A stretch of 64,000 nt of DNA from the IMG/VR virus record IMGVR_UViG_3300034407_003469; one strand, 5' to 3'. Within the stretch, counting starts at the first letter, position 1. Every line of letters begins with the position of its first letter. The notes under the pieces were generated by a model. That model was not told where the DNA came from. It saw only the letters and a list, made by a program, of their open reading frames with translations, and did no database searches. The stretch comes from an uncultured virus (IMG/VR IMGVR_UViG_3300034407_003469). Its lineage: Duplodnaviria > Heunggongvirae > Uroviricota > Caudoviricetes. Shown here one piece after another: positions 1 to 64,000 of this stretch. Made by a program: the position numbers and the translations under genes.

Positions 1-1029
1 ACAGGTTCGCAAGGAGCAACAGGTTCAACAGGGGCTCAAGGAACTACGGGAACAACAGGAGCACAGGGTAGTACAGGCTCACAGGGTAGTACAGGTTCTA
101 CGGGTGGTACAGGTTCGCAAGGAGCAACAGGGAGTACAGGTAGTCAAGGAACTACGGGAACAACAGGAGCACAAGGTAGTACAGGAGCACAAGGTAGTAC
201 AGGTTCAACAGGTTCTACGGGCTCTCAAGGAACAACAGGAAGTACAGGTAGTCAAGGAGCAACGGGTAGTCAAGGTACACAAGGTATTCAAGGTCCTAAA
301 GGTGTTCAAGGTATTCAAGGTATTGAAGGTGAAACAGGAAATACAGGTTCACAAGGAGCAACAGGTACTACGGGTAGTACAGGGTCACAAGGAGCAACAG
401 GTACTACGGGTAGTACAGGTTCGCAAGGTGCAACAGGTAGTACAGGTAGTCAAGGTGCAACAGGTAGTACAGGTAGTCAAGGAACTACGGGAACAACAGG
501 AGCACAAGGTAGTACAGGAGCACAAGGTAGTACAGGTTCAACAGGTTCTACGGGCTCTCAAGGAACAACAGGAAGTACAGGTAGTCAAGGAGCAACGGGT
601 AGTCAAGGTACACAAGGTATTCAAGGTTTTGTGGGTGAAACAGGAGATACAGGTTTACAAGGAGCAACAGGTTCACAGGGTAGTACAGGTACCACAGGTT
701 CACAAGGTGCTACGGGAAGTCAAGGTACTACGGGAACAACAGGTAGTACAGGTAGTCAAGGTACTACGGGTACAACAGGAAATACAGGTAGTCAAGGTTC
801 TACGGGAACAACAGGAAGTACAGGTAGTCAAGGGGCAACAGGTTCACAAGGAACGGCAGGAACAGGTAGTCACATATTTAGTAGTGCAACTGAAATTACA
901 AGCGGTAGATATGGTTTTGACCAACCTACTGTACCATCTAATACAGATAAGGAAGCTGCGGGTTGGGTAACAATTACTGCATCAAATGGAAATACCTACT
1001 ATGCTCCTGTGTGGGTGGAGTCAGAATAA
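1..1029 (+). CDS. Collagen-like (Gly-X-Y, Ser/Thr/Gln-rich) fibre/spike protein, 5' truncated
   Basis: Frame 1 is open from base 1 ([19 protein letters not shown]...), with Gly at every third residue to ~870, then a short non-collagen C-terminal domain ([19 protein letters not shown]). The track ORF 631-1029 is its tail. Confidence 0.85.
133..627 (+). repeat. 162-bp exact direct duplication inside the collagen gene (133-294 and 466-627)
   Basis: Base-by-base comparison gives identical segments at offset 333. Confidence 0.8.
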
Positions 1030-1071
1030 TAAAATATCTTTATAAATATATATTTATTCCGATTTTATTGA

Positions 1072-1079
1072 TAAATTTG
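1072..1079 (+). promoter_or_regulatory. Bacteroidota-type -7 promoter box
   Basis: TAAATTTG matches TAnnTTTG, 25 nt before the ATG at 1105. Confidence 0.5.
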
Positions 1080-1104
1080 TTAATTAATCTATAAAACACA
1101 CCTT

Positions 1105-3414
1105 ATGAATAAAAATGTCTGCAAATCTGCAATAAAAAGAGGGGGAAGAATTACTCCATTAATTATCCCTTCTGAATTTACTAACGGTTTAGGTTTAATG
1201 AACCCAAGTATTCTCAAAGTAAAAAATAAATACCTTGTAAATATAAGATGGGTGGGGTATGCACTTTATCATTCCGAATATAATCAAAAATTTCAAAGTC
1301 CATATGGTCCTTTAGTTTATTTAAATCCTGAAGATGATGTCACATTAACAACAGTAAATTATAAATGTGAATTAGATATTAAAAGTGGTAAATTAAAAAA
1401 ATATCAAGCAGTTAATACTAAAAAATTAGATGTAAAGCCTTTGTGGGAATTTATAGGATTAGAAGATGCAAGATTAGTTAATTGGGATGACAAACTAATT
1501 ATGACAGGTGTAAGAAGAGATACAACAACAAATGGAGTTGGTAGAATGGAAATATCTGAAATAAAAGTTGATAAAGAAGTTAAAAGAACAAGAATAGAAG
1601 CACCAATAGATACATATTGTGAGAAAAATTGGATGCCTATATTAGATAAGCCTAATCATTATGTAAAATGGACTAACCCTACTGAAATAGTAAAAGTAAG
1701 CACAAAAAATAAAAATTCTAAAGTTGTAAAATTAGTAGAACAAGAATTAAAAACAGAAAGAGATTTAAGAGGAGGTTCTCAAGTTATAAAATATAAAGAT
1801 TATTGGGTATGTTTAACTCACGAAGTAGATTTATGGAGAAACGAACACAATAGAAAAGATTGTCAATATTATCATAGATTTATTGTATGGGATAAAAATT
1901 GGAAGATTGTTTATTCATCAGATGAATTTAAATTTATGGATGCAAGAATAGAATTTTCTTGTGGTTTGCATTATGAGAATAATGAATTTTTAATAACTTT
2001 TGGTTTTCAAGATACTACTGCATATTTACTATCAATGCCTTCATCTTATTTTGAAGAAATGGTTGGTATGAAAAAATCAAAATCAAAAGATGGTGATATA
2101 AAAGAAATTAATAATCTTAATAAATTCATTAATAATCCAAATTTATATCAATCTAATTTTGATTTAGGTTTAGATTACTTTAAACAAGGTCAATATACAT
2201 CTGCTCTTTCTTTCTTTTTAAGATGTGCTGAAATAGAAGATACCCCTGAAGATTTAGTATATGAATCTTTACTCTTTATAGCCAAATGTATTAATCTATT
2301 AGGAAGAAGAAAATGGGTAGAGTTAACACTATGGACAAATGCATCAAGATTTATGCCTAATAGACCTGAAGCCTATCTATTTATATCTCAATATTATGAA
2401 CAAATTAACAATTTTTCCGTAGCACAATCATTTGCTAAAATTGGATTAGAATTTAAAGATAATGCTAAAAAGATAAGTCCTTTAATAGGATATGAACATT
2501 ATTATCAATTAGAATTTCAAGATGCATTATGTTCTTGGAATATGGGAGAAGGTGATGTGGCAAGAAAGAAATTTAATATATTAGGTTTTTCAAATCATCC
2601 AATATCTAAATTTTATAAAGATTTAATACAAACTAACATTACATCTTTAGGAGTTTCAAGTGACCCTTTTTTACCTTATGATAAAGCTAATGCAGAAAGA
2701 TTAAGATATAAATTTAAAGGATATAGTAAAATTGAGAAAAATTATTCTCAAACATATCAAGATTTATTTGTTCTTTCAATGTTAGATGGTAAAACTAATG
2801 GAGAATATCTTGAAATTGGCTCTGCTGACCCGTATAAAGGAAGTAATACATATCTTTTAGAAAAATTAGGTTGGACAGGATTATCTTTAGAAATTTTAGA
2901 AGAAGAAGTAGTTAGATTTAGACAACATAGAAAAAATCCTGTTGTTTTATGTGATGCTACACAATATGATTACTCTAATTTGATTGGTGTAATAGACTAT
3001 CTACAAATTGATTGCGAACCACCTGCAACTACATTTGAAATTTTAACTAATTTACCTTTGGATAAGTGTGATTTTAAAGTAATCACATATGAACACGACC
3101 ATTATACTGATATGACAAGTAAGTATCGTGAATTATCAAGATTGTATTTATTATCTAAAGGATATAAATTAGTAGTTAAAAATATTGCCCCTGATGAGGT
3201 TGCTTGTTATGAGGATTGGTATATACATCCAAAATATATAAAGCCTAAAATTTTTGATATTATGTTTGAGGAATCGGAAGATATAAAAAAGGCTGACACC
3301 TATATGCTAAACAAAGTAGTTAAAAAGAAAAAATATATAGACACTACCAAGGTAGTTGCTCATATAACAGAAGAGCAATGGAAAAATGCAAAATTTATAC
3401 CTGATAAGAAATAA
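1105..3414 (+). CDS. Multidomain protein: beta-propeller glycosidase-like + TPR + FkbM-like methyltransferase
   Basis: GLMNPSI, GLEDARL, CEKNWMP, RIEFSCGL (GH130/GH43-like propeller); helical TPR-like middle; YSQTYQDLFV...YLEIGSADP..GSNTYLLE..GWTG..LQIDCE (FkbM type). Confidence 0.65.
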   Translation: MNKNVCKSAIKRGGRITPLIIPSEFTNGLGLMNPSILKVKNKYLVNIRWVGYALYHSEYNQKFQSPYGPLVYLNPEDDVTLTTVNYKCELDIKSGKLKKYQAVNTKKLDVKPLWEFIGLEDARLVNWDDKLIMTGVRRDTTTNGVGRMEISEIKVDKEVKRTRIEAPIDTYCEKNWMPILDKPNHYVKWTNPTEIVKVSTKNKNSKVVKLVEQELKTERDLRGGSQVIKYKDYWVCLTHEVDLWRNEHNRKDCQYYHRFIVWDKNWKIVYSSDEFKFMDARIEFSCGLHYENNEFLITFGFQDTTAYLLSMPSSYFEEMVGMKKSKSKDGDIKEINNLNKFINNPNLYQSNFDLGLDYFKQGQYTSALSFFLRCAEIEDTPEDLVYESLLFIAKCINLLGRRKWVELTLWTNASRFMPNRPEAYLFISQYYEQINNFSVAQSFAKIGLEFKDNAKKISPLIGYEHYYQLEFQDALCSWNMGEGDVARKKFNILGFSNHPISKFYKDLIQTNITSLGVSSDPFLPYDKANAERLRYKFKGYSKIEKNYSQTYQDLFVLSMLDGKTNGEYLEIGSADPYKGSNTYLLEKLGWTGLSLEILEEEVVRFRQHRKNPVVLCDATQYDYSNLIGVIDYLQIDCEPPATTFEILTNLPLDKCDFKVITYEHDHYTDMTSKYRELSRLYLLSKGYKLVVKNIAPDEVACYEDWYIHPKYIKPKIFDIMFEESEDIKKADTYMLNKVVKKKKYIDTTKVVAHITEEQWKNAKFIPDKK

Positions 3415-3415
3415 T

Positions 3416-3721
3416 ATGAATAAAGAGTTACAATTTGCATTAGAATTAAATAACTGTACTTTGATAGATGGGTGGAATGATGCAGTTATTGGAATTACTC
3501 ATAGTGATAAACCAAAAGCAGTTTATAGTGTTTCTAAATGTATAGCACTTATTAAAATAAAAGAAAATATCTCTTTTGAAGAGGCTGAAGAGTTTTTTAT
3601 TTATAATCAATTAAAAGGAGAAGATGCTCCTATTTTTGTAGCTTTAAATCAAGACTTATCTTCGGATGTAGATTATTATCGTTTAACAGATGCACAAATA
3701 CAAGAAATGTATTCAAGATAA
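3416..3721 (+). CDS. Conserved phage hypothetical protein
   Basis: DGWNDAVIG...AVYS..KCI...EEAEEFF.YN pattern seen in marine phages; ATG at 3416 preferred over 3386. Confidence 0.6.
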   Translation: MNKELQFALELNNCTLIDGWNDAVIGITHSDKPKAVYSVSKCIALIKIKENISFEEAEEFFIYNQLKGEDAPIFVALNQDLSSDVDYYRLTDAQIQEMYSR

Positions 3722-3722
3722 T

Positions 3723-4361
3723 CTAAAATAGTTTTGTTTGAGTTTGTGGTCTATAACTTGCATCATATCTTTTATTAACACCTTTTGGATAATTTAAAGT
3801 TTTAATTTTTAAATCTTTTTTCATTTTTTTAATATCTTTTTTATTTCCATTAAAAAATAAATACCTATGTGTTGGCTTTAATAACACTTTATCTACAATT
3901 TTACCTTTATTGTCTATCCCTCTTCTAATATCAAATGAACTACCATCTTCAAATATATACCTATGTTTAGGGGTGCTTACTCCTGTATATATCCAATTGG
4001 TGGCTTGATATATGTAACCATTATGTCCTTGATTTTGGTCTGCATAAGAAACAATACAAGTTGGTTTAGGTAACATTTTTAATGATTTAGAAACAAAATA
4101 TGATAAAGTATTTTTAGGCAAACCTTCGTTTACTACTAACCTATTTAATTCAAGAGTTAGACATTCAAAAGAATTAAAAACACATTTTCCATTATTATAA
4201 TTGTAATTAGGGGGAAATCCAAAAGTACATACTCCATTTAATTTTCCATCTATAAATAGTCCATATGCATAAGATATACTACACATTCGTTTTGCATAAT
4301 GTTTATTTAATATCCAATCTCTACATTCAAAATTGCTTATTTTCTCAACTTTTTTTTTCAT
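3723..4361 (-). CDS. Mom-like (GNAT-fold) adenine-modification enzyme
   Basis: HYAKR, GVCTFG.P, LELNRL, IVSYAD..QGH.GYIYQATNW.YTG motifs of phage Mu Mom homologues. Confidence 0.75.
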   Translation of the reverse strand: MKKKVEKISNFECRDWILNKHYAKRMCSISYAYGLFIDGKLNGVCTFGFPPNYNYNNGKCVFNSFECLTLELNRLVVNEGLPKNTLSYFVSKSLKMLPKPTCIVSYADQNQGHNGYIYQATNWIYTGVSTPKHRYIFEDGSSFDIRRGIDNKGKIVDKVLLKPTHRYLFFNGNKKDIKKMKKDLKIKTLNYPKGVNKRYDASYRPQTQTKLF

Positions 4362-4557
4362 TTGATACATAAATTGCAAACCATTCATCAAAATTTAATT
4401 TATCTTTCATTAGTTCTTGTCTAATATCATTACAATAGTCGTTGTATTCTATTGCAGTAGATTTAATAAACTTATAGCTTAAATCTTGAATTTTTTCCAT
4501 AAATAAATCTATTTCTCTATTTGCTCTTACTAATTGTTTAGCTGACTTGTTCTTCAT
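4345..4557 (-). CDS. Hypothetical protein
   Basis: 70-aa ORF overlapping neighbours in the operon. Confidence 0.5.
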   Translation of the reverse strand: MKNKSAKQLVRANREIDLFMEKIQDLSYKFIKSTAIEYNDYCNDIRQELMKDKLNFDEWFAIYVSNEKKS

Positions 4558-5464
4558 TAAACTTATCTTTTATTTCTTTCATCTCTTTTTTGGTATATTT
4601 TTTGGTTGTTTCTTCTGATACAAGTTCTGCGAGATGAATTTTAGCAGATTTTATTTTGGGGTCTAATCCGGGTAATAACGGCTCTTCCGAATTATCTTCT
4701 TCCATAGCTTGTTCAAATATAGATGCAGTTGTTTTGGTTTGGTCTACAACAATAGGGTGATTATTTTCATCTAATCTCATACTACCACCACCTTCTACAA
4801 CATTATCATATGCAATTACTTTTGACATATTTAAATTTTTTGGTAGCAATTTACATAATTGTTTAAAGCAAGTTTTCTTTGACATCCAATTTTCAGGGTC
4901 TTTAGATGTAAACCATATAGAACGATTACCTGCTTTAGAAAGTGTTTGTATGGCTCTTAAATCATCAATATTCATAACTTTAAAAATAGGGTCTTGGTTT
5001 TTAAATCTCACTACACAATAAACTGCAATTAATTGACCTCTATCAACAGATGTTGGCTTATGAGATAATGTAGGGTTCAATCCTAACTCATATTCAAAAT
5101 CATCATTTTCATAAACACATTCACTTGATATATTCTGAACATCAGGATTTCTATACATCAATTTACTTAATCCTTGATAACCAATTTGAAATTGACATTC
5201 ATTACCATATGGAATAAGCCAACACTCCCCCATTTGTGCAGTTGGTGATAATCCAAATTCAGCACAAGTTAAGATTGAAGAAAAAACAGATGCAGGATTT
5301 TTATTGAATACCTGTAAGAGCCTTGAGTTTCTTTTTATTTGATTAACTGCCATATGTATAAATTGTTGTGGGTTAATCTCTTGCTCCTCTAAAAGGTCTT
5401 TTATAGTTTGTAAATAATATTTACTTAATTGGTTTTCAAATTTTATTGCTATTTCTTTTGACAT
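4538..5464 (-). CDS. recT: RecT-family ssDNA annealing protein
   Basis: SILTCAEFGLSP, GECWLIPYG, QFQIGYQGL, VYENDDF, M.KKT..KQL.K.LP. Confidence 0.9.
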   Translation of the reverse strand: MSKEIAIKFENQLSKYYLQTIKDLLEEQEINPQQFIHMAVNQIKRNSRLLQVFNKNPASVFSSILTCAEFGLSPTAQMGECWLIPYGNECQFQIGYQGLSKLMYRNPDVQNISSECVYENDDFEYELGLNPTLSHKPTSVDRGQLIAVYCVVRFKNQDPIFKVMNIDDLRAIQTLSKAGNRSIWFTSKDPENWMSKKTCFKQLCKLLPKNLNMSKVIAYDNVVEGGGSMRLDENNHPIVVDQTKTTASIFEQAMEEDNSEEPLLPGLDPKIKSAKIHLAELVSEETTKKYTKKEMKEIKDKFNEEQVS

Positions 5465-5604
5465 TTTATACTTTTTAATTGTTTAAACTTATTCATTTTC
5501 TTATCTATGGTTTTACAATCCTTGTAATCATCAGTATAACCACCTATTGTATAAACTCTGCAAAACTCTTTTACTTTCTCATCTGTCCACTTAAAATTTT
5601 TCAT
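5449..5604 (-). CDS. Small hypothetical protein (51 aa, not in ORF track)
   Basis: Hand translation MKNFKWTDEKVKEFCRVYT...; ATGA overlap with the upstream stop. Confidence 0.55.
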   Translation of the reverse strand: MKNFKWTDEKVKEFCRVYTIGGYTDDYKDCKTIDKKMNKFKQLKSIKCQKK

Positions 5605-5789
5605 ATTTGTATATCTTTTAGTGATTTACTTAATTTTTGTGGTATTGAATAACTTGCTCTTACTCTATTAGATATTGTTTTATCTAATTGATATAAGTAA
5701 TCAATTTCTTTTTGAATTTGTTTACTTGTTCTGTTGCCTACGGTTCCAAACTCTTTTTTATATTTCCATTTTGATACTATTCTTTCCAT
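5601..5789 (-). CDS. Hypothetical protein
   Basis: 62-aa ORF in operon. Confidence 0.5.
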   Translation of the reverse strand: MERIVSKWKYKKEFGTVGNRTSKQIQKEIDYLYQLDKTISNRVRASYSIPQKLSKSLKDIQI

Positions 5790-5800
5790 AATTTCTATTT

Positions 5801-6190
5801 TTAAAGATTTAAGTTAGTTTGAATATTGTTTTTAATTATATATTGCTTTTCAAGAGAACTCTTAATGTATAAGATTGAATTGGCTCTTTCTTCAAGTGAC
5901 TTTATATATTCTTTGATTTCATTATTATCAAGAGAAACATAGTAACCTTTACTTGTAGCAATTAAACAAGCTACATAACCATTTGCTCTTATATGATGAA
6001 TTATTTTTCTTAAACGACTATCAGTAATTTTATACCCTTTGTCTTTTAAGATTTTACATATATACTTGTTTGTAACGGCTTTATCTTTTCCTATTTTAGT
6101 TTTCAATCCACTAACGATAATAGGTAGTAAAGTTCTTAACTCATAATCATTTAACTCGTGAGTTATTTCTGAAAAATTAGTTATACTCAT
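5801..6190 (-). CDS. Winged-helix-like DNA-binding protein
   Basis: ITDSRLRKIIHHIR...LIATSKGYY; start at 6190 lies downstream of a promoter. Confidence 0.6.
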   Translation of the reverse strand: MSITNFSEITHELNDYELRTLLPIIVSGLKTKIGKDKAVTNKYICKILKDKGYKITDSRLRKIIHHIRANGYVACLIATSKGYYVSLDNNEIKEYIKSLEERANSILYIKSSLEKQYIIKNNIQTNLNL

Positions 6191-6210
6191 TTTATTTACT
6201 TTGGTTATAC

Positions 6211-6232
6211 ATTTGATTTCATTACAAATATA
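6211..6232 (-). promoter_or_regulatory. TATATTTG promoter box followed by GAAATCAAAT motif
   Basis: Perfect TAnnTTTG (6225-6232) plus a 10-bp motif shared with 10420-10441. Confidence 0.6.
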
Positions 6233-6294
6233 TAAAAAAAACAATACAAACAATATATCTTTAAAGATATTTAAGAAAATATCTAATTAAATAT

Positions 6295-6639
6295 TTATTT
6301 AACCTGATAATCTCCTAAAAAAAATGCTTTATTTTTATCTAATTTTTGCACTCTAATATGAAAATAATGCTCATCTACGGATTTAATATATTCCATATTT
6401 CGTTGAAAGTCTGTCATTTCGTGTGCAACCACACCATTTTCCCACTTTTTATGACAAGAGAAACAATGGTAACGAATATTGTTAATATCTGTTATTAAAG
6501 ATTTAGAGTGTGAACGAGGTATTAGATGACTATGAGTTAACTGATTGTATGTCCCACACCCCGAACAACGGTGAGGTAAGGTTTCGGACATCTTTTGATA
6601 AACTTTTTCTAATTCTTTATTTACTTTTAAAAATTTCAC
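6295..6639 (-). CDS. HNH endonuclease
   Basis: CSGC...THSHLIPRS...NIRYHCFSCH. Confidence 0.75.
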   Translation of the reverse strand: MKFLKVNKELEKVYQKMSETLPHRCSGCGTYNQLTHSHLIPRSHSKSLITDINNIRYHCFSCHKKWENGVVAHEMTDFQRNMEYIKSVDEHYFHIRVQKLDKNKAFFLGDYQVK

Positions 6640-6640
6640 T

Positions 6641-6979
6641 CTAATCTATAATGTCTTTCATAGCTTTAAATAATAGTTCGGCTGACTTTTTAGAATCCTT
6701 TTCTTTATTTACATCATCTAAATTTTTAACAAATTTTTTCATTCTTAATGCAAATGTTAATTTTCTATATGTATTTCTAATAAACTTTTTCAAAACATAA
6801 AACAACTTTACTATTTGAAGAGGAACGGTAAATAATACACATACTATCCATAAAGACATTTCAATAAATATTGGCTCGTTAAAAGGGAAATCTTTTTTTA
6901 GTTTTTCTCTATATTCTTTTTGAACATTAAAATATTCAATTACTCCTATTACAAAATACAAAATGACAAATAACTTCAT
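6641..6979 (-). CDS. Membrane protein
   Basis: Two hydrophobic segments; TATATTTG box upstream at 6995-7002. Confidence 0.55.
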   Translation of the reverse strand: MKLFVILYFVIGVIEYFNVQKEYREKLKKDFPFNEPIFIEMSLWIVCVLFTVPLQIVKLFYVLKKFIRNTYRKLTFALRMKKFVKNLDDVNKEKDSKKSAELLFKAMKDIID

Positions 6980-7011
6980 AGTAAAATTTTAATTCAAATA
7001 TACATAAATAA

Positions 7012-7518
7012 CTACATCTTGTCAACCAAGCCTATAATGTCATCAATGTTTTTACTGATAGATTTCATATCTACATATTTTTTATAATAGTCTTTATGCT
7101 TAATACATTGCATCAGAAATGAAACATTATAAGTGTCATTAAGAAAATCATCAAATCTAACCTTTCTTCCTAATAATTTTTTCATAGATTTTATAGAATA
7201 ATTTCCTAATATATGAGAATAAGAGTTATGTTCTCCTAAATTCATTTGATGTAATTTTAAAGGTATATCTTGCTTTAATCTAAAATTAGGCTCTTTTTCT
7301 CTAATACTTCCCACCTCTCTTCCTGACACTTCACATACAATAGGAGTGATTTCAGGAACTTTTCTTCCTTTTCTATCTATATCCCTTACAAGTGCTTTTT
7401 GGAACCTTAAAACCTTTATATATCTATATTGCAAATCATCATCTAATATATTATTTTCAATAAAATCTATTATTGTATTTAATTCGTGTATTTTTTTGTC
7501 AAGTTTACTAATCTTCAT
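7012..7518 (-). CDS. Hypothetical protein
   Basis: 168-aa ORF. Confidence 0.55.
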   Translation of the reverse strand: MKISKLDKKIHELNTIIDFIENNILDDDLQYRYIKVLRFQKALVRDIDRKGRKVPEITPIVCEVSGREVGSIREKEPNFRLKQDIPLKLHQMNLGEHNSYSHILGNYSIKSMKKLLGRKVRFDDFLNDTYNVSFLMQCIKHKDYYKKYVDMKSISKNIDDIIGLVDKM

Positions 7519-7535
7519 TTTTAATAGGTGTGATA

Positions 7536-8366
7536 TTAATCTCCGATGTTTTTGGTTAAATGCTTAATATTTGTGCTAAACCATACTTCACTAACTTCAG
7601 GAACTTTTACTTTAGATTCACAGGTTTCATTTAAAAAACATTTGGCACATCTTGATATATTTGGAATAGCATTAAATCCATTCTTCATATTATGCATTAA
7701 ATAATTTAATCCCATCCTTATATCATTTGCGTGTTCTTCATATAAATCTTCTTCTATATTTACTTTTATTATTTTAAAATCGTGTTGATTGGTAGTGGAA
7801 AATACCCAAAAATAAAAATCTAAATCTTCTCCATAAATATTTTTATATAGCCATTTATAATGAAGAGATTGTATAAGTAAAGTTAATTTGGGTCTAAATT
7901 CTCCTGCAAGATGTTCAGTATTCCAACCATAATCATTCCACTTATCATCAAATAATGCAGTTGTTTTAATATCTATTATGGATTTTTTTCCATTGACTTT
8001 AGCAATTATATCAGCCGTGCCTGTTATATTTCCCCAATTCATATTTACTCCTGTCTGAATATCTGTAACATTATAATGCTTAATAGCATAATTATAGTTT
8101 TCCACTTGTTTTAACATTCGTTCATATGCAACAGATAATTTACCACTTTTAAGAGTTTTTGGAATAGGAATTTCAGGGTGATATGAGGGTAGAGCACCCG
8201 TGCATTTATACTCAAACCAATTTCCTAATGCTTGTGCATCAGTAGTTATACCTTTCATACCTTTGATATAAAGGGCTTCAACTTTTAATCCACACTCTTT
8301 TTTTTCAGCATATTTCGTTAAGGCTTTGAGTAAAGATTGAGAAATTGATAAATTATCTTTTTTCAT
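7536..8366 (-). CDS. PD-(D/E)XK Cas4/RecB-like exonuclease (likely RecT partner)
   Basis: GTADII...IIDIKT, Q..HY, N-terminal Cys plus C-terminal CxxC-x5-C. Confidence 0.8.
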   Translation of the reverse strand: MKKDNLSISQSLLKALTKYAEKKECGLKVEALYIKGMKGITTDAQALGNWFEYKCTGALPSYHPEIPIPKTLKSGKLSVAYERMLKQVENYNYAIKHYNVTDIQTGVNMNWGNITGTADIIAKVNGKKSIIDIKTTALFDDKWNDYGWNTEHLAGEFRPKLTLLIQSLHYKWLYKNIYGEDLDFYFWVFSTTNQHDFKIIKVNIEEDLYEEHANDIRMGLNYLMHNMKNGFNAIPNISRCAKCFLNETCESKVKVPEVSEVWFSTNIKHLTKNIGD

Positions 8367-8721
8367 TTTTTAATTCCATTAAATGTTCATACCAACCATT
8401 ATCTCCTTCAACTACTCTAAATAGTTCGCCATCTTCTGCTTCACTACCGTTATTTTTGATTTCGTATTTTTTTTTTACAATATCAGCTACATACTTTTCT
8501 ATAATTTCAGAATCTACATCCCACCTGTCATCATCATAATCAAAACACATATCTCCATCTTCATCTTTATAAGCATCAATTGGAGAAACATTAGCATAAT
8601 CCCTTAATAAACTTTTATCCATATAATAATAGCCAATACAATAATAATTATTGTCTACATCTACAAAATATGCAGTTTCGCCATCATCAAATTGTAAAGT
8701 TAGATTAGATGGGTATTTCAT
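8353..8721 (-). CDS. Acidic hypothetical protein
   Basis: 122-aa ORF with overlapping start/stop. Confidence 0.55.
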   Translation of the reverse strand: MKYPSNLTLQFDDGETAYFVDVDNNYYCIGYYYMDKSLLRDYANVSPIDAYKDEDGDMCFDYDDDRWDVDSEIIEKYVADIVKKKYEIKNNGSEAEDGELFRVVEGDNGWYEHLMELKNEKR

Positions 8722-8942
8722 ATATATAATCTTTTAGCAAGTAACAAAACTTCAAGTTCAGATGCACCAACTAAATCTTCTGTTGTTTTAGAATACTGAT
8801 TTATATATCTTTTAGCACAATCTAATTGTTGATGATTTTCACAACTCTCTATTATTTTTCTTCCTTTATTTTTAGCTTGAAGGATTTTATCCATAATATC
8901 TATTCTAAAATTTAAGAGGTTATCGTTGTCTTTTGTTATCAT
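8718..8942 (-). CDS. Hypothetical protein
   Basis: 74 aa, ATGA-coupled. Confidence 0.55.
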   Translation of the reverse strand: MITKDNDNLLNFRIDIMDKILQAKNKGRKIIESCENHQQLDCAKRYINQYSKTTEDLVGASELEVLLLAKRLYI

Positions 8943-9160
8943 TTTTTAATTTTTTTTAATTTAACAACTAAATTTATAGCTTCATCTTTATGATGATGAT
9001 TTATTGTTGGTAATATACTTTCTAAATATTTTAGGTCATCACATTTTGATTTCTCTATTCCCATCTCTAATGTTATGGTATATAATCTTTTATATTTTTC
9101 TAAAATATTTCTTGTTTCGGGATTAATTAAATCGCCAAGTGTTGATTTTTGATTTTCCAT
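8939..9160 (-). CDS. Hypothetical protein
   Basis: 73 aa, ATGA-coupled. Confidence 0.5.
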   Translation of the reverse strand: MENQKSTLGDLINPETRNILEKYKRLYTITLEMGIEKSKCDDLKYLESILPTINHHHKDEAINLVVKLKKIKK

Positions 9161-9169
9161 TATTATTTT

Positions 9170-9706
9170 TTAAAAAGGTAAGCCTTCATCAAGATTATTA
9201 TCCTCAACAGGTGGATTGGGTACACTTTCTTCTTTTACTTCTTCTTTATTATTAGGCTCAAAAGGTTTGCTTTGTTTCCAAAAATCATCATCTCTTGTAA
9301 ACCAAGATTTTAATGTAATAATAGATAACTCATCTCCTGTATCTACATTTATATCTATTTCAATATGAACGGCAGATGAGGGCATCCAAGCATAAACATT
9401 ATTATCTTCATCAGATATGCAAATAGCCTTTTCTCTTATAGAATTAACTATTACCATTTTATCTTCATTATAATCTTTGTCGCAAAATTTACATAATTCT
9501 TTTAACATTAATCCTGTTGTAGGACAATGAGAAATTTTCTTTTTATGACTTTCAGATTCTTTTCTTAAAGCAAGTATTTGTTTTTCAGATAACATTGCTC
9601 TTTCTTTATAAAAATCTGATAATGATTTAAGAAAAGGGTTTTCTTCTTTATAACTTTCAAGGTATTTTTTTTCCTCTTCAGTAAGGGTTGGTGTGTTTGT
9701 GTCCAT
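9170..9706 (-). CDS. Hypothetical protein with SSB-like acidic C-terminal tail
   Basis: Ends DEGLPF; FL.SL..F......LSEKQI motif. Confidence 0.55.
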   Translation of the reverse strand: MDTNTPTLTEEEKKYLESYKEENPFLKSLSDFYKERAMLSEKQILALRKESESHKKKISHCPTTGLMLKELCKFCDKDYNEDKMVIVNSIREKAICISDEDNNVYAWMPSSAVHIEIDINVDTGDELSIITLKSWFTRDDDFWKQSKPFEPNNKEEVKEESVPNPPVEDNNLDEGLPF

Positions 9707-9717
9707 CTTATTATTAT

Positions 9718-10122
9718 TTAGTATTCATATTCGTTAAATTGCACATCTATTGTTTTATCTTTAAAATCTAATGTTATTTCATTAATTTCTAATTTTCCAA
9801 AATCAGATGGTTCATAATCTATTTTTATAGATTTCCATTCTTTATTGTAAGGCTCAACATAAGTAAAGTCAATCTCATCTTTAATAGACAATTCATAATT
9901 TTTTTCTACATTATTAGTTGTACTATACATTCCATCTATTTTTATTTCTTTAACAACAGGAGTAATATCTTTAATTCCATAATCTCTGACATTTATCCAA
10001 GCCTCCCATTCTACGACAATAGTAATATCTTCAAACATATCGTAATCTTTATCTATTTCTTCAAAATTAAAAAATGTGTAATTTTTTATATCTGTAAGTT
10101 TGGTTGTAAATTTTAAATTCAT
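9718..10122 (-). CDS. Hypothetical protein
   Basis: 134-aa beta-rich acidic ORF. Confidence 0.55.
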   Translation of the reverse strand: MNLKFTTKLTDIKNYTFFNFEEIDKDYDMFEDITIVVEWEAWINVRDYGIKDITPVVKEIKIDGMYSTTNNVEKNYELSIKDEIDFTYVEPYNKEWKSIKIDYEPSDFGKLEINEITLDFKDKTIDVQFNEYEY

Positions 10123-10132
10123 AATTTTTTTT

Positions 10133-10396
10133 TTAAATTCCCATCATTTGTAATCTTGCAGTAATAACTTTAGTATAATTGCAAGTACCACAACATCTAC
10201 CGTGACCTTTAGAGATTGGGTCTGCATTATGCCCATATATTGTATTTGTTCTGTTTACAGAAATAAATTCCATCTCTTGACCACATAAACAACATTCATT
10301 TTTTTTTAACTTTTTTGTAGGTGAGTTTCTCAAAGATTTTCCAACGACTTTTGTTCTTGCTTTATAGTTTCCTCTAAAATTGTGTTTTATAGACAT
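10133..10396 (-). CDS. Small zinc-finger-like phage protein
   Basis: CCLCG...GHNADP...GRCCGTCN..KVI.AR. Confidence 0.6.
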   Translation of the reverse strand: MSIKHNFRGNYKARTKVVGKSLRNSPTKKLKKNECCLCGQEMEFISVNRTNTIYGHNADPISKGHGRCCGTCNYTKVITARLQMMGI

Positions 10397-10419
10397 TGCT
10401 TTGTAATTTAATTAAACAT

Positions 10420-10463
10420 ATTTGATTTCGGTGTAAAGATAAATAAATTTTATAATCTACAAA
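10420..10463 (-). promoter_or_regulatory. Bacteroidota-type promoter of the early/recombination operon
   Basis: TTTG-18nt-TATCTTTA, then GAAATCAAAT. Confidence 0.55.
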
Positions 10464-10587
10464 ATAAATCTTAATAAATAAATAATTTTTTTTATAAAAT
10501 TAAGAATTTACCTGATATATATTGCAGATAAAATATTTTTAAAAATATTTAAAAAAGTATAAAAATCTTGAAAATAATTAGAGAATA

Positions 10588-11907
10588 CTATGTTTTTTCA
10601 ATTGGAAAATCGTGATTTCTAAATAATTTTCTTGCCCCTTGTTCATCTTCAAGCTGACTTTGAACAAATTCAGGGGAAGGCATAAAAAGATTTTTTCTTC
10701 TTAATTCAGGTCCTACAACATTAAACCTTGGTGTTTCTTCTGCTTCTTCTTCTGTAAGGCACTCATAACTTACCATAAGGTCTTTAATATACCTTAAACG
10801 GGACTTAATTTGCATTTGCCATTTAGGGTGCATTTGTCCATCTTCCCCTGCTACTTCTTTTAATTTTTCACTTAATTCATTAAATCTTGCATCTAAAAAT
10901 TTACACCCAAATTTATCAAATCCTGTTTCTATATTGTCTACAAAATCAGGAGTTATAAAAGATTGGTCAATATCAGGGGTTACTGTTTCTGCAATAAGTG
11001 GAGTAGATAAATCTACATAAGTATAATCTAAAACTATACGAATTGTTTGTTCAGGTAAAAGTGTATATCTAATTTTTGTAAAACCATCTAATATATAACC
11101 TTTTTCATCAGGAGTTACTATATAGTTCTGTTGTTGGTATGGGTCAATGGTTGGTGTAAGAACCTTTTGATAAACTCTACCTGTTGCTAAAGTTCTATCA
11201 AATAAAAATGGTTGTAGTAATTGTTGTTTTGATGCAGAATATAATTGAAAGTTTTTGACATCATAAGTTCTTCCTATTGTACTCCATAAGAAATCACTAT
11301 AACTAAAATTTGGATTTGATGCTACTACTGATACATTTGGATTAGATATTAAAGCAGGTGAAGATTGTGCTATCGTAGGAGTTGCCGTTATAGGTGCCCA
11401 AATGGGTCCTGTACCACCGAATAATTTAATTGCTCCTGCACCATAATTATATGCAGGATTGTTTACGGCTATATCATTTGCCGTTGCCCAAGCAGGGTCA
11501 ACAGTTACTTGAAAAGTAAATACACCTGTGCCACCACTCAAATCTATAATAACCCAATCTCCAATAACACTTAAAGTAGGGTTAGTATTTAAAAAATTCT
11601 CAAATTGGGCAGTAGTTAAAGTTTGAAGAGTAGCTACATTAGTAACCTCAACTGAAATTCCCACTCCAGAGGTAGTTTTAAATTTTATAGAAATACTACC
11701 GGGTTGGTTAAGAACCGAATTATACCACCAAAATAAGTCCCCAATAGTATTATTATATACAGGAGGAACACCATAATCAGCAAAATTTCCTGACCAAGAA
11801 TATACAGTTTCAGTTACACCACCACCTGTTAAATTTGAAGATTCAAAAATATCTATCTCTTGAGAATCATTTGAATTATTTGAAAAAGATACTACAAAAT
11901 TATCCAT
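10588..11907 (-). CDS. Paralogue of the candidate capsid protein with large insertion (minor capsid/turret candidate)
   Basis: YSDFLW...QKVLTPTIDPYQQQ...LDGFT matches YLEFLW...QKTLVPTIDPYQNQ...WDGFT of 36162-36887. Confidence 0.6.
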   Translation of the reverse strand: MDNFVVSFSNNSNDSQEIDIFESSNLTGGGVTETVYSWSGNFADYGVPPVYNNTIGDLFWWYNSVLNQPGSISIKFKTTSGVGISVEVTNVATLQTLTTAQFENFLNTNPTLSVIGDWVIIDLSGGTGVFTFQVTVDPAWATANDIAVNNPAYNYGAGAIKLFGGTGPIWAPITATPTIAQSSPALISNPNVSVVASNPNFSYSDFLWSTIGRTYDVKNFQLYSASKQQLLQPFLFDRTLATGRVYQKVLTPTIDPYQQQNYIVTPDEKGYILDGFTKIRYTLLPEQTIRIVLDYTYVDLSTPLIAETVTPDIDQSFITPDFVDNIETGFDKFGCKFLDARFNELSEKLKEVAGEDGQMHPKWQMQIKSRLRYIKDLMVSYECLTEEEAEETPRFNVVGPELRRKNLFMPSPEFVQSQLEDEQGARKLFRNHDFPIEKT

Positions 11908-12582
11908 TTATTTACTGTTTTTAATTATAGTAAACCATTCATTATTGTAGTCATTTAAATAGCCATTTTGGTCAATATTTAAAATTCTTTTTGTAACACC
12001 ATCATTTACATTGCCTCCAATTACTTCTATATTTCTTTTTTTTCTATTTACATCAACCACAATATCGCAATGTCCTTTATATGCTCTTGTAGTATCATAG
12101 TCCACCCCTGATTCTCTCGCATAACACACTAAATCTCCTAATTCAGGCTTTTTTTCTTCTAATTTATATGCTTTAAAATTAGAATTATTATTTGTTTTTC
12201 TGTTTTGTATAAAAGGTCTAATGTATTGATTATGTGCTGATGTATAAGGAAATTCACTTCCTGCCCCACTTTTACGCATCAAAAATGAAATGAAAGCAGA
12301 TGACCAAGGGGTATCTGAACACCCATCTTTATTTATGTTAACACCTTTACTCCAATATTCCCCCACTCTTTCTCTATATATATTGCTACACTCTATTTCT
12401 CCTGTTTCTTGCACTTCTCCTTGCGATATAAGAGGCTTTCCCCATAAAGCCCATTCTTTATTAGCATTTGATATAAGATTTCTTTTAAACCCACTTAATC
12501 GTAATCTTTTCAACAATATAAGTAAACCTGCTGAAACTAAAACTCCAAATGATATACCAATAACTAATTGACTTTTTTTCAT
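11908..12582 (-). CDS. Membrane-anchored DUF2272/CHAP-like peptidoglycan hydrolase
   Basis: N-terminal TM; PWSSAFIS, GDLVCY.R, HCDIVV, IGGNV. Confidence 0.7.
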   Translation of the reverse strand: MKKSQLVIGISFGVLVSAGLLILLKRLRLSGFKRNLISNANKEWALWGKPLISQGEVQETGEIECSNIYRERVGEYWSKGVNINKDGCSDTPWSSAFISFLMRKSGAGSEFPYTSAHNQYIRPFIQNRKTNNNSNFKAYKLEEKKPELGDLVCYARESGVDYDTTRAYKGHCDIVVDVNRKKRNIEVIGGNVNDGVTKRILNIDQNGYLNDYNNEWFTIIKNSK

Positions 12583-12980
12583 TTTTTCATTCTTGTGTAA
12601 ACATAGTAGCCAATAAGCATAAATGCTCCCCAATAATACCATTTAATTGGTTTATTTTCAAATACACCTCCATCTGCTTCTTCTCTTCCGTTGTCTGTTA
12701 AGGCTCCTCTTACTGCTTCTTCTACTTTATTGTATTTTAGCTTTATTACATTTACATCCGATGAAAAATCTTTAATTGATACTGTTTTATTATTGTAACC
12801 TATATAGGAAATAGTTATGAAATCAGATGGAAATACATCAATAGTGAAATATCCTTCTTTATCTGCCTTTGTTTTGGCACCATCATCTATAAGGTTACCA
12901 TCTTTATCAGTAACAATTATTGTAGCTTGAGGCAACACCTCTTTTGATTTACTATCTATTACTTGTCCTTTTGCTAACAT
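12579..12980 (-). CDS. Carboxypeptidase-regulatory-like (SusC N-terminal type) domain with C-terminal TM
   Basis: GQVIDS...LPQATI...ADKEGYFTI...ISYIGY. Confidence 0.7.
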   Translation of the reverse strand: MLAKGQVIDSKSKEVLPQATIIVTDKDGNLIDDGAKTKADKEGYFTIDVFPSDFITISYIGYNNKTVSIKDFSSDVNVIKLKYNKVEEAVRGALTDNGREEADGGVFENKPIKWYYWGAFMLIGYYVYTRMKK

Positions 12981-12987
12981 TTTTTTA

Positions 12988-13098
12988 TTATTTATCTTCT
13001 GTTTCTATTATATCATTAGAAACTACTCTATGAATTATTAAATACCCTGTTAGTAGCAATAATCCAATAAATATATCTTTTTTAACTTTCTTATTCAT
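12988..13098 (-). CDS. Small membrane protein (36 aa)
   Basis: Hand translation MNKKVKKDIFIGLLLLTGYLIIH... Confidence 0.5.
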   Translation of the reverse strand: MNKKVKKDIFIGLLLLTGYLIIHRVVSNDIIETEDK

Positions 13099-13102
13099 CC
13101 TC

Positions 13103-14080
13103 TTAATCTTCTGTTTGAAAGTCAACCCTATTATACTTCTTCCAAAATTCATCTCTGTCCATACCCTTTATATATACTTCTTTAGCACTATATTCTGCTC
13201 TCTCTCTATCTGTCATCAACAATTCATCAAGTATTACTTCCTCTCCTGTATGTGAAAAGCCTACTATCCGATGATTTTCAGGTATATCATTATAAATTAT
13301 ACTAACGGTAGCAGTTTCTCCTCCTTTTGCATAATCTTCTTCTCCGTGATAATCTTCTAATCTTTCTTTGAAAGTATAATATAAAAGATTTGGGTCATCA
13401 CTTTGTTTTTCTTCAAACTCTACAAAATCTTCATCTCCCAAATCAATCAATCTATCTCTTAAATCGTAAACCTCACCACCTTTTGCATATTCATACTCCT
13501 TTAAGTTGTATTTCTTTATTGAACCCTCTCTTTCCTCCGATGTTTTATACCACTCAACATCCATAATTTCCTCACTCTCCTCATCAATTAAATTTATACC
13601 ATAAATTAAGCCCTCGTTGTTATCCGATTCAGGATATTTCATATCTCTCCTTACATCTTCCCAATTTACATATTCAAAATAACCACCAACCTCACCACCT
13701 TCTGCATAATGGTCTGAATCTTTCATAATTGTCCCATCAGGCATCTTATGATAACCTTTTGCTAAACCACCTTTTGCAAAAAAGTATATTTCATCTGTGG
13801 ACAAAGGTTCATCTCCAAATTCTACAAGTTGTTTAGATAATGTTCTTCTGTAATTTACAAGAAAATGTTTTTTTATTTTTTCTTTATCTCCACTCATCGC
13901 CACTTCTAAATCAAATAATGGCTTTGCTAAAGTATGATAATTAACATCTTCTAAACTGTCAGCATATTTTTCTATCGTTTTTTCTGATGTGTCCATATCA
14001 ATGGTTTTTCCATATTCTACCATTCCATCATAATCAAAATCTTCCGACCACTTATCTCCTAATTTATATTTTTTTGCCAT
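13103..14080 (-). CDS. Acidic modular protein with four xAxGG linkers
   Basis: FAKGG, YAEGG, YAKGG, YAKGG; includes an HKMPDGTIM..H module. Confidence 0.65.
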   Translation of the reverse strand: MAKKYKLGDKWSEDFDYDGMVEYGKTIDMDTSEKTIEKYADSLEDVNYHTLAKPLFDLEVAMSGDKEKIKKHFLVNYRRTLSKQLVEFGDEPLSTDEIYFFAKGGLAKGYHKMPDGTIMKDSDHYAEGGEVGGYFEYVNWEDVRRDMKYPESDNNEGLIYGINLIDEESEEIMDVEWYKTSEEREGSIKKYNLKEYEYAKGGEVYDLRDRLIDLGDEDFVEFEEKQSDDPNLLYYTFKERLEDYHGEEDYAKGGETATVSIIYNDIPENHRIVGFSHTGEEVILDELLMTDRERAEYSAKEVYIKGMDRDEFWKKYNRVDFQTED

Positions 14081-14087
14081 ATTTTTT

Positions 14088-14762
14088 TTATTTTATTAAT
14101 GCAGGTATTAATATTCCTGTACCCACTCCCAAGCCATACCAAAAACCTTTTTTATCATAAAATCTCGTATCATTCTTGATTACGACATTCTTTAAACTAT
14201 TTACATCAACAAAAGGATTTTCATTCTTTACCGTAACGGTAGGTGTGGGAGATTTGAAAATACCATTACTTTTTAAACCTAAAGTAATAGTCTGTCTGTT
14301 ATACAAAGATAAAGAATCTATCCACATCCCTTTGTTATTTATTGTAGAATATAAAGAATACCATTCTTCTTCTATTCCAAATTTAGTGGGTAGCTTTAAA
14401 AATGCTAATCCCTGACTATCAAAAACTATTCTATCTACTGTATCTATGATGGGAACAAATATGCTATCTATTTTAGTTATTGTCTTAATGGTTACTTGAG
14501 ATTTTACTTTTTTTAAATCTTCTATAACAAGTAAATTATTAGCTATCGCATCTTTTTGAGATAAAATAATTTGGTCTTGTTCTGCAATCCGTTCTCCGTT
14601 ATCGTTTAACTTTTGTATAAAATATTGTTCTCCATCTTTAAACTTTATTACTTGTTTTTTGAAATCATTTAATTTAGCATTAGTGCTTAACAACTGACTA
14701 ACAAGAATAAAAACTAAAGTTAAACATACTAATAATATCTTATTTGTGTGTTTAGCAAACAT
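14088..14762 (-). CDS. Rz/spanin-like lysis protein candidate
   Basis: N-terminal TM, coiled coil, C-terminal WYGLGVG segment; next to the holin candidate. Confidence 0.45.
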   Translation of the reverse strand: MFAKHTNKILLVCLTLVFILVSQLLSTNAKLNDFKKQVIKFKDGEQYFIQKLNDNGERIAEQDQIILSQKDAIANNLLVIEDLKKVKSQVTIKTITKIDSIFVPIIDTVDRIVFDSQGLAFLKLPTKFGIEEEWYSLYSTINNKGMWIDSLSLYNRQTITLGLKSNGIFKSPTPTVTVKNENPFVDVNSLKNVVIKNDTRFYDKKGFWYGLGVGTGILIPALIK

Positions 14763-14768
14763 TACATA

Positions 14769-14960
14769 CTATTTCTTTCCAAGATTAGATAAATGCTCTC
14801 CCGTGTTTCCTACGGCATATATACCAAATATCCACATTACAAATTGTGACCAATCAGTAAAATCTGCTTTACCCGTAAATAAAAACAAGGTTGCACATAA
14901 AAACAACAAAATCGCAAAAAACATTTTACGACCTCCAATAAATCCAAATACCTTTTCCAT
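14769..14960 (-). CDS. Holin-like two-TM protein
   Basis: GGRKMFF..., two TM helices, GIYAVGN. Confidence 0.5.
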   Translation of the reverse strand: MEKVFGFIGGRKMFFAILLFLCATLFLFTGKADFTDWSQFVMWIFGIYAVGNTGEHLSNLGKK

Positions 14961-14971
14961 AATTAAAATTT

Positions 14972-15637
14972 TTAATTCATTATTCTAACATCAAATATGC
15001 TCTGATTTGCAGAAACAATTCTTCTGTTAACTTCTTCCCAATTTATTATATTAAATATATTCTTGACATATCTCTCTCTATCAGAGTCGTATTTAAGATA
15101 ATATGCGTGTTCCCATACATCTATACCTAATAAAGGAAAAGATTGATACTCGGGCATATATGGGTTATCTTGATAAGGAGTAGCAAGTATGTTTGTACTC
15201 CCATCTCTATTCATTACCCACCATACCCAACCTGAACCAAACCTTTTTTGAGATGCTTCTAAAATATATTCTTTGAATTGCCCATAAGTTCCAAAGTCCT
15301 GTATAATTTTAGCCAAAGAAACTCCAAAAGGAGCATTTGTCTTTTTTTTAGGATTTGGCTTGAGCATTTTCCAAAACATAGAATGATTTACATATCCTCC
15401 CCCATTATCTCTAATTTCAATTGGATATCTATCTATATTTTGCATAATCTTGATGACAGGCTCATTAATATCATATTTTTCAACTGCCTTGTTAAACTTT
15501 TTTAAATACCCCAAATAATGTTTATTATAGTGTATTTGCATAGTTTCCTCATCTATATAAGGCTCAAGAGCATCATAAGAATAAGGTAAACGGACAGATG
15601 AAAATTTTATCAACTCGTAATCATCATATTTATTCAT
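14972..15637 (-). CDS. sodA: Fe/Mn superoxide dismutase (Mn-type signatures)
   Basis: LPYSYDALEPYID..TM.IH..KH, NGGG..NH..FW, FGSGW.W, QDNP, DVWEHAYY. Confidence 0.92.
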   Translation of the reverse strand: MNKYDDYELIKFSSVRLPYSYDALEPYIDEETMQIHYNKHYLGYLKKFNKAVEKYDINEPVIKIMQNIDRYPIEIRDNGGGYVNHSMFWKMLKPNPKKKTNAPFGVSLAKIIQDFGTYGQFKEYILEASQKRFGSGWVWWVMNRDGSTNILATPYQDNPYMPEYQSFPLLGIDVWEHAYYLKYDSDRERYVKNIFNIINWEEVNRRIVSANQSIFDVRIMN

Positions 15638-15758
15638 TTTCAAACTTTTTATTTAATATTAAAAATCGTGTGGTAATTACCGAACTTCTCAATAAAGTGA
15701 AGGACCCAACTACACACACAACCATTAATATACTAATAGCAACTTTATTTTTCACTTA

Positions 15759-15857
15759 CTATTTACACTTGTAGATAAGGTAGCCTAACATTCCAATGAT
15801 TATAACATTGTGAACATTATTACCACCTAAAAAATCTGCACTTTTGATATCAAACAT
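15759..15857 (-). CDS. Small membrane protein (32 aa)
   Basis: Hand translation MFDIKSADFLGGNNVHNVIIIGMLGYLIYKCK. Confidence 0.5.
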   Translation of the reverse strand: MFDIKSADFLGGNNVHNVIIIGMLGYLIYKCK

Positions 15858-15884
15858 CTTTTTTTTTTTAGGTTAATACTCATT

Positions 15885-16070
15885 TTAATTATCTTCTAAT
15901 AGATTATATTTTTTTATAAGTCTATTTTTAATTTTTTTTAATTTTTCTTTAGATACTCTTGTAGGAGTAAATAATTCGTTTTGCATATTCCAACAAGGAA
16001 CAATGGGCTTCATATTAGAAATAGTTATGTTTAAATCTTTAATAATTTTTTTCGCCCTTTCCCTACACAT
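15885..16070 (-). CDS. Basic hypothetical protein
   Basis: 61-aa ORF. Confidence 0.45.
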   Translation of the reverse strand: MCRERAKKIIKDLNITISNMKPIVPCWNMQNELFTPTRVSKEKLKKIKNRLIKKYNLLEDN

Positions 16071-16074
16071 ATTT

Positions 16075-16485
16075 TTACTTTAATAATAAGTAACCAACTA
16101 AAGCAATTCCAACATAAGGTAAATATGACATCATTTCGTTAGTAGGAGTTGGTACACCATTACCTACTGAACTTGAACCTGTATTCATACCTGTGTTTAA
16201 ACCATTACCCATAGGAATTTTATCTCCACAAGGGTCTTTGTCCATTGTCCAATTATCAGGACATACATATTGTCCATCTGCTCTCCATTTTACTGAAAAC
16301 CTATTTTGAATTACACCTCCTGCATCACATCTGTTACAAGTGATTGATTGAGTTCTTGGAGAAACAGGACTTTCCTCGTTAGTTGTGGAAATATTTCTGT
16401 CAGCATCTATAACCATTGTATTTTCTCGTGGTGCAACAGGAATACCTGTATTTCCCACCTTATTAAACCATAATTCTTTATCCAT
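16075..16485 (-). CDS. Cys-containing protein with C-terminal TM
   Basis: ELWFNKVG motif, 4 Cys, C-terminal TM. Confidence 0.6.
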   Translation of the reverse strand: MDKELWFNKVGNTGIPVAPRENTMVIDADRNISTTNEESPVSPRTQSITCNRCDAGGVIQNRFSVKWRADGQYVCPDNWTMDKDPCGDKIPMGNGLNTGMNTGSSSVGNGVPTPTNEMMSYLPYVGIALVGYLLLK

Positions 16486-16490
16486 TTTTT

Positions 16491-16661
16491 TTATTTTAAT
16501 CCAAATAATTCATCTATTGACTTACCTTCATAATATTTATCTTTTAAATAACTGTCATAAATTTTAATAGCAAAAAGTATTGCAAGTATATTAAATGCTA
16601 CTTGTAGGTCAAAAGGGGCACTCCCTCCTGCTTTCATTTTAGCGATACTTTTATGACTCAT
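16491..16661 (-). CDS. Small membrane protein (56 aa)
   Basis: Hand translation MSHKSIAKMKAGGSAPFDLQVAFNILAILFAIKI...; TAATG coupling. Confidence 0.55.
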   Translation of the reverse strand: MSHKSIAKMKAGGSAPFDLQVAFNILAILFAIKIYDSYLKDKYYEGKSIDELFGLK

Positions 16662-16879
16662 TAACTTTCTTCATTTATATTCCAATTTTCCTCTGTCTTA
16701 ATAGGAATTTTATTAGATTTTTTCATTTGCTTTAATTCAGCTTTTACTAATTTAATTCGTAAATAATCCAAATAAGTTTTAACTGCATAAGAAACACCAA
16801 TTGCTACTGCAATAGCACTTCCTACCGTTAATATTTTTGCTAAATGCCCTTCTTCTAAATAATCTTCCCACTTCGCCAT
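16661..16879 (-). CDS. Membrane protein
   Basis: Central TM helix. Confidence 0.55.
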   Translation of the reverse strand: MAKWEDYLEEGHLAKILTVGSAIAVAIGVSYAVKTYLDYLRIKLVKAELKQMKKSNKIPIKTEENWNINEES

Positions 16880-16882
16880 CTT

Positions 16883-16981
16883 CTAATTGTTTCTTGTAAC
16901 AGTAATACTTTTAGAAATATACTCTTGGTATAGCATATAACCCCCATATCCTGCTAATGCATATTTAATTATTGTAAACAT
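16883..16981 (-). CDS. Small membrane protein (32 aa)
   Basis: MFTIIKYALAGYGVYMLYQ resembles the N-terminus of 16987-17280. Confidence 0.55.
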   Translation of the reverse strand: MFTIIKYALAGYGGYMLYQEYISKSITVTRNN

Positions 16982-16986
16982 AGTAA

Positions 16987-17280
16987 TTATGAACAAGAAC
17001 CACAAGCATTTGTCATATCAGTAGTTTGCCACTCTGTACCTTGCAGTCCACTCATATTTTGAAATACTCCTCCTTCTTGCCACATTGTTTCTCTGTTTCT
17101 TCCTGCTTGTTGCCATTCTGTTCCTGTAAAATTAGTATTAGCATCTTGCCAAGCAGTACCTCTAATACCATCTCTTTGCCAAGCCGTACCTGAATAGTTT
17201 GACATAGCAGTCATTCTTTCATATAATTTATAGGCTCCGAATCCTGCAAGTCCATAAATTGCGATTGTTTTTAAATCCAT
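16987..17280 (-). CDS. Membrane-anchored protein with five TxWQ repeats
   Basis: GTAWQ x2, GTEWQ x2, ETMWQ. Confidence 0.6.
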   Translation of the reverse strand: MDLKTIAIYGLAGFGAYKLYERMTAMSNYSGTAWQRDGIRGTAWQDANTNFTGTEWQQAGRNRETMWQEGGVFQNMSGLQGTEWQTTDMTNACGSCS

Positions 17281-17317
17281 TTTATTTTTTTTTAATTAAT
17301 TATTATTTAGTTACTAT

Positions 17318-17719
17318 TTATTTTAAAGGTAGTTCTAAAACTTTATTTCCTTGAAAAAGATAATCATTTTCAGGGTACATCATTTTTGAATTTCCTAAAT
17401 TATCTATACCCAAAACAGGAAAATCTACATCTTTCATAGTTATATTCCCACTTGGTATTACATTATAAGGTCTATTTACATCCTTACTATTTCTTTTATA
17501 TCCATCATTAGAGTAAACATCTCCTCCAAAACCTATTGATGCCGAACCACCTATTGGCAAACCTCCTATTACTCCATTTGAAGGAACACTAACAATATAT
17601 GGTTGAGATTGATTATTGTTTTGAAAAAAATTATCTTCATCAGAATCATTAAACCACGAATTTCGTGTATCTAATAAATTAGAAACATCTGCATATCCAT
17701 CTTTAATAATACTATTCAT
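17318..17719 (-). CDS. Hypothetical virion protein
   Basis: C-terminal GYKRNS...IPSGNITMKDVDFPVLGIDNLGN module, recalled from crAss-like phage proteins. Confidence 0.55.
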   Translation of the reverse strand: MNSIIKDGYADVSNLLDTRNSWFNDSDEDNFFQNNNQSQPYIVSVPSNGVIGGLPIGGSASIGFGGDVYSNDGYKRNSKDVNRPYNVIPSGNITMKDVDFPVLGIDNLGNSKMMYPENDYLFQGNKVLELPLK

Positions 17720-17864
17720 AACCTCTTTTCTCTAATTCTTCTTTTACTATTTTTTGTACCCCGGGTCTGAAAATATAAATTTCAGCCAACATTTCAAGTG
17801 CAATAAAAGTTCCTACTGCAACTGTAACTGTTCCCCAATTTATTTTATCACCGAATACTTTCAT
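17712..17864 (-). CDS. Small membrane protein (50 aa)
   Basis: Hand translation MKVFGDKINWGTVTVAVGTFIALEMLAEIYIF... Confidence 0.55.
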   Translation of the reverse strand: MKVFGDKINWGTVTVAVGTFIALEMLAEIYIFRPGVQKIVKEELEKRGYE

Positions 17865-17872
17865 ATTTCTAA

Positions 17873-18256
17873 TTAAAACATAAATCTTGAGCCACCCGGA
17901 ATTTCATAATAATCTTGACCCTCACATTTAAATGCTCCTTTTTTACCATTTGCATCTATCCAAAATTCAGATATAGTACAAGGTGTCTTACCATTAATAG
18001 TTCCTGTTGTTCCTATTTGTAACATTGCAGTAGCTTTTGTTCTATCTGCACTTGGTATTCCTATCCAACCCCCTGAACCCTCTCCTCCTGAATTTGCAAT
18101 ATTAATTGAATTGCTGAATGTAGGTGTTACGGGTGCGACAGGACCTGTTGGCATCATTGGTGCAGATAATCTGCTTTGCTTTCTTTTATTCATTACATAG
18201 TATGCTCCTGCTCCAACTACTGCAACAACTAAAATTAGTTTAGTGTTTTTGTTCAT
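17873..18256 (-). CDS. N-terminally anchored membrane protein
   Basis: N-terminal TM, Pro linker, small beta domain with 2 Cys. Confidence 0.6.
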   Translation of the reverse strand: MNKNTKLILVVAVVGAGAYYVMNKRKQSRLSAPMMPTGPVAPVTPTFSNSINIANSGGEGSGGWIGIPSADRTKATAMLQIGTTGTINGKTPCTISEFWIDANGKKGAFKCEGQDYYEIPGGSRFMF

Positions 18257-18276
18257 TTTATTTAATTTAAATTAAT

Positions 18277-18420
18277 TTACTTTTTTTTATATACCATCAT
18301 ACCTGTTTTGGTTTTTTTACCAACATAGGTACTACCATTATAGCTAAATGATTTTTTTCCTGATTTTCTTGCTCTTTCTTTAGCTACCATATATGCGTTC
18401 ATTTTTCTTTTCTTTGCCAT
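18277..18420 (-). CDS. Small highly basic protein (47 aa), candidate DNA-condensing core protein
   Basis: Hand translation MAKKRKMNAYMVAKERARKSGKKSFSYNGSTYVGKKTKTGMMVYKKK. Confidence 0.6.
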   Translation of the reverse strand: MAKKRKMNAYMVAKERARKSGKKSFSYNGSTYVGKKTKTGMMVYKKK

Positions 18421-18432
18421 AGTATTTATTTA

Positions 18433-18675
18433 TTATTTTTTAAAAACTCCTTTTTTATATGCAAAATATCCTAATACTCCGATAATTGCTATCCATCCAA
18501 TTTTAGGTATTCCCATATATCCTGCACTTGTAACATTATCTGTTGCTAATTGTGTGTCAGGTAATGGGTCGCCTTCAGTTTCATCAGGTCTATTTGTTGT
18601 ACTTTTATCACCATAAAGTTGCTCATTTACTTGTCTGATATATTCAGGGTCAGTTCCCTCTGCAAATCTGCTCAT
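18433..18675 (-). CDS. C-terminally anchored membrane protein
   Basis: C-terminal TM plus KK. Confidence 0.6.
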   Translation of the reverse strand: MSRFAEGTDPEYIRQVNEQLYGDKSTTNRPDETEGDPLPDTQLATDNVTSAGYMGIPKIGWIAIIGVLGYFAYKKGVFKK

Positions 18676-18690
18676 AATTTTATTTTTTAA

Positions 18691-19236
18691 TTATTTTTTT
18701 CTTAATATATATGCTATCGTTAATGCCCCTACTATTGCTACTCCAAAAATAAGAAGATTGTTCATAGTTTTTGCTTTTTCTTCTTCCATATCTCTTCTCA
18801 ATATTAAATCGGTTTGGGCTTTTCCCAATTCTATTGCTATTTCTTTTTTTGCATTTAATTCTGCTAATTCTCTATAAAAACGAGAATCTTCTTTTTGATA
18901 CTGCTCGTTACGAAGAGCCATTTGCTCATTAAATATTCTGTTTTTTGCTGATATTATTATATTAGTGACTGTTTCAGCTACCATACTAACTGCCGAGGCT
19001 ATTGCTATTACTATATTGGAATATGCCCCTTCTTCTACTCTCCTTTGAAATAATAATAATTCAGTAACAAAATCCTCATTTAACATATTATTTGCTACTG
19101 CTTTATTAACTTCATCAACAGGAGCATCCATAGATAAATTAGCATAATTATTTTTATTTAAAAACTCTATTACTAATGATTTGTAATCAAGTATAAATTC
19201 TGCGATACCTCTAAATACAATTTCTTTTCTTACCAT
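18691..19236 (-). CDS. Membrane protein: helical N-domain, hydrophobic segment, coiled coil, C-terminal TM
   Basis: Paralogue of 19236-19778 (DAPVD/DAPID; YSN). Confidence 0.65.
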   Translation of the reverse strand: MVRKEIVFRGIAEFILDYKSLVIEFLNKNNYANLSMDAPVDEVNKAVANNMLNEDFVTELLLFQRRVEEGAYSNIVIAIASAVSMVAETVTNIIISAKNRIFNEQMALRNEQYQKEDSRFYRELAELNAKKEIAIELGKAQTDLILRRDMEEEKAKTMNNLLIFGVAIVGALTIAYILRKK

Positions 19237-19778
19237 TATTTTTTTAATAATCTTGAGGCTATAAAAACTGCTAAAGAACCTCCTAATATTATATATACTA
19301 TATTATTTCTTTTATTTAATCTATTTTCTTGTATCATATTTTCTTCTTGTTGCAAATAATCTTGTTGTGCAATAAGAAATTGTTTTTGCATTTCTTTTCT
19401 GTTTATAAATGCTATTTCATTTAGAGTTTCTTTATTTAAATATCTTTGTGTATATCCTTGTCTAAATATTTCTTCTCTTTCTCTTTTACTATTCCGAATC
19501 TTGTTTTCAACTGCTACTCCTCCAACTATTACTACTATACTTGCTACAATCCAAACACATACTCCTGCACATACAACATTACTATATCCCTCGTTTGCTA
19601 TTGATTTTAAACCCTCTTCTAATGCTTTAGGGTTGTCTATAACAATTTCGTTTACAACATCAATAGGTGCATCTTGAGGCAATGAGGAAATCCCTAATCG
19701 GTTGATAAGGGAAATTACTTCCTGTTTGTTTTGCAGTATAAAAACTGCTAAAAATGATATTGCCTTTTTTTCTTTCAT
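19236..19778 (-). CDS. Membrane protein, paralogue of 18691-19236
   Basis: Same architecture. Confidence 0.65.
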   Translation of the reverse strand: MKEKKAISFLAVFILQNKQEVISLINRLGISSLPQDAPIDVVNEIVIDNPKALEEGLKSIANEGYSNVVCAGVCVWIVASIVVIVGGVAVENKIRNSKREREEIFRQGYTQRYLNKETLNEIAFINRKEMQKQFLIAQQDYLQQEENMIQENRLNKRNNIVYIILGGSLAVFIASRLLKK

Positions 19779-19782
19779 TCAC

Positions 19783-20304
19783 CTATCTAATCGCCATATA
19801 TGTAACTACACCTATAACTAAAGCACCTACTCCAATTGCAACATTGGTTAAAGTATCATCTTCGGTTTTTCTCATCATACTTTTCGCATTTGCTTCGTTA
19901 AACATATTTTGAATATTACTTTCAAATTCAGATGATTGTGCTTCTAATTTTTTATCACTACAATTATTTTCATCCCAACTATTTTTAAAGTCTATTCTTC
20001 TATTTTCATATGCTCTTGCATTTCTTGTTACAACTCTTGATTTAGAACCACTATTAGCATTTCTTGTTAATGCTTTGTCTATACTTCCAATAGTATTATC
20101 TATTTCATCACAATCATCTGTCATTGGATAGGCTTTTTTTACCTCATTCCATTTTTTATCATATCTTTCTTGTTCAGCTTTCTTTTTACTCCAAGTAATA
20201 CCAAATAACCCCGGGTGATTCAAGAAATTCTCATCTGAATAAGATGAAATATCTTCATCAAAATTTCCAAAAGTTCTTGCATTTACATCGCTATCTATAA
20301 ACAT
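19783..20304 (-). CDS. Membrane protein with NHPGLFGITWS motif
   Basis: Paralogue of 32239-32970; C-terminal TM. Confidence 0.65.
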   Translation of the reverse strand: MFIDSDVNARTFGNFDEDISSYSDENFLNHPGLFGITWSKKKAEQERYDKKWNEVKKAYPMTDDCDEIDNTIGSIDKALTRNANSGSKSRVVTRNARAYENRRIDFKNSWDENNCSDKKLEAQSSEFESNIQNMFNEANAKSMMRKTEDDTLTNVAIGVGALVIGVVTYMAIR

Positions 20305-20309
20305 ATCTT

Positions 20310-20528
20310 TTATTTTAATTTATTATATAACATATAAGCAATAATACCTAATGTCAAACCTCCTGCTAATTGTAAAACTGCTTTACCCATACTGCTTTCT
20401 TCGTTTTTAAAGTCATCTAAACTACCTGCTACATTAGAAAAGTTTCTTTTTTTACATTTACCACCACATTGACATTTACCTCCGTTTTGACACGGGTGAT
20501 ACTCTTTATTTTTACAATTACAACCCAT
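20310..20528 (-). CDS. Cys-rich (metallothionein-like) small membrane protein
   Basis: GCNC..C....CQC...C, FSNVAG, C-terminal TM. Confidence 0.55.
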   Translation of the reverse strand: MGCNCKNKEYHPCQNGGKCQCGGKCKKRNFSNVAGSLDDFKNEESSMGKAVLQLAGGLTLGIIAYMLYNKLK

Positions 20529-21379
20529 TATTTAGATAAAAATGCTCCAAAGAAAATACCTGCTATTGCAGATAATAACATTACCTCTTGGTTTTCGTTT
20601 TTAGATACTTTAGGCATAACTCCTGTTTTATCACAGTCTTTAGCTTCTTTTCTCAAAACACCTTTTTCTTTCTTCAGTTTTTTAATTTCTTTTTCTTTAT
20701 CTCTTCTCAATTTGACATATCTATCTCTGTCTATTTTACCTTCAACTGAACCTCCACGAGCCTTTTTTCTATCTCCTTTATCCATTGTAGATACATCTGC
20801 ATACTTTCTTCTTCCCATAGATTTTTCCATTCCTGCACTTTCATCCATTCTGCTTTTTAAAGATTGAGATTTTTTACCTTTATTTCTCTCTCCTATGCTT
20901 TCCCTATCTTTATCATCATATCCTTGAGTTTTTCCACCGTGCTTATATTCCATTTCTCCACCTTCCATAAGCATCATTCTATTATTTTTATCCATTGTAC
21001 TTACACTTGAATATGCTCTACGACCAAGAGTTTTATTTCCTGCTTTGCTTTCATCTCTTCTATCCTTTAATGATTGTGAATATCCACTCTCTCTTCCTAA
21101 TCTACTTCCTAAATCTTCATTTAATTTATCATTATAACCTTGGGTAGTTCCACCATCAGCCATTTTTTTCTTTTTTCTGTCATCTGCAATTTTTTCCATA
21201 TTTAATGCAAATTGACCTCGCCTACGAGTTGTTTCAGAATAATCATTTGGATTATTTTTAACTTCCATTGCAAAATCGTGAACTGACATACCCGCTCTTT
21301 TCGCTTGTTTTGTAAAAGCACCTTTTGTGCCTTTTTTATCCATTTCTTTATCTACTGCTTGAATCCAATTATCTGCCAT
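20528..21379 (-). CDS. Basic modular protein with xxGG linkers and a duplicated QGY...STMDK module
   Basis: MADGG, LMEGG, YKHGG, KARGG; two ~50-aa repeats; C-terminal hydrophobic helix. Confidence 0.65.
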   Translation of the reverse strand: MADNWIQAVDKEMDKKGTKGAFTKQAKRAGMSVHDFAMEVKNNPNDYSETTRRRGQFALNMEKIADDRKKKKMADGGTTQGYNDKLNEDLGSRLGRESGYSQSLKDRRDESKAGNKTLGRRAYSSVSTMDKNNRMMLMEGGEMEYKHGGKTQGYDDKDRESIGERNKGKKSQSLKSRMDESAGMEKSMGRRKYADVSTMDKGDRKKARGGSVEGKIDRDRYVKLRRDKEKEIKKLKKEKGVLRKEAKDCDKTGVMPKVSKNENQEVMLLSAIAGIFFGAFLSK

Positions 21380-21385
21380 AGTGAT

Positions 21386-21478
21386 TTATTTGTTAAATAC
21401 ATTATTATACATATAGAATAATCCTAATCCAACAATGGACCAAAATACTATTCTTGGTTTTTTTTCTTCTTTCTCCAT
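21386..21478 (-). CDS. Small membrane protein (30 aa)
   Basis: Hand translation MEKEEKKPRIVFWSIVGLGLFYMYNNVFNK; TAATG coupling. Confidence 0.55.
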   Translation of the reverse strand: MEKEEKKPRIVFWSIVGLGLFYMYNNVFNK

Positions 21479-21945
21479 TATTTTTCAGGACTATATGTTG
21501 CTTCAGGTAATTCAGGTCTTGGAGGAGCCTGTGCAGGAGCAGGTGCAGGAGCAGGTTCAGGCATTGCTTGAGGAGTAGGTGTGTAATCTACTTCACCACC
21601 TGCATCATAATCACCATCTTCCTTTTCAAAAAATAGTTTATATCCCACATAAATAATGCCTAATAAGACTAACGCATCAAAAATTTGCCTCTTATTTCTT
21701 TGAAAGAAGCCTTTATTTTTTGCATTTTTCTTTTTTCTGTACTCTTTTATACTACTTTTTTGCATATCTTCTTGCCAATCTGATTTACCATCATCGTTGA
21801 TTTCCATCTTACCATCAACTATTTCATTTTCTTCATCAGATGATACAGAAGATTTTGTGAGTTTTTTTTCTACATTACCCCACATTTTTCTTTCTTCTCT
21901 ATCATCAACAAAGCCATCAAACGCAAATCCTGAATCTATACCCAT
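21478..21945 (-). CDS. Membrane protein with Pro/Ala-rich tail
   Basis: Central TM, YDAGG, PAPAPA. Confidence 0.6.
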   Translation of the reverse strand: MGIDSGFAFDGFVDDREERKMWGNVEKKLTKSSVSSDEENEIVDGKMEINDDGKSDWQEDMQKSSIKEYRKKKNAKNKGFFQRNKRQIFDALVLLGIIYVGYKLFFEKEDGDYDAGGEVDYTPTPQAMPEPAPAPAPAQAPPRPELPEATYSPEK

Positions 21946-21963
21946 AATTTATAAATTTTATTA

Positions 21964-22080
21964 TTATCTTCCTGCTACATCTCTACCTTTTTGCCACCCA
22001 TATCCAAGTGCAAAAAACATTGCTCCTGTAAGTACAAGAGATACTGCGAAAGTTCCGATGTTCATATTTGATTTAGCCAT
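21964..22080 (-). CDS. Small membrane protein (38 aa)
   Basis: MAKSNMNIGTFAVSLVLTGAMFFALGYGWQKGR resembles the anchors of 32981 and 33297. Confidence 0.6.
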   Translation of the reverse strand: MAKSNMNIGTFAVSLVLTGAMFFALGYGWQKGRDVAGR

Positions 22081-22116
22081 TTTCTTATTATTTTAATTAT
22101 TATTAAGTTAATTTTA

Positions 22117-22647
22117 TTAATTCCATTTACTACTATTGAAAGTTAAAAAAGGTTCAATTGCATACATTTGACCTGAATAACCTCCTCCTGTTGGTATTAC
22201 CTCTGTAATACTATTATCATTTATATTGCTACTTGTTGAGGTAGGTGAATTTTCATAATTTTTAATAAATAAATTATAATATTCTTCACTTACTTCTCCA
22301 AAAACTGCATTTGGAAAACTTTTCTTAAATTCTCCGAATGGTGACTGCTCATTTTTTACTGCATTTAAAGTTAAAGGTCCAAATTTACCATCAGTATCTA
22401 ATCCATAACCTGATGATTCATTTAAAAATACTTGTAATGCTTTCACTCTATTTCCACCACTATTTAACTTTAATGGGAAAGAGTTATTTTGATATATTAT
22501 ATTTAATACTCTATCAAATATATTATTATCATAAGTAACGGTATTATTTCCATTACTTCCTTTTCTTCTTTTTAATAAAACATAAATACCTAATCCTGCC
22601 CCTATTAGACCAAGAGATATTAAAGATATTTTAAGTGTTTTATTCAT
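22117..22647 (-). CDS. Membrane-anchored peptidoglycan-binding protein
   Basis: FPLKLNSGGNRVKALQ..LN...DGKFGPLT..AV. Confidence 0.7.
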   Translation of the reverse strand: MNKTLKISLISLGLIGAGLGIYVLLKRRKGSNGNNTVTYDNNIFDRVLNIIYQNNSFPLKLNSGGNRVKALQVFLNESSGYGLDTDGKFGPLTLNAVKNEQSPFGEFKKSFPNAVFGEVSEEYYNLFIKNYENSPTSTSSNINDNSITEVIPTGGGYSGQMYAIEPFLTFNSSKWN

Positions 22648-22656
22648 AATTTATTA

Positions 22657-23562
22657 TTAAAACCAAAGTTCTCCACTAAAACCTGAACCTGAAAAAGCAC
22701 TACTACCTGTGGAGTCTAAACAAGGCTCATTAAATTGTGTTCCTGTTGGGCAAACAGGAGATGTCTGTCCACTATAAGTATTTAAAGTAGAAGGACACAT
22801 TTGTTGCCAACAATTCATTGTATATGTATTAGGTGTACCTGATGAACTTGGAATTGCAGGGACAAATGGTTGTTCAGGTACAAATGGAGTAGGAGGTATG
22901 GCAGGTGAACCTGTTGTTGCAGGAATAATACAATTAGGCTCAACCTCTGTCGTTCCTGTTGGGCAAGTTGGTGAACTCAACCCTGTAAAAGTAGAAATAG
23001 TTGAAGGACAATTATTATCCCAACAATTCATTGTGTACTCACACGGACAACCTTGTGTAGGATTTGTTCCTGAATTTGTTAATCCAACATTTAAGCCTAA
23101 ATTATTATTTGGATTGTAGGCAGGAGTTGGTGGTATGGCAGGAACACCCGGAGTTGCAGGAATAGATGGAGAATAAGGAATTGCAGGAAACCCTTGAGAT
23201 GGTGGAATACCTGCTTGTAAGGAAACTATACCTGATGATAATCCATTTGAATTATTTAAGTTAGGAATACTTGCACCTCCTCCACCTACTGAACCTGTAC
23301 CTAATCCTGTTGATACCGAACCCGATGTAGAAGAGCCTCCTGTTGTAGAAGAGCCTCCTAAAGTTCCCGAACCTACTCTACCACCACTTCCACCTCCCGT
23401 AGTTCCTATTTGATTAAAGAACTCATCTTGGGAGATATAGGAGTTAAATCCATCTTGGTCGTTATTTGGAACAAAACTTAATCCTGATTGATTGAAATAC
23501 TCATCTTGTGAAATGTAAGAGTTAAATCCATCTTGGTCGTTATTTGGTATAAAATTTTCCAT
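22657..23562 (-). CDS. Low-complexity Gly/Pro/Cys repeat protein
   Basis: Two 26-aa N-terminal repeats, PAIP repeats, two YTMNCW..CP modules. Confidence 0.6.
   Translation of the reverse strand: MENFIPNNDQDGFNSYISQDEYFNQSGLSFVPNNDQDGFNSYISQDEFFNQIGTTGGGSGGRVGSGTLGGSSTTGGSSTSGSVSTGLGTGSVGGGGASIPNLNNSNGLSSGIVSLQAGIPPSQGFPAIPYSPSIPATPGVPAIPPTPAYNPNNNLGLNVGLTNSGTNPTQGCPCEYTMNCWDNNCPSTISTFTGLSSPTCPTGTTEVEPNCIIPATTGSPAIPPTPFVPEQPFVPAIPSSSGTPNTYTMNCWQQMCPSTLNTYSGQTSPVCPTGTQFNEPCLDSTGSSAFSGSGFSGELWF
23411..23553 (-). repeat. 78-bp tandem duplication (PNNDQDGFNSYISQDE.FNQ)
   Basis: Near-identical DNA units at period 78. Confidence 0.75.
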
Positions 23563-23563
23563 A

Positions 23564-23920
23564 TTAGTAATCGCTATTTATAAATAAACCTTCATTTCCA
23601 TCTACTTCACCATCAAATCCTCTTGTGATACCTGTTCTACTAACTGAAGGACAAGGAGCCGTAGCTGATGGATTAAAATTAGTTGCTGATTGGTCTTGAC
23701 AACCTGTTATTGTAATTGGTGTAGTTGTAACAGGATTAGTTGTAACAGGATTAGTGGTAACAGGAGTAGTTGTAACAGGGGTAGTTACAGGAGTAGATGT
23801 AACAGGTCTTATTACATCAGGAGAAACAGGAGCCACTTCTGTTTTTTTAGTTTCTTTATTTTTTAGAAAATAATAAGCGACTACACCGACACCTATCAAC
23901 TTCAATATGTTATTATCCAT
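23564..23920 (-). CDS. Membrane protein with PVTT repeats and a GC.D..ATNF module
   Basis: N-terminal TM, mucin-like 5-aa repeats. Confidence 0.6.
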   Translation of the reverse strand: MDNNILKLIGVGVVAYYFLKNKETKKTEVAPVSPDVIRPVTSTPVTTPVTTTPVTTNPVTTNPVTTTPITITGCQDQSATNFNPSATAPCPSVSRTGITRGFDGEVDGNEGLFINSDY

Positions 23921-23926
23921 TAGTAT

Positions 23927-24139
23927 CTATTTTTTTAATTCTGATTTTAATTGTTCTGCATCTTTCTCGCTTATATTATCAAGAATCGTTTGCGATGTCC
24001 CTGAAACAGGTGTGGTAGAAGAAACCCCTCCTTTGGTAAGGATTGTAGAGTTATCTTCTTGCTTTCGGGTAATTATCCTATAAAGGATAAAAGATACTGC
24101 AAATGCTCCAATGATATAAACCGATGATACTTTTTTCAA
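23927..24139 (-). CDS. Membrane protein
   Basis: N-terminal TM; TTG start. Confidence 0.5.
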   Translation of the reverse strand: MKKVSSVYIIGAFAVSFILYRIITRKQEDNSTILTKGGVSSTTPVSGTSQTILDNISEKDAEQLKSELKK

Positions 24140-24140
24140 T

Positions 24141-24368
24141 TTATTTATTCTTTTTAGCTTTAGCTTCTTCTTCTGCTCTTAATCTTTCAGCATTTTCGTG
24201 CTCTTCTCTCAATCTTTGTTGATAAGCCTCTGCCTCTACTCTTTCTCTTTCAATATCAGAAGGTCTTTTACCTGTAAAATCAATAGTTCCATATTGTCTA
24301 ATTTCAGCATTAGTCCATCCTAAATCTGTGTAATGTCTATGCATTATGTGTTTTTGTCTTGCGTTCAT
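24141..24368 (-). CDS. Coiled-coil hypothetical protein
   Basis: 75-aa ORF. Confidence 0.5.
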   Translation of the reverse strand: MNARQKHIMHRHYTDLGWTNAEIRQYGTIDFTGKRPSDIERERVEAEAYQQRLREEHENAERLRAEEEAKAKKNK

Positions 24369-24394
24369 CTTATTATTATTTATTTAAATTATTA

Positions 24395-24649
24395 CTATTT
24401 CCAAAATTTAACAATTGCAGTAATTATAATACCCCAAATTGTTGTTATGGCAGTCACTCCTCCCATAATTTTATTCTTAAATGTCTTATCGTTCTCAATA
24501 TATGCAGAATGTTCATTTACCTGCTCTATTAATCCCGTTTGCCCAAATTCTTTATCTCCACATACTGCGTTGGCTAATCTTTCTAATAGGACACCTTGTT
24601 TCTTGATTTCCTGTTTTATGTATGTTATGTTCTCTTTTTGTGTTCCCAT
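24395..24649 (-). CDS. Coiled coil + C-terminal TM (XhlA/holin-like)
   Basis: LERLANAVCG...GLIEQV, then TM. Confidence 0.5.
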   Translation of the reverse strand: MGTQKENITYIKQEIKKQGVLLERLANAVCGDKEFGQTGLIEQVNEHSAYIENDKTFKNKIMGGVTAITTIWGIIITAIVKFWK

Positions 24650-24651
24650 AG

Positions 24652-24930
24652 TTACATTGCTACAATATGTCCTGTACTTGATGCAAGTGCAGTTATAGTT
24701 AATTCCCCTAAATTCAATCCATTAGGGGTTTGGATTGTTATACTTTCATTTTGACTAATTGTCACCGTATTTGGCAAGGTTCCATTCATTCCTGCCGTTC
24801 CAAGAACCGTAATACCTCCTGCTCCTGAATTATCTGTCTTACATAAAACTGATACATAAGACTGACCCGATTCCTCTCGTATAGTCACAGTATCTCCTGC
24901 TCCCAAGGTATAGGTAAATATATTTGCCAT
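24652..24930 (-). CDS. Small all-beta protein (minor capsid/vertex candidate)
   Basis: Alternating hydrophobic strands, no TM. Confidence 0.45.
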   Translation of the reverse strand: MANIFTYTLGAGDTVTIREESGQSYVSVLCKTDNSGAGGITVLGTAGMNGTLPNTVTISQNESITIQTPNGLNLGELTITALASSTGHIVAM

Positions 24931-25371
24931 TTACTGTACCTCATTTAATATCTCTTCAGGGTTACTAAATAACCAATTAAAAGAAACTTGTTTAAAAAAC
25001 TCATTTTTATGGTAAGCCAATATATAAACTTTATCAGCTTCACTATCTTTTGTCACTATTATTGATGACATCTCATTTACATCTGTATTCTTCTCATCTG
25101 CTAATCTTACTATTGATTTTTGTAAAAAAGGTGCAGTTAAAAATTCTCTTTGTTTGAAATCAAATTTTACATCTAATATTTCATTAAATGTTAAGTCCCC
25201 TATTTTTTGATAATCTTTCATATAAGAGTACAAAACTTTTTCTCCATTAAATTTAATTACAAGCTGAATGTTTTTTGCATCACAATTATTATTATCAGAC
25301 AATCTTTTTAATGCATTTCGCATTATGTCCATTGCTGATTCAATTATTTGTGTTTTTATTGCCGTGTTCAT
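24931..25371 (-). CDS. Hypothetical protein
   Basis: 146 aa; TATTTTTG box at 25389-25396. Confidence 0.55.
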   Translation of the reverse strand: MNTAIKTQIIESAMDIMRNALKRLSDNNNCDAKNIQLVIKFNGEKVLYSYMKDYQKIGDLTFNEILDVKFDFKQREFLTAPFLQKSIVRLADEKNTDVNEMSSIIVTKDSEADKVYILAYHKNEFFKQVSFNWLFSNPEEILNEVQ

Positions 25372-25423
25372 CTTTTAATTTTTATTTTCAAAAATAATAA
25401 AAAATTTCATATTTTTTAAATAA

Positions 25424-25927
25424 TTAACTTCTTTTCAATTTATTTAATAACTCTGTTGTTGTTGCTGATACATCAATCGGTAAATTATTAATACTTACTA
25501 AACCTGCTTTTATGTCTATTGTACCTCTTAATGTTGCCGTACTTTGCGTATTATCAACAAAATTTTCTATAAGAGATGATATTCCTAAAGATAAAGTTAA
25601 GTTTCTATCTGCATTACCTATAAAAGGTATTATTACTGATTGTTTGGCAGGTATATCATATGTGGTACTATCTTCAGCTTTAGCAACAACCTGTCCATCT
25701 ATTAATACATCAAATCTATATGCTTTTATCTTTATATTAAAATCAGATGTGTTGGTAAATCTCATCTTTACCTCTAATTTAGCAATATTATTTTGGGTTC
25801 CTAAATAAGTAAAACCTAATATCTCATATCCGAATGAAGATAAAAGTTTTTTCTGTCTTACTAAATAAAGAATAGTTCCTATTGTAGCAAGACCTAAAAC
25901 ACCAAAAGATAATTGCTTTATGCTCAT
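25424..25927 (-). CDS. LEA_2/WHy-like domain membrane protein
   Basis: TM, then RFTNTSDFNIKI..Y.FDV.IDG...IPAKQS..IP. Confidence 0.6.
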   Translation of the reverse strand: MSIKQLSFGVLGLATIGTILYLVRQKKLLSSFGYEILGFTYLGTQNNIAKLEVKMRFTNTSDFNIKIKAYRFDVLIDGQVVAKAEDSTTYDIPAKQSVIIPFIGNADRNLTLSLGISSLIENFVDNTQSTATLRGTIDIKAGLVSINNLPIDVSATTTELLNKLKRS

Positions 25928-26607
25928 TATTTAGATTTAATAGCTAAATATCCCAAACTCACTACAACTCCTGCTACAAGCACCCAACCTACTATTTTAC
26001 CTGTGGTTCCTAAACCCGATTCTGTGACTGTTGTCGTAGTTTGAGGTGTAGGATTAAGATTAGGGTCAAATTGAGGAGCATAATTAGGTGAATTAGGATT
26101 ATTAATATTTAATCCTGCTTGTAGTCCTTGATTAGCATTAGTCAAAATATTACCTATTGTATTTATGGTATTTTGTTTTTTTGTATCTATTTCGGCTTGT
26201 GTTAAACAAGCATTATTCCTACTTCTTGTCCAACCCATTGGTTGTTGACCTGTTGCAAATCGTTGAGAAATAGGAAAACCATTTTCACAAGTATAATATG
26301 TACTCATTCCATCTCTATCAAACAAATTAGTAAACCAATTTCCCCCTCCTGATTGATTATTCCATCCTGTTTGTTCTGTTCCATCATTACTCCATTGACT
26401 GCCATCAAAACTATTATATGCAGGTGGATAATCATATACTCTATCATTAGCATCAAAATGTTCAGGAGTTCCATTTAATCCATCTCCTTGGTCAACCGAA
26501 TTAGCTTGTGTATCAGGATTTCCTCTTAATCCATAAGGATTAGGCATAGGTGGATTGAAAATAAAATTTCCATCATCCCCCATAAAATTAAAATATTTAT
26601 CTTTCAT
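25927..26607 (-). CDS. Disordered protein with C-terminal TM
   Basis: YFNFMG, FDGSQWSNDG, WNNQSG motifs. Confidence 0.6.
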   Translation of the reverse strand: MKDKYFNFMGDDGNFIFNPPMPNPYGLRGNPDTQANSVDQGDGLNGTPEHFDANDRVYDYPPAYNSFDGSQWSNDGTEQTGWNNQSGGGNWFTNLFDRDGMSTYYTCENGFPISQRFATGQQPMGWTRSRNNACLTQAEIDTKKQNTINTIGNILTNANQGLQAGLNINNPNSPNYAPQFDPNLNPTPQTTTTVTESGLGTTGKIVGWVLVAGVVVSLGYLAIKSK

Positions 26608-26613
26608 ATTTCC

Positions 26614-27291
26614 TTATTTTTTTATTATATAATATATAGCAATAGCACCTAAAACCATCGCAATTGTTTTGTCTATACACTTTTCTTCTCCTTGAATTTT
26701 AAAAGGTAAAGCATATTGATTACTTCCACAACCACTTTGATTAGGCATTGTTGGTTTTGGTAGTGGGCTATTAGGGTCAATAGAGCCTACATCATTAGCA
26801 ATTTCTTCTTGTGTAGCATTTTCCCTTGGTAATCCACTACTTATACCCATACTTGGTCGGGTAGCCAAACTATCCTCTCTTAAAACCCTTTGTCCAAAGG
26901 TTCTTGATGAAGGGTCATTATCTGTAACATAAATCATCCCTTTTGGTGGTCTTGGATAATCTCTTACATAAAAGCTATCAGGCTTATCACCTGATTGACT
27001 AAACCATAAATCTGTTTGTACTCCTGAAAACCTTCTGTAAGGTGTTGGTGTTAAGCCCCCTGTTCTTCTTGAACTAATTCTACGACTTGGTGCCATTGCA
27101 CCTGTTCCACCAACTGCTCTTACATTTCTTGGATTTACAGGTCCTATTCTTGATACTGCATCTGCATTTGGAATACATACATTTCCACCTGCTACACAAT
27201 CAACACACAAACAATTATTATCTATTTCGGTTAACCTATTACATTTATTAGTACAACCACCACTTCTTCTACTACCTCCTATTAAAGACAT
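26614..27291 (-). CDS. Cys-rich N-domain protein with C-terminal TM
   Basis: C.C.DCV.GG..C.PN shared with 32981; DLWFSQSG. Confidence 0.6.
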   Translation of the reverse strand: MSLIGGSRRSGGCTNKCNRLTEIDNNCLCVDCVAGGNVCIPNADAVSRIGPVNPRNVRAVGGTGAMAPSRRISSRRTGGLTPTPYRRFSGVQTDLWFSQSGDKPDSFYVRDYPRPPKGMIYVTDNDPSSRTFGQRVLREDSLATRPSMGISSGLPRENATQEEIANDVGSIDPNSPLPKPTMPNQSGCGSNQYALPFKIQGEEKCIDKTIAMVLGAIAIYYIIKK

Positions 27292-27307
27292 TTTTTCTTA
27301 TTTTTAT

Positions 27308-27673
27308 TTATTTAACATATTTTTGATAAGCCATTAGACCAACTACACCTGCAACTACACCTATCCAATAGTTTTTTTGTGAGAATATACTTCCATATCC
27401 TTCACTTGAACCATCCATACCTACAAATACTTGGTCACGAGTTCCATCATTAGACCATTGTGGCTGAACATTTAAAGGAGTTTGTCCACTTCCCTCAAAT
27501 CCACTATAAGTTCTACTCATAGGTATAAAATTATCTGATTTTGTACTACATCTATATCCTCCACCATCACAAGAAAAACATCTATTTGGATGACATACAC
27601 CACAAGTATCACAACCTTCTCCTACTACTTGATGAGTTCTATTTGAAACCATTCTATTATTTCTTAAAGCCAT
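27308..27673 (-). CDS. Cys-rich protein with C-terminal TM
   Basis: 6 Cys; QWSNDG..QVF.G.DG. Confidence 0.6.
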   Translation of the reverse strand: MALRNNRMVSNRTHQVVGEGCDTCGVCHPNRCFSCDGGGYRCSTKSDNFIPMSRTYSGFEGSGQTPLNVQPQWSNDGTRDQVFVGMDGSSEGYGSIFSQKNYWIGVVAGVVGLMAYQKYVK

Positions 27674-27691
27674 TTTTTTTATTTTTTATTA

Positions 27692-28150
27692 TTAATTAAA
27701 CCAAAGTCTATCTTCATAACCACCAAATCCTTGCTGATTAAAATTACTATATCCACTAAAATTACTTGAGCATCCTACATTTGCATTAGGATTATAATTT
27801 GTTGCATTAGGGTCAGTACAACCTGAAACTGCACTTATACAAGAACCATCATCTGTATTAGCATTAGGGTCATAATTTAAACTTCCTACTTGAGTACAAC
27901 CAAATTGTGGCAAAGGTGGTGGTGGTGCATATTGACACGAACCATCATCACAAGTTGCATTATTATCATAATTTGTTGCTCCTGAATCCATACAACCCCC
28001 ATAACTACAAGGGCAATTTCCTATCGTTGATGCACAAGTTGGATAAGAACTTATTCCACTTTGATTATAATACCCACCTGTTCCTCCTGCATATGAAAAA
28101 CCTGAATCTAACCAAGTTGCTTCTGTATCATTATTTTCTAAAAATCCCAT
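27692..28150 (-). CDS. GCTD-ATNY-DDGSC repeat protein
   Basis: Three GC(M/T)(D/Q)...NY.....DDGSC-type repeats. Confidence 0.65.
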   Translation of the reverse strand: MGFLENNDTEATWLDSGFSYAGGTGGYYNQSGISSYPTCASTIGNCPCSYGGCMDSGATNYDNNATCDDGSCQYAPPPPLPQFGCTQVGSLNYDPNANTDDGSCISAVSGCTDPNATNYNPNANVGCSSNFSGYSNFNQQGFGGYEDRLWFN

Positions 28151-28183
28151 TTACTTTTTTTTTATTTATTACTTTTTTTTAGT

Positions 28184-28239
28184 AAGAGAGAGAGTGGGGA
28201 CACACCCTCCCCATCCCTCTTACGAGTTATCTCTCTCTT
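28184..28239. other. GC-rich intergenic inverted-repeat structure
   Basis: AAGAGAGAGA/TCTCTCTCTT outer arms and TGGGGA/TCCCCA inner arms. Confidence 0.55.
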
Positions 28240-28264
28240 GGCTTTGCACACAATCAACAAACAA

Positions 28265-29074
28265 TTATGGTAATTCATTTATAAAATCTTCTTCTGTCAT
28301 TATTTCTCCTTCGGCTTCTCCATTAAATGAATAACCTTTTCCTTGACCATAGTTATGTTCTAAATTACTTTGTGGTGGATAATCATCATTAAAAACATAG
28401 TGATTTTGATAAAAATCTCCGAATGGACTACTATATTTTGTTCCAAATCCGGGTACATTAAAATTAGAATATGTTTCATTGTACCCTGCCGATGCTAAAG
28501 CATTATCACTTACATCTGCTCCACTTATTATACTATTAAATTGGCTCTGTCCAATTTGCATATCGTTACAATCACACTTTTCCCACAAGAAACCTGAACT
28601 TTCACATAAACCATAAAATCTTCCAAGTTGTTTTGCAGTAGCTTGTCCTAATTGACCATCTACCACAAGATTACTATGCTGACCCGGGTATGAAGGCTGA
28701 CAAGCCCAATTTGTGCTATCTCCACCTGTACTACTTAATAATCCACTTGGATTATGTTTTTCATTTATAGCAAGTTGTATTTGAGCAACTTTTTTGCAAC
28801 TATCCCCTACTCTTAATGGAAAAGCACAAGAGCCTACTTGAGTAGTTTCGCCATCTTGAGGAGTATATACATTGTTCAATTCATTTAACCTATTTTCTTC
28901 ATTTGGAGTTAAATTATTTTTATTTCTTAATCTTTCTAATTCTCTTCTTTCACTTGAAGAAAGACTACTACTTGAAGAACGACCTTTTAAAATAGCACGA
29001 ATACCAAAAAACAATCCTGTTGCTAATACTATTCCTCCAATACTATATAATCCTATTTTTATTCCTTTTTTCAT
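28265..29074 (-). CDS. Membrane-anchored peptidoglycan-binding-like protein
   Basis: FPLRVGDSCKKVAQIQ...VVDGQLGQAT. Confidence 0.6.
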   Translation of the reverse strand: MKKGIKIGLYSIGGIVLATGLFFGIRAILKGRSSSSSLSSSERRELERLRNKNNLTPNEENRLNELNNVYTPQDGETTQVGSCAFPLRVGDSCKKVAQIQLAINEKHNPSGLLSSTGGDSTNWACQPSYPGQHSNLVVDGQLGQATAKQLGRFYGLCESSGFLWEKCDCNDMQIGQSQFNSIISGADVSDNALASAGYNETYSNFNVPGFGTKYSSPFGDFYQNHYVFNDDYPPQSNLEHNYGQGKGYSFNGEAEGEIMTEEDFINELP

Positions 29075-29075
29075 A

Positions 29076-29531
29076 TTATGCTTGTCTATATGATGGTTTT
29101 TCTGATAATAGCCTACCTATCATATTAATTTCACTTTTATTTAAATTACCAATCTTCGTTCTTAAATCTCCATATCCTTTTGACCCAAACTTTTCTGAAA
29201 CTTGACTTAATGCAACACCATCAGGAATACTTCTTATAACTGATTTAATCTCTTCTTCATTATCATTAAAAAAACCAAATGCAGAATCTAACCTATTTGT
29301 TAGTTGCAAAACGGTTCCCTCTGTTAATAATATATAATTACCATTAGTATATCCTTTATAATAACTTGGATTAAACCAATCATCATAATTGTTTATGTTT
29401 AATGTTGCCCCACCTATTGCAGTCAATATTTTATTATACAATCTTTTTTTAGAAATAGAACTGATAACTAAATATATACCCCCTATTGCTACAAGGGATG
29501 CACCTACATATATTTTATTTTTTCTATTCAT
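29076..29531 (-). CDS. Membrane-anchored annexin-like repeat protein
   Basis: LDSAFGFFNDNEEEIKSVI...LSQVSEKF...GDLRTKI. Confidence 0.5.
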   Translation of the reverse strand: MNRKNKIYVGASLVAIGGIYLVISSISKKRLYNKILTAIGGATLNINNYDDWFNPSYYKGYTNGNYILLTEGTVLQLTNRLDSAFGFFNDNEEEIKSVIRSIPDGVALSQVSEKFGSKGYGDLRTKIGNLNKSEINMIGRLLSEKPSYRQA

Positions 29532-29533
29532 TT

Positions 29534-29950
29534 TTATTTTCTTACTGCTTCTGACATTCCTCTACTTCCTATTGCTGATGCAACTCTTGTTGAGCCTTCA
29601 GGAGTTTTTATTATGTTATAAATCATTAGACCTGCTCCCCCTACAATTAACAATAAGACAATTTTTGTAGTAGTAGATGCAAAATTTATTGTTCCACCTA
29701 AAAAATTATATACTCCACCTCCAAAGTCAGTCAATCTATCAAGAGCATTTCTATCTAAATCAACACCTTGACTTCTCATATATTCTCTTACCTCAACATT
29801 ATCACCCGGCATTTCCTTATCAAAATTCATCATCCACAACTGATTAGCATTAGCCTTCCCTACACACTTTTTTAGTGCTTTATGCCACTCTATCCAAGCA
29901 GAATAACTACTTGATGAGGAAGGTAATATTAAACAAGTTTGTGTTGACAT
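29534..29950 (-). CDS. Membrane protein
   Basis: WIEWHKAL...AN..W domain plus TM. Confidence 0.6.
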   Translation of the reverse strand: MSTQTCLILPSSSSSYSAWIEWHKALKKCVGKANANQLWMMNFDKEMPGDNVEVREYMRSQGVDLDRNALDRLTDFGGGVYNFLGGTINFASTTTKIVLLLIVGGAGLMIYNIIKTPEGSTRVASAIGSRGMSEAVRK

Positions 29951-29954
29951 TTTT

Positions 29955-30437
29955 TTAATCTATAAATTTTATTACAAAAATTATTATTATTCCTGCTATA
30001 ATAATATCATTAGTATTATTTTTAGTAGGCATACTTATGCTTGGAGTAATTGGCTCTGATATAATTTCCTCTACTTCTGTTTCAGGCAAAGGGTCGCCAA
30101 TACTATCATTTGGCTTTTCTTTATCATCAATATCCATTTCAAAAACATCATCTCTTTCTTCACGAGTTATATCCTCTAAATTATCTCTTTTTTTCTTTTC
30201 AGAAACGAGAACACTTAATTTTTGACTTAACAGGTCGGCATCTTCTAAACTACTTGGTTGAACAGAAGATAATTCTTGAATCATAGACTGCAAATCTTCA
30301 TAACTCATTTCACTTACATTAGGTGAACCTGCTGACATTCTTCTTTTTGATGGTACATTGTAATAAGTAACATTATCATCTCCCCAAGCCGAATCACTTT
30401 TTGAAAAATTATCTTGTATATTATTTATAAATCCCAT
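29955..30437 (-). CDS. Acidic protein with C-terminal TM
   Basis: Ile-rich C-terminal helix; GDPLP shared with 18433. Confidence 0.55.
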   Translation of the reverse strand: MGFINNIQDNFSKSDSAWGDDNVTYYNVPSKRRMSAGSPNVSEMSYEDLQSMIQELSSVQPSSLEDADLLSQKLSVLVSEKKKRDNLEDITREERDDVFEMDIDDKEKPNDSIGDPLPETEVEEIISEPITPSISMPTKNNTNDIIIAGIIIIFVIKFID

Positions 30438-30438
30438 A

Positions 30439-30888
30439 TTAAACTATATTAGATATTGATGAAATTTGACAAGTCTTTCTTGCCATATTATATGCAGTTT
30501 TAAAACCCGGTCCAATAATTCCATCTACTCCTCCTGAACCATCAATTATGTTTTTGATATCAGGACTTAAATTAGATAAATTTTTCTGCATAGTTGAAAC
30601 TTGGGCACTTGAATAATTTGCTGAATTAATATTATCAAAAGTATAAGGGTCAGCAGGTGCATTACAAGACACTCCTGAATTACTATTAGTCTTATTTGCA
30701 AATATTTCAGTAAATAAATTACCAAAAGTTGTTCCCAAACTATCAACCGTAGCCGTAGAAGGGTCATACTGATTACCCGATGTTACAGTTGTTGTTGTTG
30801 TTGATGTTCTACGAGTTAATAGATATATTCCTACACCTAATGCACCTAAAACTCCGACACCAATAAGTACCTTATTAGTATCTTTCAT
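30439..30888 (-). CDS. Membrane-anchored peptidoglycan-binding-like protein
   Basis: VSTMQKNL...GVDGIIGPG..TAY. Confidence 0.55.
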   Translation of the reverse strand: MKDTNKVLIGVGVLGALGVGIYLLTRRTSTTTTTVTSGNQYDPSTATVDSLGTTFGNLFTEIFANKTNSNSGVSCNAPADPYTFDNINSANYSSAQVSTMQKNLSNLSPDIKNIIDGSGGVDGIIGPGFKTAYNMARKTCQISSISNIV

Positions 30889-30892
30889 ATAT

Positions 30893-31252
30893 TTATTTTT
30901 TTATGTATTTATTGTATGCCCAAAAACCTACTACAAGTGCACCTGCCAAGAAAATAACTCTTCCTGTTGGGAAATTTTTCACACCTGCTGAACCTGAAAG
31001 TTCAGTTCCACCTACATTGACAGAACCACTAACTCCTGCTCCTTTTGGAAATTCAATATTTTCATCTGCGTTGTCTAAAACAACTTGTTCAGGAGTTCTT
31101 GTTGGCTCCGTGAAACCTGTCCCATCTCCATTTGCATTTAAAAATTCTTCGTTTTCTACGAATTTTTCTCCATATTTAATTTTTTGTTCTCCTACCCAAT
31201 CGCTAAATGGAGTTGTTGAACCTGAAAGTTTGTAAACTTGATTTGCAGTCAT
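30893..31252 (-). CDS. C-terminally anchored membrane protein
   Basis: TANQVY..SG...PF..W domain, FLNANG, TM. Confidence 0.6.
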   Translation of the reverse strand: MTANQVYKLSGSTTPFSDWVGEQKIKYGEKFVENEEFLNANGDGTGFTEPTRTPEQVVLDNADENIEFPKGAGVSGSVNVGGTELSGSAGVKNFPTGRVIFLAGALVVGFWAYNKYIKK

Positions 31253-31276
31253 TTTTTTTTATTTAATTGTTAATTT

Positions 31277-31690
31277 TTATTTTCTTTTTAATAATACTAT
31301 TGCTAACACTCCTAATAAACCATACATAATTAGGTTGCTTCTTTTTGATTCTTCTCTTTGTGCCTGTAATTCCATATTTAAATTAGAAATTTCAGCTTGT
31401 ACTTGTGCAGATTTAGTTCTGTCAATTACATTATTGGCTTTATCTCTTACACCATCTTTTATTTTATTAATTGTAGCACTAAATCCACCCCCACTATCAG
31501 GTCTGTTATTTGTTTTAATTATAACTTTATTTCTATTTTGACCTTCTTGTATTGCATCTATTTGATTCTGTGCATTTTCTTGCAATTGAGAAAATGTATT
31601 GCCTATGGTTGTACCCATAGACCCAAAATTGTTGTAATCTTCTTCAAAACTACCCCAACTATTTCCATTAAAATCACTATCTAAAAACAT
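31277..31690 (-). CDS. Coiled coil + C-terminal TM protein
   Basis: N-terminus MFLDSDFNG..WGSFEED resembles that of 19783-20304. Confidence 0.6.
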   Translation of the reverse strand: MFLDSDFNGNSWGSFEEDYNNFGSMGTTIGNTFSQLQENAQNQIDAIQEGQNRNKVIIKTNNRPDSGGGFSATINKIKDGVRDKANNVIDRTKSAQVQAEISNLNMELQAQREESKRSNLIMYGLLGVLAIVLLKRK

Positions 31691-31700
31691 ATCTTTTTTT

Positions 31701-32234
31701 TTAATTATCCATTACCCCGTTCTTAAAACGGTAGGCTCCTAATCTTAAACCATCAACTCCACCAAATCTTGACCTATTTCTACAATTTGAGTTTGGAAAA
31801 ACTCCATCTCCACTATTATCAAGATTATCACATCCTCTATCCCAAGTTAACACAGGCTCATAAGCATATTTATTACCATCAACTTCAATAACTGCATCAC
31901 CTGATTGATTAAACCATAAATCTCTCGTTTGACTACCTCTTTGACCACCATTTTGATTAAACCATAAATCTCTTGATTGTCCTCCTCCATTAGCATTTAA
32001 CATTGATGGAGTAATATTTTGATAAGGGTCAATTGGAGTAACAAATGTTCTCGTTGATGTGTTTCCTGCTACTGCATTTCCTGTTGTAACAGAATAGTTA
32101 CTTGTAGGTCCTCCTATTCCTCCTCCTCCAAAAATAGAGCCGTAGTCACACCCACTTCCATCAGGTAGACTACATAAAGGGTAACACGGGTCATTAGTAA
32201 CATACCGACCATTACATAACATTGTTTTACTCAT
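31701..32234 (-). CDS. Cys/Gly-rich protein with two RDLWFNQ repeats
   Basis: 21-bp identical units at 31905-31925 and 31953-31973. Confidence 0.6.
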   Translation of the reverse strand: MSKTMLCNGRYVTNDPCYPLCSLPDGSGCDYGSIFGGGGIGGPTSNYSVTTGNAVAGNTSTRTFVTPIDPYQNITPSMLNANGGGQSRDLWFNQNGGQRGSQTRDLWFNQSGDAVIEVDGNKYAYEPVLTWDRGCDNLDNSGDGVFPNSNCRNRSRFGGVDGLRLGAYRFKNGVMDN

Positions 32235-32238
32235 AATT

Positions 32239-32970
32239 TTATTTTTTAGTCATTCTTGTTATACCATACACAATTCCTCCAATTAATAAAACTCCTATAC
32301 CTATGTTTAATGGAGTCATTCCTGTTGGTGATACTGAACCTTGAGAAAATAATTGTTGATTAAATTGGGCTTCTCTTTGAAAATTTGCTTCTTCTCCTGC
32401 ACAAGCTGATTCTTTTCCACTTCTTACACTTGATATTCTTGTTTCTCGGGTCTTTCTTGCTCTTGCATTTACTCTTCTTGCTCCTTTACCTCCACCATCT
32501 TTGTTAGCTTCCAAGTTTTCAAGGTCATTTTCTAATCTATTTAAGCTATCAGTCAATACAGAACAACTACCTGAATTAGGATAATTGGCATTTACTTTTG
32601 ATTGTTCATCTTTTTCTCTATTAGCTTCTCTTTTTTTAGAACTCCAAGTAATACCGAATAATCCCGGGTGGTTAAACCATAAATCACTATCAGGCATTTG
32701 AGAATTGTCATTTTCAGGTAATACTAATTCCATATTTGGACTCATACCATCATAATTTAATGCCGTTCCATAAATTTCTGACACTCTTACTACTTCATCT
32801 TCCGTAAGTTCAGTTGTTTGATTAGTATCATTATTACCATCAAAACCTGTGAAAACTTGGTTTTCTATTCCATCGTTAGCCCATTGGCTACCATCAAAAC
32901 CTGTAAATACTTGGTTTTCACTTCCATCGTTAGCCCATTGGCTTCCATCAAAATTTTTATATTTTTCCAT
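32239..32970 (-). CDS. Membrane protein with FDGSQWANDG repeats and NHPGLFGITWS motif
   Basis: Paralogue of 19783-20304; start 32970 preferred. Confidence 0.65.
   Translation of the reverse strand: MEKYKNFDGSQWANDGSENQVFTGFDGSQWANDGIENQVFTGFDGNNDTNQTTELTEDEVVRVSEIYGTALNYDGMSPNMELVLPENDNSQMPDSDLWFNHPGLFGITWSSKKREANREKDEQSKVNANYPNSGSCSVLTDSLNRLENDLENLEANKDGGGKGARRVNARARKTRETRISSVRSGKESACAGEEANFQREAQFNQQLFSQGSVSPTGMTPLNIGIGVLLIGGIVYGITRMTKK
32837..32953 (-). repeat. 54-bp tandem repeat (FDGSQWANDG.ENQVFTG)
   Basis: ccatcaaaa recurs at 32837, 32891 and 32945. Confidence 0.75.
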
Positions 32971-32980
32971 AATTTTTTTT

Positions 32981-33277
32981 TTAAGCTGATTCTTTTCCTT
33001 TATAATATCCATATCCTATTACAAAAAATAGAACACCAACTGATAATAATGATACTGCATATGCCCCTACACTCATAGAGCCATTTGAATCCGTACCACT
33101 CATATTACTATATCTCCTTCTTGTTCCCATATTTGCTATCTGTTGCGATGTTCTATTTTTAGGGTTATTTGGTAAACATTGTTGACCTCCTGTTACGCAA
33201 TCCTGACAAGTACAATCGCCCGCCTCTGGTCCTCTATCCGTACAAGTACCACATCCTACTCCTACTATTTCTGCCAT
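32981..33277 (-). CDS. Cys-rich small membrane protein
   Basis: 6 Cys, YSNMSG, C-terminal TM. Confidence 0.6.
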   Translation of the reverse strand: MAEIVGVGCGTCTDRGPEAGDCTCQDCVTGGQQCLPNNPKNRTSQQIANMGTRRRYSNMSGTDSNGSMSVGAYAVSLLSVGVLFFVIGYGYYKGKESA

Positions 33278-33296
33278 AATTTTTTATTTTTATTTA

Positions 33297-33605
33297 TTAA
33301 TTTGCTTTCTTTTTACCTTTCATTATACTATATCCTACTATAAAAGCAGTTAATCCTACTGCTAAATATCCAAATACCATTTGACCAATATTTCTTGAGC
33401 CTTGTTTAGTCCCATCAAATGAACGAAATGATAATTCTTGTCCTCTTGGACCTCTATTAGTTCCTCGTGTCCCACCTCCTGTAACTAAAACTCCTCCATC
33501 ACAACATCCCTCGCATCCCGTTGTCCTATTTGATGAACAATCTGCCGGAGGGCTTACTCCTCGTGTTACTGTTGTTCCATTATTACATTTACAAAATTGT
33601 GCCAT
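33297..33605 (-). CDS. Cys-rich small membrane protein
   Basis: 6 Cys, FRSFDG, C-terminal TM. Confidence 0.6.
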   Translation of the reverse strand: MAQFCKCNNGTTVTRGVSPPADCSSNRTTGCEGCCDGGVLVTGGGTRGTNRGPRGQELSFRSFDGTKQGSRNIGQMVFGYLAVGLTAFIVGYSIMKGKKKAN

Positions 33606-33618
33606 AATTTTTTTTTAT

Positions 33619-34452
33619 TTAATTATTACTTGCTCTCAAATTAGGTGAACTATATTGAGTGCTAAATTTATTTCTTTCAAAATTTGTTATAAACTGATTT
33701 AAAACTTCAAATCTTTCTTTATTTTGAGCAGTAGGAGTATCTTTAAAAGTTGTTAAAAAACTCTGATATGCCTCAATTCTTGGATAACCAAGTGCTAAAT
33801 AAATTAATAATCCGTTTAAATCTGCTTCTGTTTCATCTTCCATATTTTCATTTAAGTAAAAATGAGCAAACTCGTGCAATAAAATTGCCATTCTCATTGG
33901 TACTGTAAATTTTTTAAAGTGAGCCTTACTCACTTGTATAATTCCTTTTGACTGACTAATTCTTGCAGGGGTCTGTATTACCATTCCTCTTTTATTTCTT
34001 ATATCATCAAAGTAATCTATTCTAAAATTTCCCTCATCAGATATATAGGTGCTTCCGTTTGGAAACTTTCCTGCACTTAATATACCTGCATTATCAGAGA
34101 ATTGTTGAGCAAAATTGCAAAAATCTCTAATTTTAGGATTACTCCAATCTACACAGTCCATTTTTCTTTCTAAAGGTCTTGCATCTATCTTAACAACTTT
34201 AAAAGTTGGGTCTTGACCTTTTTGTAAATTTCCGTTTGCCTTATTATATACTGATATTAATGCTTCATACGGTGAAATTGGCATCCTAACAAAAAATCTT
34301 TGTTTACCATCAACCGTTGAGTGCCTATTAGTGTAATCAGTATTAGGCTTATTTATGTCTTTAACAATCACTTGAATTTTTTGAGGTGCATTTGTTACAA
34401 CCTCAATCATTATTGTAAGTGGTTTCTGTTTTGTTTTAAATAATATATTCAT
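33619..34452 (-). CDS. Zincin-type metallopeptidase (candidate maturation protease)
   Basis: ILLHEFAHFYL followed by ETEAD. Confidence 0.65.
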   Translation of the reverse strand: MNILFKTKQKPLTIMIEVVTNAPQKIQVIVKDINKPNTDYTNRHSTVDGKQRFFVRMPISPYEALISVYNKANGNLQKGQDPTFKVVKIDARPLERKMDCVDWSNPKIRDFCNFAQQFSDNAGILSAGKFPNGSTYISDEGNFRIDYFDDIRNKRGMVIQTPARISQSKGIIQVSKAHFKKFTVPMRMAILLHEFAHFYLNENMEDETEADLNGLLIYLALGYPRIEAYQSFLTTFKDTPTAQNKERFEVLNQFITNFERNKFSTQYSSPNLRASNN

Positions 34453-34577
34453 CTTCTAAATAATACTATAATTATTGTAGCTACTATTATTGTTCCTCCT
34501 GCTATTAATATATTTTTTACAGGTATTCCCTGTACTTCTGCTTCTAATTTTTCTGTTTCGTAAGGTTGGAAAGCCAT
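34449..34577 (-). CDS. Small membrane protein (42 aa)
   Basis: Hand translation ...KNILIAGGTIIVATIIIVLFRR; coupled at both ends. Confidence 0.6.
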   Translation of the reverse strand: MAFQPYETEKLEAEVQGIPVKNILIAGGTIIVATIIIVLFRR

Positions 34578-34870
34578 TATTCATCTCTTTTAAAATTAAT
34601 TATATTTTCTTTTGATAAATAACCACCTGCTAATCCTCCTGCTAAAACCCCCATCCAAACACTTTTTTTTCTCCATAAAGACAAAATTGCCCCAATAACA
34701 CTTCCTAATACTGCTCCTTTCAACATCTCTTTTGAACCTTTTTTCAATAAAGATGCTTGAGAGTCATTTACAATTGTATTGACATTCTCTTGTGTAGATG
34801 ATGGAATACTCATATTATTAGAAACATTTTTATTTCTATCAATCGTTATTTCTTCCTCTTCTTCCCACAT
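34577..34870 (-). CDS. Glycine-zipper membrane protein
   Basis: GAVLGSVIGA...GVLAGGLAGG. Confidence 0.6.
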   Translation of the reverse strand: MWEEEEEITIDRNKNVSNNMSIPSSTQENVNTIVNDSQASLLKKGSKEMLKGAVLGSVIGAILSLWRKKSVWMGVLAGGLAGGYLSKENIINFKRDE

Positions 34871-34881
34871 ATATCAAAGAA

Positions 34882-35586
34882 CTATTTATTTTTTCTACTA
34901 CTATAAATAGAAAAACCAATAATTGCTATTGCACCAATACCTAATAAGATGTATGTAATAGTATTACCACCTCCTATTCTTGACTCTGTAACACCACTAA
35001 CTTGTTGGTTTGCAGTCAAATTCATTTGTTGTAACATTAATTCTTGATTCATTTTTGCAAGTTGTAACTCGTGTGCTCTTTGCTCCTCTGCATTTTTGAA
35101 AGTCTTGTTACTTTGACCTATTCCAACAATAGTTCCAAATAACTGAACACCTGTGCTTATAATTTCTCCTGTTCCAAAACTACTACCACCACCACTTGGA
35201 GAGGTTGTTGTTGGAGTTGTTCCTGTTTGATTCATAAATGCATCTCTGCTTACATCAGTATCAAATTCTGTTACTGCTTCTTTAGTTTTACCTAAAGGAT
35301 TACTTCCTTTTATAAATGGTAATTGATTAGCAACAATTAATTCCATCATTTTAGTTCTTACACATAAATCTGTTAAATTATATGCAACTGCACCTACTAA
35401 ATCTCTTTTGGTTGGTCTTGCATTAATACTAACTCCACAACCTATTAGGGCTTTACTAACTTCAGCAGGTCTACCTTCAATTACTTTAGTTAGTTCCGAT
35501 AACATCAACTCTCGTGTTACATTCATATCTTTTGTTTTTAATATTGCTTTAAAATTTTCAGAGAAATTATGATAAGTGTATCTCAT
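34882..35586 (-). CDS. Virion membrane protein (helical N-domain, amphipathic helix, Gln coiled coil, TM)
   Basis: FMNQTG motif; architecture like 18691 and 19236. Confidence 0.6.
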   Translation of the reverse strand: MRYTYHNFSENFKAILKTKDMNVTRELMLSELTKVIEGRPAEVSKALIGCGVSINARPTKRDLVGAVAYNLTDLCVRTKMMELIVANQLPFIKGSNPLGKTKEAVTEFDTDVSRDAFMNQTGTTPTTTSPSGGGSSFGTGEIISTGVQLFGTIVGIGQSNKTFKNAEEQRAHELQLAKMNQELMLQQMNLTANQQVSGVTESRIGGGNTITYILLGIGAIAIIGFSIYSSRKNK

Positions 35587-36056
35587 TATTTCTTCGCTAT
35601 CATATATCCAACTGCAAATCCAATTGCTAATAAAATAACAGGAGAATTTCCATATTGTGAATTTCCAATTCTTTTATCTAACTCATTCTTACTTCTATTC
35701 AATTTGTCTATTAGCATTTGTTGTTTAACATCTCTTATCTCTTCTACTACTTTAGATGCCTGTTCATCATTTAATCCACTCCCATCTTCAATTGGCTCTT
35801 GCAAACCCGGTGTTCTACCTGTTGCATAAGCAAAATCTTTTTCTGAAATATTATTTGTTGTAAATGAAGATAGTAATTCTTTATCAGGATGTATAGTAGT
35901 CAAATCCTGTAAAGCTATTTTTTTGTATTTTCTTACAATTCTTTTAAGCCTACTTATTATTTCATCTATACTACGAGTAGGTCTTAAACCATAATTCTTC
36001 AAGAGTTCATTTGCCCCTGAAGAATTGTTTACTGCTATATATTCGTATAAAGTCAT
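35586..36056 (-). CDS. Virion membrane protein
   Basis: Helical N-domain, HPDK, FAYATG, C-terminal TM; first gene after the capsid candidate. Confidence 0.6.
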   Translation of the reverse strand: MTLYEYIAVNNSSGANELLKNYGLRPTRSIDEIISRLKRIVRKYKKIALQDLTTIHPDKELLSSFTTNNISEKDFAYATGRTPGLQEPIEDGSGLNDEQASKVVEEIRDVKQQMLIDKLNRSKNELDKRIGNSQYGNSPVILLAIGFAVGYMIAKK

Positions 36057-36080
36057 TTATATACTTTTTTAATTTCTTTT

Positions 36081-36133
36081 TAAATAAAATGGGGCTCAAA
36101 ACAAATGCCTTTGCAATTGCCTCTGCCCCATTT
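36081..36133 (-). terminator. Probable intrinsic terminator/attenuator after the capsid candidate
   Basis: AAATGGGGC...GCCCCATTT inverted repeat with T-rich tail on the minus strand. Confidence 0.5.
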
Positions 36134-36161
36134 AAGTTAATCTCTAAAGTTAATATTTCTA

Positions 36162-36887
36162 CTAACCCTGTAATGCACGAGCAACTCCTTGACCAAGAAC
36201 AATCTTGTCTTGTCTTACTACATTTGGATTACCATAACCACGAGCAATTGAATTGCCTGTTAATGCACGACCTTGAGAAACAGTTTCAGATGGGTACAAG
36301 TAAACTTTTAAAGTTCTTGTTGTAGCAATCTTGTTAACTGTTAATGTAGTAAAGCCATCCCACTTGTAAGTGTGCTTTAATACAGTAATGTCAGTTTGGT
36401 TTTGGTAAGGGTCAATTGTAGGAACAAGAGTTTTTTGTTGTTGGTTACCGTTAGAGTCAACTACTTTTACTGTGATAGTTTCAAGAACCGCAGCAGAACC
36501 TCCATCACTTTGTAGGTAAGTTAATCCAACCACGAATGGTTTAGATGAACTTTGCCATAAAAATTCAAGATAAGTTACTCCTGAAATACCCATTGTGTAC
36601 TCAATACCTTCCGTGTTAGCTTTTGTGCCAACAGTCGTTGTGATATTGTTGTACGCACCACCAACCTCAACATTGGAAATATCCGCTGCTGATGAGTTGT
36701 AAAGTGATATGATATAAGGTTGTGATGAACTTGCATCAGCAGACCCCATAGCATTTAGGTATTCTTCTTCTGAACCACCAAAGTCAAAAGCATCATCCCA
36801 ATCAGAGAATTCGCCACCGTTAGCTGACATAAACTCGTTAGAGATGTTTTCTTCTGCATCAGAGAAATAATGATTTAAATTTTCCAT
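36162..36887 (-). CDS. Candidate major capsid protein (single jelly-roll-like) with acidic N-terminal extension
   Basis: Beta-strand pattern, C-ending codon bias unlike neighbours, long leader plus terminator, near the packaging ATPase, has a paralogue. Confidence 0.55.
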   Translation of the reverse strand: MENLNHYFSDAEENISNEFMSANGGEFSDWDDAFDFGGSEEEYLNAMGSADASSSQPYIISLYNSSAADISNVEVGGAYNNITTTVGTKANTEGIEYTMGISGVTYLEFLWQSSSKPFVVGLTYLQSDGGSAAVLETITVKVVDSNGNQQQKTLVPTIDPYQNQTDITVLKHTYKWDGFTTLTVNKIATTRTLKVYLYPSETVSQGRALTGNSIARGYGNPNVVRQDKIVLGQGVARALQG

Positions 36888-37084
36888 TTTTTTTCTAATT
36901 TTTCTATTGGTTAAACATTCAATTAATTAACAACATTAAACTCCCCTTATCGGGTTACTCAATTTACAAAACTTATAATTATCTTTGTTATCTACTCATC
37001 AACTCAACTCGGAGCATAGGCTCAACGAGGAGGATAAATATCCAACGATATGCCCGTAGGACTTACTATCAATAACTATTAGGT
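36888..37084. other. Structured non-coding leader upstream of the capsid candidate
   Basis: Locally GC-richer; GGGCATA/TATGCTC and GGATA/TATCC stems. Confidence 0.4.
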
Positions 37085-37207
37085 TTAGCTATCTTTGTTT
37101 AAGATATTCTTTTCTACCATATTTGCTCCAATGATTCCTATCATTACACCAAATGCGACACCAAGAACACCCATCAACATAGATTTTTTTCCTTTTCCTT
37201 CAATCAT
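37085..37207 (-). CDS. Small membrane protein (40 aa)
   Basis: Hand translation MIEGKGKKSMLMGVLGVAFGVMIGIIGANMVEKNILNKDS. Confidence 0.6.
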   Translation of the reverse strand: MIEGKGKKSMLMGVLGVAFGVMIGIIGANMVEKNILNKDS

Positions 37208-37257
37208 CTTACTAAAGATTTAATTAAACGGCACAAGCCACTTTGTTAATACAAGGA

Positions 37258-37265
37258 CAAATTTA
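37258..37265 (-). promoter_or_regulatory. TAAATTTG promoter box upstream of the capsid operon
   Basis: Matches TAnnTTTG. Confidence 0.5.
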
Positions 37266-37390
37266 TAAACTATAATAATGTATTATCTATATATAGTAAA
37301 GAATAAGTGTAACAATATTTGTTTAAATTATTTTAAAAAATATAGTTTACTCGTAAAGAATATGTAAAAAAAGTTGAAATTAAGTTTAAA

Positions 37391-37621
37391 TTATAGGGTT
37401 TTTTTGATTTCATTGATAATTACTCCGTTCATAACAGAAAATATTCCCACAATAAGTGCTAATTTTCCTAATTCTTTAGAATCGGGTAATTTAAAAGGTG
37501 CTAATTCCTTGCCTTCTTTTTCGTTATCATAGTTTTGTCCCATATTAAAATGAATGATAGCTTCAGTCATAAATAATACGAATGTAGTTCCCCCAACTAT
37601 AACCCCTAAATTATTTTTCAT
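37391..37621 (-). CDS. Two-TM membrane protein
   Basis: TTFVLFMTEAIIHFNMG...; TATCTTTG box at 37627-37634. Confidence 0.6.
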   Translation of the reverse strand: MKNNLGVIVGGTTFVLFMTEAIIHFNMGQNYDNEKEGKELAPFKLPDSKELGKLALIVGIFSVMNGVIINEIKKTL

Positions 37622-37651
37622 AGGGGCAAAGATAAATAAATTTTTATAATG

Positions 37652-39106
37652 CTATTTATTTAAAACTATTTCATTTGGCATACCTGTTAAAACATTTTTA
37701 ATTTCAGGATTTATCGCTATGTGGAATTTTTTGTGTAATGCCATAGCTATTGAATGAGGTGCTGAAGGGTTGCAGTAGAAATCTTCACATTTTTGTATCA
37801 TCCAAGCCATATCATATAAATCTTTTACTTTATCTCCATAAAATATAATATTATCTTTTACATTATATTCTTTTATAAAAGCATCATATTCTGATTTAAG
37901 ACCTGTATAGTAATTTTTATGTTTTTGACTTTTAATACATTTTTCCCAATCATAATCTACTCCATCCCTATATCTTTGTGTTATATGAAATACATTAAAT
38001 TTTTCTTTTGGAATTTCAACATTTTCATTTAATTCAGGAGTTTTAAATTTATAATTCTCTTTTAATAATAAATAGGGAAATGGTGTGTTTGTTGGATTTT
38101 CTTTCCATACTCTAAAATAAGAAAAAACTAATTGCTCCTCAAATAATTTAGGAGATAATCTAAAATAATCTAAATCATAATCTAATTCTACACTATTATC
38201 ATATTTAACTTCTATATCAGTATTTATTTCGTTGGCAGAACCCTCTCTAAAAGTTTTTATTCCATATTCATCTTTATATAATATGACATTATTTATGTAA
38301 GGTTGAGATTTTAATAAACGATATAAAGATTTATATTGTTGGTTAATTGCAGAGTATTGATGTTTATTTTTTAAATAAATATCTCCACCACCTTTTTTTA
38401 TTATTAAAGGCAATGAAAATATAACATCACCTAAACTTCCACTATGTAAAAAACTTTGTACTCTTTGATTTTCAAAATTTTCTCTTCCCAATTCTTCTAC
38501 TATCTTACTAATGGATTTTATATTCATCCAACTTTCTTTGTGCTTTTCGTAGTTCTTCCAATCTAATTCAACTTTTCCCGAAATAGCAGGTATTTTTAAA
38601 TCTTTGAATTGTATAAATCCTAATCCACAATCTGTATCTATAACAGACATTTCTACATCTGCTCTTTCATTTCTTACTCTTACAAATGCTTTCCATACAT
38701 CTCCATTCCAATAATTAGATTGTCTTGGAACAATTTGATGTTCTTCTTTTTCAGGCAAACAATCGTGCATTATTATTGAGCCATTTGGATTTAAGACTTT
38801 TAGAGAGTTTTGAATATCTCTATAAACCTGTTCGTTTTCGTGTAAGCCATCAATAAAAATTATATCATATTTATCGGTATGATTAGCAAAATATTCATCT
38901 GATGTCATTCTATATTTTACAAATACCTTTTCGTGGTCCCAATCTGCTCTCATATTTTTTTCCCACTCATCTTTCATTGGGTCTACTCCACTTTTATCTT
39001 TTATTTTTATTTTATCAAAACATCTATTATCTCTTACACCAATCTCAAGATAAGTATTGTATTTATTTTTTTTAATTAATGCATTTATAAAATCATATCT
39101 TTTCAT
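37652..39106 (-). CDS. SAM methyltransferase (Methyltransf_24-like) fused to a GT-B/GT9-like domain
   Basis: YLEIGV, GVDP, DIIFIDGLH, MHDC, WNGDVWK; then HSGSLGDVIFSLP. Confidence 0.7.
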   Translation of the reverse strand: MKRYDFINALIKKNKYNTYLEIGVRDNRCFDKIKIKDKSGVDPMKDEWEKNMRADWDHEKVFVKYRMTSDEYFANHTDKYDIIFIDGLHENEQVYRDIQNSLKVLNPNGSIIMHDCLPEKEEHQIVPRQSNYWNGDVWKAFVRVRNERADVEMSVIDTDCGLGFIQFKDLKIPAISGKVELDWKNYEKHKESWMNIKSISKIVEELGRENFENQRVQSFLHSGSLGDVIFSLPLIIKKGGGDIYLKNKHQYSAINQQYKSLYRLLKSQPYINNVILYKDEYGIKTFREGSANEINTDIEVKYDNSVELDYDLDYFRLSPKLFEEQLVFSYFRVWKENPTNTPFPYLLLKENYKFKTPELNENVEIPKEKFNVFHITQRYRDGVDYDWEKCIKSQKHKNYYTGLKSEYDAFIKEYNVKDNIIFYGDKVKDLYDMAWMIQKCEDFYCNPSAPHSIAMALHKKFHIAINPEIKNVLTGMPNEIVLNK

Positions 39107-39107
39107 A

Positions 39108-39251
39108 TTATTTATTTTTTTTCAGGTAAGGTAATCTTTTGTAATATTCGTTTAAAAATTCAATAATTTCATCTAAAGTTAATATTCCAACTCTAAAATC
39201 ATCTAATTTTTGTTTTAACTTGCTTCCAAATCTATCGCTTTGCTTTGTCAT
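39108..39251 (-). CDS. Small hypothetical protein (47 aa)
   Basis: Hand translation MTKQSDRFGSKLKQKL...; ATGA coupling. Confidence 0.45.
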   Translation of the reverse strand: MTKQSDRFGSKLKQKLDDFRVGILTLDEIIEFLNEYYKRLPYLKKNK

Positions 39252-39754
39252 TTTTTTGAATTTATATAGTAACCATATCTATCATTACCAATCAACAATT
39301 TAAGTTGAGGGTATCTTTCTGTCATTATTTTAGGAGTTAAATCAGGTTGCAAGTGCTCTTCGTACTTATTGCCTTCATATTCTCCTTGTTCCATTTCATA
39401 AGGTATTGCAACTAAACACTTCTTATTTAAGTTATGTATCTTTGTTACAAGTTTTTTTGCATCTTTTATATTTATATGCTCTAATATATCTCCTAAAATA
39501 ATACAATCATATTTAGAAATATCAAAATCTACAATACTTCCTAAATAAACATTATCATATTTTTTCAATAAATTAAACATTTCAATGTAAGGCTCATATA
39601 TTTCTAAACAATCCATTTTATATCCCAAATCACCTAATAATTTCCAATAAGTACCTGCACCCGGACCTACATCTAAAATTTTAGTTCCTTTTGGAATACT
39701 CTTTTGAAAAAAAAATCTTATTTGTATTTTATAATCTGTAAAGCTATATGGCAT
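39248..39754 (-). CDS. Class I SAM-dependent methyltransferase
   Basis: ILDVGPGAG, GDILEH. Confidence 0.8.
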   Translation of the reverse strand: MPYSFTDYKIQIRFFFQKSIPKGTKILDVGPGAGTYWKLLGDLGYKMDCLEIYEPYIEMFNLLKKYDNVYLGSIVDFDISKYDCIILGDILEHINIKDAKKLVTKIHNLNKKCLVAIPYEMEQGEYEGNKYEEHLQPDLTPKIMTERYPQLKLLIGNDRYGYYINSKK

Positions 39755-39758
39755 TATT

Positions 39759-40571
39759 TTAAAAATATTGTGTTCTTATTCTTTCTCTTACTTGTTGTAT
39801 AGCCGTTGCTCTATCAATAGTTGCACCATCAGATAAACTTTTTTTGTTTATTGCAGGTTTTACAACTGAATTAAAATTTTTAGAAAGATACTCATCAATT
39901 CCATTATTGATAATTGATTCTGTCATTTTACCTTTTATCTTTTCTTCATCCAAATCTACATACATAAAATATCTTGGATTGTCATTGAAATATTGAGTAT
40001 TAACGATATTTTCTGCTATACTAAATAACTCGTATTTATCAGGAAATTTATTTCTATGCCTTTCAATACTATCAGAATTTTTATGAAATCTTAACCAATT
40101 TGCATTTTGCCAAACCTTTGTGGTTATTCTTCCTATACTTTGGAAATGAATAATAATATCTAAATCTGTATGTCGGTTGGAACATATTGCACCCACAATG
40201 TCGGTAGGTAAATGGTCACCAACATATTTATTTATATCTTCAATTAATAACATACCTCCCCTAAAAAAATGTAATATGTCCCATAACTGATTTGCAATTT
40301 CTTTTAATGTTAATCTAATTCCTGTTTCTTCGTTAAAAGGTCTTACTCTTCTTATTTCTGCGTGAGGCATTACTGAAAATTTAACTAAATCTTTCATTGA
40401 AATAGCCTTATAATCTACAAACTCATCATTAACATCTAATATTAAAACTCTTCTTGGCTCAACACCTTTTTCGGGATTACCATATACATATGACTCAATA
40501 AGGATTTTGGTTTGATATGTTTTACCAATTCCTTTTTTTCCAACTGCCATACCTAATTTTGGTTCTCTCAT
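39759..40571 (-). CDS. FtsK/HerA-superfamily (A32/P9-like) genome packaging ATPase
   Basis: Walker A GKKGIGKT, Walker B LLIED, NRH Arg motif, IIIHFQ sensor, downstream QNANW. Confidence 0.75.
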   Translation of the reverse strand: MREPKLGMAVGKKGIGKTYQTKILIESYVYGNPEKGVEPRRVLILDVNDEFVDYKAISMKDLVKFSVMPHAEIRRVRPFNEETGIRLTLKEIANQLWDILHFFRGGMLLIEDINKYVGDHLPTDIVGAICSNRHTDLDIIIHFQSIGRITTKVWQNANWLRFHKNSDSIERHRNKFPDKYELFSIAENIVNTQYFNDNPRYFMYVDLDEEKIKGKMTESIINNGIDEYLSKNFNSVVKPAINKKSLSDGATIDRATAIQQVRERIRTQYF

Positions 40572-40575
40572 TTTT

Positions 40576-40983
40576 TTATTTTTTAAATACGGATTTCTTT
40601 TTTTGATTTCCTTTTTTATATCTATCTATAAAATCTTCTTTGTAATAAATATAGCTATCAACAAAAACATTTTTCTGTGCAGTAATTTCTATTTCTGCAT
40701 TGTGTATGTCCACATTAAGTTTTGTTATATCTACTTGCAATTTCAATATGTTAGACTCGGGTGATTCTTTAAGTTGTTTCATAGCAAAATAATATTCCTC
40801 TAATAATTCAACATAAACTTTTCTTTGTGCTAATTGTTCTTCTAATCTTTTCTTTTCTTGCTCTAAAGAGTTTTTTTGTATATCTTTTTTATCAATATAC
40901 TTTTTAATGTCTTGGGGTAATTGAAAATATTTATCCCTATCCTCTTTTGTAATATTAGTTATGTTTTTTTTAAAATCTGCCAT
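40576..40983 (-). CDS. Coiled-coil hypothetical protein
   Basis: 135-aa ORF. Confidence 0.55.
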   Translation of the reverse strand: MADFKKNITNITKEDRDKYFQLPQDIKKYIDKKDIQKNSLEQEKKRLEEQLAQRKVYVELLEEYYFAMKQLKESPESNILKLQVDITKLNVDIHNAEIEITAQKNVFVDSYIYYKEDFIDRYKKGNQKKKSVFKK

Positions 40984-40989
40984 TTTATT

Positions 40990-41481
40990 TTATTTTTTTA
41001 AGTGGTGTATAGTGGGTGCTACATAATAAACTTTATCAGTCACTTTAATTTTACTTGTTTTATCACACATTTGGATAAAAAACCTCCAATCTTCTTCGTG
41101 ACCTAAATTATCAAACATAAATTTATGTGTATTGTAGAAAGATGTATTAATAGCAAAATTAATTCCTAAATTGCCCGGGGCTAAAACTTTATTGCTTCTA
41201 TTTGGTATTATATTATCTCCTTGTTTCATTCTCAATATTACTACATCATAATCAATATCCAATTCTTTACTATGTCCTGTTATTAAATAATCATCATCAT
41301 CTACAAAAACTATCCAATCACTATACTTTACTTTTTTTAATCCCTCGTTTCTATTATACCCTGCACAATCTTTAGTTCCAAAAATTAACAAATTATGATT
41401 TACATTTTCTTTTTGAATAGAGGCTATTGTTCTACTTAAAGTAGGTCTATATAAAGTGGGTATTATGTAATCTATTGTCAT
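40990..41481 (-). CDS. GT-A (GT2-like) glycosyltransferase
   Basis: IIPT, RNEGL, FVDDDD, EDW. Confidence 0.75.
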   Translation of the reverse strand: MTIDYIIPTLYRPTLSRTIASIQKENVNHNLLIFGTKDCAGYNRNEGLKKVKYSDWIVFVDDDDYLITGHSKELDIDYDVVILRMKQGDNIIPNRSNKVLAPGNLGINFAINTSFYNTHKFMFDNLGHEEDWRFFIQMCDKTSKIKVTDKVYYVAPTIHHLKK

Positions 41482-42188
41482 TATTTATAATCTTTTCCAA
41501 AAACTCCCCAATTAGAATTTTTATGTCTACATATAATTCCTGTGTGAGCATAAATTGGTATTTTTTTTGCATAAACATCATTTATCCAAACAACATCAGG
41601 AAACCAACTTGCACCCTCAATATGCCTAAAAGGAAATCTTGAAAAAACAGGTCTTGCAATTAATACACACCCTAAACCAACCGATAATGTTTTTACAGGC
41701 TTACCTGTTATCATAAAATTATTATACCCCCCATAAATAGCAACCCTATAATCATCTATATCAGATGATATTCTATTTAACATAGGAACTCTTGCTGAAT
41801 TATCACTTAATTGATATAGTGCCCCTATAATAGGCTTCCTTTCAAACATTAGTTTCTCTATTATGTCAATAGGAGGAAAAACATCAGTTTCAAGATGTAA
41901 TATATAATCGTAGTTATATCTCATTGCATATTGCCTACACAACTCGTGGCTTTTTGCAACTCTTGATAAAACCGAATCTTTATTTTCTTCAGTTGTTACA
42001 TTAATAGATTTAAAACCTTTACTCTTTATATATTCACAAAAGTCGGTTGTTAAAGAATTATCAGCAAGAAAAACATCATATTCAGGATAAGTAAAGTTTT
42101 TAACATTATCTGCCCATTCATCAAAACAATATTTTTTTACATCTGACTGTGGAGCACACACCAAAACTTTTTTTCTCCTGTATTTCAT
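41481..42188 (-). CDS. GT-A (GT2-like) glycosyltransferase
   Basis: YDYILHLETDV, GLGCVLI.R.VF, PD, C.H. Confidence 0.7.
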   Translation of the reverse strand: MKYRRKKVLVCAPQSDVKKYCFDEWADNVKNFTYPEYDVFLADNSLTTDFCEYIKSKGFKSINVTTEENKDSVLSRVAKSHELCRQYAMRYNYDYILHLETDVFPPIDIIEKLMFERKPIIGALYQLSDNSARVPMLNRISSDIDDYRVAIYGGYNNFMITGKPVKTLSVGLGCVLIARPVFSRFPFRHIEGASWFPDVVWINDVYAKKIPIYAHTGIICRHKNSNWGVFGKDYK

Positions 42189-42191
42189 TAA

Positions 42192-42404
42192 TTATGCTTT
42201 TTTCTTAAATCTTCCGTTTGTACCTCTATCAACATTTTTGTTGTATTGAGGGTGTAGATTTTTTTGTGCTCTTTGTATCTTTTCTATTCTTTTATCTTTT
42301 ATGTTTTCCAAATCAGTAGTTTGACATTTTTCTTTTTTGGAACAATAAAAATAAATAGAAAGACCAAAAAGTACAAGAACTACTAAAAACACAAAAGTTT
42401 TCAT
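42192..42404 (-). CDS. Membrane protein with basic tail
   Basis: N-terminal TM; R...GRF tail. Confidence 0.55.
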   Translation of the reverse strand: MKTFVFLVVLVLFGLSIYFYCSKKEKCQTTDLENIKDKRIEKIQRAQKNLHPQYNKNVDRGTNGRFKKKA

Positions 42405-42447
42405 ATTTGTTATTTTTGGTTAATATTCATTTTAGTTAATTTCAATC

Positions 42448-43515
42448 TTAATCTTTTTCTTCTGTTTCCATAGCATCTGACATATCAAAACCTTGATTTA
42501 AATCTACTTCATTTACATCAATTATTGTAGTATTTGATTCTTCTTCTGTTGGTTCTAATTTTATTTTTTTCTTTGGTCTACCTCTTCTTCTTTTTGTTGG
42601 TGAAACTGTTATTTCTTCTTCCATTTCATCGTGCATAGTTTGTGGAACTTCTGATTCCATCTCTTCCTCTACTGTGGGTTCAGTTGGCATTGGAGGTGGA
42701 GGTGGTGGTTCAGGTGTAGGCTCTTTTGGTTTTGGAGGTTCAGGATTAGGTGGATTACTTGGTGATGGTGGTGGTGAACTTTGATTAAATTGTGGATTTA
42801 CACTTTCACTATACATTTCTGACATTGTTTTTAATGCTGATGTTAAAGATTTTTTAAATGCATATAATTGGACACCTTTTGTCATTATGTCTTTACCAAA
42901 AGCTAACATTAAAAATTGTTCATCTGTTAAACCATAACCTCTTGAGGCAAATACTCTAATCATTACAGGTCTAACCTTTTCTACAAATTCATCTTCAACT
43001 ACAAGAACTTCTGTTACCTGTCTATTGTATTCACCAATAAATTCGTGTACTGATATAGTTTGGGTTTGAGAAATAGGTATTCTCATATCAGGATTTATTT
43101 CTCCTTTTATTGCTTTTTTAACTATTTCTTCTTCACTTAATGAAAAATATTTTTGACCAAAAGTGTGAACTGCTTTATAGCCATCTAAAAATGTATCTAC
43201 CATTAATTCAGCACTATCATCGGCATCTTTTTTACTGTAATCTTGTAAATCATTATTTACGAAAGGGTCATCACTTCCGAAACCTTTTTTAGGTTTTGAT
43301 GGTTTTGCTTTAGGCTTTTCCTCTTCATAATCATCATCTTGTAATTCATCTAAATTTGGTTGTAGATATGATGGCTCGGGAATACTTTGAATTGAATTAG
43401 GGTCATAAGACACTTTTGGCTTTGTATATTCTCTTTGAACAACAGGCTCATCAAATGGATTAAAATTTGCAGGTGTACTTAATTCAGAATAATCAGGTGT
43501 ATTTTCTTCAGACAT
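42448..43515 (-). CDS. Acidic/Pro-rich protein with AT-hook
   Basis: KRRRGRPKK; poly-Pro linker; same transcript as the ATPase. Confidence 0.6.
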   Translation of the reverse strand: MSEENTPDYSELSTPANFNPFDEPVVQREYTKPKVSYDPNSIQSIPEPSYLQPNLDELQDDDYEEEKPKAKPSKPKKGFGSDDPFVNNDLQDYSKKDADDSAELMVDTFLDGYKAVHTFGQKYFSLSEEEIVKKAIKGEINPDMRIPISQTQTISVHEFIGEYNRQVTEVLVVEDEFVEKVRPVMIRVFASRGYGLTDEQFLMLAFGKDIMTKGVQLYAFKKSLTSALKTMSEMYSESVNPQFNQSSPPPSPSNPPNPEPPKPKEPTPEPPPPPPMPTEPTVEEEMESEVPQTMHDEMEEEITVSPTKRRRGRPKKKIKLEPTEEESNTTIIDVNEVDLNQGFDMSDAMETEEKD

Positions 43516-43516
43516 A

Positions 43517-43954
43517 TTATTTGTTATTTTCAACGAATTTAACTATTTCGTTGTTGATTTTAGTTAATTTATTATCTTGTTTTTTTTCTTCAGCAAATTT
43601 ATGATTTAAATTTTCCATATATCGTAAATCTCTACTAACCGTAGCTTTATTTAATTTGAGATTTTGAGATATTTGCGACTGCGACCAATTAAGATGTTCT
43701 CTGATTAAAAAGACTAACATTGCTCTTGCTTTAGTCCTTACTCCAAATTTTCTGCTTTTACCTATAAAGAGTTCGCTTTCAGAAATAGAAAAGTTTTTAC
43801 AAACGGCTTGTATTATAAAAGCTAAAAGATAATCTTGATTTTCATACCCCTCGCTTAACCCTTTGTCAATAATTTTTTTAGCTTTTTCTATTCCTTTTTC
43901 ATCCACAAGTTTCATTAATTTTTTAATGAGTTCAAAAGAATTGGTGTGTTTCAC
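43517..43954 (-). CDS. DnaA C-terminal-like HTH regulator
   Basis: IIQAVC..F.IS...L..KSR...ARAM..FL......SQ..I...L.....TV; TATTTTTG box at 43995-44002. Confidence 0.65.
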   Translation of the reverse strand: MKHTNSFELIKKLMKLVDEKGIEKAKKIIDKGLSEGYENQDYLLAFIIQAVCKNFSISESELFIGKSRKFGVRTKARAMLVFLIREHLNWSQSQISQNLKLNKATVSRDLRYMENLNHKFAEEKKQDNKLTKINNEIVKFVENNK

Positions 43955-44018
43955 GAACAGAAAATTTATTTTATTAAATAACTTTTAATTTAAACAAAAA
44001 TAAAAAAATATTTTTCAT

Positions 44019-44417
44019 TTACAACTTATTTACTTGTAAAATTAATTTTGGCTTTCCTTCTTGATAAAAATAATGTATTTGTTGTATGTACTTAACACTA
44101 TCATCTTCTATCTTTCCCATTCTTTTTAAGAGGTCTAATAGAACTTTTTGCCAAAAAAATGCTTTGTTATCCAAATCAAAATGACTTTTTTTATCGTGCT
44201 GATAACCTATTGATATACTCAAATCCTTACCAAGTTTAGGACAATCCTCTAAAAATGGTTTTAAAAATTCTTTAGCCCTATCAACAACTTGCCTTCTAAC
44301 TTGATGATGAACGGTACTGTAAAATAAATTTGCAGTTAAGTAATATGTGGATTTTTTGTTTTTTCCTAAAATTACTTTTTCAATAGGTACGGGTATGTGT
44401 TTTGTATAAATTATCAT
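44019..44417 (-). CDS. rusA: RusA-like Holliday junction resolvase
   Basis: DLDN....K..LD.L....IEDD. Confidence 0.7.
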   Translation of the reverse strand: MIIYTKHIPVPIEKVILGKNKKSTYYLTANLFYSTVHHQVRRQVVDRAKEFLKPFLEDCPKLGKDLSISIGYQHDKKSHFDLDNKAFFWQKVLLDLLKRMGKIEDDSVKYIQQIHYFYQEGKPKLILQVNKL

Positions 44418-44445
44418 AAAAAAAAGTCAGGCATCCAAGCCTGAC
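44418..44445 (-). terminator. Intrinsic terminator
   Basis: GTCAGGC-6nt-GCCTGAC followed by T8 on the minus strand. Confidence 0.75.
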
Positions 44446-44491
44446 CGAATTTAAAGGAATAAACAATTTGTAAATTAAGTTGTTTAAAGTA

Positions 44492-44499
44492 CAAATATA
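44492..44499 (-). promoter_or_regulatory. TATATTTG promoter box
   Basis: Perfect TAnnTTTG. Confidence 0.55.
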
Positions 44500-44525
44500 T
44501 AAAAAATATCTAATAACTATAAATT

Positions 44526-45158
44526 TTACAAAAAATTTAATCCTCTTTCATTAATCTCTTTTATTGCTTCAAAATGTGCATAGGCTATTTTCTCACTTCC
44601 CTCATCACTCATTAACACTTCAGCTTCTTTTAAATTAGTCATAAAACCACACTCTGTTAATATTGAAGGCATAGAGGTATATTTTAATATATAAAAGTTT
44701 GCACTTTTAATACCCCTATCTTTCCATTCCATTTCTTCAATTAAATTTCTTTGAAATACACTTGCTATTTTAAAACCTTTATCTGACTTTGGATAATGAA
44801 AAGTTTCTAAACCATTAGCATTGTTCCAATCTTTCTTATATGCGTTATGGTGTATTGATAAGTAAATACAATTAGGAGTATTTTCTGATATATTATTTGC
44901 CTTTATTACCCTATCTGTTAACGGTAAATCTATCCAATCATCTGAAATTATAGTATATTTTATTTTATATTGACTTAATAGTTTAGTCAAACTTTCTAAT
45001 ACTCTTCTATTTTTCACTCCTTCAAAAAGAACTTCACCTGAAAATTTACTTGAATTTGGAAATTTAGGACTTCTTTTTCCTTTAGTAACATATTCATTTG
45101 TTTCAGGATGCAAACCTCCGTGACCTGCATCAATTAACCAATGGAATTTACTATTCAT
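44526..45158 (-). CDS. N-acetylmuramoyl-L-alanine amidase (Amidase_3 endolysin)
   Basis: IDAGHGG, E, SIHHNA, NFYILK..MPSILTECGFMTN. Confidence 0.88.
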   Translation of the reverse strand: MNSKFHWLIDAGHGGLHPETNEYVTKGKRSPKFPNSSKFSGEVLFEGVKNRRVLESLTKLLSQYKIKYTIISDDWIDLPLTDRVIKANNISENTPNCIYLSIHHNAYKKDWNNANGLETFHYPKSDKGFKIASVFQRNLIEEMEWKDRGIKSANFYILKYTSMPSILTECGFMTNLKEAEVLMSDEGSEKIAYAHFEAIKEINERGLNFL

Positions 45159-45162
45159 ATAG

Positions 45163-46074
45163 TTATTTAGGTCCAAACGGCATAGGATTTTCAGGAGCCT
45201 TCGGCATACCTCCAAAAATTTCATCTTCTCTTACTACTTTAGGTGGTTGTTGAAAAGCAGGATTATTAGGATTCATTCCCCCCTGTTGATTCTGACTATT
45301 CATATAATTTTTTATAGGGCTTTGGCTTGAACTTACCCCTTCTGCAATTTTGTTTGCAGTAAAATACTTTGCCTTAAAGTTTTCATCTTTTACTATACCT
45401 GCTGATAATTGTTTACCAAATATTTCATCAGAAGGAAAATGTACTCCCATAATTAGTCTTGATTTAGAACATTTGTCAGCAAATTGCATTAACATATCTT
45501 CTTTATCAGGATAACGAAAACTTAAAATTTCGGCAAAAACAAAAGCCTGTACCGTGTGTCCTGATGGATAAGATGGGGATTGTGCCGATACAGTTGGCAT
45601 AGGATTTAAAGAATAAGATAAAATGTTTGCTAATTGATATGGTCTTATTCTATTATAGAAATATTTTAATTTCATAATAATAGGATTAATGTCATCATAC
45701 ATTCCTTGAACAAATTCTTGTGGATTAGCTACCCCACATTTATTTGCCATCTCAATTAACATACCTGATAAATCCTCATCAAACTTAACACTTAATTCTA
45801 CAACTTTGTCGTGTTTTAGCTTTTTCATTTCATCTCTAATTAATGCTAATTCTTTTAATGCATACTGTCCATCATTATTAGGATAAGGTTTTTGCATATA
45901 ATGATTTGCTATATAATCATATGCTCCCTCTTCTCTAATAAGAATATCTTGATAGGCATTAGGATTACCATAAGTTAATTCATTTATGGGAACCAAGCCG
46001 AATTTTGTTTTAGGTGAAATAGGATTTATTGCCATAGGTTGTTTTTGTGGTTTTCTTTTTCTTGTTCTTGCCAT
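45163..46074 (-). CDS. PAP2-family phosphatase
   Basis: K..YNR.RP, SYPSGH, SR..MGVHFPSD. Confidence 0.85.
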   Translation of the reverse strand: MARTRKRKPQKQPMAINPISPKTKFGLVPINELTYGNPNAYQDILIREEGAYDYIANHYMQKPYPNNDGQYALKELALIRDEMKKLKHDKVVELSVKFDEDLSGMLIEMANKCGVANPQEFVQGMYDDINPIIMKLKYFYNRIRPYQLANILSYSLNPMPTVSAQSPSYPSGHTVQAFVFAEILSFRYPDKEDMLMQFADKCSKSRLIMGVHFPSDEIFGKQLSAGIVKDENFKAKYFTANKIAEGVSSSQSPIKNYMNSQNQQGGMNPNNPAFQQPPKVVREDEIFGGMPKAPENPMPFGPK

Positions 46075-46083
46075 AATTAAATT

Positions 46084-46503
46084 TTAAAAGAAATAATCAA
46101 ACAACCCTCCCCCTTCTTGTTTTTTTTTCTCTGCCTCTGCCTCTGCTTTAGCTTTTGCTTCAGTTTCAGCAAGTCTTTGGGCATCTTCTTCTTCTTGTTG
46201 TTTTTTTAATAGCAATGCTTCTTCTTGCATTTTTTTCTGATTTTCTTTTTCTTCTTGGGCTTTTTGATATGTTGTATTCATATCTTCATATATTTGAATA
46301 CAAACTGATTTAGAAAATCTTTTTAATTTATTTGCATCAGATTCATTAATTTCAAACTCAAGACCTTTTTTTTCTGCTCTTGATTCTTTAAGGGCTATTC
46401 CTCTTAATGTATGATTGAAATCTTTTAAATAACTTTGTGCCTCAATTGAGAGGTCTTTTTTCTCAAGATTATTTTCTTGCATTAAAACTTGGTGTGGGTA
46501 CAT
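46084..46503 (-). CDS. Coiled-coil hypothetical protein
   Basis: 139-aa ORF. Confidence 0.55.
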   Translation of the reverse strand: MYPHQVLMQENNLEKKDLSIEAQSYLKDFNHTLRGIALKESRAEKKGLEFEINESDANKLKRFSKSVCIQIYEDMNTTYQKAQEEKENQKKMQEEALLLKKQQEEEDAQRLAETEAKAKAEAEAEKKKQEGGGLFDYFF

Positions 46504-46524
46504 AATGTAAAGTTTAGTTAATAA

Positions 46525-47076
46525 TTAATTTTGTGAGCCGGGTCTTACTTTACCCGAACTTATATCTCCTCTCAACTCTTGCAATCTTCTTATCAAATCT
46601 TTTAAAAGCATATCAGCATCTTTTTTAAATGGAATCATTTCTATGCAATTCTCAACTATTTTTTCAATGTTAAATGCTATTGCTTTTTGTTCTTTTTTAT
46701 TTATAGTCTGACCTGAATCAGATTTATTTTCAATAGTTTCAGCTTCGTTTTTTAAAGATGCACTTGCTTTTAAACTACCATCTGATTCGGCTTTTCCTGA
46801 TTTAATGTTTTTTTTTGTGGTACTTTTAGATTTAAGATAACTACTTCTCATCTTCTCAAGCATTTCATTACATTCTTCTTTTGTCATTGAACCCGAAATA
46901 GATTTCTTTGGCTTTGCAGTTGCAGGTTTGTCTAATGCTTTAATTTTATCTTTTAAATCACTAATGTTTCCATCTATTTTTTTTACTAATGAATCTTTAC
47001 CTAAATCAGCATACTTCTTTCTCATTTTTTCTTGAGTAGCCAAGTTTTTTTCTAATTCTGCTTTAGTTTTAGCCAT
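46525..47076 (-). CDS. Lys-rich hypothetical protein
   Basis: 183 aa; TATATTTG box at 47098-47105. Confidence 0.55.
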   Translation of the reverse strand: MAKTKAELEKNLATQEKMRKKYADLGKDSLVKKIDGNISDLKDKIKALDKPATAKPKKSISGSMTKEECNEMLEKMRSSYLKSKSTTKKNIKSGKAESDGSLKASASLKNEAETIENKSDSGQTINKKEQKAIAFNIEKIVENCIEMIPFKKDADMLLKDLIRRLQELRGDISSGKVRPGSQN

Positions 47077-47163
47077 ATTTCTTTATTTTTTATTTTACAA
47101 ATATATTATTTTTTAAAATAATCTTGCACATTTGTATGGTTATTTTAATTTTTATGTTATTAA

Positions 47164-48858
47164 TTATGGTTTTATAAGTATATTATCTATTGCTTTTTGT
47201 ATAGCTTCATATCTTATAAGGTTTATAGTTTTGTCAGCATTATTTATGCTATTATCAAGGATATTTTTACTTATTTTTAATTGATTGTATAAATAGTCTA
47301 ATTTAAAATCTATCGTTTTACCCCCTTTTTCAAAATAACTTTCAGTTAAACCTTTTTCAGCCATAGCTTTATCTAAAATATTTTTCATTTTAGTAAAAGA
47401 AATTGGCTTTTCATCGCTATCATCATATATTTCAAAATAAAAAGTTGAACCATAATCATCTTCTAATCTTTCAACATCACTTTCTGTTAATATAAATTTA
47501 CCAAGTCCTTTATCTTTTAACTGTTTCCACTCAACTTGAACTAAATATACTTCTTCTATATCACCACCTCTCCCAAAATCTACTTTTTTACCAAACAATC
47601 TTTCCATTTCTTTATCAAAGTCTTTTCTTTCTTCCTTATTAAATGCTTCATCTGATACTTCAGACCAATCTTCTTTTGTATTAATAGGTCTAAACAATAA
47701 TTGACCATCTTCTTTTTTATATTCTGAACCATATTTTTCAGATTTTTTTACTTCCCCACCTTTTGCAAATGGCAAAATATATTCTTCTCCTCCAATTTCT
47801 TCCAATTTATCTTCTAATTTTCTTTCTTCTTCTTTTAATGGTTTTGTCTTTTTTCTAAATTCTTCTACTCCTTTTTCTGTATATAAATCTGCTTTTAATT
47901 TTATATCTGTTAGTTTATTTCTTACTTTATTTAACTTTCTTACTATATCATCTAATTCACCACCTTTTTCAAAACCTCTCATTTTTTCGTAATAAGCAAC
48001 TTGAACTTCTTTTGGTGCATAATTAATATTATCAATCAACATAAACTCATTATCTCCTTCCCTTGCTCCGTACAAATGACCACCAAATATTGCAAAATCT
48101 TCTCCATCAAAAGTGAAAAAAGTTCTTAAATTGTATTCAGTATTTCTTAATTTCCCACCTTTTGCATAATTTACTTTTTCTTTAGCCATCATTTGTTGAA
48201 TCATTTTTAGTTTTTCTTTATCATCTTGTGTCAACCTATCGTATTGACTTCTCATATATTCTCTTTCTTGTGCTCTATCAAATTCTTTATCTTTATTTCT
48301 TCTTGAATCCATAATTCCACCTTTTTCCATAGATAATTCTTTTTTATCAACCTTTGATGCTTTACCCCCCATTACTGCACTATAAACTCTTGCTTGAGCC
48401 CATTGCTCTTTTGACTTAACATTTGGTCTTACACTTGATGGATTAGTTTTATAAGCACCTATGCCTTTATTATATATTTGTTGTATTCCTTTTTTAGATA
48501 CCCCTGTATCTTCTGCAATGTCTGATAAAGAATTTGATGCATCTAATTCGTTACCATATTTTTTATTATATTTTTCTTTCCAAGTTTTTGCTTTTTTGGT
48601 CTTGCCACCTTTTTTATATTTAAATCCCTTTTCATATTCAGAATTTTCTAATTCTTCATCTAAAATTTCAGGATTATCACAATGAAAATTAATATGGTCA
48701 GCATATTCATCTAATGTTACCTTACCATCATCATCTAAATCAAAATGGTCGTGTAATTCATCTTTGGTAATATTATCAGGATTTTTAGGGAACTCATCTT
48801 CTTTTTTAATATTGTAATCCCTGATAGCTAATATTTTTCTTAATTTTTCTTTTTTCAT
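47164..48858 (-). CDS. Modular xxGG-linked protein with EF-hand and DUF5824-like module
   Basis: DLDDDGKVTLDE; IYNKGIGAY.T...RP....QWAQARVYS; seven xxxGG linkers. Confidence 0.65.
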   Translation of the reverse strand: MKKEKLRKILAIRDYNIKKEDEFPKNPDNITKDELHDHFDLDDDGKVTLDEYADHINFHCDNPEILDEELENSEYEKGFKYKKGGKTKKAKTWKEKYNKKYGNELDASNSLSDIAEDTGVSKKGIQQIYNKGIGAYKTNPSSVRPNVKSKEQWAQARVYSAVMGGKASKVDKKELSMEKGGIMDSRRNKDKEFDRAQEREYMRSQYDRLTQDDKEKLKMIQQMMAKEKVNYAKGGKLRNTEYNLRTFFTFDGEDFAIFGGHLYGAREGDNEFMLIDNINYAPKEVQVAYYEKMRGFEKGGELDDIVRKLNKVRNKLTDIKLKADLYTEKGVEEFRKKTKPLKEEERKLEDKLEEIGGEEYILPFAKGGEVKKSEKYGSEYKKEDGQLLFRPINTKEDWSEVSDEAFNKEERKDFDKEMERLFGKKVDFGRGGDIEEVYLVQVEWKQLKDKGLGKFILTESDVERLEDDYGSTFYFEIYDDSDEKPISFTKMKNILDKAMAEKGLTESYFEKGGKTIDFKLDYLYNQLKISKNILDNSINNADKTINLIRYEAIQKAIDNILIKP

Positions 48859-51572
48859 TATTTATTTTTTAGCTTGTCTAATTCTTTTTGTAATTCAATT
48901 TTAATATCTTCATCTTTTTCATCAGCAATAAGCCTTTCCATAACTTCAATATCCTCATCTTTTTCAGACATTATTCTACCTCCTTCCTTATATTCTTCTT
49001 TTCTCATTTCAATTTTTTCTTTAATTACGATAGGAGCATCATCAAATTTCATCTTTTTACCCCAATGACTAATATCAGATGGATATTCGCTTCTATCTCC
49101 CTCGTACATATTAATACTTAAATTAGGTAGTGTTTGTGTGTTCATACCATAAACATCACCTTTCATTACAATTGTATAGTTATCATCAGGTCCTTCGTAT
49201 ATTTCTACTTCATTCATATCTAACACACCCCCTTCTTCAAGTAACTCTGCTCCACTATTATCAGTTGTAATAATAACATTTCCAACCTCTTTTCCTGATG
49301 TTTCTCTTATTTTACTTTTTAGTTCTTCTAACTCTTCAGGTGTTAAATCAAATTTATTTACATTTCTATTTGAAACATCTAAAGCAAATGCCCAACTATT
49401 ATTTCCTGTTTTGCTTAAAATACCCTTACCTGTTGTTGCATCTATTTCGCCCCACTTCTTATCACTTTGTATTCTAATGATATTAGTTTTTCCTGTTATT
49501 GGATATACTATAAAGTCTTGAGGCTTTCTCATACCTTTAACTTTTAAGTCAAATGAAAGAGTTCCCATAAAGTTTTTATGATAGTTTGTTATAGGTGATG
49601 CAGTTTCTCCCCCTTTTGCATATTCTTCATAAAATAAGCCTTCTTTTTCTACATAAGTTTTTATTGGTGTGTCTTTATATATATCTCTGCCTGATGAGGT
49701 TTTCTCTCCTGTTTTTTCTTTAATCGTTAATTTAACAGGCGACCCTTGTAGTTGTGTTCTTGCCATATAATATTTACTGCCCGGATATTTTTCATAAATA
49801 TCATTCCAAAGCAATCCACCTTTTGCCATACTTGGGGGCTTTACTTTAGTTAGTCTTTTTATTTCTAAAGCATCCCCAATACCATCAACATATACTCTAT
49901 CGTTGTGCATATGATGTTTTGAATTTACTTTTCCTATATGCTTCATTCCATATCCTGCATCTACCGAAACATAATCGCCAACTTTAATTTCACCTCCTTT
50001 TCCAAATAGTCCTTTATGATTAACATACAATATGTATTTATCTCCCTCTTTTACAATTTTTGTTTTATCTCCTTGAAAATCTCTAACAGACATTATGGTT
50101 GCTTTTTCTTTGGACTCATATTCGCCTTGTTTAGTATAAGAAACACCATCAATGACTTTATCTAATTTATAATATTTGTTATATGTTTTTACTTTACCAC
50201 CTTCTGCTAAAACGGGCAAAACACTTGTGTCTTTTATTTCATACTCATAAGGTAAACGGGTTTTTTGAAAATCATTCATCATAATACCTTTTGGGTTTCC
50301 TAAAACAACATCCCCTTTAATATCTACCACCTCTATTTCAGTTCCCTTATCCCCCATATATCCATAATTACTTAATAAATAACGAGTTTGATATTTTTCA
50401 GTTTCACCACCTTTTGCAAATCTTAACCCTTGTTTATCTAAAACCTTTTTTTCATATCTATCTAAAATTTCTTGTCTTACATCATAAGTATATTCATCAA
50501 ACTCATCATAACCTCTATCTTGTAAAATAGCATTAATACTGTCCATTACATTTACCATATCATTTGGAAATGCTTCGTTTTCTTCCTTAACTTGATTTAC
50601 AACTTCAATAAATTCTCTTTTTGTTTCAACCTCCCCTCCTTTTGCATTGATTTTTACAACATCAACAATATCAATACTACTATCTTCATATTTAGAATTT
50701 CTTTCTCTAATTAGTTCTTCGGCTTTATCCATCGCTTCATCTTCCGAATTAGCAAATACATTTGTTCCCAAATCAATTTCATCATCTATTAAAACTTCAA
50801 CCTTATATTCGTTTTGTGTTTTACCGCCTTTTGCATATTTTTTATCTGTTAAGTTTTTTCCTATTTGAGATATTGCTTTATCTATTGGGTCTGTAACTTT
50901 TTTTACTGATTTAGGGTTTTTAGCACCATAATATGCACCAATACCTGCTGATGCTAAATAACCACCTAACGCAAAGTTAGTATCTTCAAAGTCATCTGAT
51001 ACGGCAAATATAGTAACCTTACCTCTTTCGTTATCAAAATAATCTATGTCCTCTAAATTATGTCTATGCTTCTCTTTAATATCTTTTACAATATCTTTAG
51101 CAATATTCATCGCTTTTTCAGAACCTAATCTTCTTTGCTCACCTGACATTGTTTCTTTACCATATGCTACTTGCACTCCTGATGGTGTTGGATAATCAAT
51201 GTATATATTTAAAAAGTTAGGTGATATTTTATCTTTCACATATCTTGGAACAAAATATTTTTTGGTTATTCCACCATCTGCAAAAAATAAATCTTTTGGT
51301 ATTTCGGGAACTTTAATATCTTTAGGTTTCCCCATTTCTGTTTCAGCAACCAAAATAGTTTCATCCATTTGTGGTTCTGATGAAGGTTCAGGTACAGATA
51401 TTGGCTCATCTGAAACGACTTTTGTCAAATAGTCAATTTTTTCTTGATTATCATCATATTCCTTTTTCATATCCTCATCATCAATTTCATCTTTTAGAAA
51501 TTCTTGCATTTCGTTTAAGTTGTTTAACTCTTCCTTTAACTCTTGATTTGATTTTCCTTTAAATTCTTCCAT
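48858..51572 (-). CDS. Large modular xxGG-linked (polyvalent/polyprotein-like) protein
   Basis: Eleven linkers (FADGG, FALGG, YAKGG, NAKGG, FAKGG, LAEGG, FGKGG, MAKGG, YAKGG, LEEGG, YKEGG) separate unrelated modules. Confidence 0.7.
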   Translation of the reverse strand: MEEFKGKSNQELKEELNNLNEMQEFLKDEIDDEDMKKEYDDNQEKIDYLTKVVSDEPISVPEPSSEPQMDETILVAETEMGKPKDIKVPEIPKDLFFADGGITKKYFVPRYVKDKISPNFLNIYIDYPTPSGVQVAYGKETMSGEQRRLGSEKAMNIAKDIVKDIKEKHRHNLEDIDYFDNERGKVTIFAVSDDFEDTNFALGGYLASAGIGAYYGAKNPKSVKKVTDPIDKAISQIGKNLTDKKYAKGGKTQNEYKVEVLIDDEIDLGTNVFANSEDEAMDKAEELIRERNSKYEDSSIDIVDVVKINAKGGEVETKREFIEVVNQVKEENEAFPNDMVNVMDSINAILQDRGYDEFDEYTYDVRQEILDRYEKKVLDKQGLRFAKGGETEKYQTRYLLSNYGYMGDKGTEIEVVDIKGDVVLGNPKGIMMNDFQKTRLPYEYEIKDTSVLPVLAEGGKVKTYNKYYKLDKVIDGVSYTKQGEYESKEKATIMSVRDFQGDKTKIVKEGDKYILYVNHKGLFGKGGEIKVGDYVSVDAGYGMKHIGKVNSKHHMHNDRVYVDGIGDALEIKRLTKVKPPSMAKGGLLWNDIYEKYPGSKYYMARTQLQGSPVKLTIKEKTGEKTSSGRDIYKDTPIKTYVEKEGLFYEEYAKGGETASPITNYHKNFMGTLSFDLKVKGMRKPQDFIVYPITGKTNIIRIQSDKKWGEIDATTGKGILSKTGNNSWAFALDVSNRNVNKFDLTPEELEELKSKIRETSGKEVGNVIITTDNSGAELLEEGGVLDMNEVEIYEGPDDNYTIVMKGDVYGMNTQTLPNLSINMYEGDRSEYPSDISHWGKKMKFDDAPIVIKEKIEMRKEEYKEGGRIMSEKDEDIEVMERLIADEKDEDIKIELQKELDKLKNK

Positions 51573-51577
51573 TTGTT

Positions 51578-53734
51578 TTATTTTAATGCTTCTATTTTTT
51601 CTTTAAGTTCTTTTATTTCTTGTTCTATAATATCATCTTGTTCTAATTCTTGTAAGAACAATAATTCTTCATTTAGTTCTTTTAATAATATTGTTTTTTC
51701 ATCTTCAACCTCTACTAAAGGCTCTTGTGGGTTGTCAAAGTCTATAATAACATCATTTTTTTTCTTATTTTCTACAACTTCCTTTTCATCTTCCACTACA
51801 ACATCTTCTGTGCCATCTAACATTTTTCCTTCTTCTACAAATTTAGGGTATTTTTCTTCCAACTTATTCATAATAGAATTTACATCCCATACAGGTAATG
51901 GTTGCTCTTGTGCACTAATTGTTTCATATGATTTATTGAATTTAATTTTTTCTTGTAAGGATTTCCCTACATTATCAACTTCAACTTCTGTTGTTTCTTT
52001 CACTCTATATTGTGCTTGAAGAACGGCAAGTATATTGTTGTCATCATTTACAATAATAAAAAAAGCAAAATCAGGTGCACTATATGAGGATTCATTATTA
52101 CCTAATATTCTTAAATTATCTTGAGAAAACATTTTAGTAATGTATTTATAATTTTGGGCATCTATACTCCACACAAAATCGTTATTTTCTACACTTGCTA
52201 TGTATAAATACTTACGGGTTAAATCTCTAAATACAATTTTACCTTGAGTTGACTTTCTTTGCTCTCTTGCTTCTTTCATTTTTCTTATGCTCATTTTACC
52301 ACCTGCTCCACAAGGCAAATACTGAACATAATTTTTAAAATCTTGATTTTGTTGCCACTTTATAGGATATGAATTTGATTCAATGGCATCTTGAACATTC
52401 CAAAGTTTTTTTAATGGTGTAGTCAATGCAATAGCAAACTCTATTTTATCTGCATCTTTTTGTATATGATATACTGTTTGACCGTTAAATATAGAATAGT
52501 ATTTATTTGGAGATGTACTCACTTTCTTTTGCAGGTCATTCATATAATAAGCAAAAGGTCTAAACATAGGCATAATAGTTCTGTTACCAATGTTGTAATC
52601 CATTGCCCCTCTTCCTAATGGTGTTAATTTGTAATCGCTATCTAAAAGGCTTTTATCTTGTAATTCTTTTAATATATTTAAAGTAGGCTTTATATTTATT
52701 TTAAATCCTTCTATATAATAACTTTGTTCTTCTATATTCTTTTCTATTTTGCTTTTAGCATCACTATCAACATTTACTTTAGTATGTATCTCATAACACA
52801 TTTGCATAGTACAGATAGCTTCTAATGGATTATATAATGAAAAATATGTTTCTATAAGATTACTTCGTAAAGCAATTCCTTTTGGTTGCTGAACTAATTC
52901 TGCTTCTTTCCATAGAAATCCCGTTTCATAAGAACCATATATATAAGGTGTGTTATATAAAAAATTATCATCTAATACTTTATTTGAATCTTCTGCCCAC
53001 TCAAAACTTTCCTCAAATAGATTAAAAATATTTTGCAATGTATATTGATTGTCGTTTAAAATAAATAAGTTCAGAGGTTGATTTGGTGGGAAAAATATTC
53101 TCTCATAATTCTTTCTTGTTTCAGAGGTTTGAATAATTAACCTACCCATTCCTTTTAATTTAAACAATACAAAACTCTTACTCCCAAAATTTGCATAACT
53201 AAATTTACAACCTTGCCCTAACATTGATAATGTTTTTTCAAATTTTACTTTGTCTATATCACTATATTTTACAGATATACCTACAAACCTCTCATCTTCA
53301 TCAAAATCTTCTTTTGTTCTTGATACTTGCTCTTCTCCTGCAATTATCTCTTCTTTAGCTTTTACAGGAGCAATTTTTTCAATCAAAGGAGAATCAATTC
53401 CTTTCATTAACCCCTCTATCTCCTCCTCTAATTCTGTTTCAAGTGTATCTCTTTCTTCTAATGATAATGATTCTTTTACTGAAGGTAGCAAACTTTTATC
53501 AAGTGCTCTACGAGGATATGCTTCGTTATATAAGTCAATACTTTCATCAGTCAATAGAAATGCATCAAAAGAGTCTAATAGTTGTTCATACTGCTCCTCT
53601 GCTTCAATAGACACTCCTCTCTTGACTTTTTTTCCAACCTCTACTATTTCTGACAACATTACCCCATAATCAGGATATACTTTATATAACTCATCAAATT
53701 GGACTGTTGGATATGTTTCTAAAAACTTTCTCAT
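51578..53734 (-). CDS. Large hypothetical protein
   Basis: 718 aa; acidic helical hairpin at the C-terminus resembles the ends of 48858-51572. Confidence 0.6.
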   Translation of the reverse strand: MRKFLETYPTVQFDELYKVYPDYGVMLSEIVEVGKKVKRGVSIEAEEQYEQLLDSFDAFLLTDESIDLYNEAYPRRALDKSLLPSVKESLSLEERDTLETELEEEIEGLMKGIDSPLIEKIAPVKAKEEIIAGEEQVSRTKEDFDEDERFVGISVKYSDIDKVKFEKTLSMLGQGCKFSYANFGSKSFVLFKLKGMGRLIIQTSETRKNYERIFFPPNQPLNLFILNDNQYTLQNIFNLFEESFEWAEDSNKVLDDNFLYNTPYIYGSYETGFLWKEAELVQQPKGIALRSNLIETYFSLYNPLEAICTMQMCYEIHTKVNVDSDAKSKIEKNIEEQSYYIEGFKINIKPTLNILKELQDKSLLDSDYKLTPLGRGAMDYNIGNRTIMPMFRPFAYYMNDLQKKVSTSPNKYYSIFNGQTVYHIQKDADKIEFAIALTTPLKKLWNVQDAIESNSYPIKWQQNQDFKNYVQYLPCGAGGKMSIRKMKEAREQRKSTQGKIVFRDLTRKYLYIASVENNDFVWSIDAQNYKYITKMFSQDNLRILGNNESSYSAPDFAFFIIVNDDNNILAVLQAQYRVKETTEVEVDNVGKSLQEKIKFNKSYETISAQEQPLPVWDVNSIMNKLEEKYPKFVEEGKMLDGTEDVVVEDEKEVVENKKKNDVIIDFDNPQEPLVEVEDEKTILLKELNEELLFLQELEQDDIIEQEIKELKEKIEALK

Positions 53735-53740
53735 TTTATT

Positions 53741-56700
53741 TTATTTTACTCTTATTTTTAATAGTGCCATTGAATTATTGAATTTACCAATTAATTCCTC
53801 AAGAGTTTCACCTCTTTGTTCTGCTTTTAATAATTGGCTTTCTTCCTCTTTTATTCTATTTTCTATTTTCCATTTTTTCTCACTATTCAATTCTTTTTGC
53901 CCCTCAATTACTTTGTTATTAGCTTTAGTGATTAAAATATCAATATCATTAAAATTATAACCCTCTTGAGTAACATCATTTTTAATTTGATTTTCAATTA
54001 AGTAAAAATAATTAGACATTATTCTTTCGTTTTCTGTACCTGTTAAAAATAAATTTACTTGTGTAGATATTGAATCATAACTGAATCTGATATTTTCATC
54101 TGAAAGATTATCCGTTATCACCTTTACTATCTGTTCTCCTATTATGGAATCTTTATTAACCATTCTCATACGGCTATTTCTTTCTGTTGGAGATACATCT
54201 AAAATATTTTCAAGAGTTCCACGATTATTTTTAATTAATTTTCTTACAGCATCACCTACTACATTAACATCAACCATTTGAGAGTCAGCAGTTAAAATTA
54301 AATCAGGATTTGTAAACTCTATCATTCCATCCTTTTCTTGTTGTTCTACTACTTTCATAGCTTCTTCAATGCTTACAAATACAGGCTTATTATTTTCTTT
54401 CCATTGTCTACCCCTACCTCTACTATCTTTTTTGAAATTATATAATATGTCTACATCTAATTTGTCTTTTTCAACAAGAGCAATTTTCCTCTTTTCTTCA
54501 AATTTAACTAATTGATAGAGTTTATTCATAAGAGTTACATAACCATCAAATAACATTTTAACCTCTCCATATTTGTCCTTTATAGTTTGCAACTTACTTT
54601 TTTCATCAGAATATTTTGCGACTTTACTATTTAATTCATCAACTTTATCTTGCCAAGCTAAATCGGTTAATTGGTCTATGTCAGTAATAATATTTCTTAT
54701 TCTTTCTTTCGCATCAATTGTATATTGAGTTTTGTTTAATTCATAAACCCCTGCTTCAAGCATTTTTTTAATCTCACCTATTTTGGTTTGCAGTTTAGAA
54801 TATACAAATGCATCAATACTATCAATACCAAGAACATATACTATTCTAACAAATTCCCACATATTATTTTGTCGCCAAATTCTACCTTCTAATTGCATTG
54901 CGTTAGATGGAGAAAAATCACTATCTAATACATATAAAGTATGGGCTCTTCTATTTAAATCTATTCCTTCTTTTATTGCTGATGAGCCAAGTAAAATCTT
55001 TATTCTTCCATCATTAAATTTATCTCTAATGTCCTCCCTTTTTCCTATTGTTTTATCTTTTCCTGTTGTACTATCTATAAGTATAGAACCATTTTCATCC
55101 GTAGCTTTGACTGTTCCACTCATACCACCTGTAATAATACCAATGTTTTCTTTAGTTAAAGTTACTAATTTGTCTTTGATATTGTCATAATATGTTATCT
55201 TTTGGTCTACTATGTAAGTTTTAATTAACTCATATAGATTGTAATAATGACCACCATATTTCATACTTTTTCCTTTATTAATATACATTATTTGACCCCC
55301 CACTTGTCTATCATTTACTCCTCCTTCCTTGGAATCATATTTAATAGTATTAAGTGCACATTCTATTGCATATTTAATTTTAGGACTATTTTCTACAAAA
55401 TTCTTTGCTGATTTTGATATGTCATTAGGGTCTAACGGGAAATTTTTTAACAAATCATTTGGTACATCACCTGATTTATCACATTTAAGTAAATAAGGAG
55501 ATATAACACACATTTGCCCAAATCCTTGACCCACAATAGCACGAGCCATTCTTACTTCACTTTTACTATTTGCAGATAAATCCATATCTTCATAGTTACT
55601 ATCATACAACTCTTCATTTTCCTGCATATCCTTTATAGTTTCAGGGTCAAATAAAGCACTATCTACTAAACTTTGTTTTTTAGCTATTCTTTTATCTTCA
55701 GGATAAGTTGTTCTTAAATCTACTAATAAGCTACGGGCTGACCTTAAATATTCTTCCCATTCGTTACTTCCCTCTTCTTCTTTTTTAGCTTTTTTAAGTA
55801 AATCCTCTACCTCTTTAATGTAATCCTTAACTTCATCATTCAAAAATTCCACCTCTCCTGTTTCTTTATCTACTTGAATTGCATCACCATAATTTGGACA
55901 ATATTGAAATGGTATATCTATTTTACCCTCTACATATTGTGCTATCTTACTTATTATTTCTTTTTGCACAGGACTTAATGGAACATAACTTGATACATCT
56001 TGTAATTGAGGTGCCCATTGTACTGATGATGTATTTGCTCCTGCTTGATTATTTCCTCCTGTACCATCTTGTGGGATATAATACTTTAATGGTCTTTTTG
56101 CTTCTATTATTTTATCTGAAACTTTAAAATTTGCCATTGACTTAATAAAATTTGACATAGCTGAAGAGTTATAATAGCTTTGTATTTCAGGAAATAATCC
56201 AAAAGTTTGTCTATGGGTGATATTATATCTCCACTCTTCTTTAACAAAAGTTACAAAAAAGTCCCATACAGACATTATATTGCTTTCTTTCATTTTATCC
56301 AAATTAGTCATACCAAAAACAGAAAACATTTGAAATATATTATCAGTAAATGGTGTTGCTGACATTAATATAGTATTATTTACTCCTTTGTTTTCTTCTT
56401 TTGCCTGTATTTCAAATATTAGAGATATTAAATTAGCAGGTGCAGTAGTTAAACTTCCTTTACCTGATGAATAATATTTCAATCGGTACTCACTTTCTTG
56501 TATTCCCGTTTTAGTTGGTATGTTATAATTATTTGGATTATGATAAAGAGTTCCCTCCTCAACATATATACCCTTTTTTGAATTTACACTATCCCCATCA
56601 GGCAATACATTTAAGGTAGCATTAGCCCTCATTGTAGGTAATAATGTAAAATCTAAATTAGTTCTTCTTCCTCTTGTTAAATCTACTCTTGACAAAGTAT

Positions 56701-59700
56701 GTTCTCTTGGTTTACTAATCAAATTATTAAAATTATGAATTTCATCAACCGTTATGCCATCTATATTAAGTTTCTTTAACGATAAAGGTAAATTAGATAA
56801 TTTATCATAAAATCTATTTGTAGATGGATTTACATATCTAACATCTTCAACATTTTGCACATACTTACGGGCTTTTAAATTTGCTTTGTCATCGGCTCTA
56901 AATCTTTTAATAGCTTGGTGACTACACAATATTATTTTATTAGGCTCCATTACTTCTTTTCTATATTGACCTAAAACATCAATCAACATACCTTCAATTT
57001 GTTTTAATAAAACTGTAACAGTACCCGTATTTTTATTATCTATTGGATTAAAAAAGTTTTTTGATAATAAGTTTTCAGTTTTTTTAATATCATTGATACC
57101 CTTTTGAGTCAATACTCCTTCCCAAGGTTGAGTGCTTTGTTTAATTCTATCTGCCTGTTCTTTAGTTACTACCCCATCTTTTAAAGCCTCATCTAAATTA
57201 GTAATCCAACCCTTTTGAGGATAATCTCCACTAAATAATTTATCTAAATCATTTTTATTGGTTTTATAAAATTCTTGAACAGATTTTGGATATTCAGATA
57301 TTTTAACTTTATTTTCTCCAACAAAATCCTGTTTCTGATATCTATAACCTGATTGGTATCTATCGTATTGAGAGTTTACCTTATCATATATAACTTGTGC
57401 TGATTTATTTACCTTTTCTACTATATTATCAATAGCTTCTTGTGTATCTTCATTGCCTTCATCATATATTTCAGGTATTTTCAAACCTATATTTAATGAT
57501 AAATTATCAAACCAATCGTTAAAATCTGAATCTCTTAATGAATTAGAAAATCTGCTTTCATTAGGCAAACCTCTTTTATCTTCAGGTAAAAAAGATGGTC
57601 GCCCTGCGGGTAAGTTTTTCAATTGGTCTTTAGCCATTTCTAAAACTCCTTTGTCTGCTTCATTTCTTGTATCTTTTCCTTTTGGTTTTGATTTACCTTT
57701 CCATTTTGCTATAATTAATAATTGAGAAGGTGTGTATTTTTTTAAACCTTTTACCCCTCCCTCTTTATCACTACCTATTAATATATTAGCTGATGCATTA
57801 CCAAATTTGATTATATCAACTGCATCTGTTATATTATTTCTTTTATTTCTTTCTAAAGTTTGCCAATTTGATAATAATCCTAAAGTTCCTGTTGTATCTC
57901 TTCCAATTATTTCATCTGCAAATTTTTCATATACTTGATTAGGTGTGAATACAATAGTTCGTGAACTTTCACCTGTTAACATCATATGGGACATCATAGC
58001 GATAGATGTCGTTGTTTTACCAAAACCTACTTCGTGTGCTAAAAGACCTGAATTTTTGTTTGCTATGGCAAATTTCATTCCCTCAACTTGTGCATCTCTT
58101 AAATTAAATAGGAATGGATTAGGCAAAGACCCAAACCATCTTGAATGTTCACAAAATATTGGGAATTTAGTATAATCAGCAATAGCCATATTGTTATATG
58201 TTTTATTCCAAACTTCTTCAATATTTGCTCTATAATATGGTGTAAGTTGAATTTTACAAAAAGTAGTAAATAAATTATTACCCTCTAAAATTATTTGACT
58301 TTCTAATTTTTTATATTTATCAGTAATTACATTGAATATTCTTTTGCCCTCGGCTTCTGTAATTGGAGTAAATAATTGTTTTGCCTTTATAGTATTTTTT
58401 GGGTTTTTTGGGTCAGGCATATTTACCTCAACTGCTACTTTTTTCTTATTTTCAACTAAACCTATTTTTATTAAGTTTTCTCTACTTTGTTGTGTTAAAT
58501 TACTAAATCCATATGGAGATTTAGGATTATATACATTTGTTAGTGTAAAGGTTTTTTGATTATTTCTTTTTAAGTAAGGAATAAACTGAAGAGGACAAGG
58601 TATATTATCACCTTCATCAGCAATCTTTTCAAATTTTGGCATTATGTGTTTCTTAATAAATGCTCCTGATGACATAGGGAATATATACCCATCAACTAAA
58701 TAAAACTCATTTTGTTTTAAATATGGGCTACTAATAAAATCCACTCCTTGACCAAATACCACAAACTCATAGAATTTTTTCAAATGATTATTAGTTAAGT
58801 TTAAAGGATTGTTTAATTTGAAATCATCATACTGTTGCTTTTTTGACATACCACCTAATGCAATAGGCTTGTATAAACTTTCTGCCTCTACTTCAATAGT
58901 TGAAATACGGGTCTTACCATCTCTAAATACACTATAATCCTTACCTATTCTGCCTACAAATCCCTCATCATTAGTAAAAAATATAGGATTATGTATATTA
59001 ACAATTAAGTTTTTTTCAGGATTTTTATCTCCAAATGTTAATCTATCAGGCTTATTATTATTTAATAAAGCATTTTGATTATCAACAATTTCTAATCCTT
59101 TTGACTCACCATAGTATAGTATTATATTATCTTCAAGTTCTCTATTTAAATAATTTAATTTTTTGTAAACATCTCCTGATGCATATTCATAGCTATAAGT
59201 GTATTTCTGCTCAACTATCTGTCCTGAATCTTTTTCAAAACTTAATCTTTCTATACATATAAGACCTTTCTCTATAAGTATCGGCAACAGTTTATCAGAA
59301 AAAATAAAATAATCAACTCCTAAAATTCTTTGGCTTAATTTTCTAAAATAAGAAGAGTTGTCTTTTGAACTACCTCCTTTTGTAACAAAATATGCTAAAA
59401 CTTCTTCAATATTCATATTTTGATTATTCATCCAAAAAGTTTCTCTTATATCATATATATAAAAGTAATCAGGGTTAGACCATCTACCTTTGCCAACTTT
59501 ATCTTTAAAATAAGTGCCTTCAGATGAATCTAAAGACCATTTAGGGTTCTTTTTAGTTTTCCATTGCAATTGCCCGTTTACACTTACTTGGTCGGCATAT
59601 GTAAATATAAAAGATGCTATATTATCTATTAGTAACTTATAAAACAATGGGCTTTCTTTTATATCTACTAATTTAGATTGTCTTATTAATGCATCTTGCA

Positions 59701-61129
59701 ATGCTTCTGACTCTTCTATAATATCATCTGATAAAACTATTTCTCTTACATTTTGCTCATCAAATAATTTACTCTTTTGTTGTAAAGATAATGATGGCTT
59801 ATATAATTCTGCATATACAATATGTTCGCAATTAGATAATCTTCCTGAACTTACTCCTTTAGCATATCCATATTGCTCTTTATTAGAATTTACAAAGTAT
59901 GCTTCATCTGATTTAGGGTTAAAATATATGTCAATGGTATCAGAATCCAAATCCATATATGTAGCACAAGTCAAAGCAAAATATAAATCATTAGACCTTA
60001 TATTTATAAAAACTTCGTTTATTTTGTCAAAAAACAATTTAATTGATATAGCTTTACTTCCTTTAGAACTTTGTTTTAATGCAGGATTTTCAGAAAAATT
60101 TGTATCGTAAAAATTCCTTGATAAAATATTAAAAGGTTCTACATTTTTTAATATGTCTTTACCTCTAATACCTGAAACTCTCACATAATCATTATTAGTG
60201 TCTAAATTTTTTACAAATTCTGCTTTATCAGATATTTTTTGTAAGTCGCCTTGACTACATTTAGACAAATCTGATACAGGTTTAAATTCATATTTTGTTG
60301 CATTACTATTAATATAATTCAAACTATACCCACCGTTAAAATAAGAGTTATCTACACTTGTTGATATAGAAAGGGGAGAGCAGATGTAATCTTCAGGTAG
60401 TAGTACAGATGTTCTATCATTAATTATATATCCTTCAGCTTTATTAAATTTATAGTTAATCTTTACACTATTTAAATCTTTATTTGCAACGGCATCAAAA
60501 AACTTGGATGTTCTTTCAATTGGTAGTTGTTCTAAATTTAAATTTTGAGGACATAATTTATACATCAAAAGTCCCATAATATCTACATCTAATGCTGAAG
60601 AATCATTTAAAAATCTGTAATCAGGATTTGAAAAAGAACTTACAACTCCATTTGGCAAGGATGAAAAGTTAATGTTGGTATATATTTTGTCAAACATATA
60701 AACACTTTGACTTTGAAAAGCAACATTCATAACCTGAAAATTAATTAAGTTAGTTAATGCATCAACTAATTTAGCATAAAAAGAATAAGGCTTTCTATAT
60801 AATCTTTCAATAAACTTTTTAACATCTGTGTCCAACTTTCCTTTCGGTGTTAATATTCTATCTCTAAAATATTCTAATTTATCTTTTCCTTGAGAATCGG
60901 CTTTTCTTTTTAATTCTTTCCAATAAATACTATTTACCCCAAATGTTCCATTTATTCTACCATCTCTTCCTTTTAAATATGGACTTTCATTCCCATATAT
61001 AAAGTCAGGATTTTTTGCAACATACTTGGCAATTATGAACATACCTTCATCTTTTAACAATGAATTATCATCAATTGTAGTATTTAATTTGCTTATTTGC
61101 TCTCCTATGTAATCTAATATATTTGCCAT
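53741..61129 (-). CDS. Giant SNF2/SF2 helicase, DarB-like
   Basis: AHEVGFGKT, VDEIHNFNNL, SATPFTDN, FNDGRIKILLGS..IKEGIDL, QLEGRIWRQ. Confidence 0.8.
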   Translation of the reverse strand: MANILDYIGEQISKLNTTIDDNSLLKDEGMFIIAKYVAKNPDFIYGNESPYLKGRDGRINGTFGVNSIYWKELKRKADSQGKDKLEYFRDRILTPKGKLDTDVKKFIERLYRKPYSFYAKLVDALTNLINFQVMNVAFQSQSVYMFDKIYTNINFSSLPNGVVSSFSNPDYRFLNDSSALDVDIMGLLMYKLCPQNLNLEQLPIERTSKFFDAVANKDLNSVKINYKFNKAEGYIINDRTSVLLPEDYICSPLSISTSVDNSYFNGGYSLNYINSNATKYEFKPVSDLSKCSQGDLQKISDKAEFVKNLDTNNDYVRVSGIRGKDILKNVEPFNILSRNFYDTNFSENPALKQSSKGSKAISIKLFFDKINEVFINIRSNDLYFALTCATYMDLDSDTIDIYFNPKSDEAYFVNSNKEQYGYAKGVSSGRLSNCEHIVYAELYKPSLSLQQKSKLFDEQNVREIVLSDDIIEESEALQDALIRQSKLVDIKESPLFYKLLIDNIASFIFTYADQVSVNGQLQWKTKKNPKWSLDSSEGTYFKDKVGKGRWSNPDYFYIYDIRETFWMNNQNMNIEEVLAYFVTKGGSSKDNSSYFRKLSQRILGVDYFIFSDKLLPILIEKGLICIERLSFEKDSGQIVEQKYTYSYEYASGDVYKKLNYLNRELEDNIILYYGESKGLEIVDNQNALLNNNKPDRLTFGDKNPEKNLIVNIHNPIFFTNDEGFVGRIGKDYSVFRDGKTRISTIEVEAESLYKPIALGGMSKKQQYDDFKLNNPLNLTNNHLKKFYEFVVFGQGVDFISSPYLKQNEFYLVDGYIFPMSSGAFIKKHIMPKFEKIADEGDNIPCPLQFIPYLKRNNQKTFTLTNVYNPKSPYGFSNLTQQSRENLIKIGLVENKKKVAVEVNMPDPKNPKNTIKAKQLFTPITEAEGKRIFNVITDKYKKLESQIILEGNNLFTTFCKIQLTPYYRANIEEVWNKTYNNMAIADYTKFPIFCEHSRWFGSLPNPFLFNLRDAQVEGMKFAIANKNSGLLAHEVGFGKTTTSIAMMSHMMLTGESSRTIVFTPNQVYEKFADEIIGRDTTGTLGLLSNWQTLERNKRNNITDAVDIIKFGNASANILIGSDKEGGVKGLKKYTPSQLLIIAKWKGKSKPKGKDTRNEADKGVLEMAKDQLKNLPAGRPSFLPEDKRGLPNESRFSNSLRDSDFNDWFDNLSLNIGLKIPEIYDEGNEDTQEAIDNIVEKVNKSAQVIYDKVNSQYDRYQSGYRYQKQDFVGENKVKISEYPKSVQEFYKTNKNDLDKLFSGDYPQKGWITNLDEALKDGVVTKEQADRIKQSTQPWEGVLTQKGINDIKKTENLLSKNFFNPIDNKNTGTVTVLLKQIEGMLIDVLGQYRKEVMEPNKIILCSHQAIKRFRADDKANLKARKYVQNVEDVRYVNPSTNRFYDKLSNLPLSLKKLNIDGITVDEIHNFNNLISKPREHTLSRVDLTRGRRTNLDFTLLPTMRANATLNVLPDGDSVNSKKGIYVEEGTLYHNPNNYNIPTKTGIQESEYRLKYYSSGKGSLTTAPANLISLIFEIQAKEENKGVNNTILMSATPFTDNIFQMFSVFGMTNLDKMKESNIMSVWDFFVTFVKEEWRYNITHRQTFGLFPEIQSYYNSSAMSNFIKSMANFKVSDKIIEAKRPLKYYIPQDGTGGNNQAGANTSSVQWAPQLQDVSSYVPLSPVQKEIISKIAQYVEGKIDIPFQYCPNYGDAIQVDKETGEVEFLNDEVKDYIKEVEDLLKKAKKEEEGSNEWEEYLRSARSLLVDLRTTYPEDKRIAKKQSLVDSALFDPETIKDMQENEELYDSNYEDMDLSANSKSEVRMARAIVGQGFGQMCVISPYLLKCDKSGDVPNDLLKNFPLDPNDISKSAKNFVENSPKIKYAIECALNTIKYDSKEGGVNDRQVGGQIMYINKGKSMKYGGHYYNLYELIKTYIVDQKITYYDNIKDKLVTLTKENIGIITGGMSGTVKATDENGSILIDSTTGKDKTIGKREDIRDKFNDGRIKILLGSSAIKEGIDLNRRAHTLYVLDSDFSPSNAMQLEGRIWRQNNMWEFVRIVYVLGIDSIDAFVYSKLQTKIGEIKKMLEAGVYELNKTQYTIDAKERIRNIITDIDQLTDLAWQDKVDELNSKVAKYSDEKSKLQTIKDKYGEVKMLFDGYVTLMNKLYQLVKFEEKRKIALVEKDKLDVDILYNFKKDSRGRGRQWKENNKPVFVSIEEAMKVVEQQEKDGMIEFTNPDLILTADSQMVDVNVVGDAVRKLIKNNRGTLENILDVSPTERNSRMRMVNKDSIIGEQIVKVITDNLSDENIRFSYDSISTQVNLFLTGTENERIMSNYFYLIENQIKNDVTQEGYNFNDIDILITKANNKVIEGQKELNSEKKWKIENRIKEEESQLLKAEQRGETLEELIGKFNNSMALLKIRVK

Positions 61130-61131
61130 AT

Positions 61132-61374
61132 TTAATCGTTCAATGTTACCTCAATAGAAGAAATAGCTTCGCCTATTGAAAATACCCCCATACCACTATA
61201 AAGGTTGTTTATAATCGTTTCAATCAATTCTATTTTACTATTATCATTTTCTATTTGCATAGTTACATTAGGATATTTATTTACATCTAAACTTCCTAAT
61301 GCATTTACTATATTAGAAACAATTTCTTTTTTTTGTTTAATACTTTTTATACTATATAGTTTTGGTAATTCCAT
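61132..61374 (-). CDS. Hypothetical protein
   Basis: 80-aa ORF in operon. Confidence 0.5.
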   Translation of the reverse strand: MELPKLYSIKSIKQKKEIVSNIVNALGSLDVNKYPNVTMQIENDNSKIELIETIINNLYSGMGVFSIGEAISSIEVTLND

Positions 61375-61375
61375 A

Positions 61376-61627
61376 TTATCTTAAATACTTTTTTTCTATT
61401 TTACCCTCATCAGTTAATATCCAAAACTTATTATCTCCTGCACTACAAAGAGGTAATCTTGTGTTATATTCAAGATTAAAATTTATTTTTTTTATTGAGG
61501 TTTCTCCACCACCTAATAGTTCTACTTCTTCATATCCAAGTAATTTATCTGCACCACTATCTCTTAAAAATCCTATTGTTAGATTTTCAGAATTTACTAT
61601 TTGAAAGTTTGGTCCTATGTAAGCCAT
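61376..61627 (-). CDS. Hypothetical protein
   Basis: 83-aa ORF in operon. Confidence 0.5.
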   Translation of the reverse strand: MAYIGPNFQIVNSENLTIGFLRDSGADKLLGYEEVELLGGGETSIKKINFNLEYNTRLPLCSAGDNKFWILTDEGKIEKKYLR

Positions 61628-61638
61628 TTTATTATTTT

Positions 61639-61947
61639 TTAATTACAATTATATTCTTTTTTATTTTTTACTCTTGTTAAATAGTCTATTGCTGAATAAA
61701 TTCTATCTACTTCTGCTTGACTATTTGCAAAATTTAATTTACTATATAAATTCTCAAGTTCTAACTTTAAATATCTACAATGTGAAGATTTAACAGTAAT
61801 TTTAATTGATTTAGGCACTTTATTTTCATCAAATGCGTGTCTATAAACAAATTCTCCTGAAGGTGTAAATTTATCTATTGTATCTCCTAATGGCATTTCA
61901 GATGCCCCTTCTTCATCTCCTGATTGATTAAACCAAAGTTTTTTCAT
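61639..61947 (-). CDS. Hypothetical protein with LWFNQSG motif and Cys-bracketed helical hairpin
   Basis: MKKLWFNQSG; C...C helical segment. Confidence 0.55.
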   Translation of the reverse strand: MKKLWFNQSGDEEGASEMPLGDTIDKFTPSGEFVYRHAFDENKVPKSIKITVKSSHCRYLKLELENLYSKLNFANSQAEVDRIYSAIDYLTRVKNKKEYNCN

Positions 61948-61948
61948 A

Positions 61949-62647
61949 CTAATCTTTTTTAAAAATTATTGCTTCATAAGATAAATATCTTAATTTATCA
62001 TCTGTAAATCTTTTTACTATTTTCATTCCTGCTAATTCTTCTAATTTAATATCAGATAAATCATTATTAGGCTCATATATTAATACCAAATAACCATTAT
62101 CATTAACAAAATGAGAACTTCTTTTAGTGTAATATTCAGTTGGGCTCATATCTCCAAGCCTTTTATTGTTATCTATTGCTTTGTAAAAACTCATTCCACT
62201 ATTTGGTTGGGTAATTACGATATTATATTTTTTAGAGGTGTTTGTATTTATTATTGCAAAAAATTGTGAAATATCTCTTTCTGCTGATAAATATAGCCCT
62301 TGTGCATTTCTTTCTTGACAAACTAAATCTGTTAATCGTTTGCATACATAGTCTAAATTGTATGCAGTTATATTACTGTTATCGGGTGCCATATCTAAAA
62401 TCTTACCTGCACCACTATTTGTATGCATAATACTTACAGGACTTGGTAAATTTTTATCTCCCTCTATTGAATAGTTAAATAACTCTTTAGAGAACCAACC
62501 CCATATATCCTCTACTAATCTATTTGATAGTACAAAATCATCACACCCTGTATATCTTTTGAAATATGCCAATTCTTCAACAGATGCATAATAATTTGAA
62601 GGCAATGTTTTAATTAACTTCTCTATGTTTTTATTTACCTTTTCCAT
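61949..62647 (-). CDS. Degenerate N6-adenine methyltransferase-fold protein (DarB MTase-like)
   Basis: MHTNSGAGKI (motif I-like); YNIVITQP replaces the usual GNPPF/Y. Confidence 0.5.
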   Translation of the reverse strand: MEKVNKNIEKLIKTLPSNYYASVEELAYFKRYTGCDDFVLSNRLVEDIWGWFSKELFNYSIEGDKNLPSPVSIMHTNSGAGKILDMAPDNSNITAYNLDYVCKRLTDLVCQERNAQGLYLSAERDISQFFAIINTNTSKKYNIVITQPNSGMSFYKAIDNNKRLGDMSPTEYYTKRSSHFVNDNGYLVLIYEPNNDLSDIKLEELAGMKIVKRFTDDKLRYLSYEAIIFKKD

Positions 62648-62652
62648 TCTAT

Positions 62653-63696
62653 TTAGTTTTTAACCATATCAATATACACCTCTTTTATTTTTTCATCATC
62701 CCTAATCCAACCTGCATATTTTTCAAGTGTTTCTCTTTGACCTTTTGATGTTACCCAAATTTGATTAGTAGGACCGTATTTTTTATAGTCTTTAAACTCA
62801 CTTTGTCCAATTAACATATCACTAATAAATATAACACACATTTCATAATCAGGATTTTCATTTTGCTTTGTTCTTTCTATATCTCCAAGTTTTCTAAATG
62901 CACCATCAAAACTTGTACCTCCTCCTCCGTGATAAATTAATCTGTCTGTTACATCTTTTAACGGTATTTGCTCGTTTGGAACACCAAATTTAGGGTCTTT
63001 ATCATATGCACTCATTCCACAACTATCACAAACCCAAAACTGCCCTGAATATTTTTTAGCTAATTCAGGAATAAACTGTGACAATAATTCTAAAAATGAA
63101 ACTCCCCCATCAGTATAACTACCCATACTTCCTGATTGGTCCATTAAAACAACGACTTCTTTATCATTTTTTATTACTCTACTTTTTGCTTTTCTAAATA
63201 CGGCAACCCCTTGCTCTATATATGTTTGTGCCCCTTCGTAATCTAAATGCTTTCTTCCCATTTTAGGAGCACCTATCAAATCGCCTAACCCTGCTTCTAT
63301 TTCTGAAAACCATTCAGGCTCCCCACCTTGTGTTTCAGGAAGAGCAATAAAACCTAAATCAGTACCTTTTTCTCCTGCACTCGTACTTTCAGCAGGAACA
63401 ATACTATCAGCTTCAGGAAAATCAATTTTGTTATTCATTAACTCTTCTTTTATTTGAGTTACTTCAAATTCAGCTTCTCTAATATCAGTTAAATCTTCAG
63501 GAGATAATTTTTCATTTTGTTTAAATGCATTTTTTTCCATTGAACCACAAGATGTAGGCATATCATAAGTCAATGGACTTACAATTTTGTTTTGTTGAGT
63601 TATTTCTTCTTTTAATCTACCAACAAGACCTTCAAGATTTTCATTTAAATCTTTAATAATATTACTATATATTTTTGCCTTTTGTTTATACTCCAT
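62653..63696 (-). CDS. vWA domain protein
   Basis: VLMDQSGSM (MIDAS), GGGGTSF, IFISD. Confidence 0.75.
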   Translation of the reverse strand: MEYKQKAKIYSNIIKDLNENLEGLVGRLKEEITQQNKIVSPLTYDMPTSCGSMEKNAFKQNEKLSPEDLTDIREAEFEVTQIKEELMNNKIDFPEADSIVPAESTSAGEKGTDLGFIALPETQGGEPEWFSEIEAGLGDLIGAPKMGRKHLDYEGAQTYIEQGVAVFRKAKSRVIKNDKEVVVLMDQSGSMGSYTDGGVSFLELLSQFIPELAKKYSGQFWVCDSCGMSAYDKDPKFGVPNEQIPLKDVTDRLIYHGGGGTSFDGAFRKLGDIERTKQNENPDYEMCVIFISDMLIGQSEFKDYKKYGPTNQIWVTSKGQRETLEKYAGWIRDDEKIKEVYIDMVKN

Positions 63697-63911
63697 TACC
63701 ATTTATTTTGTGGACATTGTTGCCCATCTAAAAGTGTTTTTGCTTTTAAAATACAACCACAAGTCAATTGATTTCCATTAACATCATATTCAGGTCTTAA
63801 AAGTGTTCCACAGGTCATTCCAACTCCGTATGTTTGTTTTACATAAGGACATCTGCCACATATATTAAGTCTGTCTTGTGCATTTAATCTTCTTGGTGTA
63901 TTGCTCCACAT
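63696..63911 (-). CDS. Small Cys-rich phage protein
   Basis: RL.IC..CP...C....CGC....K......CP..KW. Confidence 0.6.
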   Translation of the reverse strand: MWSNTPRRLNAQDRLNICGRCPYVKQTYGVGMTCGTLLRPEYDVNGNQLTCGCILKAKTLLDGQQCPQNKW

Positions 63912-63912
63912 A

Positions 63913-64000
63913 TTATAATAAGTTTTCTAAATCCATTAAAGCCTTATCTATATCAGATATTTCTTCTTTTGTCAATTTATCTTGATGTTTATCTTTAATA
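63913..64000 (-). CDS. Partial ORF (C-terminus) running off the window
   Basis: ...IKDKHQDKLTKEEISDIDKALMDLENLL*. Confidence 0.4.
   Translation of the reverse strand, partial: IKDKHQDKLTKEEISDIDKALMDLENLL

Follow-up and report, generated by a model that had tools for sequence, protein, structure and literature searches.

The internal proteins of phage T4 are directed to the growing particle by a capsid targeting sequence (CTS), which the prohead protease gp21 cleaves off at (L/I)-x-E. In adenovirus, many virion precursors contain adenain sites of the type (M/I/L)XGX-G and (M/I/L)XGG-X. The cargo-loading peptides of encapsulins and the encapsulation peptides of bacterial microcompartments are terminal, sit on flexible linkers of variable length and dock cargo on the inner face of the shell. 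In PRD1, capsid proteins assemble on a phage-specific membrane patch that contains the phage membrane proteins (PMC6356626). The excerpts of this review considered here give no sorting signal for the membrane proteins, and the word 'protease' is absent from the whole review; the excerpts leave unexplained how viruses with an internal membrane choose their membrane proteins and how the vesicle is coupled to the shell.

The window analyzed here, a stretch of 64,000 nucleotides, derives from an uncultured marine bacterial virus that is probably tailless and lipid-containing. The size of the virus is about 70-100 kb. It belongs to a widespread marine group, with 840 homologues of its capsid candidate retrieved at E ≤ 0.001. 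tblastn searches with the capsid candidate and the ATPase gave no relative among 50,697 records of cultured and deposited phages, and literature searches yielded no publication dealing with this virus group or with a motif of the kind described below. The predicted membrane helices in 27 of 42 ORFs of the module at 16075-36887, together with a conserved gene for a PAP2 lipid phosphatase, point to an internal lipid membrane. The capsid-protein candidate (36162-36887; minus strand, as are the motif copies and candidate genes given below) comprises 241 aa with a beta-rich core starting near residue 56. Its structure model is poor (pLDDT 55.1), and the best structural matches, namely AlgX (Z 6.8) and the capsid proteins of FLiP (Z 6.3), faustovirus (Z 6.0) and phiCjT23 (Z 5.3), fall below the noise mark of 8. 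Foldseek comparison of this model and of the zincin model described below with the PDB yielded nothing at E ≤ 0.001. A 439-aa paralogue (10588-11907; hhalign probability 97.8%, E 8e-13) is possibly a second capsid protein. The candidate packaging ATPase (39759-40571, 270 aa), a core gene product, is a P-loop protein with weak similarity to HerA/DUF87, which does not reach the cut-off (E 5.1e-4); this sub-threshold match recurs in 14 of 21 orthologues (best E 4.2e-4), and a profile search against PDB sequences returned P-loop noise only. Terminase_6N and Phage_capsid matched none of the scanned window ORFs, none of three relatives (~100 kb, rated complete) and not the one MAG, and 11 of the 12 core and large proteins were without an NCBIfam match.

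An earlier note on this DNA had described an aromatic-x-N-x-x-G tag in more than 20 proteins of the virion module, including the N-terminal extension of the capsid candidate. All motif strings that it listed were found in the translated minus-strand ORFs of the respective genes, while the additional 'YSN variants' in ORFs 18691, 19236 and 28265 (ORFs are named by their first coordinate) lack the Gly and are unsupported. The motif was analyzed with regular expressions, position counts and family clustering. Using the strict pattern [FYW].[NS]..G and 300 shuffles of each protein as composition control, 24 matches were counted in 17 of the 43 ORFs (6510 aa) of the module at 16075-36887. Shuffled proteins gave 8.88 ± 2.96 matches, and a count of 24 was reached by 0 of 300 shuffles, so that the suspected excess over composition was borne out. 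It is confined to the module, as the other 50 minus-strand ORFs (12628 aa) were at chance level (12 matches versus 9.46 ± 2.97; 69 of 300 shuffles reached 12). The reversed pattern occurred nine times in the module at an expectation of 8.90, and LWF[NS] was found six times versus 0.02 expected. These counts exclude six minus-strand ORFs, each nested or situated within the plus-strand block (548-703, 3446-3610, 26304-26474, 30567-30767, 36575-36754 and 47580-47732), and the three plus-strand genes. YSSPFG in ORF 28265, YGSIFG in ORF 31701 and YISDEG in ORF 33619 seem to be chance matches or regular positions of a fold, and four of the 24 matches are tandem or paralogous copies. YSGFEG (ORF 27308) and FAYATG (ORF 35586) match a looser pattern only, yet are conserved in orthologues. 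A realistic number of carriers is about 19 module proteins plus the product of ORF 61639, which falls short of the 'more than 20' of the earlier note. Asn occupies position 3 in 18 of the 22 curated copies. The proposed acidic context was confirmed, since D or E is present among the four residues ahead of the motif in 17 of these 22 copies. The consensus is (D/E)-x-[FYW]-hydrophobic-[N>S]-x-x-G with D-L-W-F-N-Q-S-G as its strongest form. Codons for Ser, Gly and Phe vary synonymously from copy to copy, showing that the motif is one of protein sequence and ruling out a DNA-level repeat or promoter-like element.

Only three of the 22 curated window copies start within the first six residues, and the rest are internal. 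The N-terminal tags are WFNKVG at residue 6 of ORF 16075-16485 (16453-16470), YFNFMG at residue 5 of the tail-anchored ORF 25927-26607, which also contains YNSFDG and WNNQSG (all three in 26347-26595), and WFNQSG of ORF 61639-61947 (61918-61935), which is located outside the module. The 61639 family keeps this tag unchanged in 8/8 homologues, while the linker that follows differs by about 60 residues. ORF 61639 lies two small ORFs upstream of the gene for a 2462-aa DarB-like helicase. Two truncated window copies are C-terminal. The extreme C-terminus of ORF 27692-28150 reads ...EDRLWFN without Gly (27695-27709) and is ...DRIWFN or ...DQMWFND in orthologues, again lacking Gly; a complete YYNQSG is present in the same ORF (28055-28072; motif region 27695-28072). 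ORF 22657-23562 terminates with ...GELWF (22660-22671) and has, at its N-terminus, a tandem 26-residue duplication containing YFNQSG and FFNQIG (23404-23499); no orthologues of this ORF could be defined, as matches were of low complexity only.

Tandem duplications that copy the motif had been reported before and were recovered in ORFs 22657, 31701, 32239 and 16987. ORF 31701-32234 contains D-L-W-F-N-Q-N-G and D-L-W-F-N-Q-S-G in tandem (31899-31964); its orthologues have one to two copies, and residues L106, W107, F108, N109, Q110 and G112 are invariant in 12/12 sequences. The tail-anchored ORF 32239-33012 exhibits YKNFDG, two copies of FTGFDG and D-L-W-F-N-H-P-G (32662-32961), and the WFNHPG position is kept in 24/24 orthologues. 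Its paralogue, the tail-anchored ORF 19783-20304, carries FLNHPG (20209-20226), and 25 of 29 orthologues retain the strict motif. ORFs 19783 and 32239 share N-H-P-G-L-F-G-I-T-W, and ORFs 25927 and 32239 share N-F-D-G-S-Q-W. Repeats of F-D-G-S-Q-W-A-N-D-G are found in the latter two. FQNMSG (17047-17064) resides in ORF 16987-17280 together with G-T-x-W-Q repeats.

Two Cys-rich, tail-anchored proteins carry FSNVAG (20424-20441; ORF 20310-20528) and WFSQSG with a looser YRRFSG (26989-27039; ORF 26614-27291), respectively. The loose variant YSGFEG maps to 27491-27508 (ORF 27308-27673), and FLNANG to 31127-31144 (ORF 30893-31252; strict motif in 19/22 orthologues). YSNMSG (33095-33112) directly precedes the C-terminal membrane helix of ORF 32981-33277, and FRSFDG (33411-33428) is located ahead of the membrane helix of ORF 33297-33605. 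In the tail-anchored ORF 34882-35586, S-R-D-A-F-M-N-Q-T-G (35221-35238) is positioned at the junction of a folded N-terminal domain and a low-complexity linker and is kept in 28/37 orthologues. The loose FAYATG of the tail-anchored ORF 35586-36056 (35817-35834) has the conserved form F-[AS]-[YN]-A-T-G-R-T-P. As the earlier note had claimed, the N-terminal arm of the capsid candidate is tagged as well, with FMSANG (36816-36833) and YLNAMG (36744-36761), the second about 8 residues ahead of the first core strand. An arm motif is present in 112 of 115 full-length homologues, and the N-terminal 24 residues are well conserved with Y7, F8, A11 and G24 being invariant.

Relatives of the virus were retrieved by an alignment-based scan of viral contigs; a single-protein scan returned none. 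In distant relatives, whose capsid candidates are 30-48% identical, 426 motifs were counted downstream of the capsid gene at an expectation of 195, and 127 upstream of it at an expectation of 131; counts from relatives are not phylogenetically independent. At least half of the members carried the motif in 19 of 62 downstream families, versus 7, 6, 1 and 9 families for four scrambled patterns, and 7 of 64 upstream families had the motif. The 19 motif-bearing families are unlinked by BLAST. The motif is kept in relatives. Identity in orthologues amounts to 0.56, 0.63, 0.56 and 0.80 at positions 1, 3, 4 and 6 and to 0.19-0.47 in the flanks; judged from these alignments, the motif is a conserved island within variable linkers. 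The terminal Gly is its most conserved residue, and the two residues behind the Gly are the least conserved. Different flavors interchange at a single orthologous position (YSNMSG, LWFNQSG, FSNWAG and WRGFDG); at the YSNMSG site of ORF 32981, orthologues have YNNMSG, YSGFEG, LWFNQSG, LWFNQAG, FSNWAG or WRGFDG. Asn can be replaced by Ser, Arg or Gly, as in FRSFDG, YRRFSG and YSGFEG. Tandem copy number differs among orthologues, one orthologue gained an additional N-terminal tag, and new copies appear at new positions. The Trp-rich flavor occurs mostly in families confined to the close clade. At the sequence level, these comparisons support a short linear motif that is under selection, occurs virus-wide and is linked to the late module rich in membrane proteins as well as to the capsid candidate's N-terminal arm.

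The distribution of the motif follows membrane topology, which was classified by a simple hydropathy rule. For tail-anchored proteins the ratio of observed to expected motifs was 4.9 in the window, 3.9 in distant loci and 6.7 in close loci, whereas proteins with an N-terminal membrane helix gave 0.4, 1.65 and 1.09, respectively. The motif marks tail-anchored and soluble module proteins and not those with an N-terminal helix. One of the latter carries a peptidoglycan-binding domain, and most of this protein is thus expected on the opposite side of the membrane. Among relatives, 35 of 1450 downstream proteins begin with the motif versus 3 of 1316 upstream proteins.

The explanation that we favor, with a probability of roughly 45%, is that the motif serves as a short linear address or docking peptide at the interface between capsid and membrane. 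The motif resides in flexible segments of the capsid candidate's arm, of many tail-anchored proteins and of a few soluble late-module proteins. Tail-anchored proteins keep most of their mass on the cytoplasmic face of the host membrane, and in a PRD1-type assembly it is this face that comes to lie against the capsid shell as part of the internal viral membrane; all motif copies would hence end up in the narrow gap between capsid and membrane. A single virus-encoded partner may bind every copy. The best candidates for this partner would be the underside of the lattice formed by the capsid candidate, which bears the same peptide on its own arm, and the putative jelly-roll-plus-zincin protein encoded by ORF 33619. 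Binding would concentrate the motif proteins in a membrane patch specific to the virus, link the membrane to the shell and allow adaptors such as the product of ORF 61639 to bring in cargo. The zincin may trim the tag afterwards, as in the case of the T4 targeting sequence. The sequence data show the enrichment, the conservation, the selection at the protein level, the link to topology and the terminal placement, and from them we infer the binding itself, the identity of the partner and the lipid-containing nature of the virus. Docking is favored by the N-terminal tags, the C-terminal ...LWFN ends devoid of Gly, the variable tandem copy number and the restriction to the presumably capsid-facing side of the membrane. 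The high conservation of Gly followed by the two least conserved residues counts against it, since a scissile bond at Gly fits this profile too; the conserved zincin-like enzyme encoded in the same module also speaks against docking. No binding pocket can be indicated, as the capsid-candidate model is poor and its jelly-roll matches are within noise.

In the main rival reading, the motif might instead be a maturation-cleavage site, at which a viral protease encoded by ORF 33619-34452 or ORF 11908-12642 cuts at or beside the invariant Gly of many particle proteins including the capsid arm, resembling the adenovirus protease or the prohead proteases of T4 and phiKZ. We regard this as possible but unlikely. 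The sharp drop in conservation behind the Gly fits such a site, the second arm motif of the capsid candidate is placed at the expected end of a propeptide, and C-terminal ...LWFN ends might imitate a product cleaved behind Asn. The core gene 33619-34452, present in 35 close and 60 distant loci, codes for a beta-sandwich (residues 1-96) followed by a zincin-like domain; its product may act on the motif as receptor and/or protease. H193-E194-x-x-H197, E207 and D211 are invariant in 48/48 aligned sequences. The model is confident (pLDDT 89.5), and the best match of the C-terminal domain was the M48 protease BepA (Z 8.4, rmsd 3.6, 121 residues), a Z score at the edge of the range regarded as common, followed by 3c37, a putative Zn peptidase (Z 6.5), and Ste24 (Z 6.3). 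The protein models as a conserved jelly-roll plus M48-like zincin protein. It is devoid of a predicted membrane helix, which would place it on the same side as the motifs. The peptidase assignment is weakened by the sequence searches, in which no Pfam family at E ≤ 0.01, no NCBIfam family and no PDB-sequence peptidase at E ≤ 1 matched; the profile hit only a chaperonin among PDB sequences (E 0.74), and the lone lead from a protein atlas was a DUF4344 cluster (score 0.87). E207 and D211 follow HExxH by only 10-14 residues, presumably closer than in M48 enzymes. The second candidate, ORF 11908-12642, codes for a membrane-anchored DUF2272/CHAP cysteine-peptidase-like protein, which more simply is a candidate cell-wall hydrolase for entry. 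Neither an S77/S78-type serine prohead protease (Pfam, E ≤ 0.01, 81 ORFs scanned) nor a C5 or C48 cysteine protease (Pfam, scanned ORFs) was matched. Cleavage is also difficult to reconcile with the truncated C-terminal motifs, which are conserved despite the absent Gly, and with the tags at residues 5-6, which would liberate peptides of only about 10 residues. Tandem copies of variable number fit avidity better than cutting, the conserved N-terminal 24 residues of the capsid candidate would be unusual for a discarded propeptide, and the enzyme could act on the host envelope at entry instead. Cleavage can be combined with docking in an 'address, then trim' scheme.

The most elaborate form of the docking reading would be a sorting code of the viral internal membrane, in which the capsid arm docks into a pocket of a neighboring subunit or of a jelly-roll-zincin vertex protein. 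About 20 unrelated tail-anchored proteins and 61639-type adaptors would copy the arm peptide, the shell would capture them with a lipid patch, and the zincin would trim the tags. This detailed scenario is doubtful; if true, it would be the first described signal for the choice of membrane proteins by a membrane-containing bacterial virus.

If the membrane everts into a tube as in PRD1, capsid-facing motifs could reach the periplasm and bind host envelope proteins in the manner of colicin Tol/Ton boxes. The disordered G/S/N/D-rich, Trp-containing segments that harbor the motif (repeats of ORFs 32239, 25927 and 16987) may resemble colicin TolB boxes. Such an entry epitope is improbable, because neither the capsid arm, which bears the motif in nearly all homologues, nor the small soluble product of ORF 61639 is expected to meet periplasmic proteins. 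Slightly less credible still is a covalent modification or cross-link at the conserved Asn, either N-glycosylation by the products of nearby glycosyltransferase-like genes or attachment to the shell through an Asn-Lys isopeptide bond. The preference for Asn, the many copies reading N-Q-S or N-M-S and weak glycosyltransferase-like matches at 40990-42188 would suit this idea. However, the latter are under the curated cut-offs, Asn is substituted in orthologues, and S/T follows two residues past Asn in only about 10 of 24 copies, so that the classical N-x-S/T sequon was rejected as a requirement. Of the three functions considered in the earlier note, cleavage, docking and modification, the anatomy leans to docking, and the zincin-like model keeps cleavage in play.

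Direct pairing of strand-forming motif peptides across proteins, comparable to RHIM and bacterial amyloid signaling motifs, would knit arms and membrane proteins together without a separate receptor and is suggested by the hydrophobic-hydrophobic-N/Q-x-x-G make-up and by the motif's presence on capsid arm and membrane proteins alike, but it is very improbable, as its conserved core comprises only about six residues between variable flanks, fewer than in known amyloid signaling motifs. That the motif has no common function and is a residue of gene duplication within a module rich in G/S/N and aromatic residues is equally improbable, although paralogous and tandem copies are clear (19783/32239, 25927/32239) and three matches look fortuitous, because composition-keeping shuffles still give only 8.9 matches against 24, reversed or scrambled patterns stay at chance, 19 families without a BLAST link share the motif, it forms a conserved island in variable linkers, and further copies emerge at other sites.

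A tag of six residues makes the question of membrane-protein choice testable with peptides, point mutants and pull-downs, for which no cultured host is needed. Such tags could aid the recognition of particle proteins that standard annotation leaves blank in uncultured tailless viruses, and they could serve as loading tags for engineered particles.

Like the T4 CTS, the motif is a short peptide common to otherwise unrelated, presumed particle proteins, in some cases as an extreme N-terminal tag of about 10 residues, and a protease-like gene (33619-34452) is present in the same module. It differs from the CTS in its aromatic-x-N-x-x-G sequence, in its mostly internal and partly C-terminal copies, in its tail-anchored carriers in an apparently tailless virus and in that no S77-type protease was found. 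As in adenain sites, many presumed particle proteins of a virus that is probably of the jelly-roll type have a hydrophobic residue shortly ahead of an invariant Gly; here, however, there is one invariant Gly, the Asn three residues earlier is conserved and the hydrophobic position is aromatic, and adenain is a cysteine protease whereas the candidate is a zincin-like HExxH protein. That protein has H193, E194 and H197 in common with the M48/minigluzincin type, while a sequence-profile match to the family is lacking. The 61639 family has the same tag-linker-domain layout as encapsulin cargo proteins, although the shell would not be of the HK97 fold, the tag also occurs on the arm of the shell protein and on membrane proteins, and the sequences are unrelated. 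In both PRD1 and this virus the capsid gene, in the latter a candidate, is followed by many small membrane-protein genes; unlike PRD1, the virus is about 70-100 kb and without a relative among the phage records searched. Finally, the two paralogous capsid candidates, whose capsid role is presumed, are reminiscent of the P23-77/SSIP-1 type with its two vertical single-jelly-roll capsid proteins.

Matches to the strict pattern [FYW].[NS]..G were compared with per-protein shuffles (300 rounds), with three plus-strand genes and six minus-strand ORFs (nested or outside the block) set aside. The late membrane-protein-rich minus-strand block at approx. 16-37 kb (the module) contained 24 matches in 17 of 43 ORFs versus 8.88 ± 2.96 expected, and none of the 300 shuffles reached 24. 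The 50 other ORFs contained 12 matches versus 9.46 expected, and the reversed pattern remained at chance level in the module (9 versus 8.90). LWF[NS] occurred six times compared with an expected 0.02. These counts bear out the observation of the earlier note that the motif is shared by many proteins of the virion module. Every motif string listed there was present; the additional "YSN variants" in ORFs 18691, 19236 and 28265 (named by start coordinate) lack the glycine and are unsupported. Three of the 24 module matches (YSSPFG, YGSIFG and YISDEG) appear to be chance or fold positions, and four are tandem or paralogous copies. From 22 curated copies the consensus (D/E)-x-[FYW]-[F/L/M..]-N/S-[Q/F/A..]-[S/D/N..]-G was deduced, with Asn in 18 and Ser in four copies. 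As previously stated, the motif usually follows an acidic stretch, and in 17 of these copies at least one of the four residues before it is D or E. Codons for Ser, Gly and Phe vary from copy to copy, which argues for selection at the protein level. Outside the module, the 904-aa protein 48858-51572 (-) has, at residue 516, the string Y-V-N-H-K-G-L-F-G, which resembles the extended tag W-F-N-H-P-G-L-F-G-I of ORFs 32239 and 19783.

Related loci were divided by the identity of their capsid candidate (36162-36887 (-), 241 aa in the window) into distant loci (62 from viral contigs and 7 from genomes; 30-48% identical) and close loci (54 from metagenomes; 74-100% identical). In those distant loci in which the capsid ORF was located by script, the 10 kb downstream of it displayed 426 matches versus 195 expected, with 191 for the reversed pattern, while the 10 kb upstream displayed 127 versus 131. 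ORFs were grouped by BLAST clustering, families of at least five members were scored, and those with the motif in at least half of their members were regarded as carriers. The motif was carried by 19 of 62 downstream families, compared with 7, 6, 1 and 9 for four scrambled patterns, and by 7 of 64 upstream families. With an aliphatic residue at the first position of the pattern, 16 of the 62 downstream families scored as carriers, so that the aromatic residue is perhaps not strictly required.

Conservation in homologues, a check named in the earlier note, was observed as well. The strict motif was retained in 269 of 350 orthologue cells (orthologues at most 90% identical), including three doubtful sites that are likewise conserved. 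Relative to the residue in the window, identity across 14 sites was 0.56, 0.63, 0.56 and 0.80 for positions 1, 3, 4 and 6 of the motif. In the flanks it lay between 0.19 and 0.47, and the two lowest values directly follow the glycine. All 12 orthologues of ORF 31701 have L-W-F-N-Q-x-G without change, with a second copy variably present; D-x-W-[SF]-N-H-P-G of ORF 32239 is found in 24 of 24 orthologues, and S-R-D-x-F-M-N-Q-x-G of ORF 34882 borders on a folded domain. Orthologues of ORF 32981 exhibit YSNMSG, YNNMSG, YSGFEG, LWFNQSG, LWFNQAG, FSNWAG or WRGFDG just before the membrane helix, indicating that these flavours are interchangeable members of one motif class. In the N-terminal arm of full-length capsid-candidate homologues, at least one copy was present in 112 of 115 sequences and two copies in 57. 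One orthologue of 31701-32234, L114:4817-5344 (+) from a related locus, carries an extra N-terminal tag M-R-H-K-Y-Y-N-Q-S-G, which is absent from the other 11 and, judged by sequence, is an example of a tag arising at a new position.

Topology classes were assigned by a simple hydropathy rule. Ratios of observed to expected matches were 4.9 in the window, 3.9 in distant and 6.7 in close loci for tail-anchored proteins, compared with 0.4, 1.65 and 1.09 for proteins with an N-terminal membrane helix. By this rule, the motif therefore appears to mark the cytoplasmic face of the membrane. In PRD1-type assembly, this face would contact the shell (PMC6356626). The N-terminal-helix protein 22117-22647 (-) contains the peptidoglycan-binding domain PG_binding_1, which fits a periplasmic location of its bulk. 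Two further module proteins of this class, 28265-29074 and 30439-30888 (-), exhibit D-G-x-x-G-P/Q motifs that by eye are similar to peptidoglycan-binding segments; all three are devoid of the tag except for the doubtful YSSPFG in 28265. The tail-anchored, highly charged protein 20528-21379 (-) (283 aa) is also without tag; within it, a segment of about 70 residues (...G-G-x-T-Q-G-Y-x-D-K ... S-T-M-D-K...) is duplicated. Tags also occur at termini. The motif lies within the first nine residues of 35 of 1450 downstream versus 3 of 1316 upstream proteins. ORF 27692-28150 ends with ...EDRLWFN (orthologues: ...DRIWFN or ...DQMWFND, without Gly) and ORF 22657-23562 with ...GELWF; a search for orthologues of the latter gave low-complexity hits only.

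The window is AT-rich (about 26-37% G+C) with nearly every gene on the minus strand. Early and enzyme genes named by Pfam and PHROGs include RecT, Mom-like, RusA, an Amidase_3 endolysin, PAP2, a Fe/Mn superoxide dismutase and a 2462-aa DarB-like helicase. Neither terminase nor portal nor HK97-type capsid protein was found in the window with Pfam and PHROGs, and Terminase_6N and Phage_capsid had no match in three complete-rated relatives of ~100 kb and one MAG. In metagenomes, often marine ones, the capsid candidate has 840 relatives (E <= 0.001), and the contigs that carry them reach about 90 kb. A search of 50,697 deposited phage records detected no relative of it or of the ATPase 39759-40571 (-), a candidate packaging enzyme. 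The simple hydropathy rule predicts a membrane helix in 27 of 42 ORFs at 16-36 kb. We therefore regard the source as an uncultured, probably tailless bacterial virus with an inferred internal membrane. A CarboxypepD_reg-like domain (12579-12980) and MAG labels hint at a Bacteroidota host, although contig binning is unreliable. The PAP2-family lipid phosphatase gene 45163-46074 (-) is conserved in 20 of the close loci and 57 of the distant ones, which suggests lipid modification by the virus, consistent with a lipid-containing particle. Further genes are a full-length Fe/Mn-type superoxide dismutase (14972-15643 (-); both Pfam domains well above cut-offs) and a Mom-like DNA modification gene (3723-4391 (-); Pfam Mom, E 7.6e-31) adjoining RecT and PD-(D/E)XK recombination genes. 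On the opposite strand, the collagen-repeat protein 1-1029 (+) (Pfam Collagen, E 3.5e-46) matches phage "tail fiber" PHROGs via its repeats only; it may form a spike or fibre of a tailless particle.

The capsid candidate and the 439-aa protein 10588-11907 (-), encoded 25 kb apart, are paralogues (hhalign probability 97.8%) and bring to mind P23-77 and SSIP-1, viruses with two capsid proteins. Two capsid-like genes (L017 and L062) are likewise present on a distant contig of 102 kb. The model of the capsid candidate is beta-rich but poor (pLDDT 55.1), and among its best structural matches are the jelly rolls of the FLiP, faustovirus and phiCjT23 capsid proteins, whose Z values of 5.3-6.3 are within the noise range. 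Three genes downstream, the core gene 33619-34452 (-) (35 close and 60 distant loci) is predicted to encode a jelly-roll/CBM-like sandwich fused to an M48-like HExxH zincin domain. All 48 aligned sequences retain H193-E194-x-x-H197, E207 and D211. In the confident model (pLDDT 89.5), residues 1-96 form a beta-sandwich resembling carbohydrate-binding and jelly-roll modules (Z about 8), and the C-terminal domain finds its best match in BepA, an M48 protease (Z 8.4 and rmsd 3.6 over 121 residues), ahead of a putative Zn peptidase (Z 6.5) and of Ste24 (Z 6.3). The sequence libraries searched assigned the protein to no peptidase family, and the protein atlas gave a weak DUF4344 lead only (0.87). 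The protein might be a penton-like protein of the vertex that carries a peptidase domain. A second peptidase-like gene, 11908-12642, encodes a membrane-anchored DUF2272/CHAP protein that may simply cut the cell wall at entry. The word "protease" does not occur in a review of membrane-containing phages (PMC6356626).

What stands of the earlier interpretation is a conserved motif selected at the protein level, an island of conservation with varying codons; the functions it offered, capsid docking, maturation cleavage and modification, differ in probability. We tentatively favor a docking or address peptide (probability roughly 0.45), a reading derived from sequence. Copies of the motif would be bound at the capsid-membrane interface by a common viral partner. 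This could be the capsid lattice on its underside, the motif being present in the arm of the capsid protein itself, or else the jelly-roll-zincin protein. The main alternative, less probable, is that the zincin cleaves at the motif. Conservation centred on Gly, a second motif about eight residues before the core in the capsid arm and the presence of a zincin-like enzyme gene agree with cleavage; C-terminal tags without Gly, N-terminal tags of very small size and tandem copies of variable number agree with it less. Docking and cleavage could be combined, address first and trimming after, as in phage T4. A host-binding epitope used at entry is improbable, and a modification or cross-link site about equally so. 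We give very little credit to self-pairing strands, and equally little to recurrence by paralogy and composition.

A docking peptide might also operate outside the module. ORF 61639-61947 (-), which two small ORFs separate from the DarB-like gene, encodes a 102-aa protein beginning with M-K-K-L-W-F-N-Q-S-G; within the region 53741-61947 (-) it is the first of three small ORFs preceding the 2462-aa helicase with DarB-like PHROG matches. All 8 homologues (52-82% identical) have the tag unchanged, followed by a linker that differs by about 60 residues. Such a tag-linker-domain layout is typical of loading peptides. In phage P1, DarB is packaged into the head; by this analogy the protein may be an adaptor loading the anti-restriction protein into the particle, which we regard as a lead only.

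Literature searches turned up nothing on this virus group or on a motif of this kind. The tag would belong with shared particle-address or cleavage tags, carried here by a widespread, undescribed virus group. Among known systems, it comes nearest to the capsid targeting sequence of T4 with gp21, the sites of the adenovirus protease, the loading peptides of encapsulins and microcompartments, and PRD1-type assembly. Each of them differs from the motif described here in sequence, carriers and candidate enzyme; unlike in all four, the carriers are tail-anchored membrane proteins and the capsid arm.

Follow-up and report, generated by a model that had tools for sequence, protein, structure and literature searches.

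A seven-residue Gly-Gly connector joins shuffled cassettes in polyvalent proteins of an uncultured marine virus group and may mark sites of processing

Two neighboring ORFs, of 904 and 564 aa, in a 64,000-nucleotide stretch of DNA from an uncultured virus (the window, meaning the whole stretch analyzed) are punctuated by a short motif made up of a hydrophobic residue, two variable positions, and Gly-Gly. Such repetition raises the question of whether the motif marks where the chains are cut, how they are addressed, or simply where unrelated modules are joined. The two ORFs encode polyvalent proteins of an abundant, uncultured group of large marine viruses and contain the following features (minus strand throughout; residues are those of the protein heading each block).

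48858..51572 (−): 904-aa cassette (polyvalent) protein; 12 modules with 11 GG motifs between them
51270..51284 (−): motif FADGG, residue 97
50961..50975 (−): motif-like FALGG, residue 200
50823..50837 (−): motif YAKGG, residue 246
50634..50648 (−): motif (I)NAKGG, residues 310-314
50406..50420 (−): motif FAKGG, residue 385
50196..50210 (−): motif LAEGG, residue 455
49992..50006 (−): motif FGKGG, residue 523
49815..49829 (−): motif MAKGG, residue 582
49608..49622 (−): motif YAKGG, residue 651; conserved C-terminal block begins
49227..49241 (−): motif LEEGG, residue 778
48978..48992 (−): motif YKEGG, residue 861
47164..48858 (−): 564-aa cassette (polyvalent) protein; 8 modules with 7 GG motifs between them
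48703..48741 (−): EF-hand-like loop DLDDDGKVTLDEY in the conserved N-terminal module
48604..48618 (−): motif YKKGG, residue 81
48316..48603 (−): DUF5824 module, residues 86-181, bracketed by YKKGG and MEKGG
48316..48330 (−): motif MEKGG, residue 177
48154..48168 (−): motif YAKGG, residue 231
47959..47973 (−): motif FEKGG, residue 296
47755..47769 (−): motif FAKGG, residue 364
47563..47577 (−): motif FGRGG, residue 428
47320..47334 (−): motif FEKGG, residue 509

The 11 and 7 copies counted in these ORFs by a first-pass annotation of the window were recovered on recounting. In the 904-aa ORF, 10 matches to [FYMLIVW]xxGG and one INAKGG, its hydrophobic residue displaced outward by one place, account for all 11 GG dipeptides; in the 564-aa ORF, 7 of the 10 GG dipeptides belong to motif copies. 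The seven-residue pattern [FYMLW]xxGGx[IVLTM] was observed 10 and 7 times, respectively, compared with means of 0.29 and 0.14 over 5000 residue shuffles per ORF, none of which reached the observed number for either. FALGG runs into the glycine-rich hydrophobic stretch YLASAGIGAYYGA and may therefore be part of a membrane-type segment instead of a linker. The annotation had also listed copies in four further ORFs, two of which carry the motif repeatedly.

13103..14080 (−): 325-aa protein; 4 motif copies and the 24-aa mini-cassette LAKGYHKMPDGTIMKDSDHY
20528..21379 (−): 283-aa protein; repeated module present twice with a motif ahead of each; hydrophobic tail at the C terminus

All four copies in the 325-aa protein were recounted (FAKGG, YAEGG, YAKGG, and YAKGG; strict form reached in 0 of 5000 shuffles), and its mini-cassette recurs between motifs in homologues P0122 and P0130. 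Three of the four assigned to the 283-aa protein are true copies and the fourth is a deviating KKARGG, with the seven-residue pattern reached in 1 of 5000 shuffles; this protein has a module in common with a 1387-aa polyvalent protein of the relative G001. The single copies YDAGG (21478-21945) and MKAGG (16491-16661) are present but do not exceed chance.

Across 268 homologues the consensus was [YFM]-[AEK]-K-G-G-x-[IVTL]. In a logo of 1600 non-identical sites, Y/F/M made up 86% of position 0, followed by A (42%), K (47%), and GG, with I/V/T/L at 83% of position +6 and flanks carrying ≤0.2 bit. The median spacing was 79 residues, and 153 of 1474 spacings separated tandem copies 5 to 20 residues apart with no module between them. 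Other large ORFs of the complete relatives showed nothing above chance-level LLIGG-type hydrophobic matches, and thus the motif is not a general maturation site common to capsid proteins. In complete genomes it also closes proteins (RFKKGGYVRI, RLEVGGLIF, LLKGGMV, LAKGGKI, or FEKGGKI before the stop). Among motif-rich proteins, 17 of 184 terminate ≤5 residues beyond the last GG, C-terminal ART-PolyVal cassettes end in the motif, and in three complete genomes an otherwise unrelated family of 286 to 327 aa has the motif by itself at the C terminus, the chain stopping exactly at +6. Because several proteins end exactly with it, the motif looks like a self-contained recognized unit. A C-terminal copy, with 2 to 4 residues past the GG, makes little sense as a module-release site and matches a binding tag at least as well as a cleavage site.

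The earlier picture of unrelated beads on a string was upheld. No pair among the 20 modules scored better than an E value of about 5e−4 in an all-against-all BLAST (20-sequence database; composition correction off), which makes them unrelated at the BLAST level. In the model of the 564-aa protein, 7 of 7 motifs lie in coil of pLDDT <50 between folded modules (the DUF5824 module scores ∼90), although the low values may in part stem from an alignment that is patchy and interrupted at cassette borders. Pfam domain instances in homologues were free of internal motifs and bracketed by them in 35 of 37 cases. The nearest flanking motif lay 4 to 7 residues outside DUF5824 in 5 of 6 instances on each side, its first residues overlapping the natural end of the fold, and the next motif lay 9 to 15 residues past ART-PolyVal in 17 of 19. 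The search for free-standing modules that the annotation had proposed was answered by DUF5824, which occurs as a stand-alone ORF of ∼90 aa with the same boundaries in 31 of 34 viral loci examined.

Comparison of module order among relatives, also proposed there, revealed shuffling at the motif. Homology blocks begin and end at motifs, with 159 of 263 and 174 of 298 internal HSP ends (58 to 60%) ≤6 residues from a GG, against 16 to 17% of random positions. Close relatives differ by whole cassettes placed exactly between two motif copies, and cassettes have been gained, lost, replaced, and transferred between the two gene families. Modules 1 to 3 and 10 to 12 of the 904-aa protein form conserved "bookends" around variable middle cassettes, and the N-terminal and C-terminal helical modules of the 564-aa protein are likewise conserved; DLDDDGKVTLDEY in the former is presumably EF-hand-like, judging by the EF-hand consensus. 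The notion that GG-coding linkers act as recombination points thus stands for shuffling at motifs but not for a DNA-level signal. Every synonymous codon was used at motif positions at frequencies close to background, the sole strong skew being avoidance of GGA at the first Gly. As synonymous codons vary freely, selection acts on the peptide and not the DNA, and breakpoints there may arise because recombinants that stay in frame and spare the folds are the ones that survive. Genes for RecT and a PD-(D/E)XK nuclease are present in the virus.

The Ulp1-, adenain-, or C39-type protease that the annotation expected elsewhere in the genome was not found: Peptidase_C48 (Ulp1), C5 (adenain), and C39 gave no match at an E value of ≤10 in five relatives each, three of them complete. 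MPTase-PolyVal was absent from the genomes searched, HK97-type protease from the complete relatives, and any peptidase domain from the cassette chains of 37 homologues (0 of 37). No peptidase family was identified in 61 (Pfam) or 97 (PHROGs) ORFs of the complete genome G001 or in 59 window ORFs scanned with Pfam. The sole protease candidate, whose link to the motif we infer, is a separate gene.

33619..34452 (−): 277-aa core protein; N-terminal beta-sandwich plus zincin-like metallopeptidase domain; candidate processing protease
33862..33876 (−): HEFAH, the HExxH motif of this protein; no variation among 34 aligned sequences

Among 91 window ORFs scanned, HExxH occurred in this one only, and each of three complete relatives likewise had a single HExxH-bearing ORF, belonging to the 277-aa family. 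Residues H193, E194, H197, E207, E209, and D211 were invariant across the 34 sequences. The protein is predicted to fold as a zincin metallopeptidase (pLDDT, 88; pTM, 0.87), which places HExxH on helix 184-199 and the acidic residues on the one that follows, as in the "minimal" gluzincins of M48/M56 (BepA, HtpX, Ste24, and BlaR1). The best structural match of its catalytic half was Escherichia coli BepA (M48; rmsd, 4.0; 119 residues aligned), at a Z score of 8.9 that is little above the level typical of models without a clear match; the other three, a Geobacter putative Zn peptidase (3c37), Ste24p, and ZMPSTE24, are also M48-type peptidases. Unlike M48/M56 enzymes, it lacks sequence membership (failing the Pfam Peptidase_M48 and MPTase-PolyVal models at an E value of ≤10) and membrane segments and has the added beta-sandwich; its HExxH-to-Glu spacing is much shorter than that of M48 enzymes. 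Weak Pfam matches in the family were to SprT-like (2 of 4 members; E value, 0.013) and M56 (1 of 4; E value, 0.048). We know of no M48-type enzyme that prefers Gly-Gly. The zincin was found in 9 of 10 searched viral records with motif-rich proteins, the miss being a 57%-complete fragment; because the gene belongs to the core set of the entire virus group, its co-occurrence with these proteins is confounded by descent. It has diverged widely between genomes (E values, 1e−50 to 1e−143), with no visible change in motif consensus between genomes with close and divergent zincins.

Zincin-like peptidases have already been proposed to process polyvalent proteins of phages and conjugative elements (Iyer, Burroughs, Anand, de Souza, and Aravind 2017, PMC5512222). 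As portrayed in the main text of that paper, the class shares with the present proteins many unrelated domains per viral polypeptide and a domain set found in cassette-sharing homologues (ART-PolyVal, LPD3, LPD29, DarA_C, ArdA, Zeta-toxin-like kinase, and DNA methylase). ART-PolyVal was present in 23 of the 37 largest homologues of the 564-aa protein, which also contained Zeta_toxin, ArdA, DarA_C, LPD3/LPD29, topoisomerase IB, GNAT, and N6_Mtase. A further likeness is the DarB-like giant gene adjoining the cassette genes.

53741..61129 (−): 2462-aa DarB-like helicase/methyltransferase protein; lies just upstream, in the array that holds the cassette genes; not motif-rich

This protein matches the PHROG "DarB-like antirestriction" and, together with DarA_C in one cassette-sharing homologue, recalls the phage P1 Dar proteins (DarB, DarA, and DdrB; summarized in PMC5512222), with a presumed role in protecting incoming DNA. 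In P1, however, each of these proteins has a gene of its own and they share no junction motif, and no P1-type head genes were found here. In contrast to the polyvalent class, the domains here are mostly very small, judging by the motif spacing, one conserved seven-residue motif occupies every junction, and the only zincin is a separate gene rather than an in-chain peptidase or MPTase-PolyVal. The words linker, glycine, marine, boundaries, and low-complexity are all absent from the main text of PMC5512222. Relatives of the window carry inverted terminal repeats and lack recognizable tailed-phage or HK97-type head genes.

The reading we prefer, while giving it slightly less than even confidence, is that the connector is a recognition site at which a viral protease cuts virion-delivered strings of shuffled cassettes into modules. 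Polyvalent multi-effector strings, each a chain of small, independently folding cassettes, would be carried in the virion and delivered together with its DNA, as phage P1 Dar proteins are. Incorporation would probably fall to the conserved modules at either end, with the cassettes between them freely gained, lost, and replaced. Adjacent cassettes are joined by a standard seven-residue connector, aromatic/Met-x-(K)-G-G-x-aliphatic, in a disordered linker, and a virus-encoded protease, for which the conserved free-standing zincin-like protein (33619-34452) is the best candidate, would cut there to give single modules. Since every cassette carries the same connector, any in-frame connector exchange would yield a working, processable chain, letting the arsenal be reshuffled quickly. 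The motif probably serves as a previously undescribed signal for recognition or cutting; cutting at the GG is plausible, and family resemblance suggests that the cassette proteins are probably packaged.

There are parallels for the processing of DNA-delivered proteins at a short, recurring consensus, in some cases at several sites in one chain. Phage T4 internal proteins and Alt are cut by gp21 after L/I-x-E, and phiKZ-like inner-body proteins by gp175 after S/A/G-x-E; these prohead proteases are of the herpesvirus-assemblin/HK97 class, and the same site also matures capsid and scaffold proteins. Here, in contrast, the motif is confined to cassette proteins, and no HK97-class protease or head gene was found.

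Possible, though doubtful, is that the motif goes uncut and acts as a short linear tag for addressing or handling. One partner, be it a chaperone, a component of packaging or scaffold, an internal membrane or portal element, or the translocation channel, would then bind the successive copies, and whole strings as well as C-terminally tagged single proteins would in this way be loaded into or moved out of the particle. A seven-residue unit with two hydrophobic anchors and informationless flanks in disordered linkers is typical of binding motifs, and the bare C-terminal copies, the selection on the peptide, the lack of a classical GG-specific protease, and the conserved end modules, which show that chains are handled as units, all suit a tag. 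Yet no partner was identified, the neighboring VWA-like and AAA genes lack sequence conservation between window and relatives, one copy per ∼80 residues far exceeds what an address needs, and enzymatic domains with very different targets are left unexplained in a single chain. That the motif has no reader and is a standard minimal hinge, a flexible GG between a hydrophobic cap and another for the next domain, appears unlikely. Such a hinge would persist because recombinants joined at hinges fold and cassettes bring their own, in keeping with the clustered block ends, whole-cassette insertions, and overlap with the DUF5824 fold, and RecT and the PD-(D/E)XK nuclease could drive exchange at short homologies. 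Generic linkers, however, do not converge on one seven-residue consensus between hundreds of unrelated modules, and this one holds across genomes with widely diverged zincins. Gene conversion would predict homogenized codons, which are not seen; C termini with no domain to follow retain the complete motif down to the +6 hydrophobic residue; and module-free tandem copies are common.

The original proposal of the first-pass annotation, in which the motif is the site of an adenain/Ulp1-like or C39-like cysteine protease or a host protease, is very improbable. The analogy is with adenovirus core proteins, ASFV polyproteins, and double-glycine leaders. Adenovirus adenain and ASFV pS273R cleave after Gly-Gly, a hydrophobic residue followed by Gly-Gly being used repeatedly to dissect virion proteins and polyproteins, and relatives with inverted terminal repeats and without recognizable tailed-phage head genes would suit such an enzyme. 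Against it stand the family searches described above, which recovered no clan-CE cysteine protease in the viral genomes covered and do not bear on a host enzyme, and the register, the hydrophobic residue lying five places before the post-GG bond rather than four as in adenain. The cargo differs as well, consisting here of shuffled effector cassettes instead of structural core proteins.

The two reading frames that the first-pass annotation had singled out as punctuated by a hydrophobic-x-x-GG motif proved to be a genuine motif-rich pair of abutting ORFs:

48858 to 51572, minus strand: 904-aa protein with 12 modules
47164 to 48858, minus strand: 564-aa protein with 8 modules

In the 904-aa protein, 10 matches to [FYMLIVW]xxGG together with INAKGG account for all 11 GG dipeptides present, and in the 564-aa protein exactly the seven copies previously claimed were found. 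The longer pattern [FYMLW]xxGGx[IVLTM] occurred 10 and 7 times, respectively, where shuffled sequences averaged 0.29 and 0.14, and none of 5,000 shuffles of either protein matched the observed count. The motif had also been noted in other ORFs; this held for 13103 to 14080, with four copies, and for 20528 to 21379, with three plus KKARGG, while the single copies in 21478 to 21945 and 16491 to 16661 are at chance level.

A sequence logo was generated from 1,600 non-identical sites pooled from 268 homologous proteins, using a pattern in which GG was fixed and position 0 limited to hydrophobic residues. Position 0 was mostly Y (38%), F (27%), or M (21%), position +1 favored A (42%), E (18%), and K (14%), K made up 47% of position +2, position +5 was E or K, and 83% of sites carried I, V, T, or L at position +6 (1.3 bits). 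Beyond these positions the information content nowhere exceeds 0.2 bit, so that the motif is a unit of seven residues, aromatic/Met-x-(K)-G-G-x-aliphatic, with flanks devoid of information. Genomes with far more divergent core genes carry the same motif core, with GG and both hydrophobic anchors kept and the lysine less constant. Four or more copies were present in 184 of the 268 proteins, at a median spacing of 79 residues.

AlphaFold2, supplied with a 36-row alignment, modeled the 564-aa protein as separate folded units joined by coil (mean pLDDT, 66; pTM, 0.32). The modules between motifs form helical or beta/alpha units, with DUF5824 at a pLDDT of ∼90, and all seven segments with a pLDDT below 50 (residues 71 to 87, 180 to 188, 227 to 244, 295 to 299, 359 to 367, 425 to 486, and 506 to 518) hold or abut a copy of the motif; the alignment breaks at cassette borders, which may depress confidence there. 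Of 37 Pfam domain instances in homologues, 35 were motif-free inside; a PAPS reductase with YRDGGIE and a methylase with LKKGGLG were the exceptions. For DUF5824 directly flanked by its nearest motif, the gap between domain and motif is 4 to 7 residues in five of six instances on each side, and for ART-PolyVal the next motif follows the domain end by 9 to 15 residues in 17 of 19 instances. DUF5824 was also identified alone, as an 89- to 104-aa ORF without any hxxGG, in 31 of 34 IMG/VR loci examined. This ORF starts with M-x-x-TYK and ends with ...HLIRK; relative to the polyvalent versions, its start lies two or three residues past the upstream GG, and its end falls where the downstream motif begins. 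These three independent lines (coil position, Pfam bounds, and a stand-alone module) bear out the initial beads-on-a-string reading. On its placement in low-confidence coil and outside Pfam bounds, the idea that the motif forms a structured hairpin or spans a fold was rejected. Modules were also found independently in other proteins, and none of the modules of the two proteins showed significant similarity to one another. We regard the motif as established as a real, peptide-level inter-module element.

BLAST blocks between the window pair and their homologues start and stop at motifs. For the 904-aa protein, 159 of 263 internal block ends (60%) fell ≤6 residues from a GG, against 16% of random positions, and for the 564-aa protein the figures were 174 of 298 (58%) and 17%. 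Orthologues of the 904-aa protein keep its first three modules (residues 1 to 250) and last three (651 to 904); the end modules had 14 to 55 matches each, modules 2 and 10 being the most widespread (55 each), and the middle modules, with 7 to 17 matches each, are replaced in orthologues. The homologous protein P0005, for example, shares residues 1 to 325 with the 904-aa protein, carries 523 to 586 at its own positions 390 to 453, and has 649 to 904 at 996 to 1251; in a second homologue, P0011, the 523-to-586 module is located at 775 to 838. Alignment of the 564-aa protein with its close orthologues shows insertions of entire ∼90-residue cassettes, placed precisely between two motifs (...GFKYAKGG, insert, ...YAKGG KTKKAKTW...). 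Cassettes also cross gene families, since P0005 and another homologue, P0010, combine the ends of the 904-aa family with modules of the 564-aa protein. As judged by these alignments, exchange of cassettes at the motif is established, and the dominant process is cassette gain, loss, and replacement, not permutation. The module shuffling proposed at first pass therefore stands as regards swapped cassettes and the clustering of block ends at motifs, but genuine reversals of module order are rare, seen in 1 of 17 and 1 of 10 subjects having two or more blocks.

It had further been suggested that the GG-coding linkers may act as recombination points. At the DNA level this was not borne out. The glycine codons of the motif vary within the window (GGT, GGA, GGC, and GGG), and in a survey of 230 motifs from 28 genes of the window and its IMG/VR relatives, with the codons for each residue at other sites in these genes as the baseline, codon use was near baseline at all motif positions except the first glycine, and no sign of a homogenized DNA sequence was detected. 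The idea of a DNA-level recombination signal is rejected on this codon usage, and selection therefore acts on the peptide. The first glycine is encoded by GGT in 67% of motifs, compared with 47% elsewhere, and by GGA in 17%, compared with 36% elsewhere; the shortage of GGA is consistent with avoidance of an internal Shine-Dalgarno-like AAA-GGA-GG (AAAGGAGG). Survival of recombinants that keep frame and fold explains the clustering of breakpoints at least as well as targeted recombination does.

Searches for relatives of the 904-aa protein identified 186 proteins at an E value of ≤0.001 among 7,995 candidates scored; most of the matches span 7 to 30% of the query, often at 70 to 99% identity. 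With the 564-aa protein as the query, 674 cluster representatives were identified at ≤0.001 and 121 at 1e−30. Pfam names a single piece of the two window proteins, DUF5824 at residues 75 to 170 of the 564-aa protein. When the 37 longest motif-rich representative matches of the 564-aa protein were scanned, DUF5824 was present in 36 and ART-PolyVal in 23, and further domains included Zeta_toxin/AAA_33, ArdA, DarA_C, LPD3, LPD29, topoisomerase IB, GNAT, N6_Mtase/Eco57I, PAPS reductase, and a DNA polymerase III beta-like domain. According to Iyer et al. (2017; PMC5512222), ART-PolyVal, LPDs, ArdA, parts of DarA/DarB, nucleases, and kinases belong to the repertoire of polyvalent proteins, the multi-effector chains of phages and conjugative elements that are thought to be delivered along with invading DNA. 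In the two window proteins themselves Pfam recognizes DUF5824 alone, the signature domains being seen in homologues that share their cassettes. Both consist of several unrelated globular domains per polypeptide, and they are virus encoded next to other presumed early-delivered effectors, the window carrying virus-type genes for Mom, RecT, RusA, amidases, and a DarB-like protein. The last is a 2,462-aa helicase/methylase directly upstream in the same gene array, which matches the PHROG "DarB-like antirestriction." We regard it as established that the 904- and 564-aa proteins are polyvalent cassette proteins. According to the same source, ∼36% of members have a zincin-like MPTase domain in the chain, which makes it a frequent but not obligatory feature; no Pfam peptidase domain was found inside any of the 37 scanned chains, and PF18818 was absent from the five relatives searched.

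By analogy with this family, the two proteins could be packaged in the virion and delivered together with the DNA. In Roseobacter phage CRP-701 (PV211009.1), an 874-aa ORF (locus L097, 4518 to 7142) that is annotated "major capsid protein" and directly follows the portal gene contains a DUF5824-like stretch toward its N terminus, a context that gives a weak hint of packaging. The DUF5824-like core of this ORF also has matches among the hypothetical proteins of 183 Salinibacter phage records. No match to the 904-aa gene was found among cultured phage genomes by DNA and protein searches, nor by a single-protein scan of IMG/VR.

Several smaller features of the motif-bearing proteins were observed. 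A 24-residue mini-cassette, LAKGYHKMPDGTIMKDSDHY, lies between two motifs at residues ∼105 to 128 of the protein encoded at 13103 to 14080 (minus strand) and recurs nearly unchanged between motifs in two 564-aa homologues, P0122 and P0130. The 283-aa protein encoded at 20528 to 21379 (minus strand) contains two copies of a ∼55-aa repeat, with a motif before each. This protein and the homologues P0053, P0059, and P0138 carry hydrophobic C-terminal tails (...VMLLSAIAGIFFGAFLSK and ...MLIGGLAGILLGIFLNK, for example) that look as if they could be tail anchors in a membrane. Within its conserved N-terminal module, the 564-aa protein includes DLDDDGKVTLDEY (48703 to 48741, minus strand), which fits the EF-hand calcium-binding loop consensus; orthologues keep DLNNDGKVNIEEY and similar sequences.

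A search for a di-glycine processing enzyme of the Ulp1, adenain, or C39 type elsewhere in the genome had been suggested, and none was detected. PF02902 (Peptidase_C48, Ulp1), PF00770 (C5, adenain), and PF03412 (C39) had no match at an E value of ≤10 in five related viral records, three of them complete or nearly so, and Peptidase_S78 and MPTase-PolyVal were absent from the relatives searched. Neither Pfam (61 ORFs) nor PHROGs (97 ORFs) named a peptidase in the complete 68.8-kb relative G001, and the same scans of the window identified none besides cell-wall amidases and CHAP/DUF2272. A highly divergent clan-CE member could still lie among the unannotated ORFs. The adenain consensus is (M/I/L)-x-G-G followed by the cut. 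In the motif described here, at which cutting is a proposal, the hydrophobic residue is three rather than two positions before the first glycine, and in contrast to the N-terminal double-glycine leaders processed by C39 peptidases, the motifs are internal and repeated.

A candidate enzyme of another class was identified among the core genes:

33619 to 34452, minus strand: 277-aa protein, zincin-like metallopeptidase candidate

HEF[AS]H was invariant and followed ten residues on by invariant E207, E209, and D211, as seen in 4 and then 34 aligned sequences; H193, E194, H197, E207, and E209 were invariant in the 34. The family comprises 1,902 members at an E value of ≤0.001, all unannotated. The predicted structure, a confident model (pLDDT, 88; pTM, 0.87), consists of a beta-sandwich (residues 1 to 93), a helix (106 to 121), a small sheet with strands within 134 to 175, a helix holding HExxH (184 to 199), and a helix holding the acidic residues (207 to 220). 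Iyer et al. (PMC5512222) describe the zincin core as an N-terminal helix, a small beta-sheet, and two C-terminal helices, and the model shows this fold, with HExxH on one helix and Glu on the next. Using a structure search other than Foldseek, the best match was Escherichia coli BepA (M48; Z score, 8.9; rmsd, 4.0; 119 aligned residues; model positions 125 to 261), and the remaining matches to the catalytic half were the putative Zn peptidase 3c37 (Z score, 7.0), Ste24p (6.5), and ZMPSTE24 (6.2), all of these Z scores being moderate. Foldseek returned nothing below an E value of 0.001 in the PDB (best, 1.9e−3), mostly aligning the N-terminal beta-sandwich; a small number of weak matches, to M60-like metallopeptidases, spanned the full length. 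Pfam gave only weak SprT-like and M56 matches to the family, PF01435 (Peptidase_M48) had no match at ≤10 in five relatives, and a profile search of PDB sequences identified nothing relevant. Given the moderate Z scores, the weak Foldseek alignments, and the lack of a Pfam M48 match, no family is assigned, and the 277-aa protein is best described from its model as a probable zincin-like metallopeptidase.

Of the 91 ORFs in the window, this is the only one with HExxH, and it is likewise the sole one in each of the relatives G001, G003, and G005. Its family was present in 9 of 10 searched IMG/VR records with motif-rich proteins, the exception being a 57%-complete fragment, and also in G005; this co-occurrence is not independent evidence, because the gene belongs to the core of the lineage. 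HMMs for the candidate and for the core ATPase of this lineage had no match in the ±10-kb flanks of 80 DUF5824 loci; both genes lie 13 to 20 kb away from the polyvalent genes. No clear difference in the motif consensus accompanied divergence of the candidate enzyme, and a predicted complex of it, with Zn, and residues 352 to 386 of the 564-aa protein scored 0.00 in a run without controls, which weighs neither way.

Copies of the motif with no module behind them bear on its function. Seventeen of the 184 motif-rich proteins terminate ≤5 residues past the last GG. In complete genomes such ends coincide with true stop codons, as in the first polyvalent proteins of G003 (...DIRFKKGGYVRI), G005 (...DIRFNKGGYVRI), and G001 (...DSRLEVGGLIF). 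A separate family of 286 to 327 aa ends exactly at motif position +6 (...LLKGGMV, ...LAKGGKI, and ...FEKGGKI) in the same three relatives:

G001, 58148 to 59131, minus strand
G005, 5297 to 6157, plus strand
G003, 90929 to 91861, minus strand

In addition, 153 of 1,474 spacings are tandem motifs 5 to 20 residues apart with no module between them. A passive standard hinge would not need the +6 hydrophobic residue where no domain follows, yet it is kept there, which makes this explanation rather unlikely and points to a motif that is read, either by a protease or by a binding partner. The bare C-terminal copies would also suit an uncut address or handling tag, a possible reading but one that fits poorly with the extreme number of copies per chain. 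Our leading reading, held tentatively, is that the motif marks where the chains are processed, with the zincin candidate as the most likely protease; zincin-like peptidases have long been proposed to cut polyvalent proteins (PMC5512222), and cutting at the motif would let enzymes with unrelated targets share one chain. Cleavage by a clan-CE or C39 protease, neither of which was detected in the five relatives searched for each, or by a host protease seems very unlikely, and we see hardly any chance that the function falls outside all of these readings.

In its broadest form, the processing reading would have an abundant group of uncultured marine viruses, with genomes of 70 to 100 kb that bear inverted terminal repeats and lack recognizable tailed-phage head genes, pack plug-and-play polyproteins, with a dedicated virion zincin cutting every Phi-x-K-G-G-x-Phi junction; as a whole we regard this as doubtful. 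The polyproteins would then be libraries of miniature effector cassettes, dozens in number, with one universal signal at the end of each, and single proteins bearing this tag at the C terminus would be trimmed too, so that all delivered products would share one C-terminal end. If true, this would be a prokaryotic counterpart of the Gly-Gly polyprotein maturation of adenoviruses and ASFV, with a different class of protease, and a natural standardized-connector system for fast rearrangement of a counter-defense arsenal.

Polyvalent proteins are considered one of the chief vehicles for the delivery of counter-defense enzymes by phages and plasmids, and how the chains are built, rearranged, and activated is an open question on which the junction motif bears. 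Present in hundreds of ocean protein clusters, it could serve as a simple rule for delimiting unknown effector modules, and splitting the chains there could yield a catalogue of candidate anti-defense domains. It also offers a signal for processing or addressing that can be tested, along with a named candidate enzyme, and is an example of natural standardized connectors that permit in-frame exchange of cassettes. YAKGG, FAKGG, and DUF5824 were not mentioned in the literature searched, and mentions of AKGG and "KGG motif" were unrelated. The main text of PMC5512222 makes no mention of linker, glycine, marine, boundaries, or low-complexity; its supplementary alignments might show such junctions. 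Judged against the literature searched, the motif at the junctions, the build from miniature cassettes, and a zincin encoded as a separate gene appear to be new relative to described polyvalent proteins.

The window is AT rich (G+C content, ∼29%) and encodes virus-type proteins, namely, Mom, RecT, a PD-(D/E)XK nuclease, RusA, cell-wall amidases, and DUF2272/CHAP. It is syntenic with G001 (68.8 kb, with inverted terminal repeats and rated 100% complete), G003 (101 kb), and G005 (70.5 kb). Complete genomes of the group measure 69 to 101 kb, and of the five records in the initial search, two (G001 and G004) had inverted terminal repeats. The core common to the window, G001, G003, and G005 comprises a P-loop ATPase (54 to 57% identity), proteins of 361, 241, 277, and 146 aa, PAP2, RecT, and the nuclease. 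The ATPase is the best-conserved gene:

39759 to 40571, minus strand: 270-aa P-loop ATPase (relatives' loci, L083 to L096)

Its ESM Atlas neighbors are of the Zot/DUF87 type, and a profile search of the PDB identified similarity at the P-loop level only; for the 241-aa core protein, the ESM Atlas gave nothing over 0.81. In G001, Pfam and PHROGs gave no match to a terminase, a portal, an HK97-type capsid protein, a tail protein, or a prohead protease, and a membrane-containing virus, not a tailed phage, is possible. Many small hydrophobic ORFs were observed in the group. The ATPase and zincin-like core genes had no match in the cultured phage collection searched. The group, one core gene of which has >1,900 homologues, lacks a cultured relative in that collection and is worth describing. 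No exact match to the right end of the window was found in IMG/VR.

Other genes in these genomes were also of note. Mom-like DNA modification, Fe/Mn superoxide dismutase, and PAP2-family phosphatase genes of the window lie at 3723 to 4391, 14972 to 15643, and 45163 to 46074 (all minus strand), and the PAP2 gene is kept in relatives. The G001 member of the 286- to 327-aa family adjoins DUF2272/CHAP-like and peptidoglycan-binding genes. A MoxR/CobS-like AAA_5 ATPase and two large ORFs lie between the two polyvalent genes of G001 (15870 to 17273 with neighbors), and G003 and G005 have ORFs in the same position that are known by their similar size alone. In the window, a weak VWA_2-like ORF (62653 to 63702, minus strand) lies upstream of the DarB-like gene; the sequences of these AAA_5/VWA_2-type neighbors are not conserved between the window and G001. 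Positions 1 to 1029 (plus strand) are the 3′ end of a 2,404-aa ORF (locus L002, 2548 to 9762) made up largely of collagen-like G-x-x triplets, which presumably encodes a fiber.
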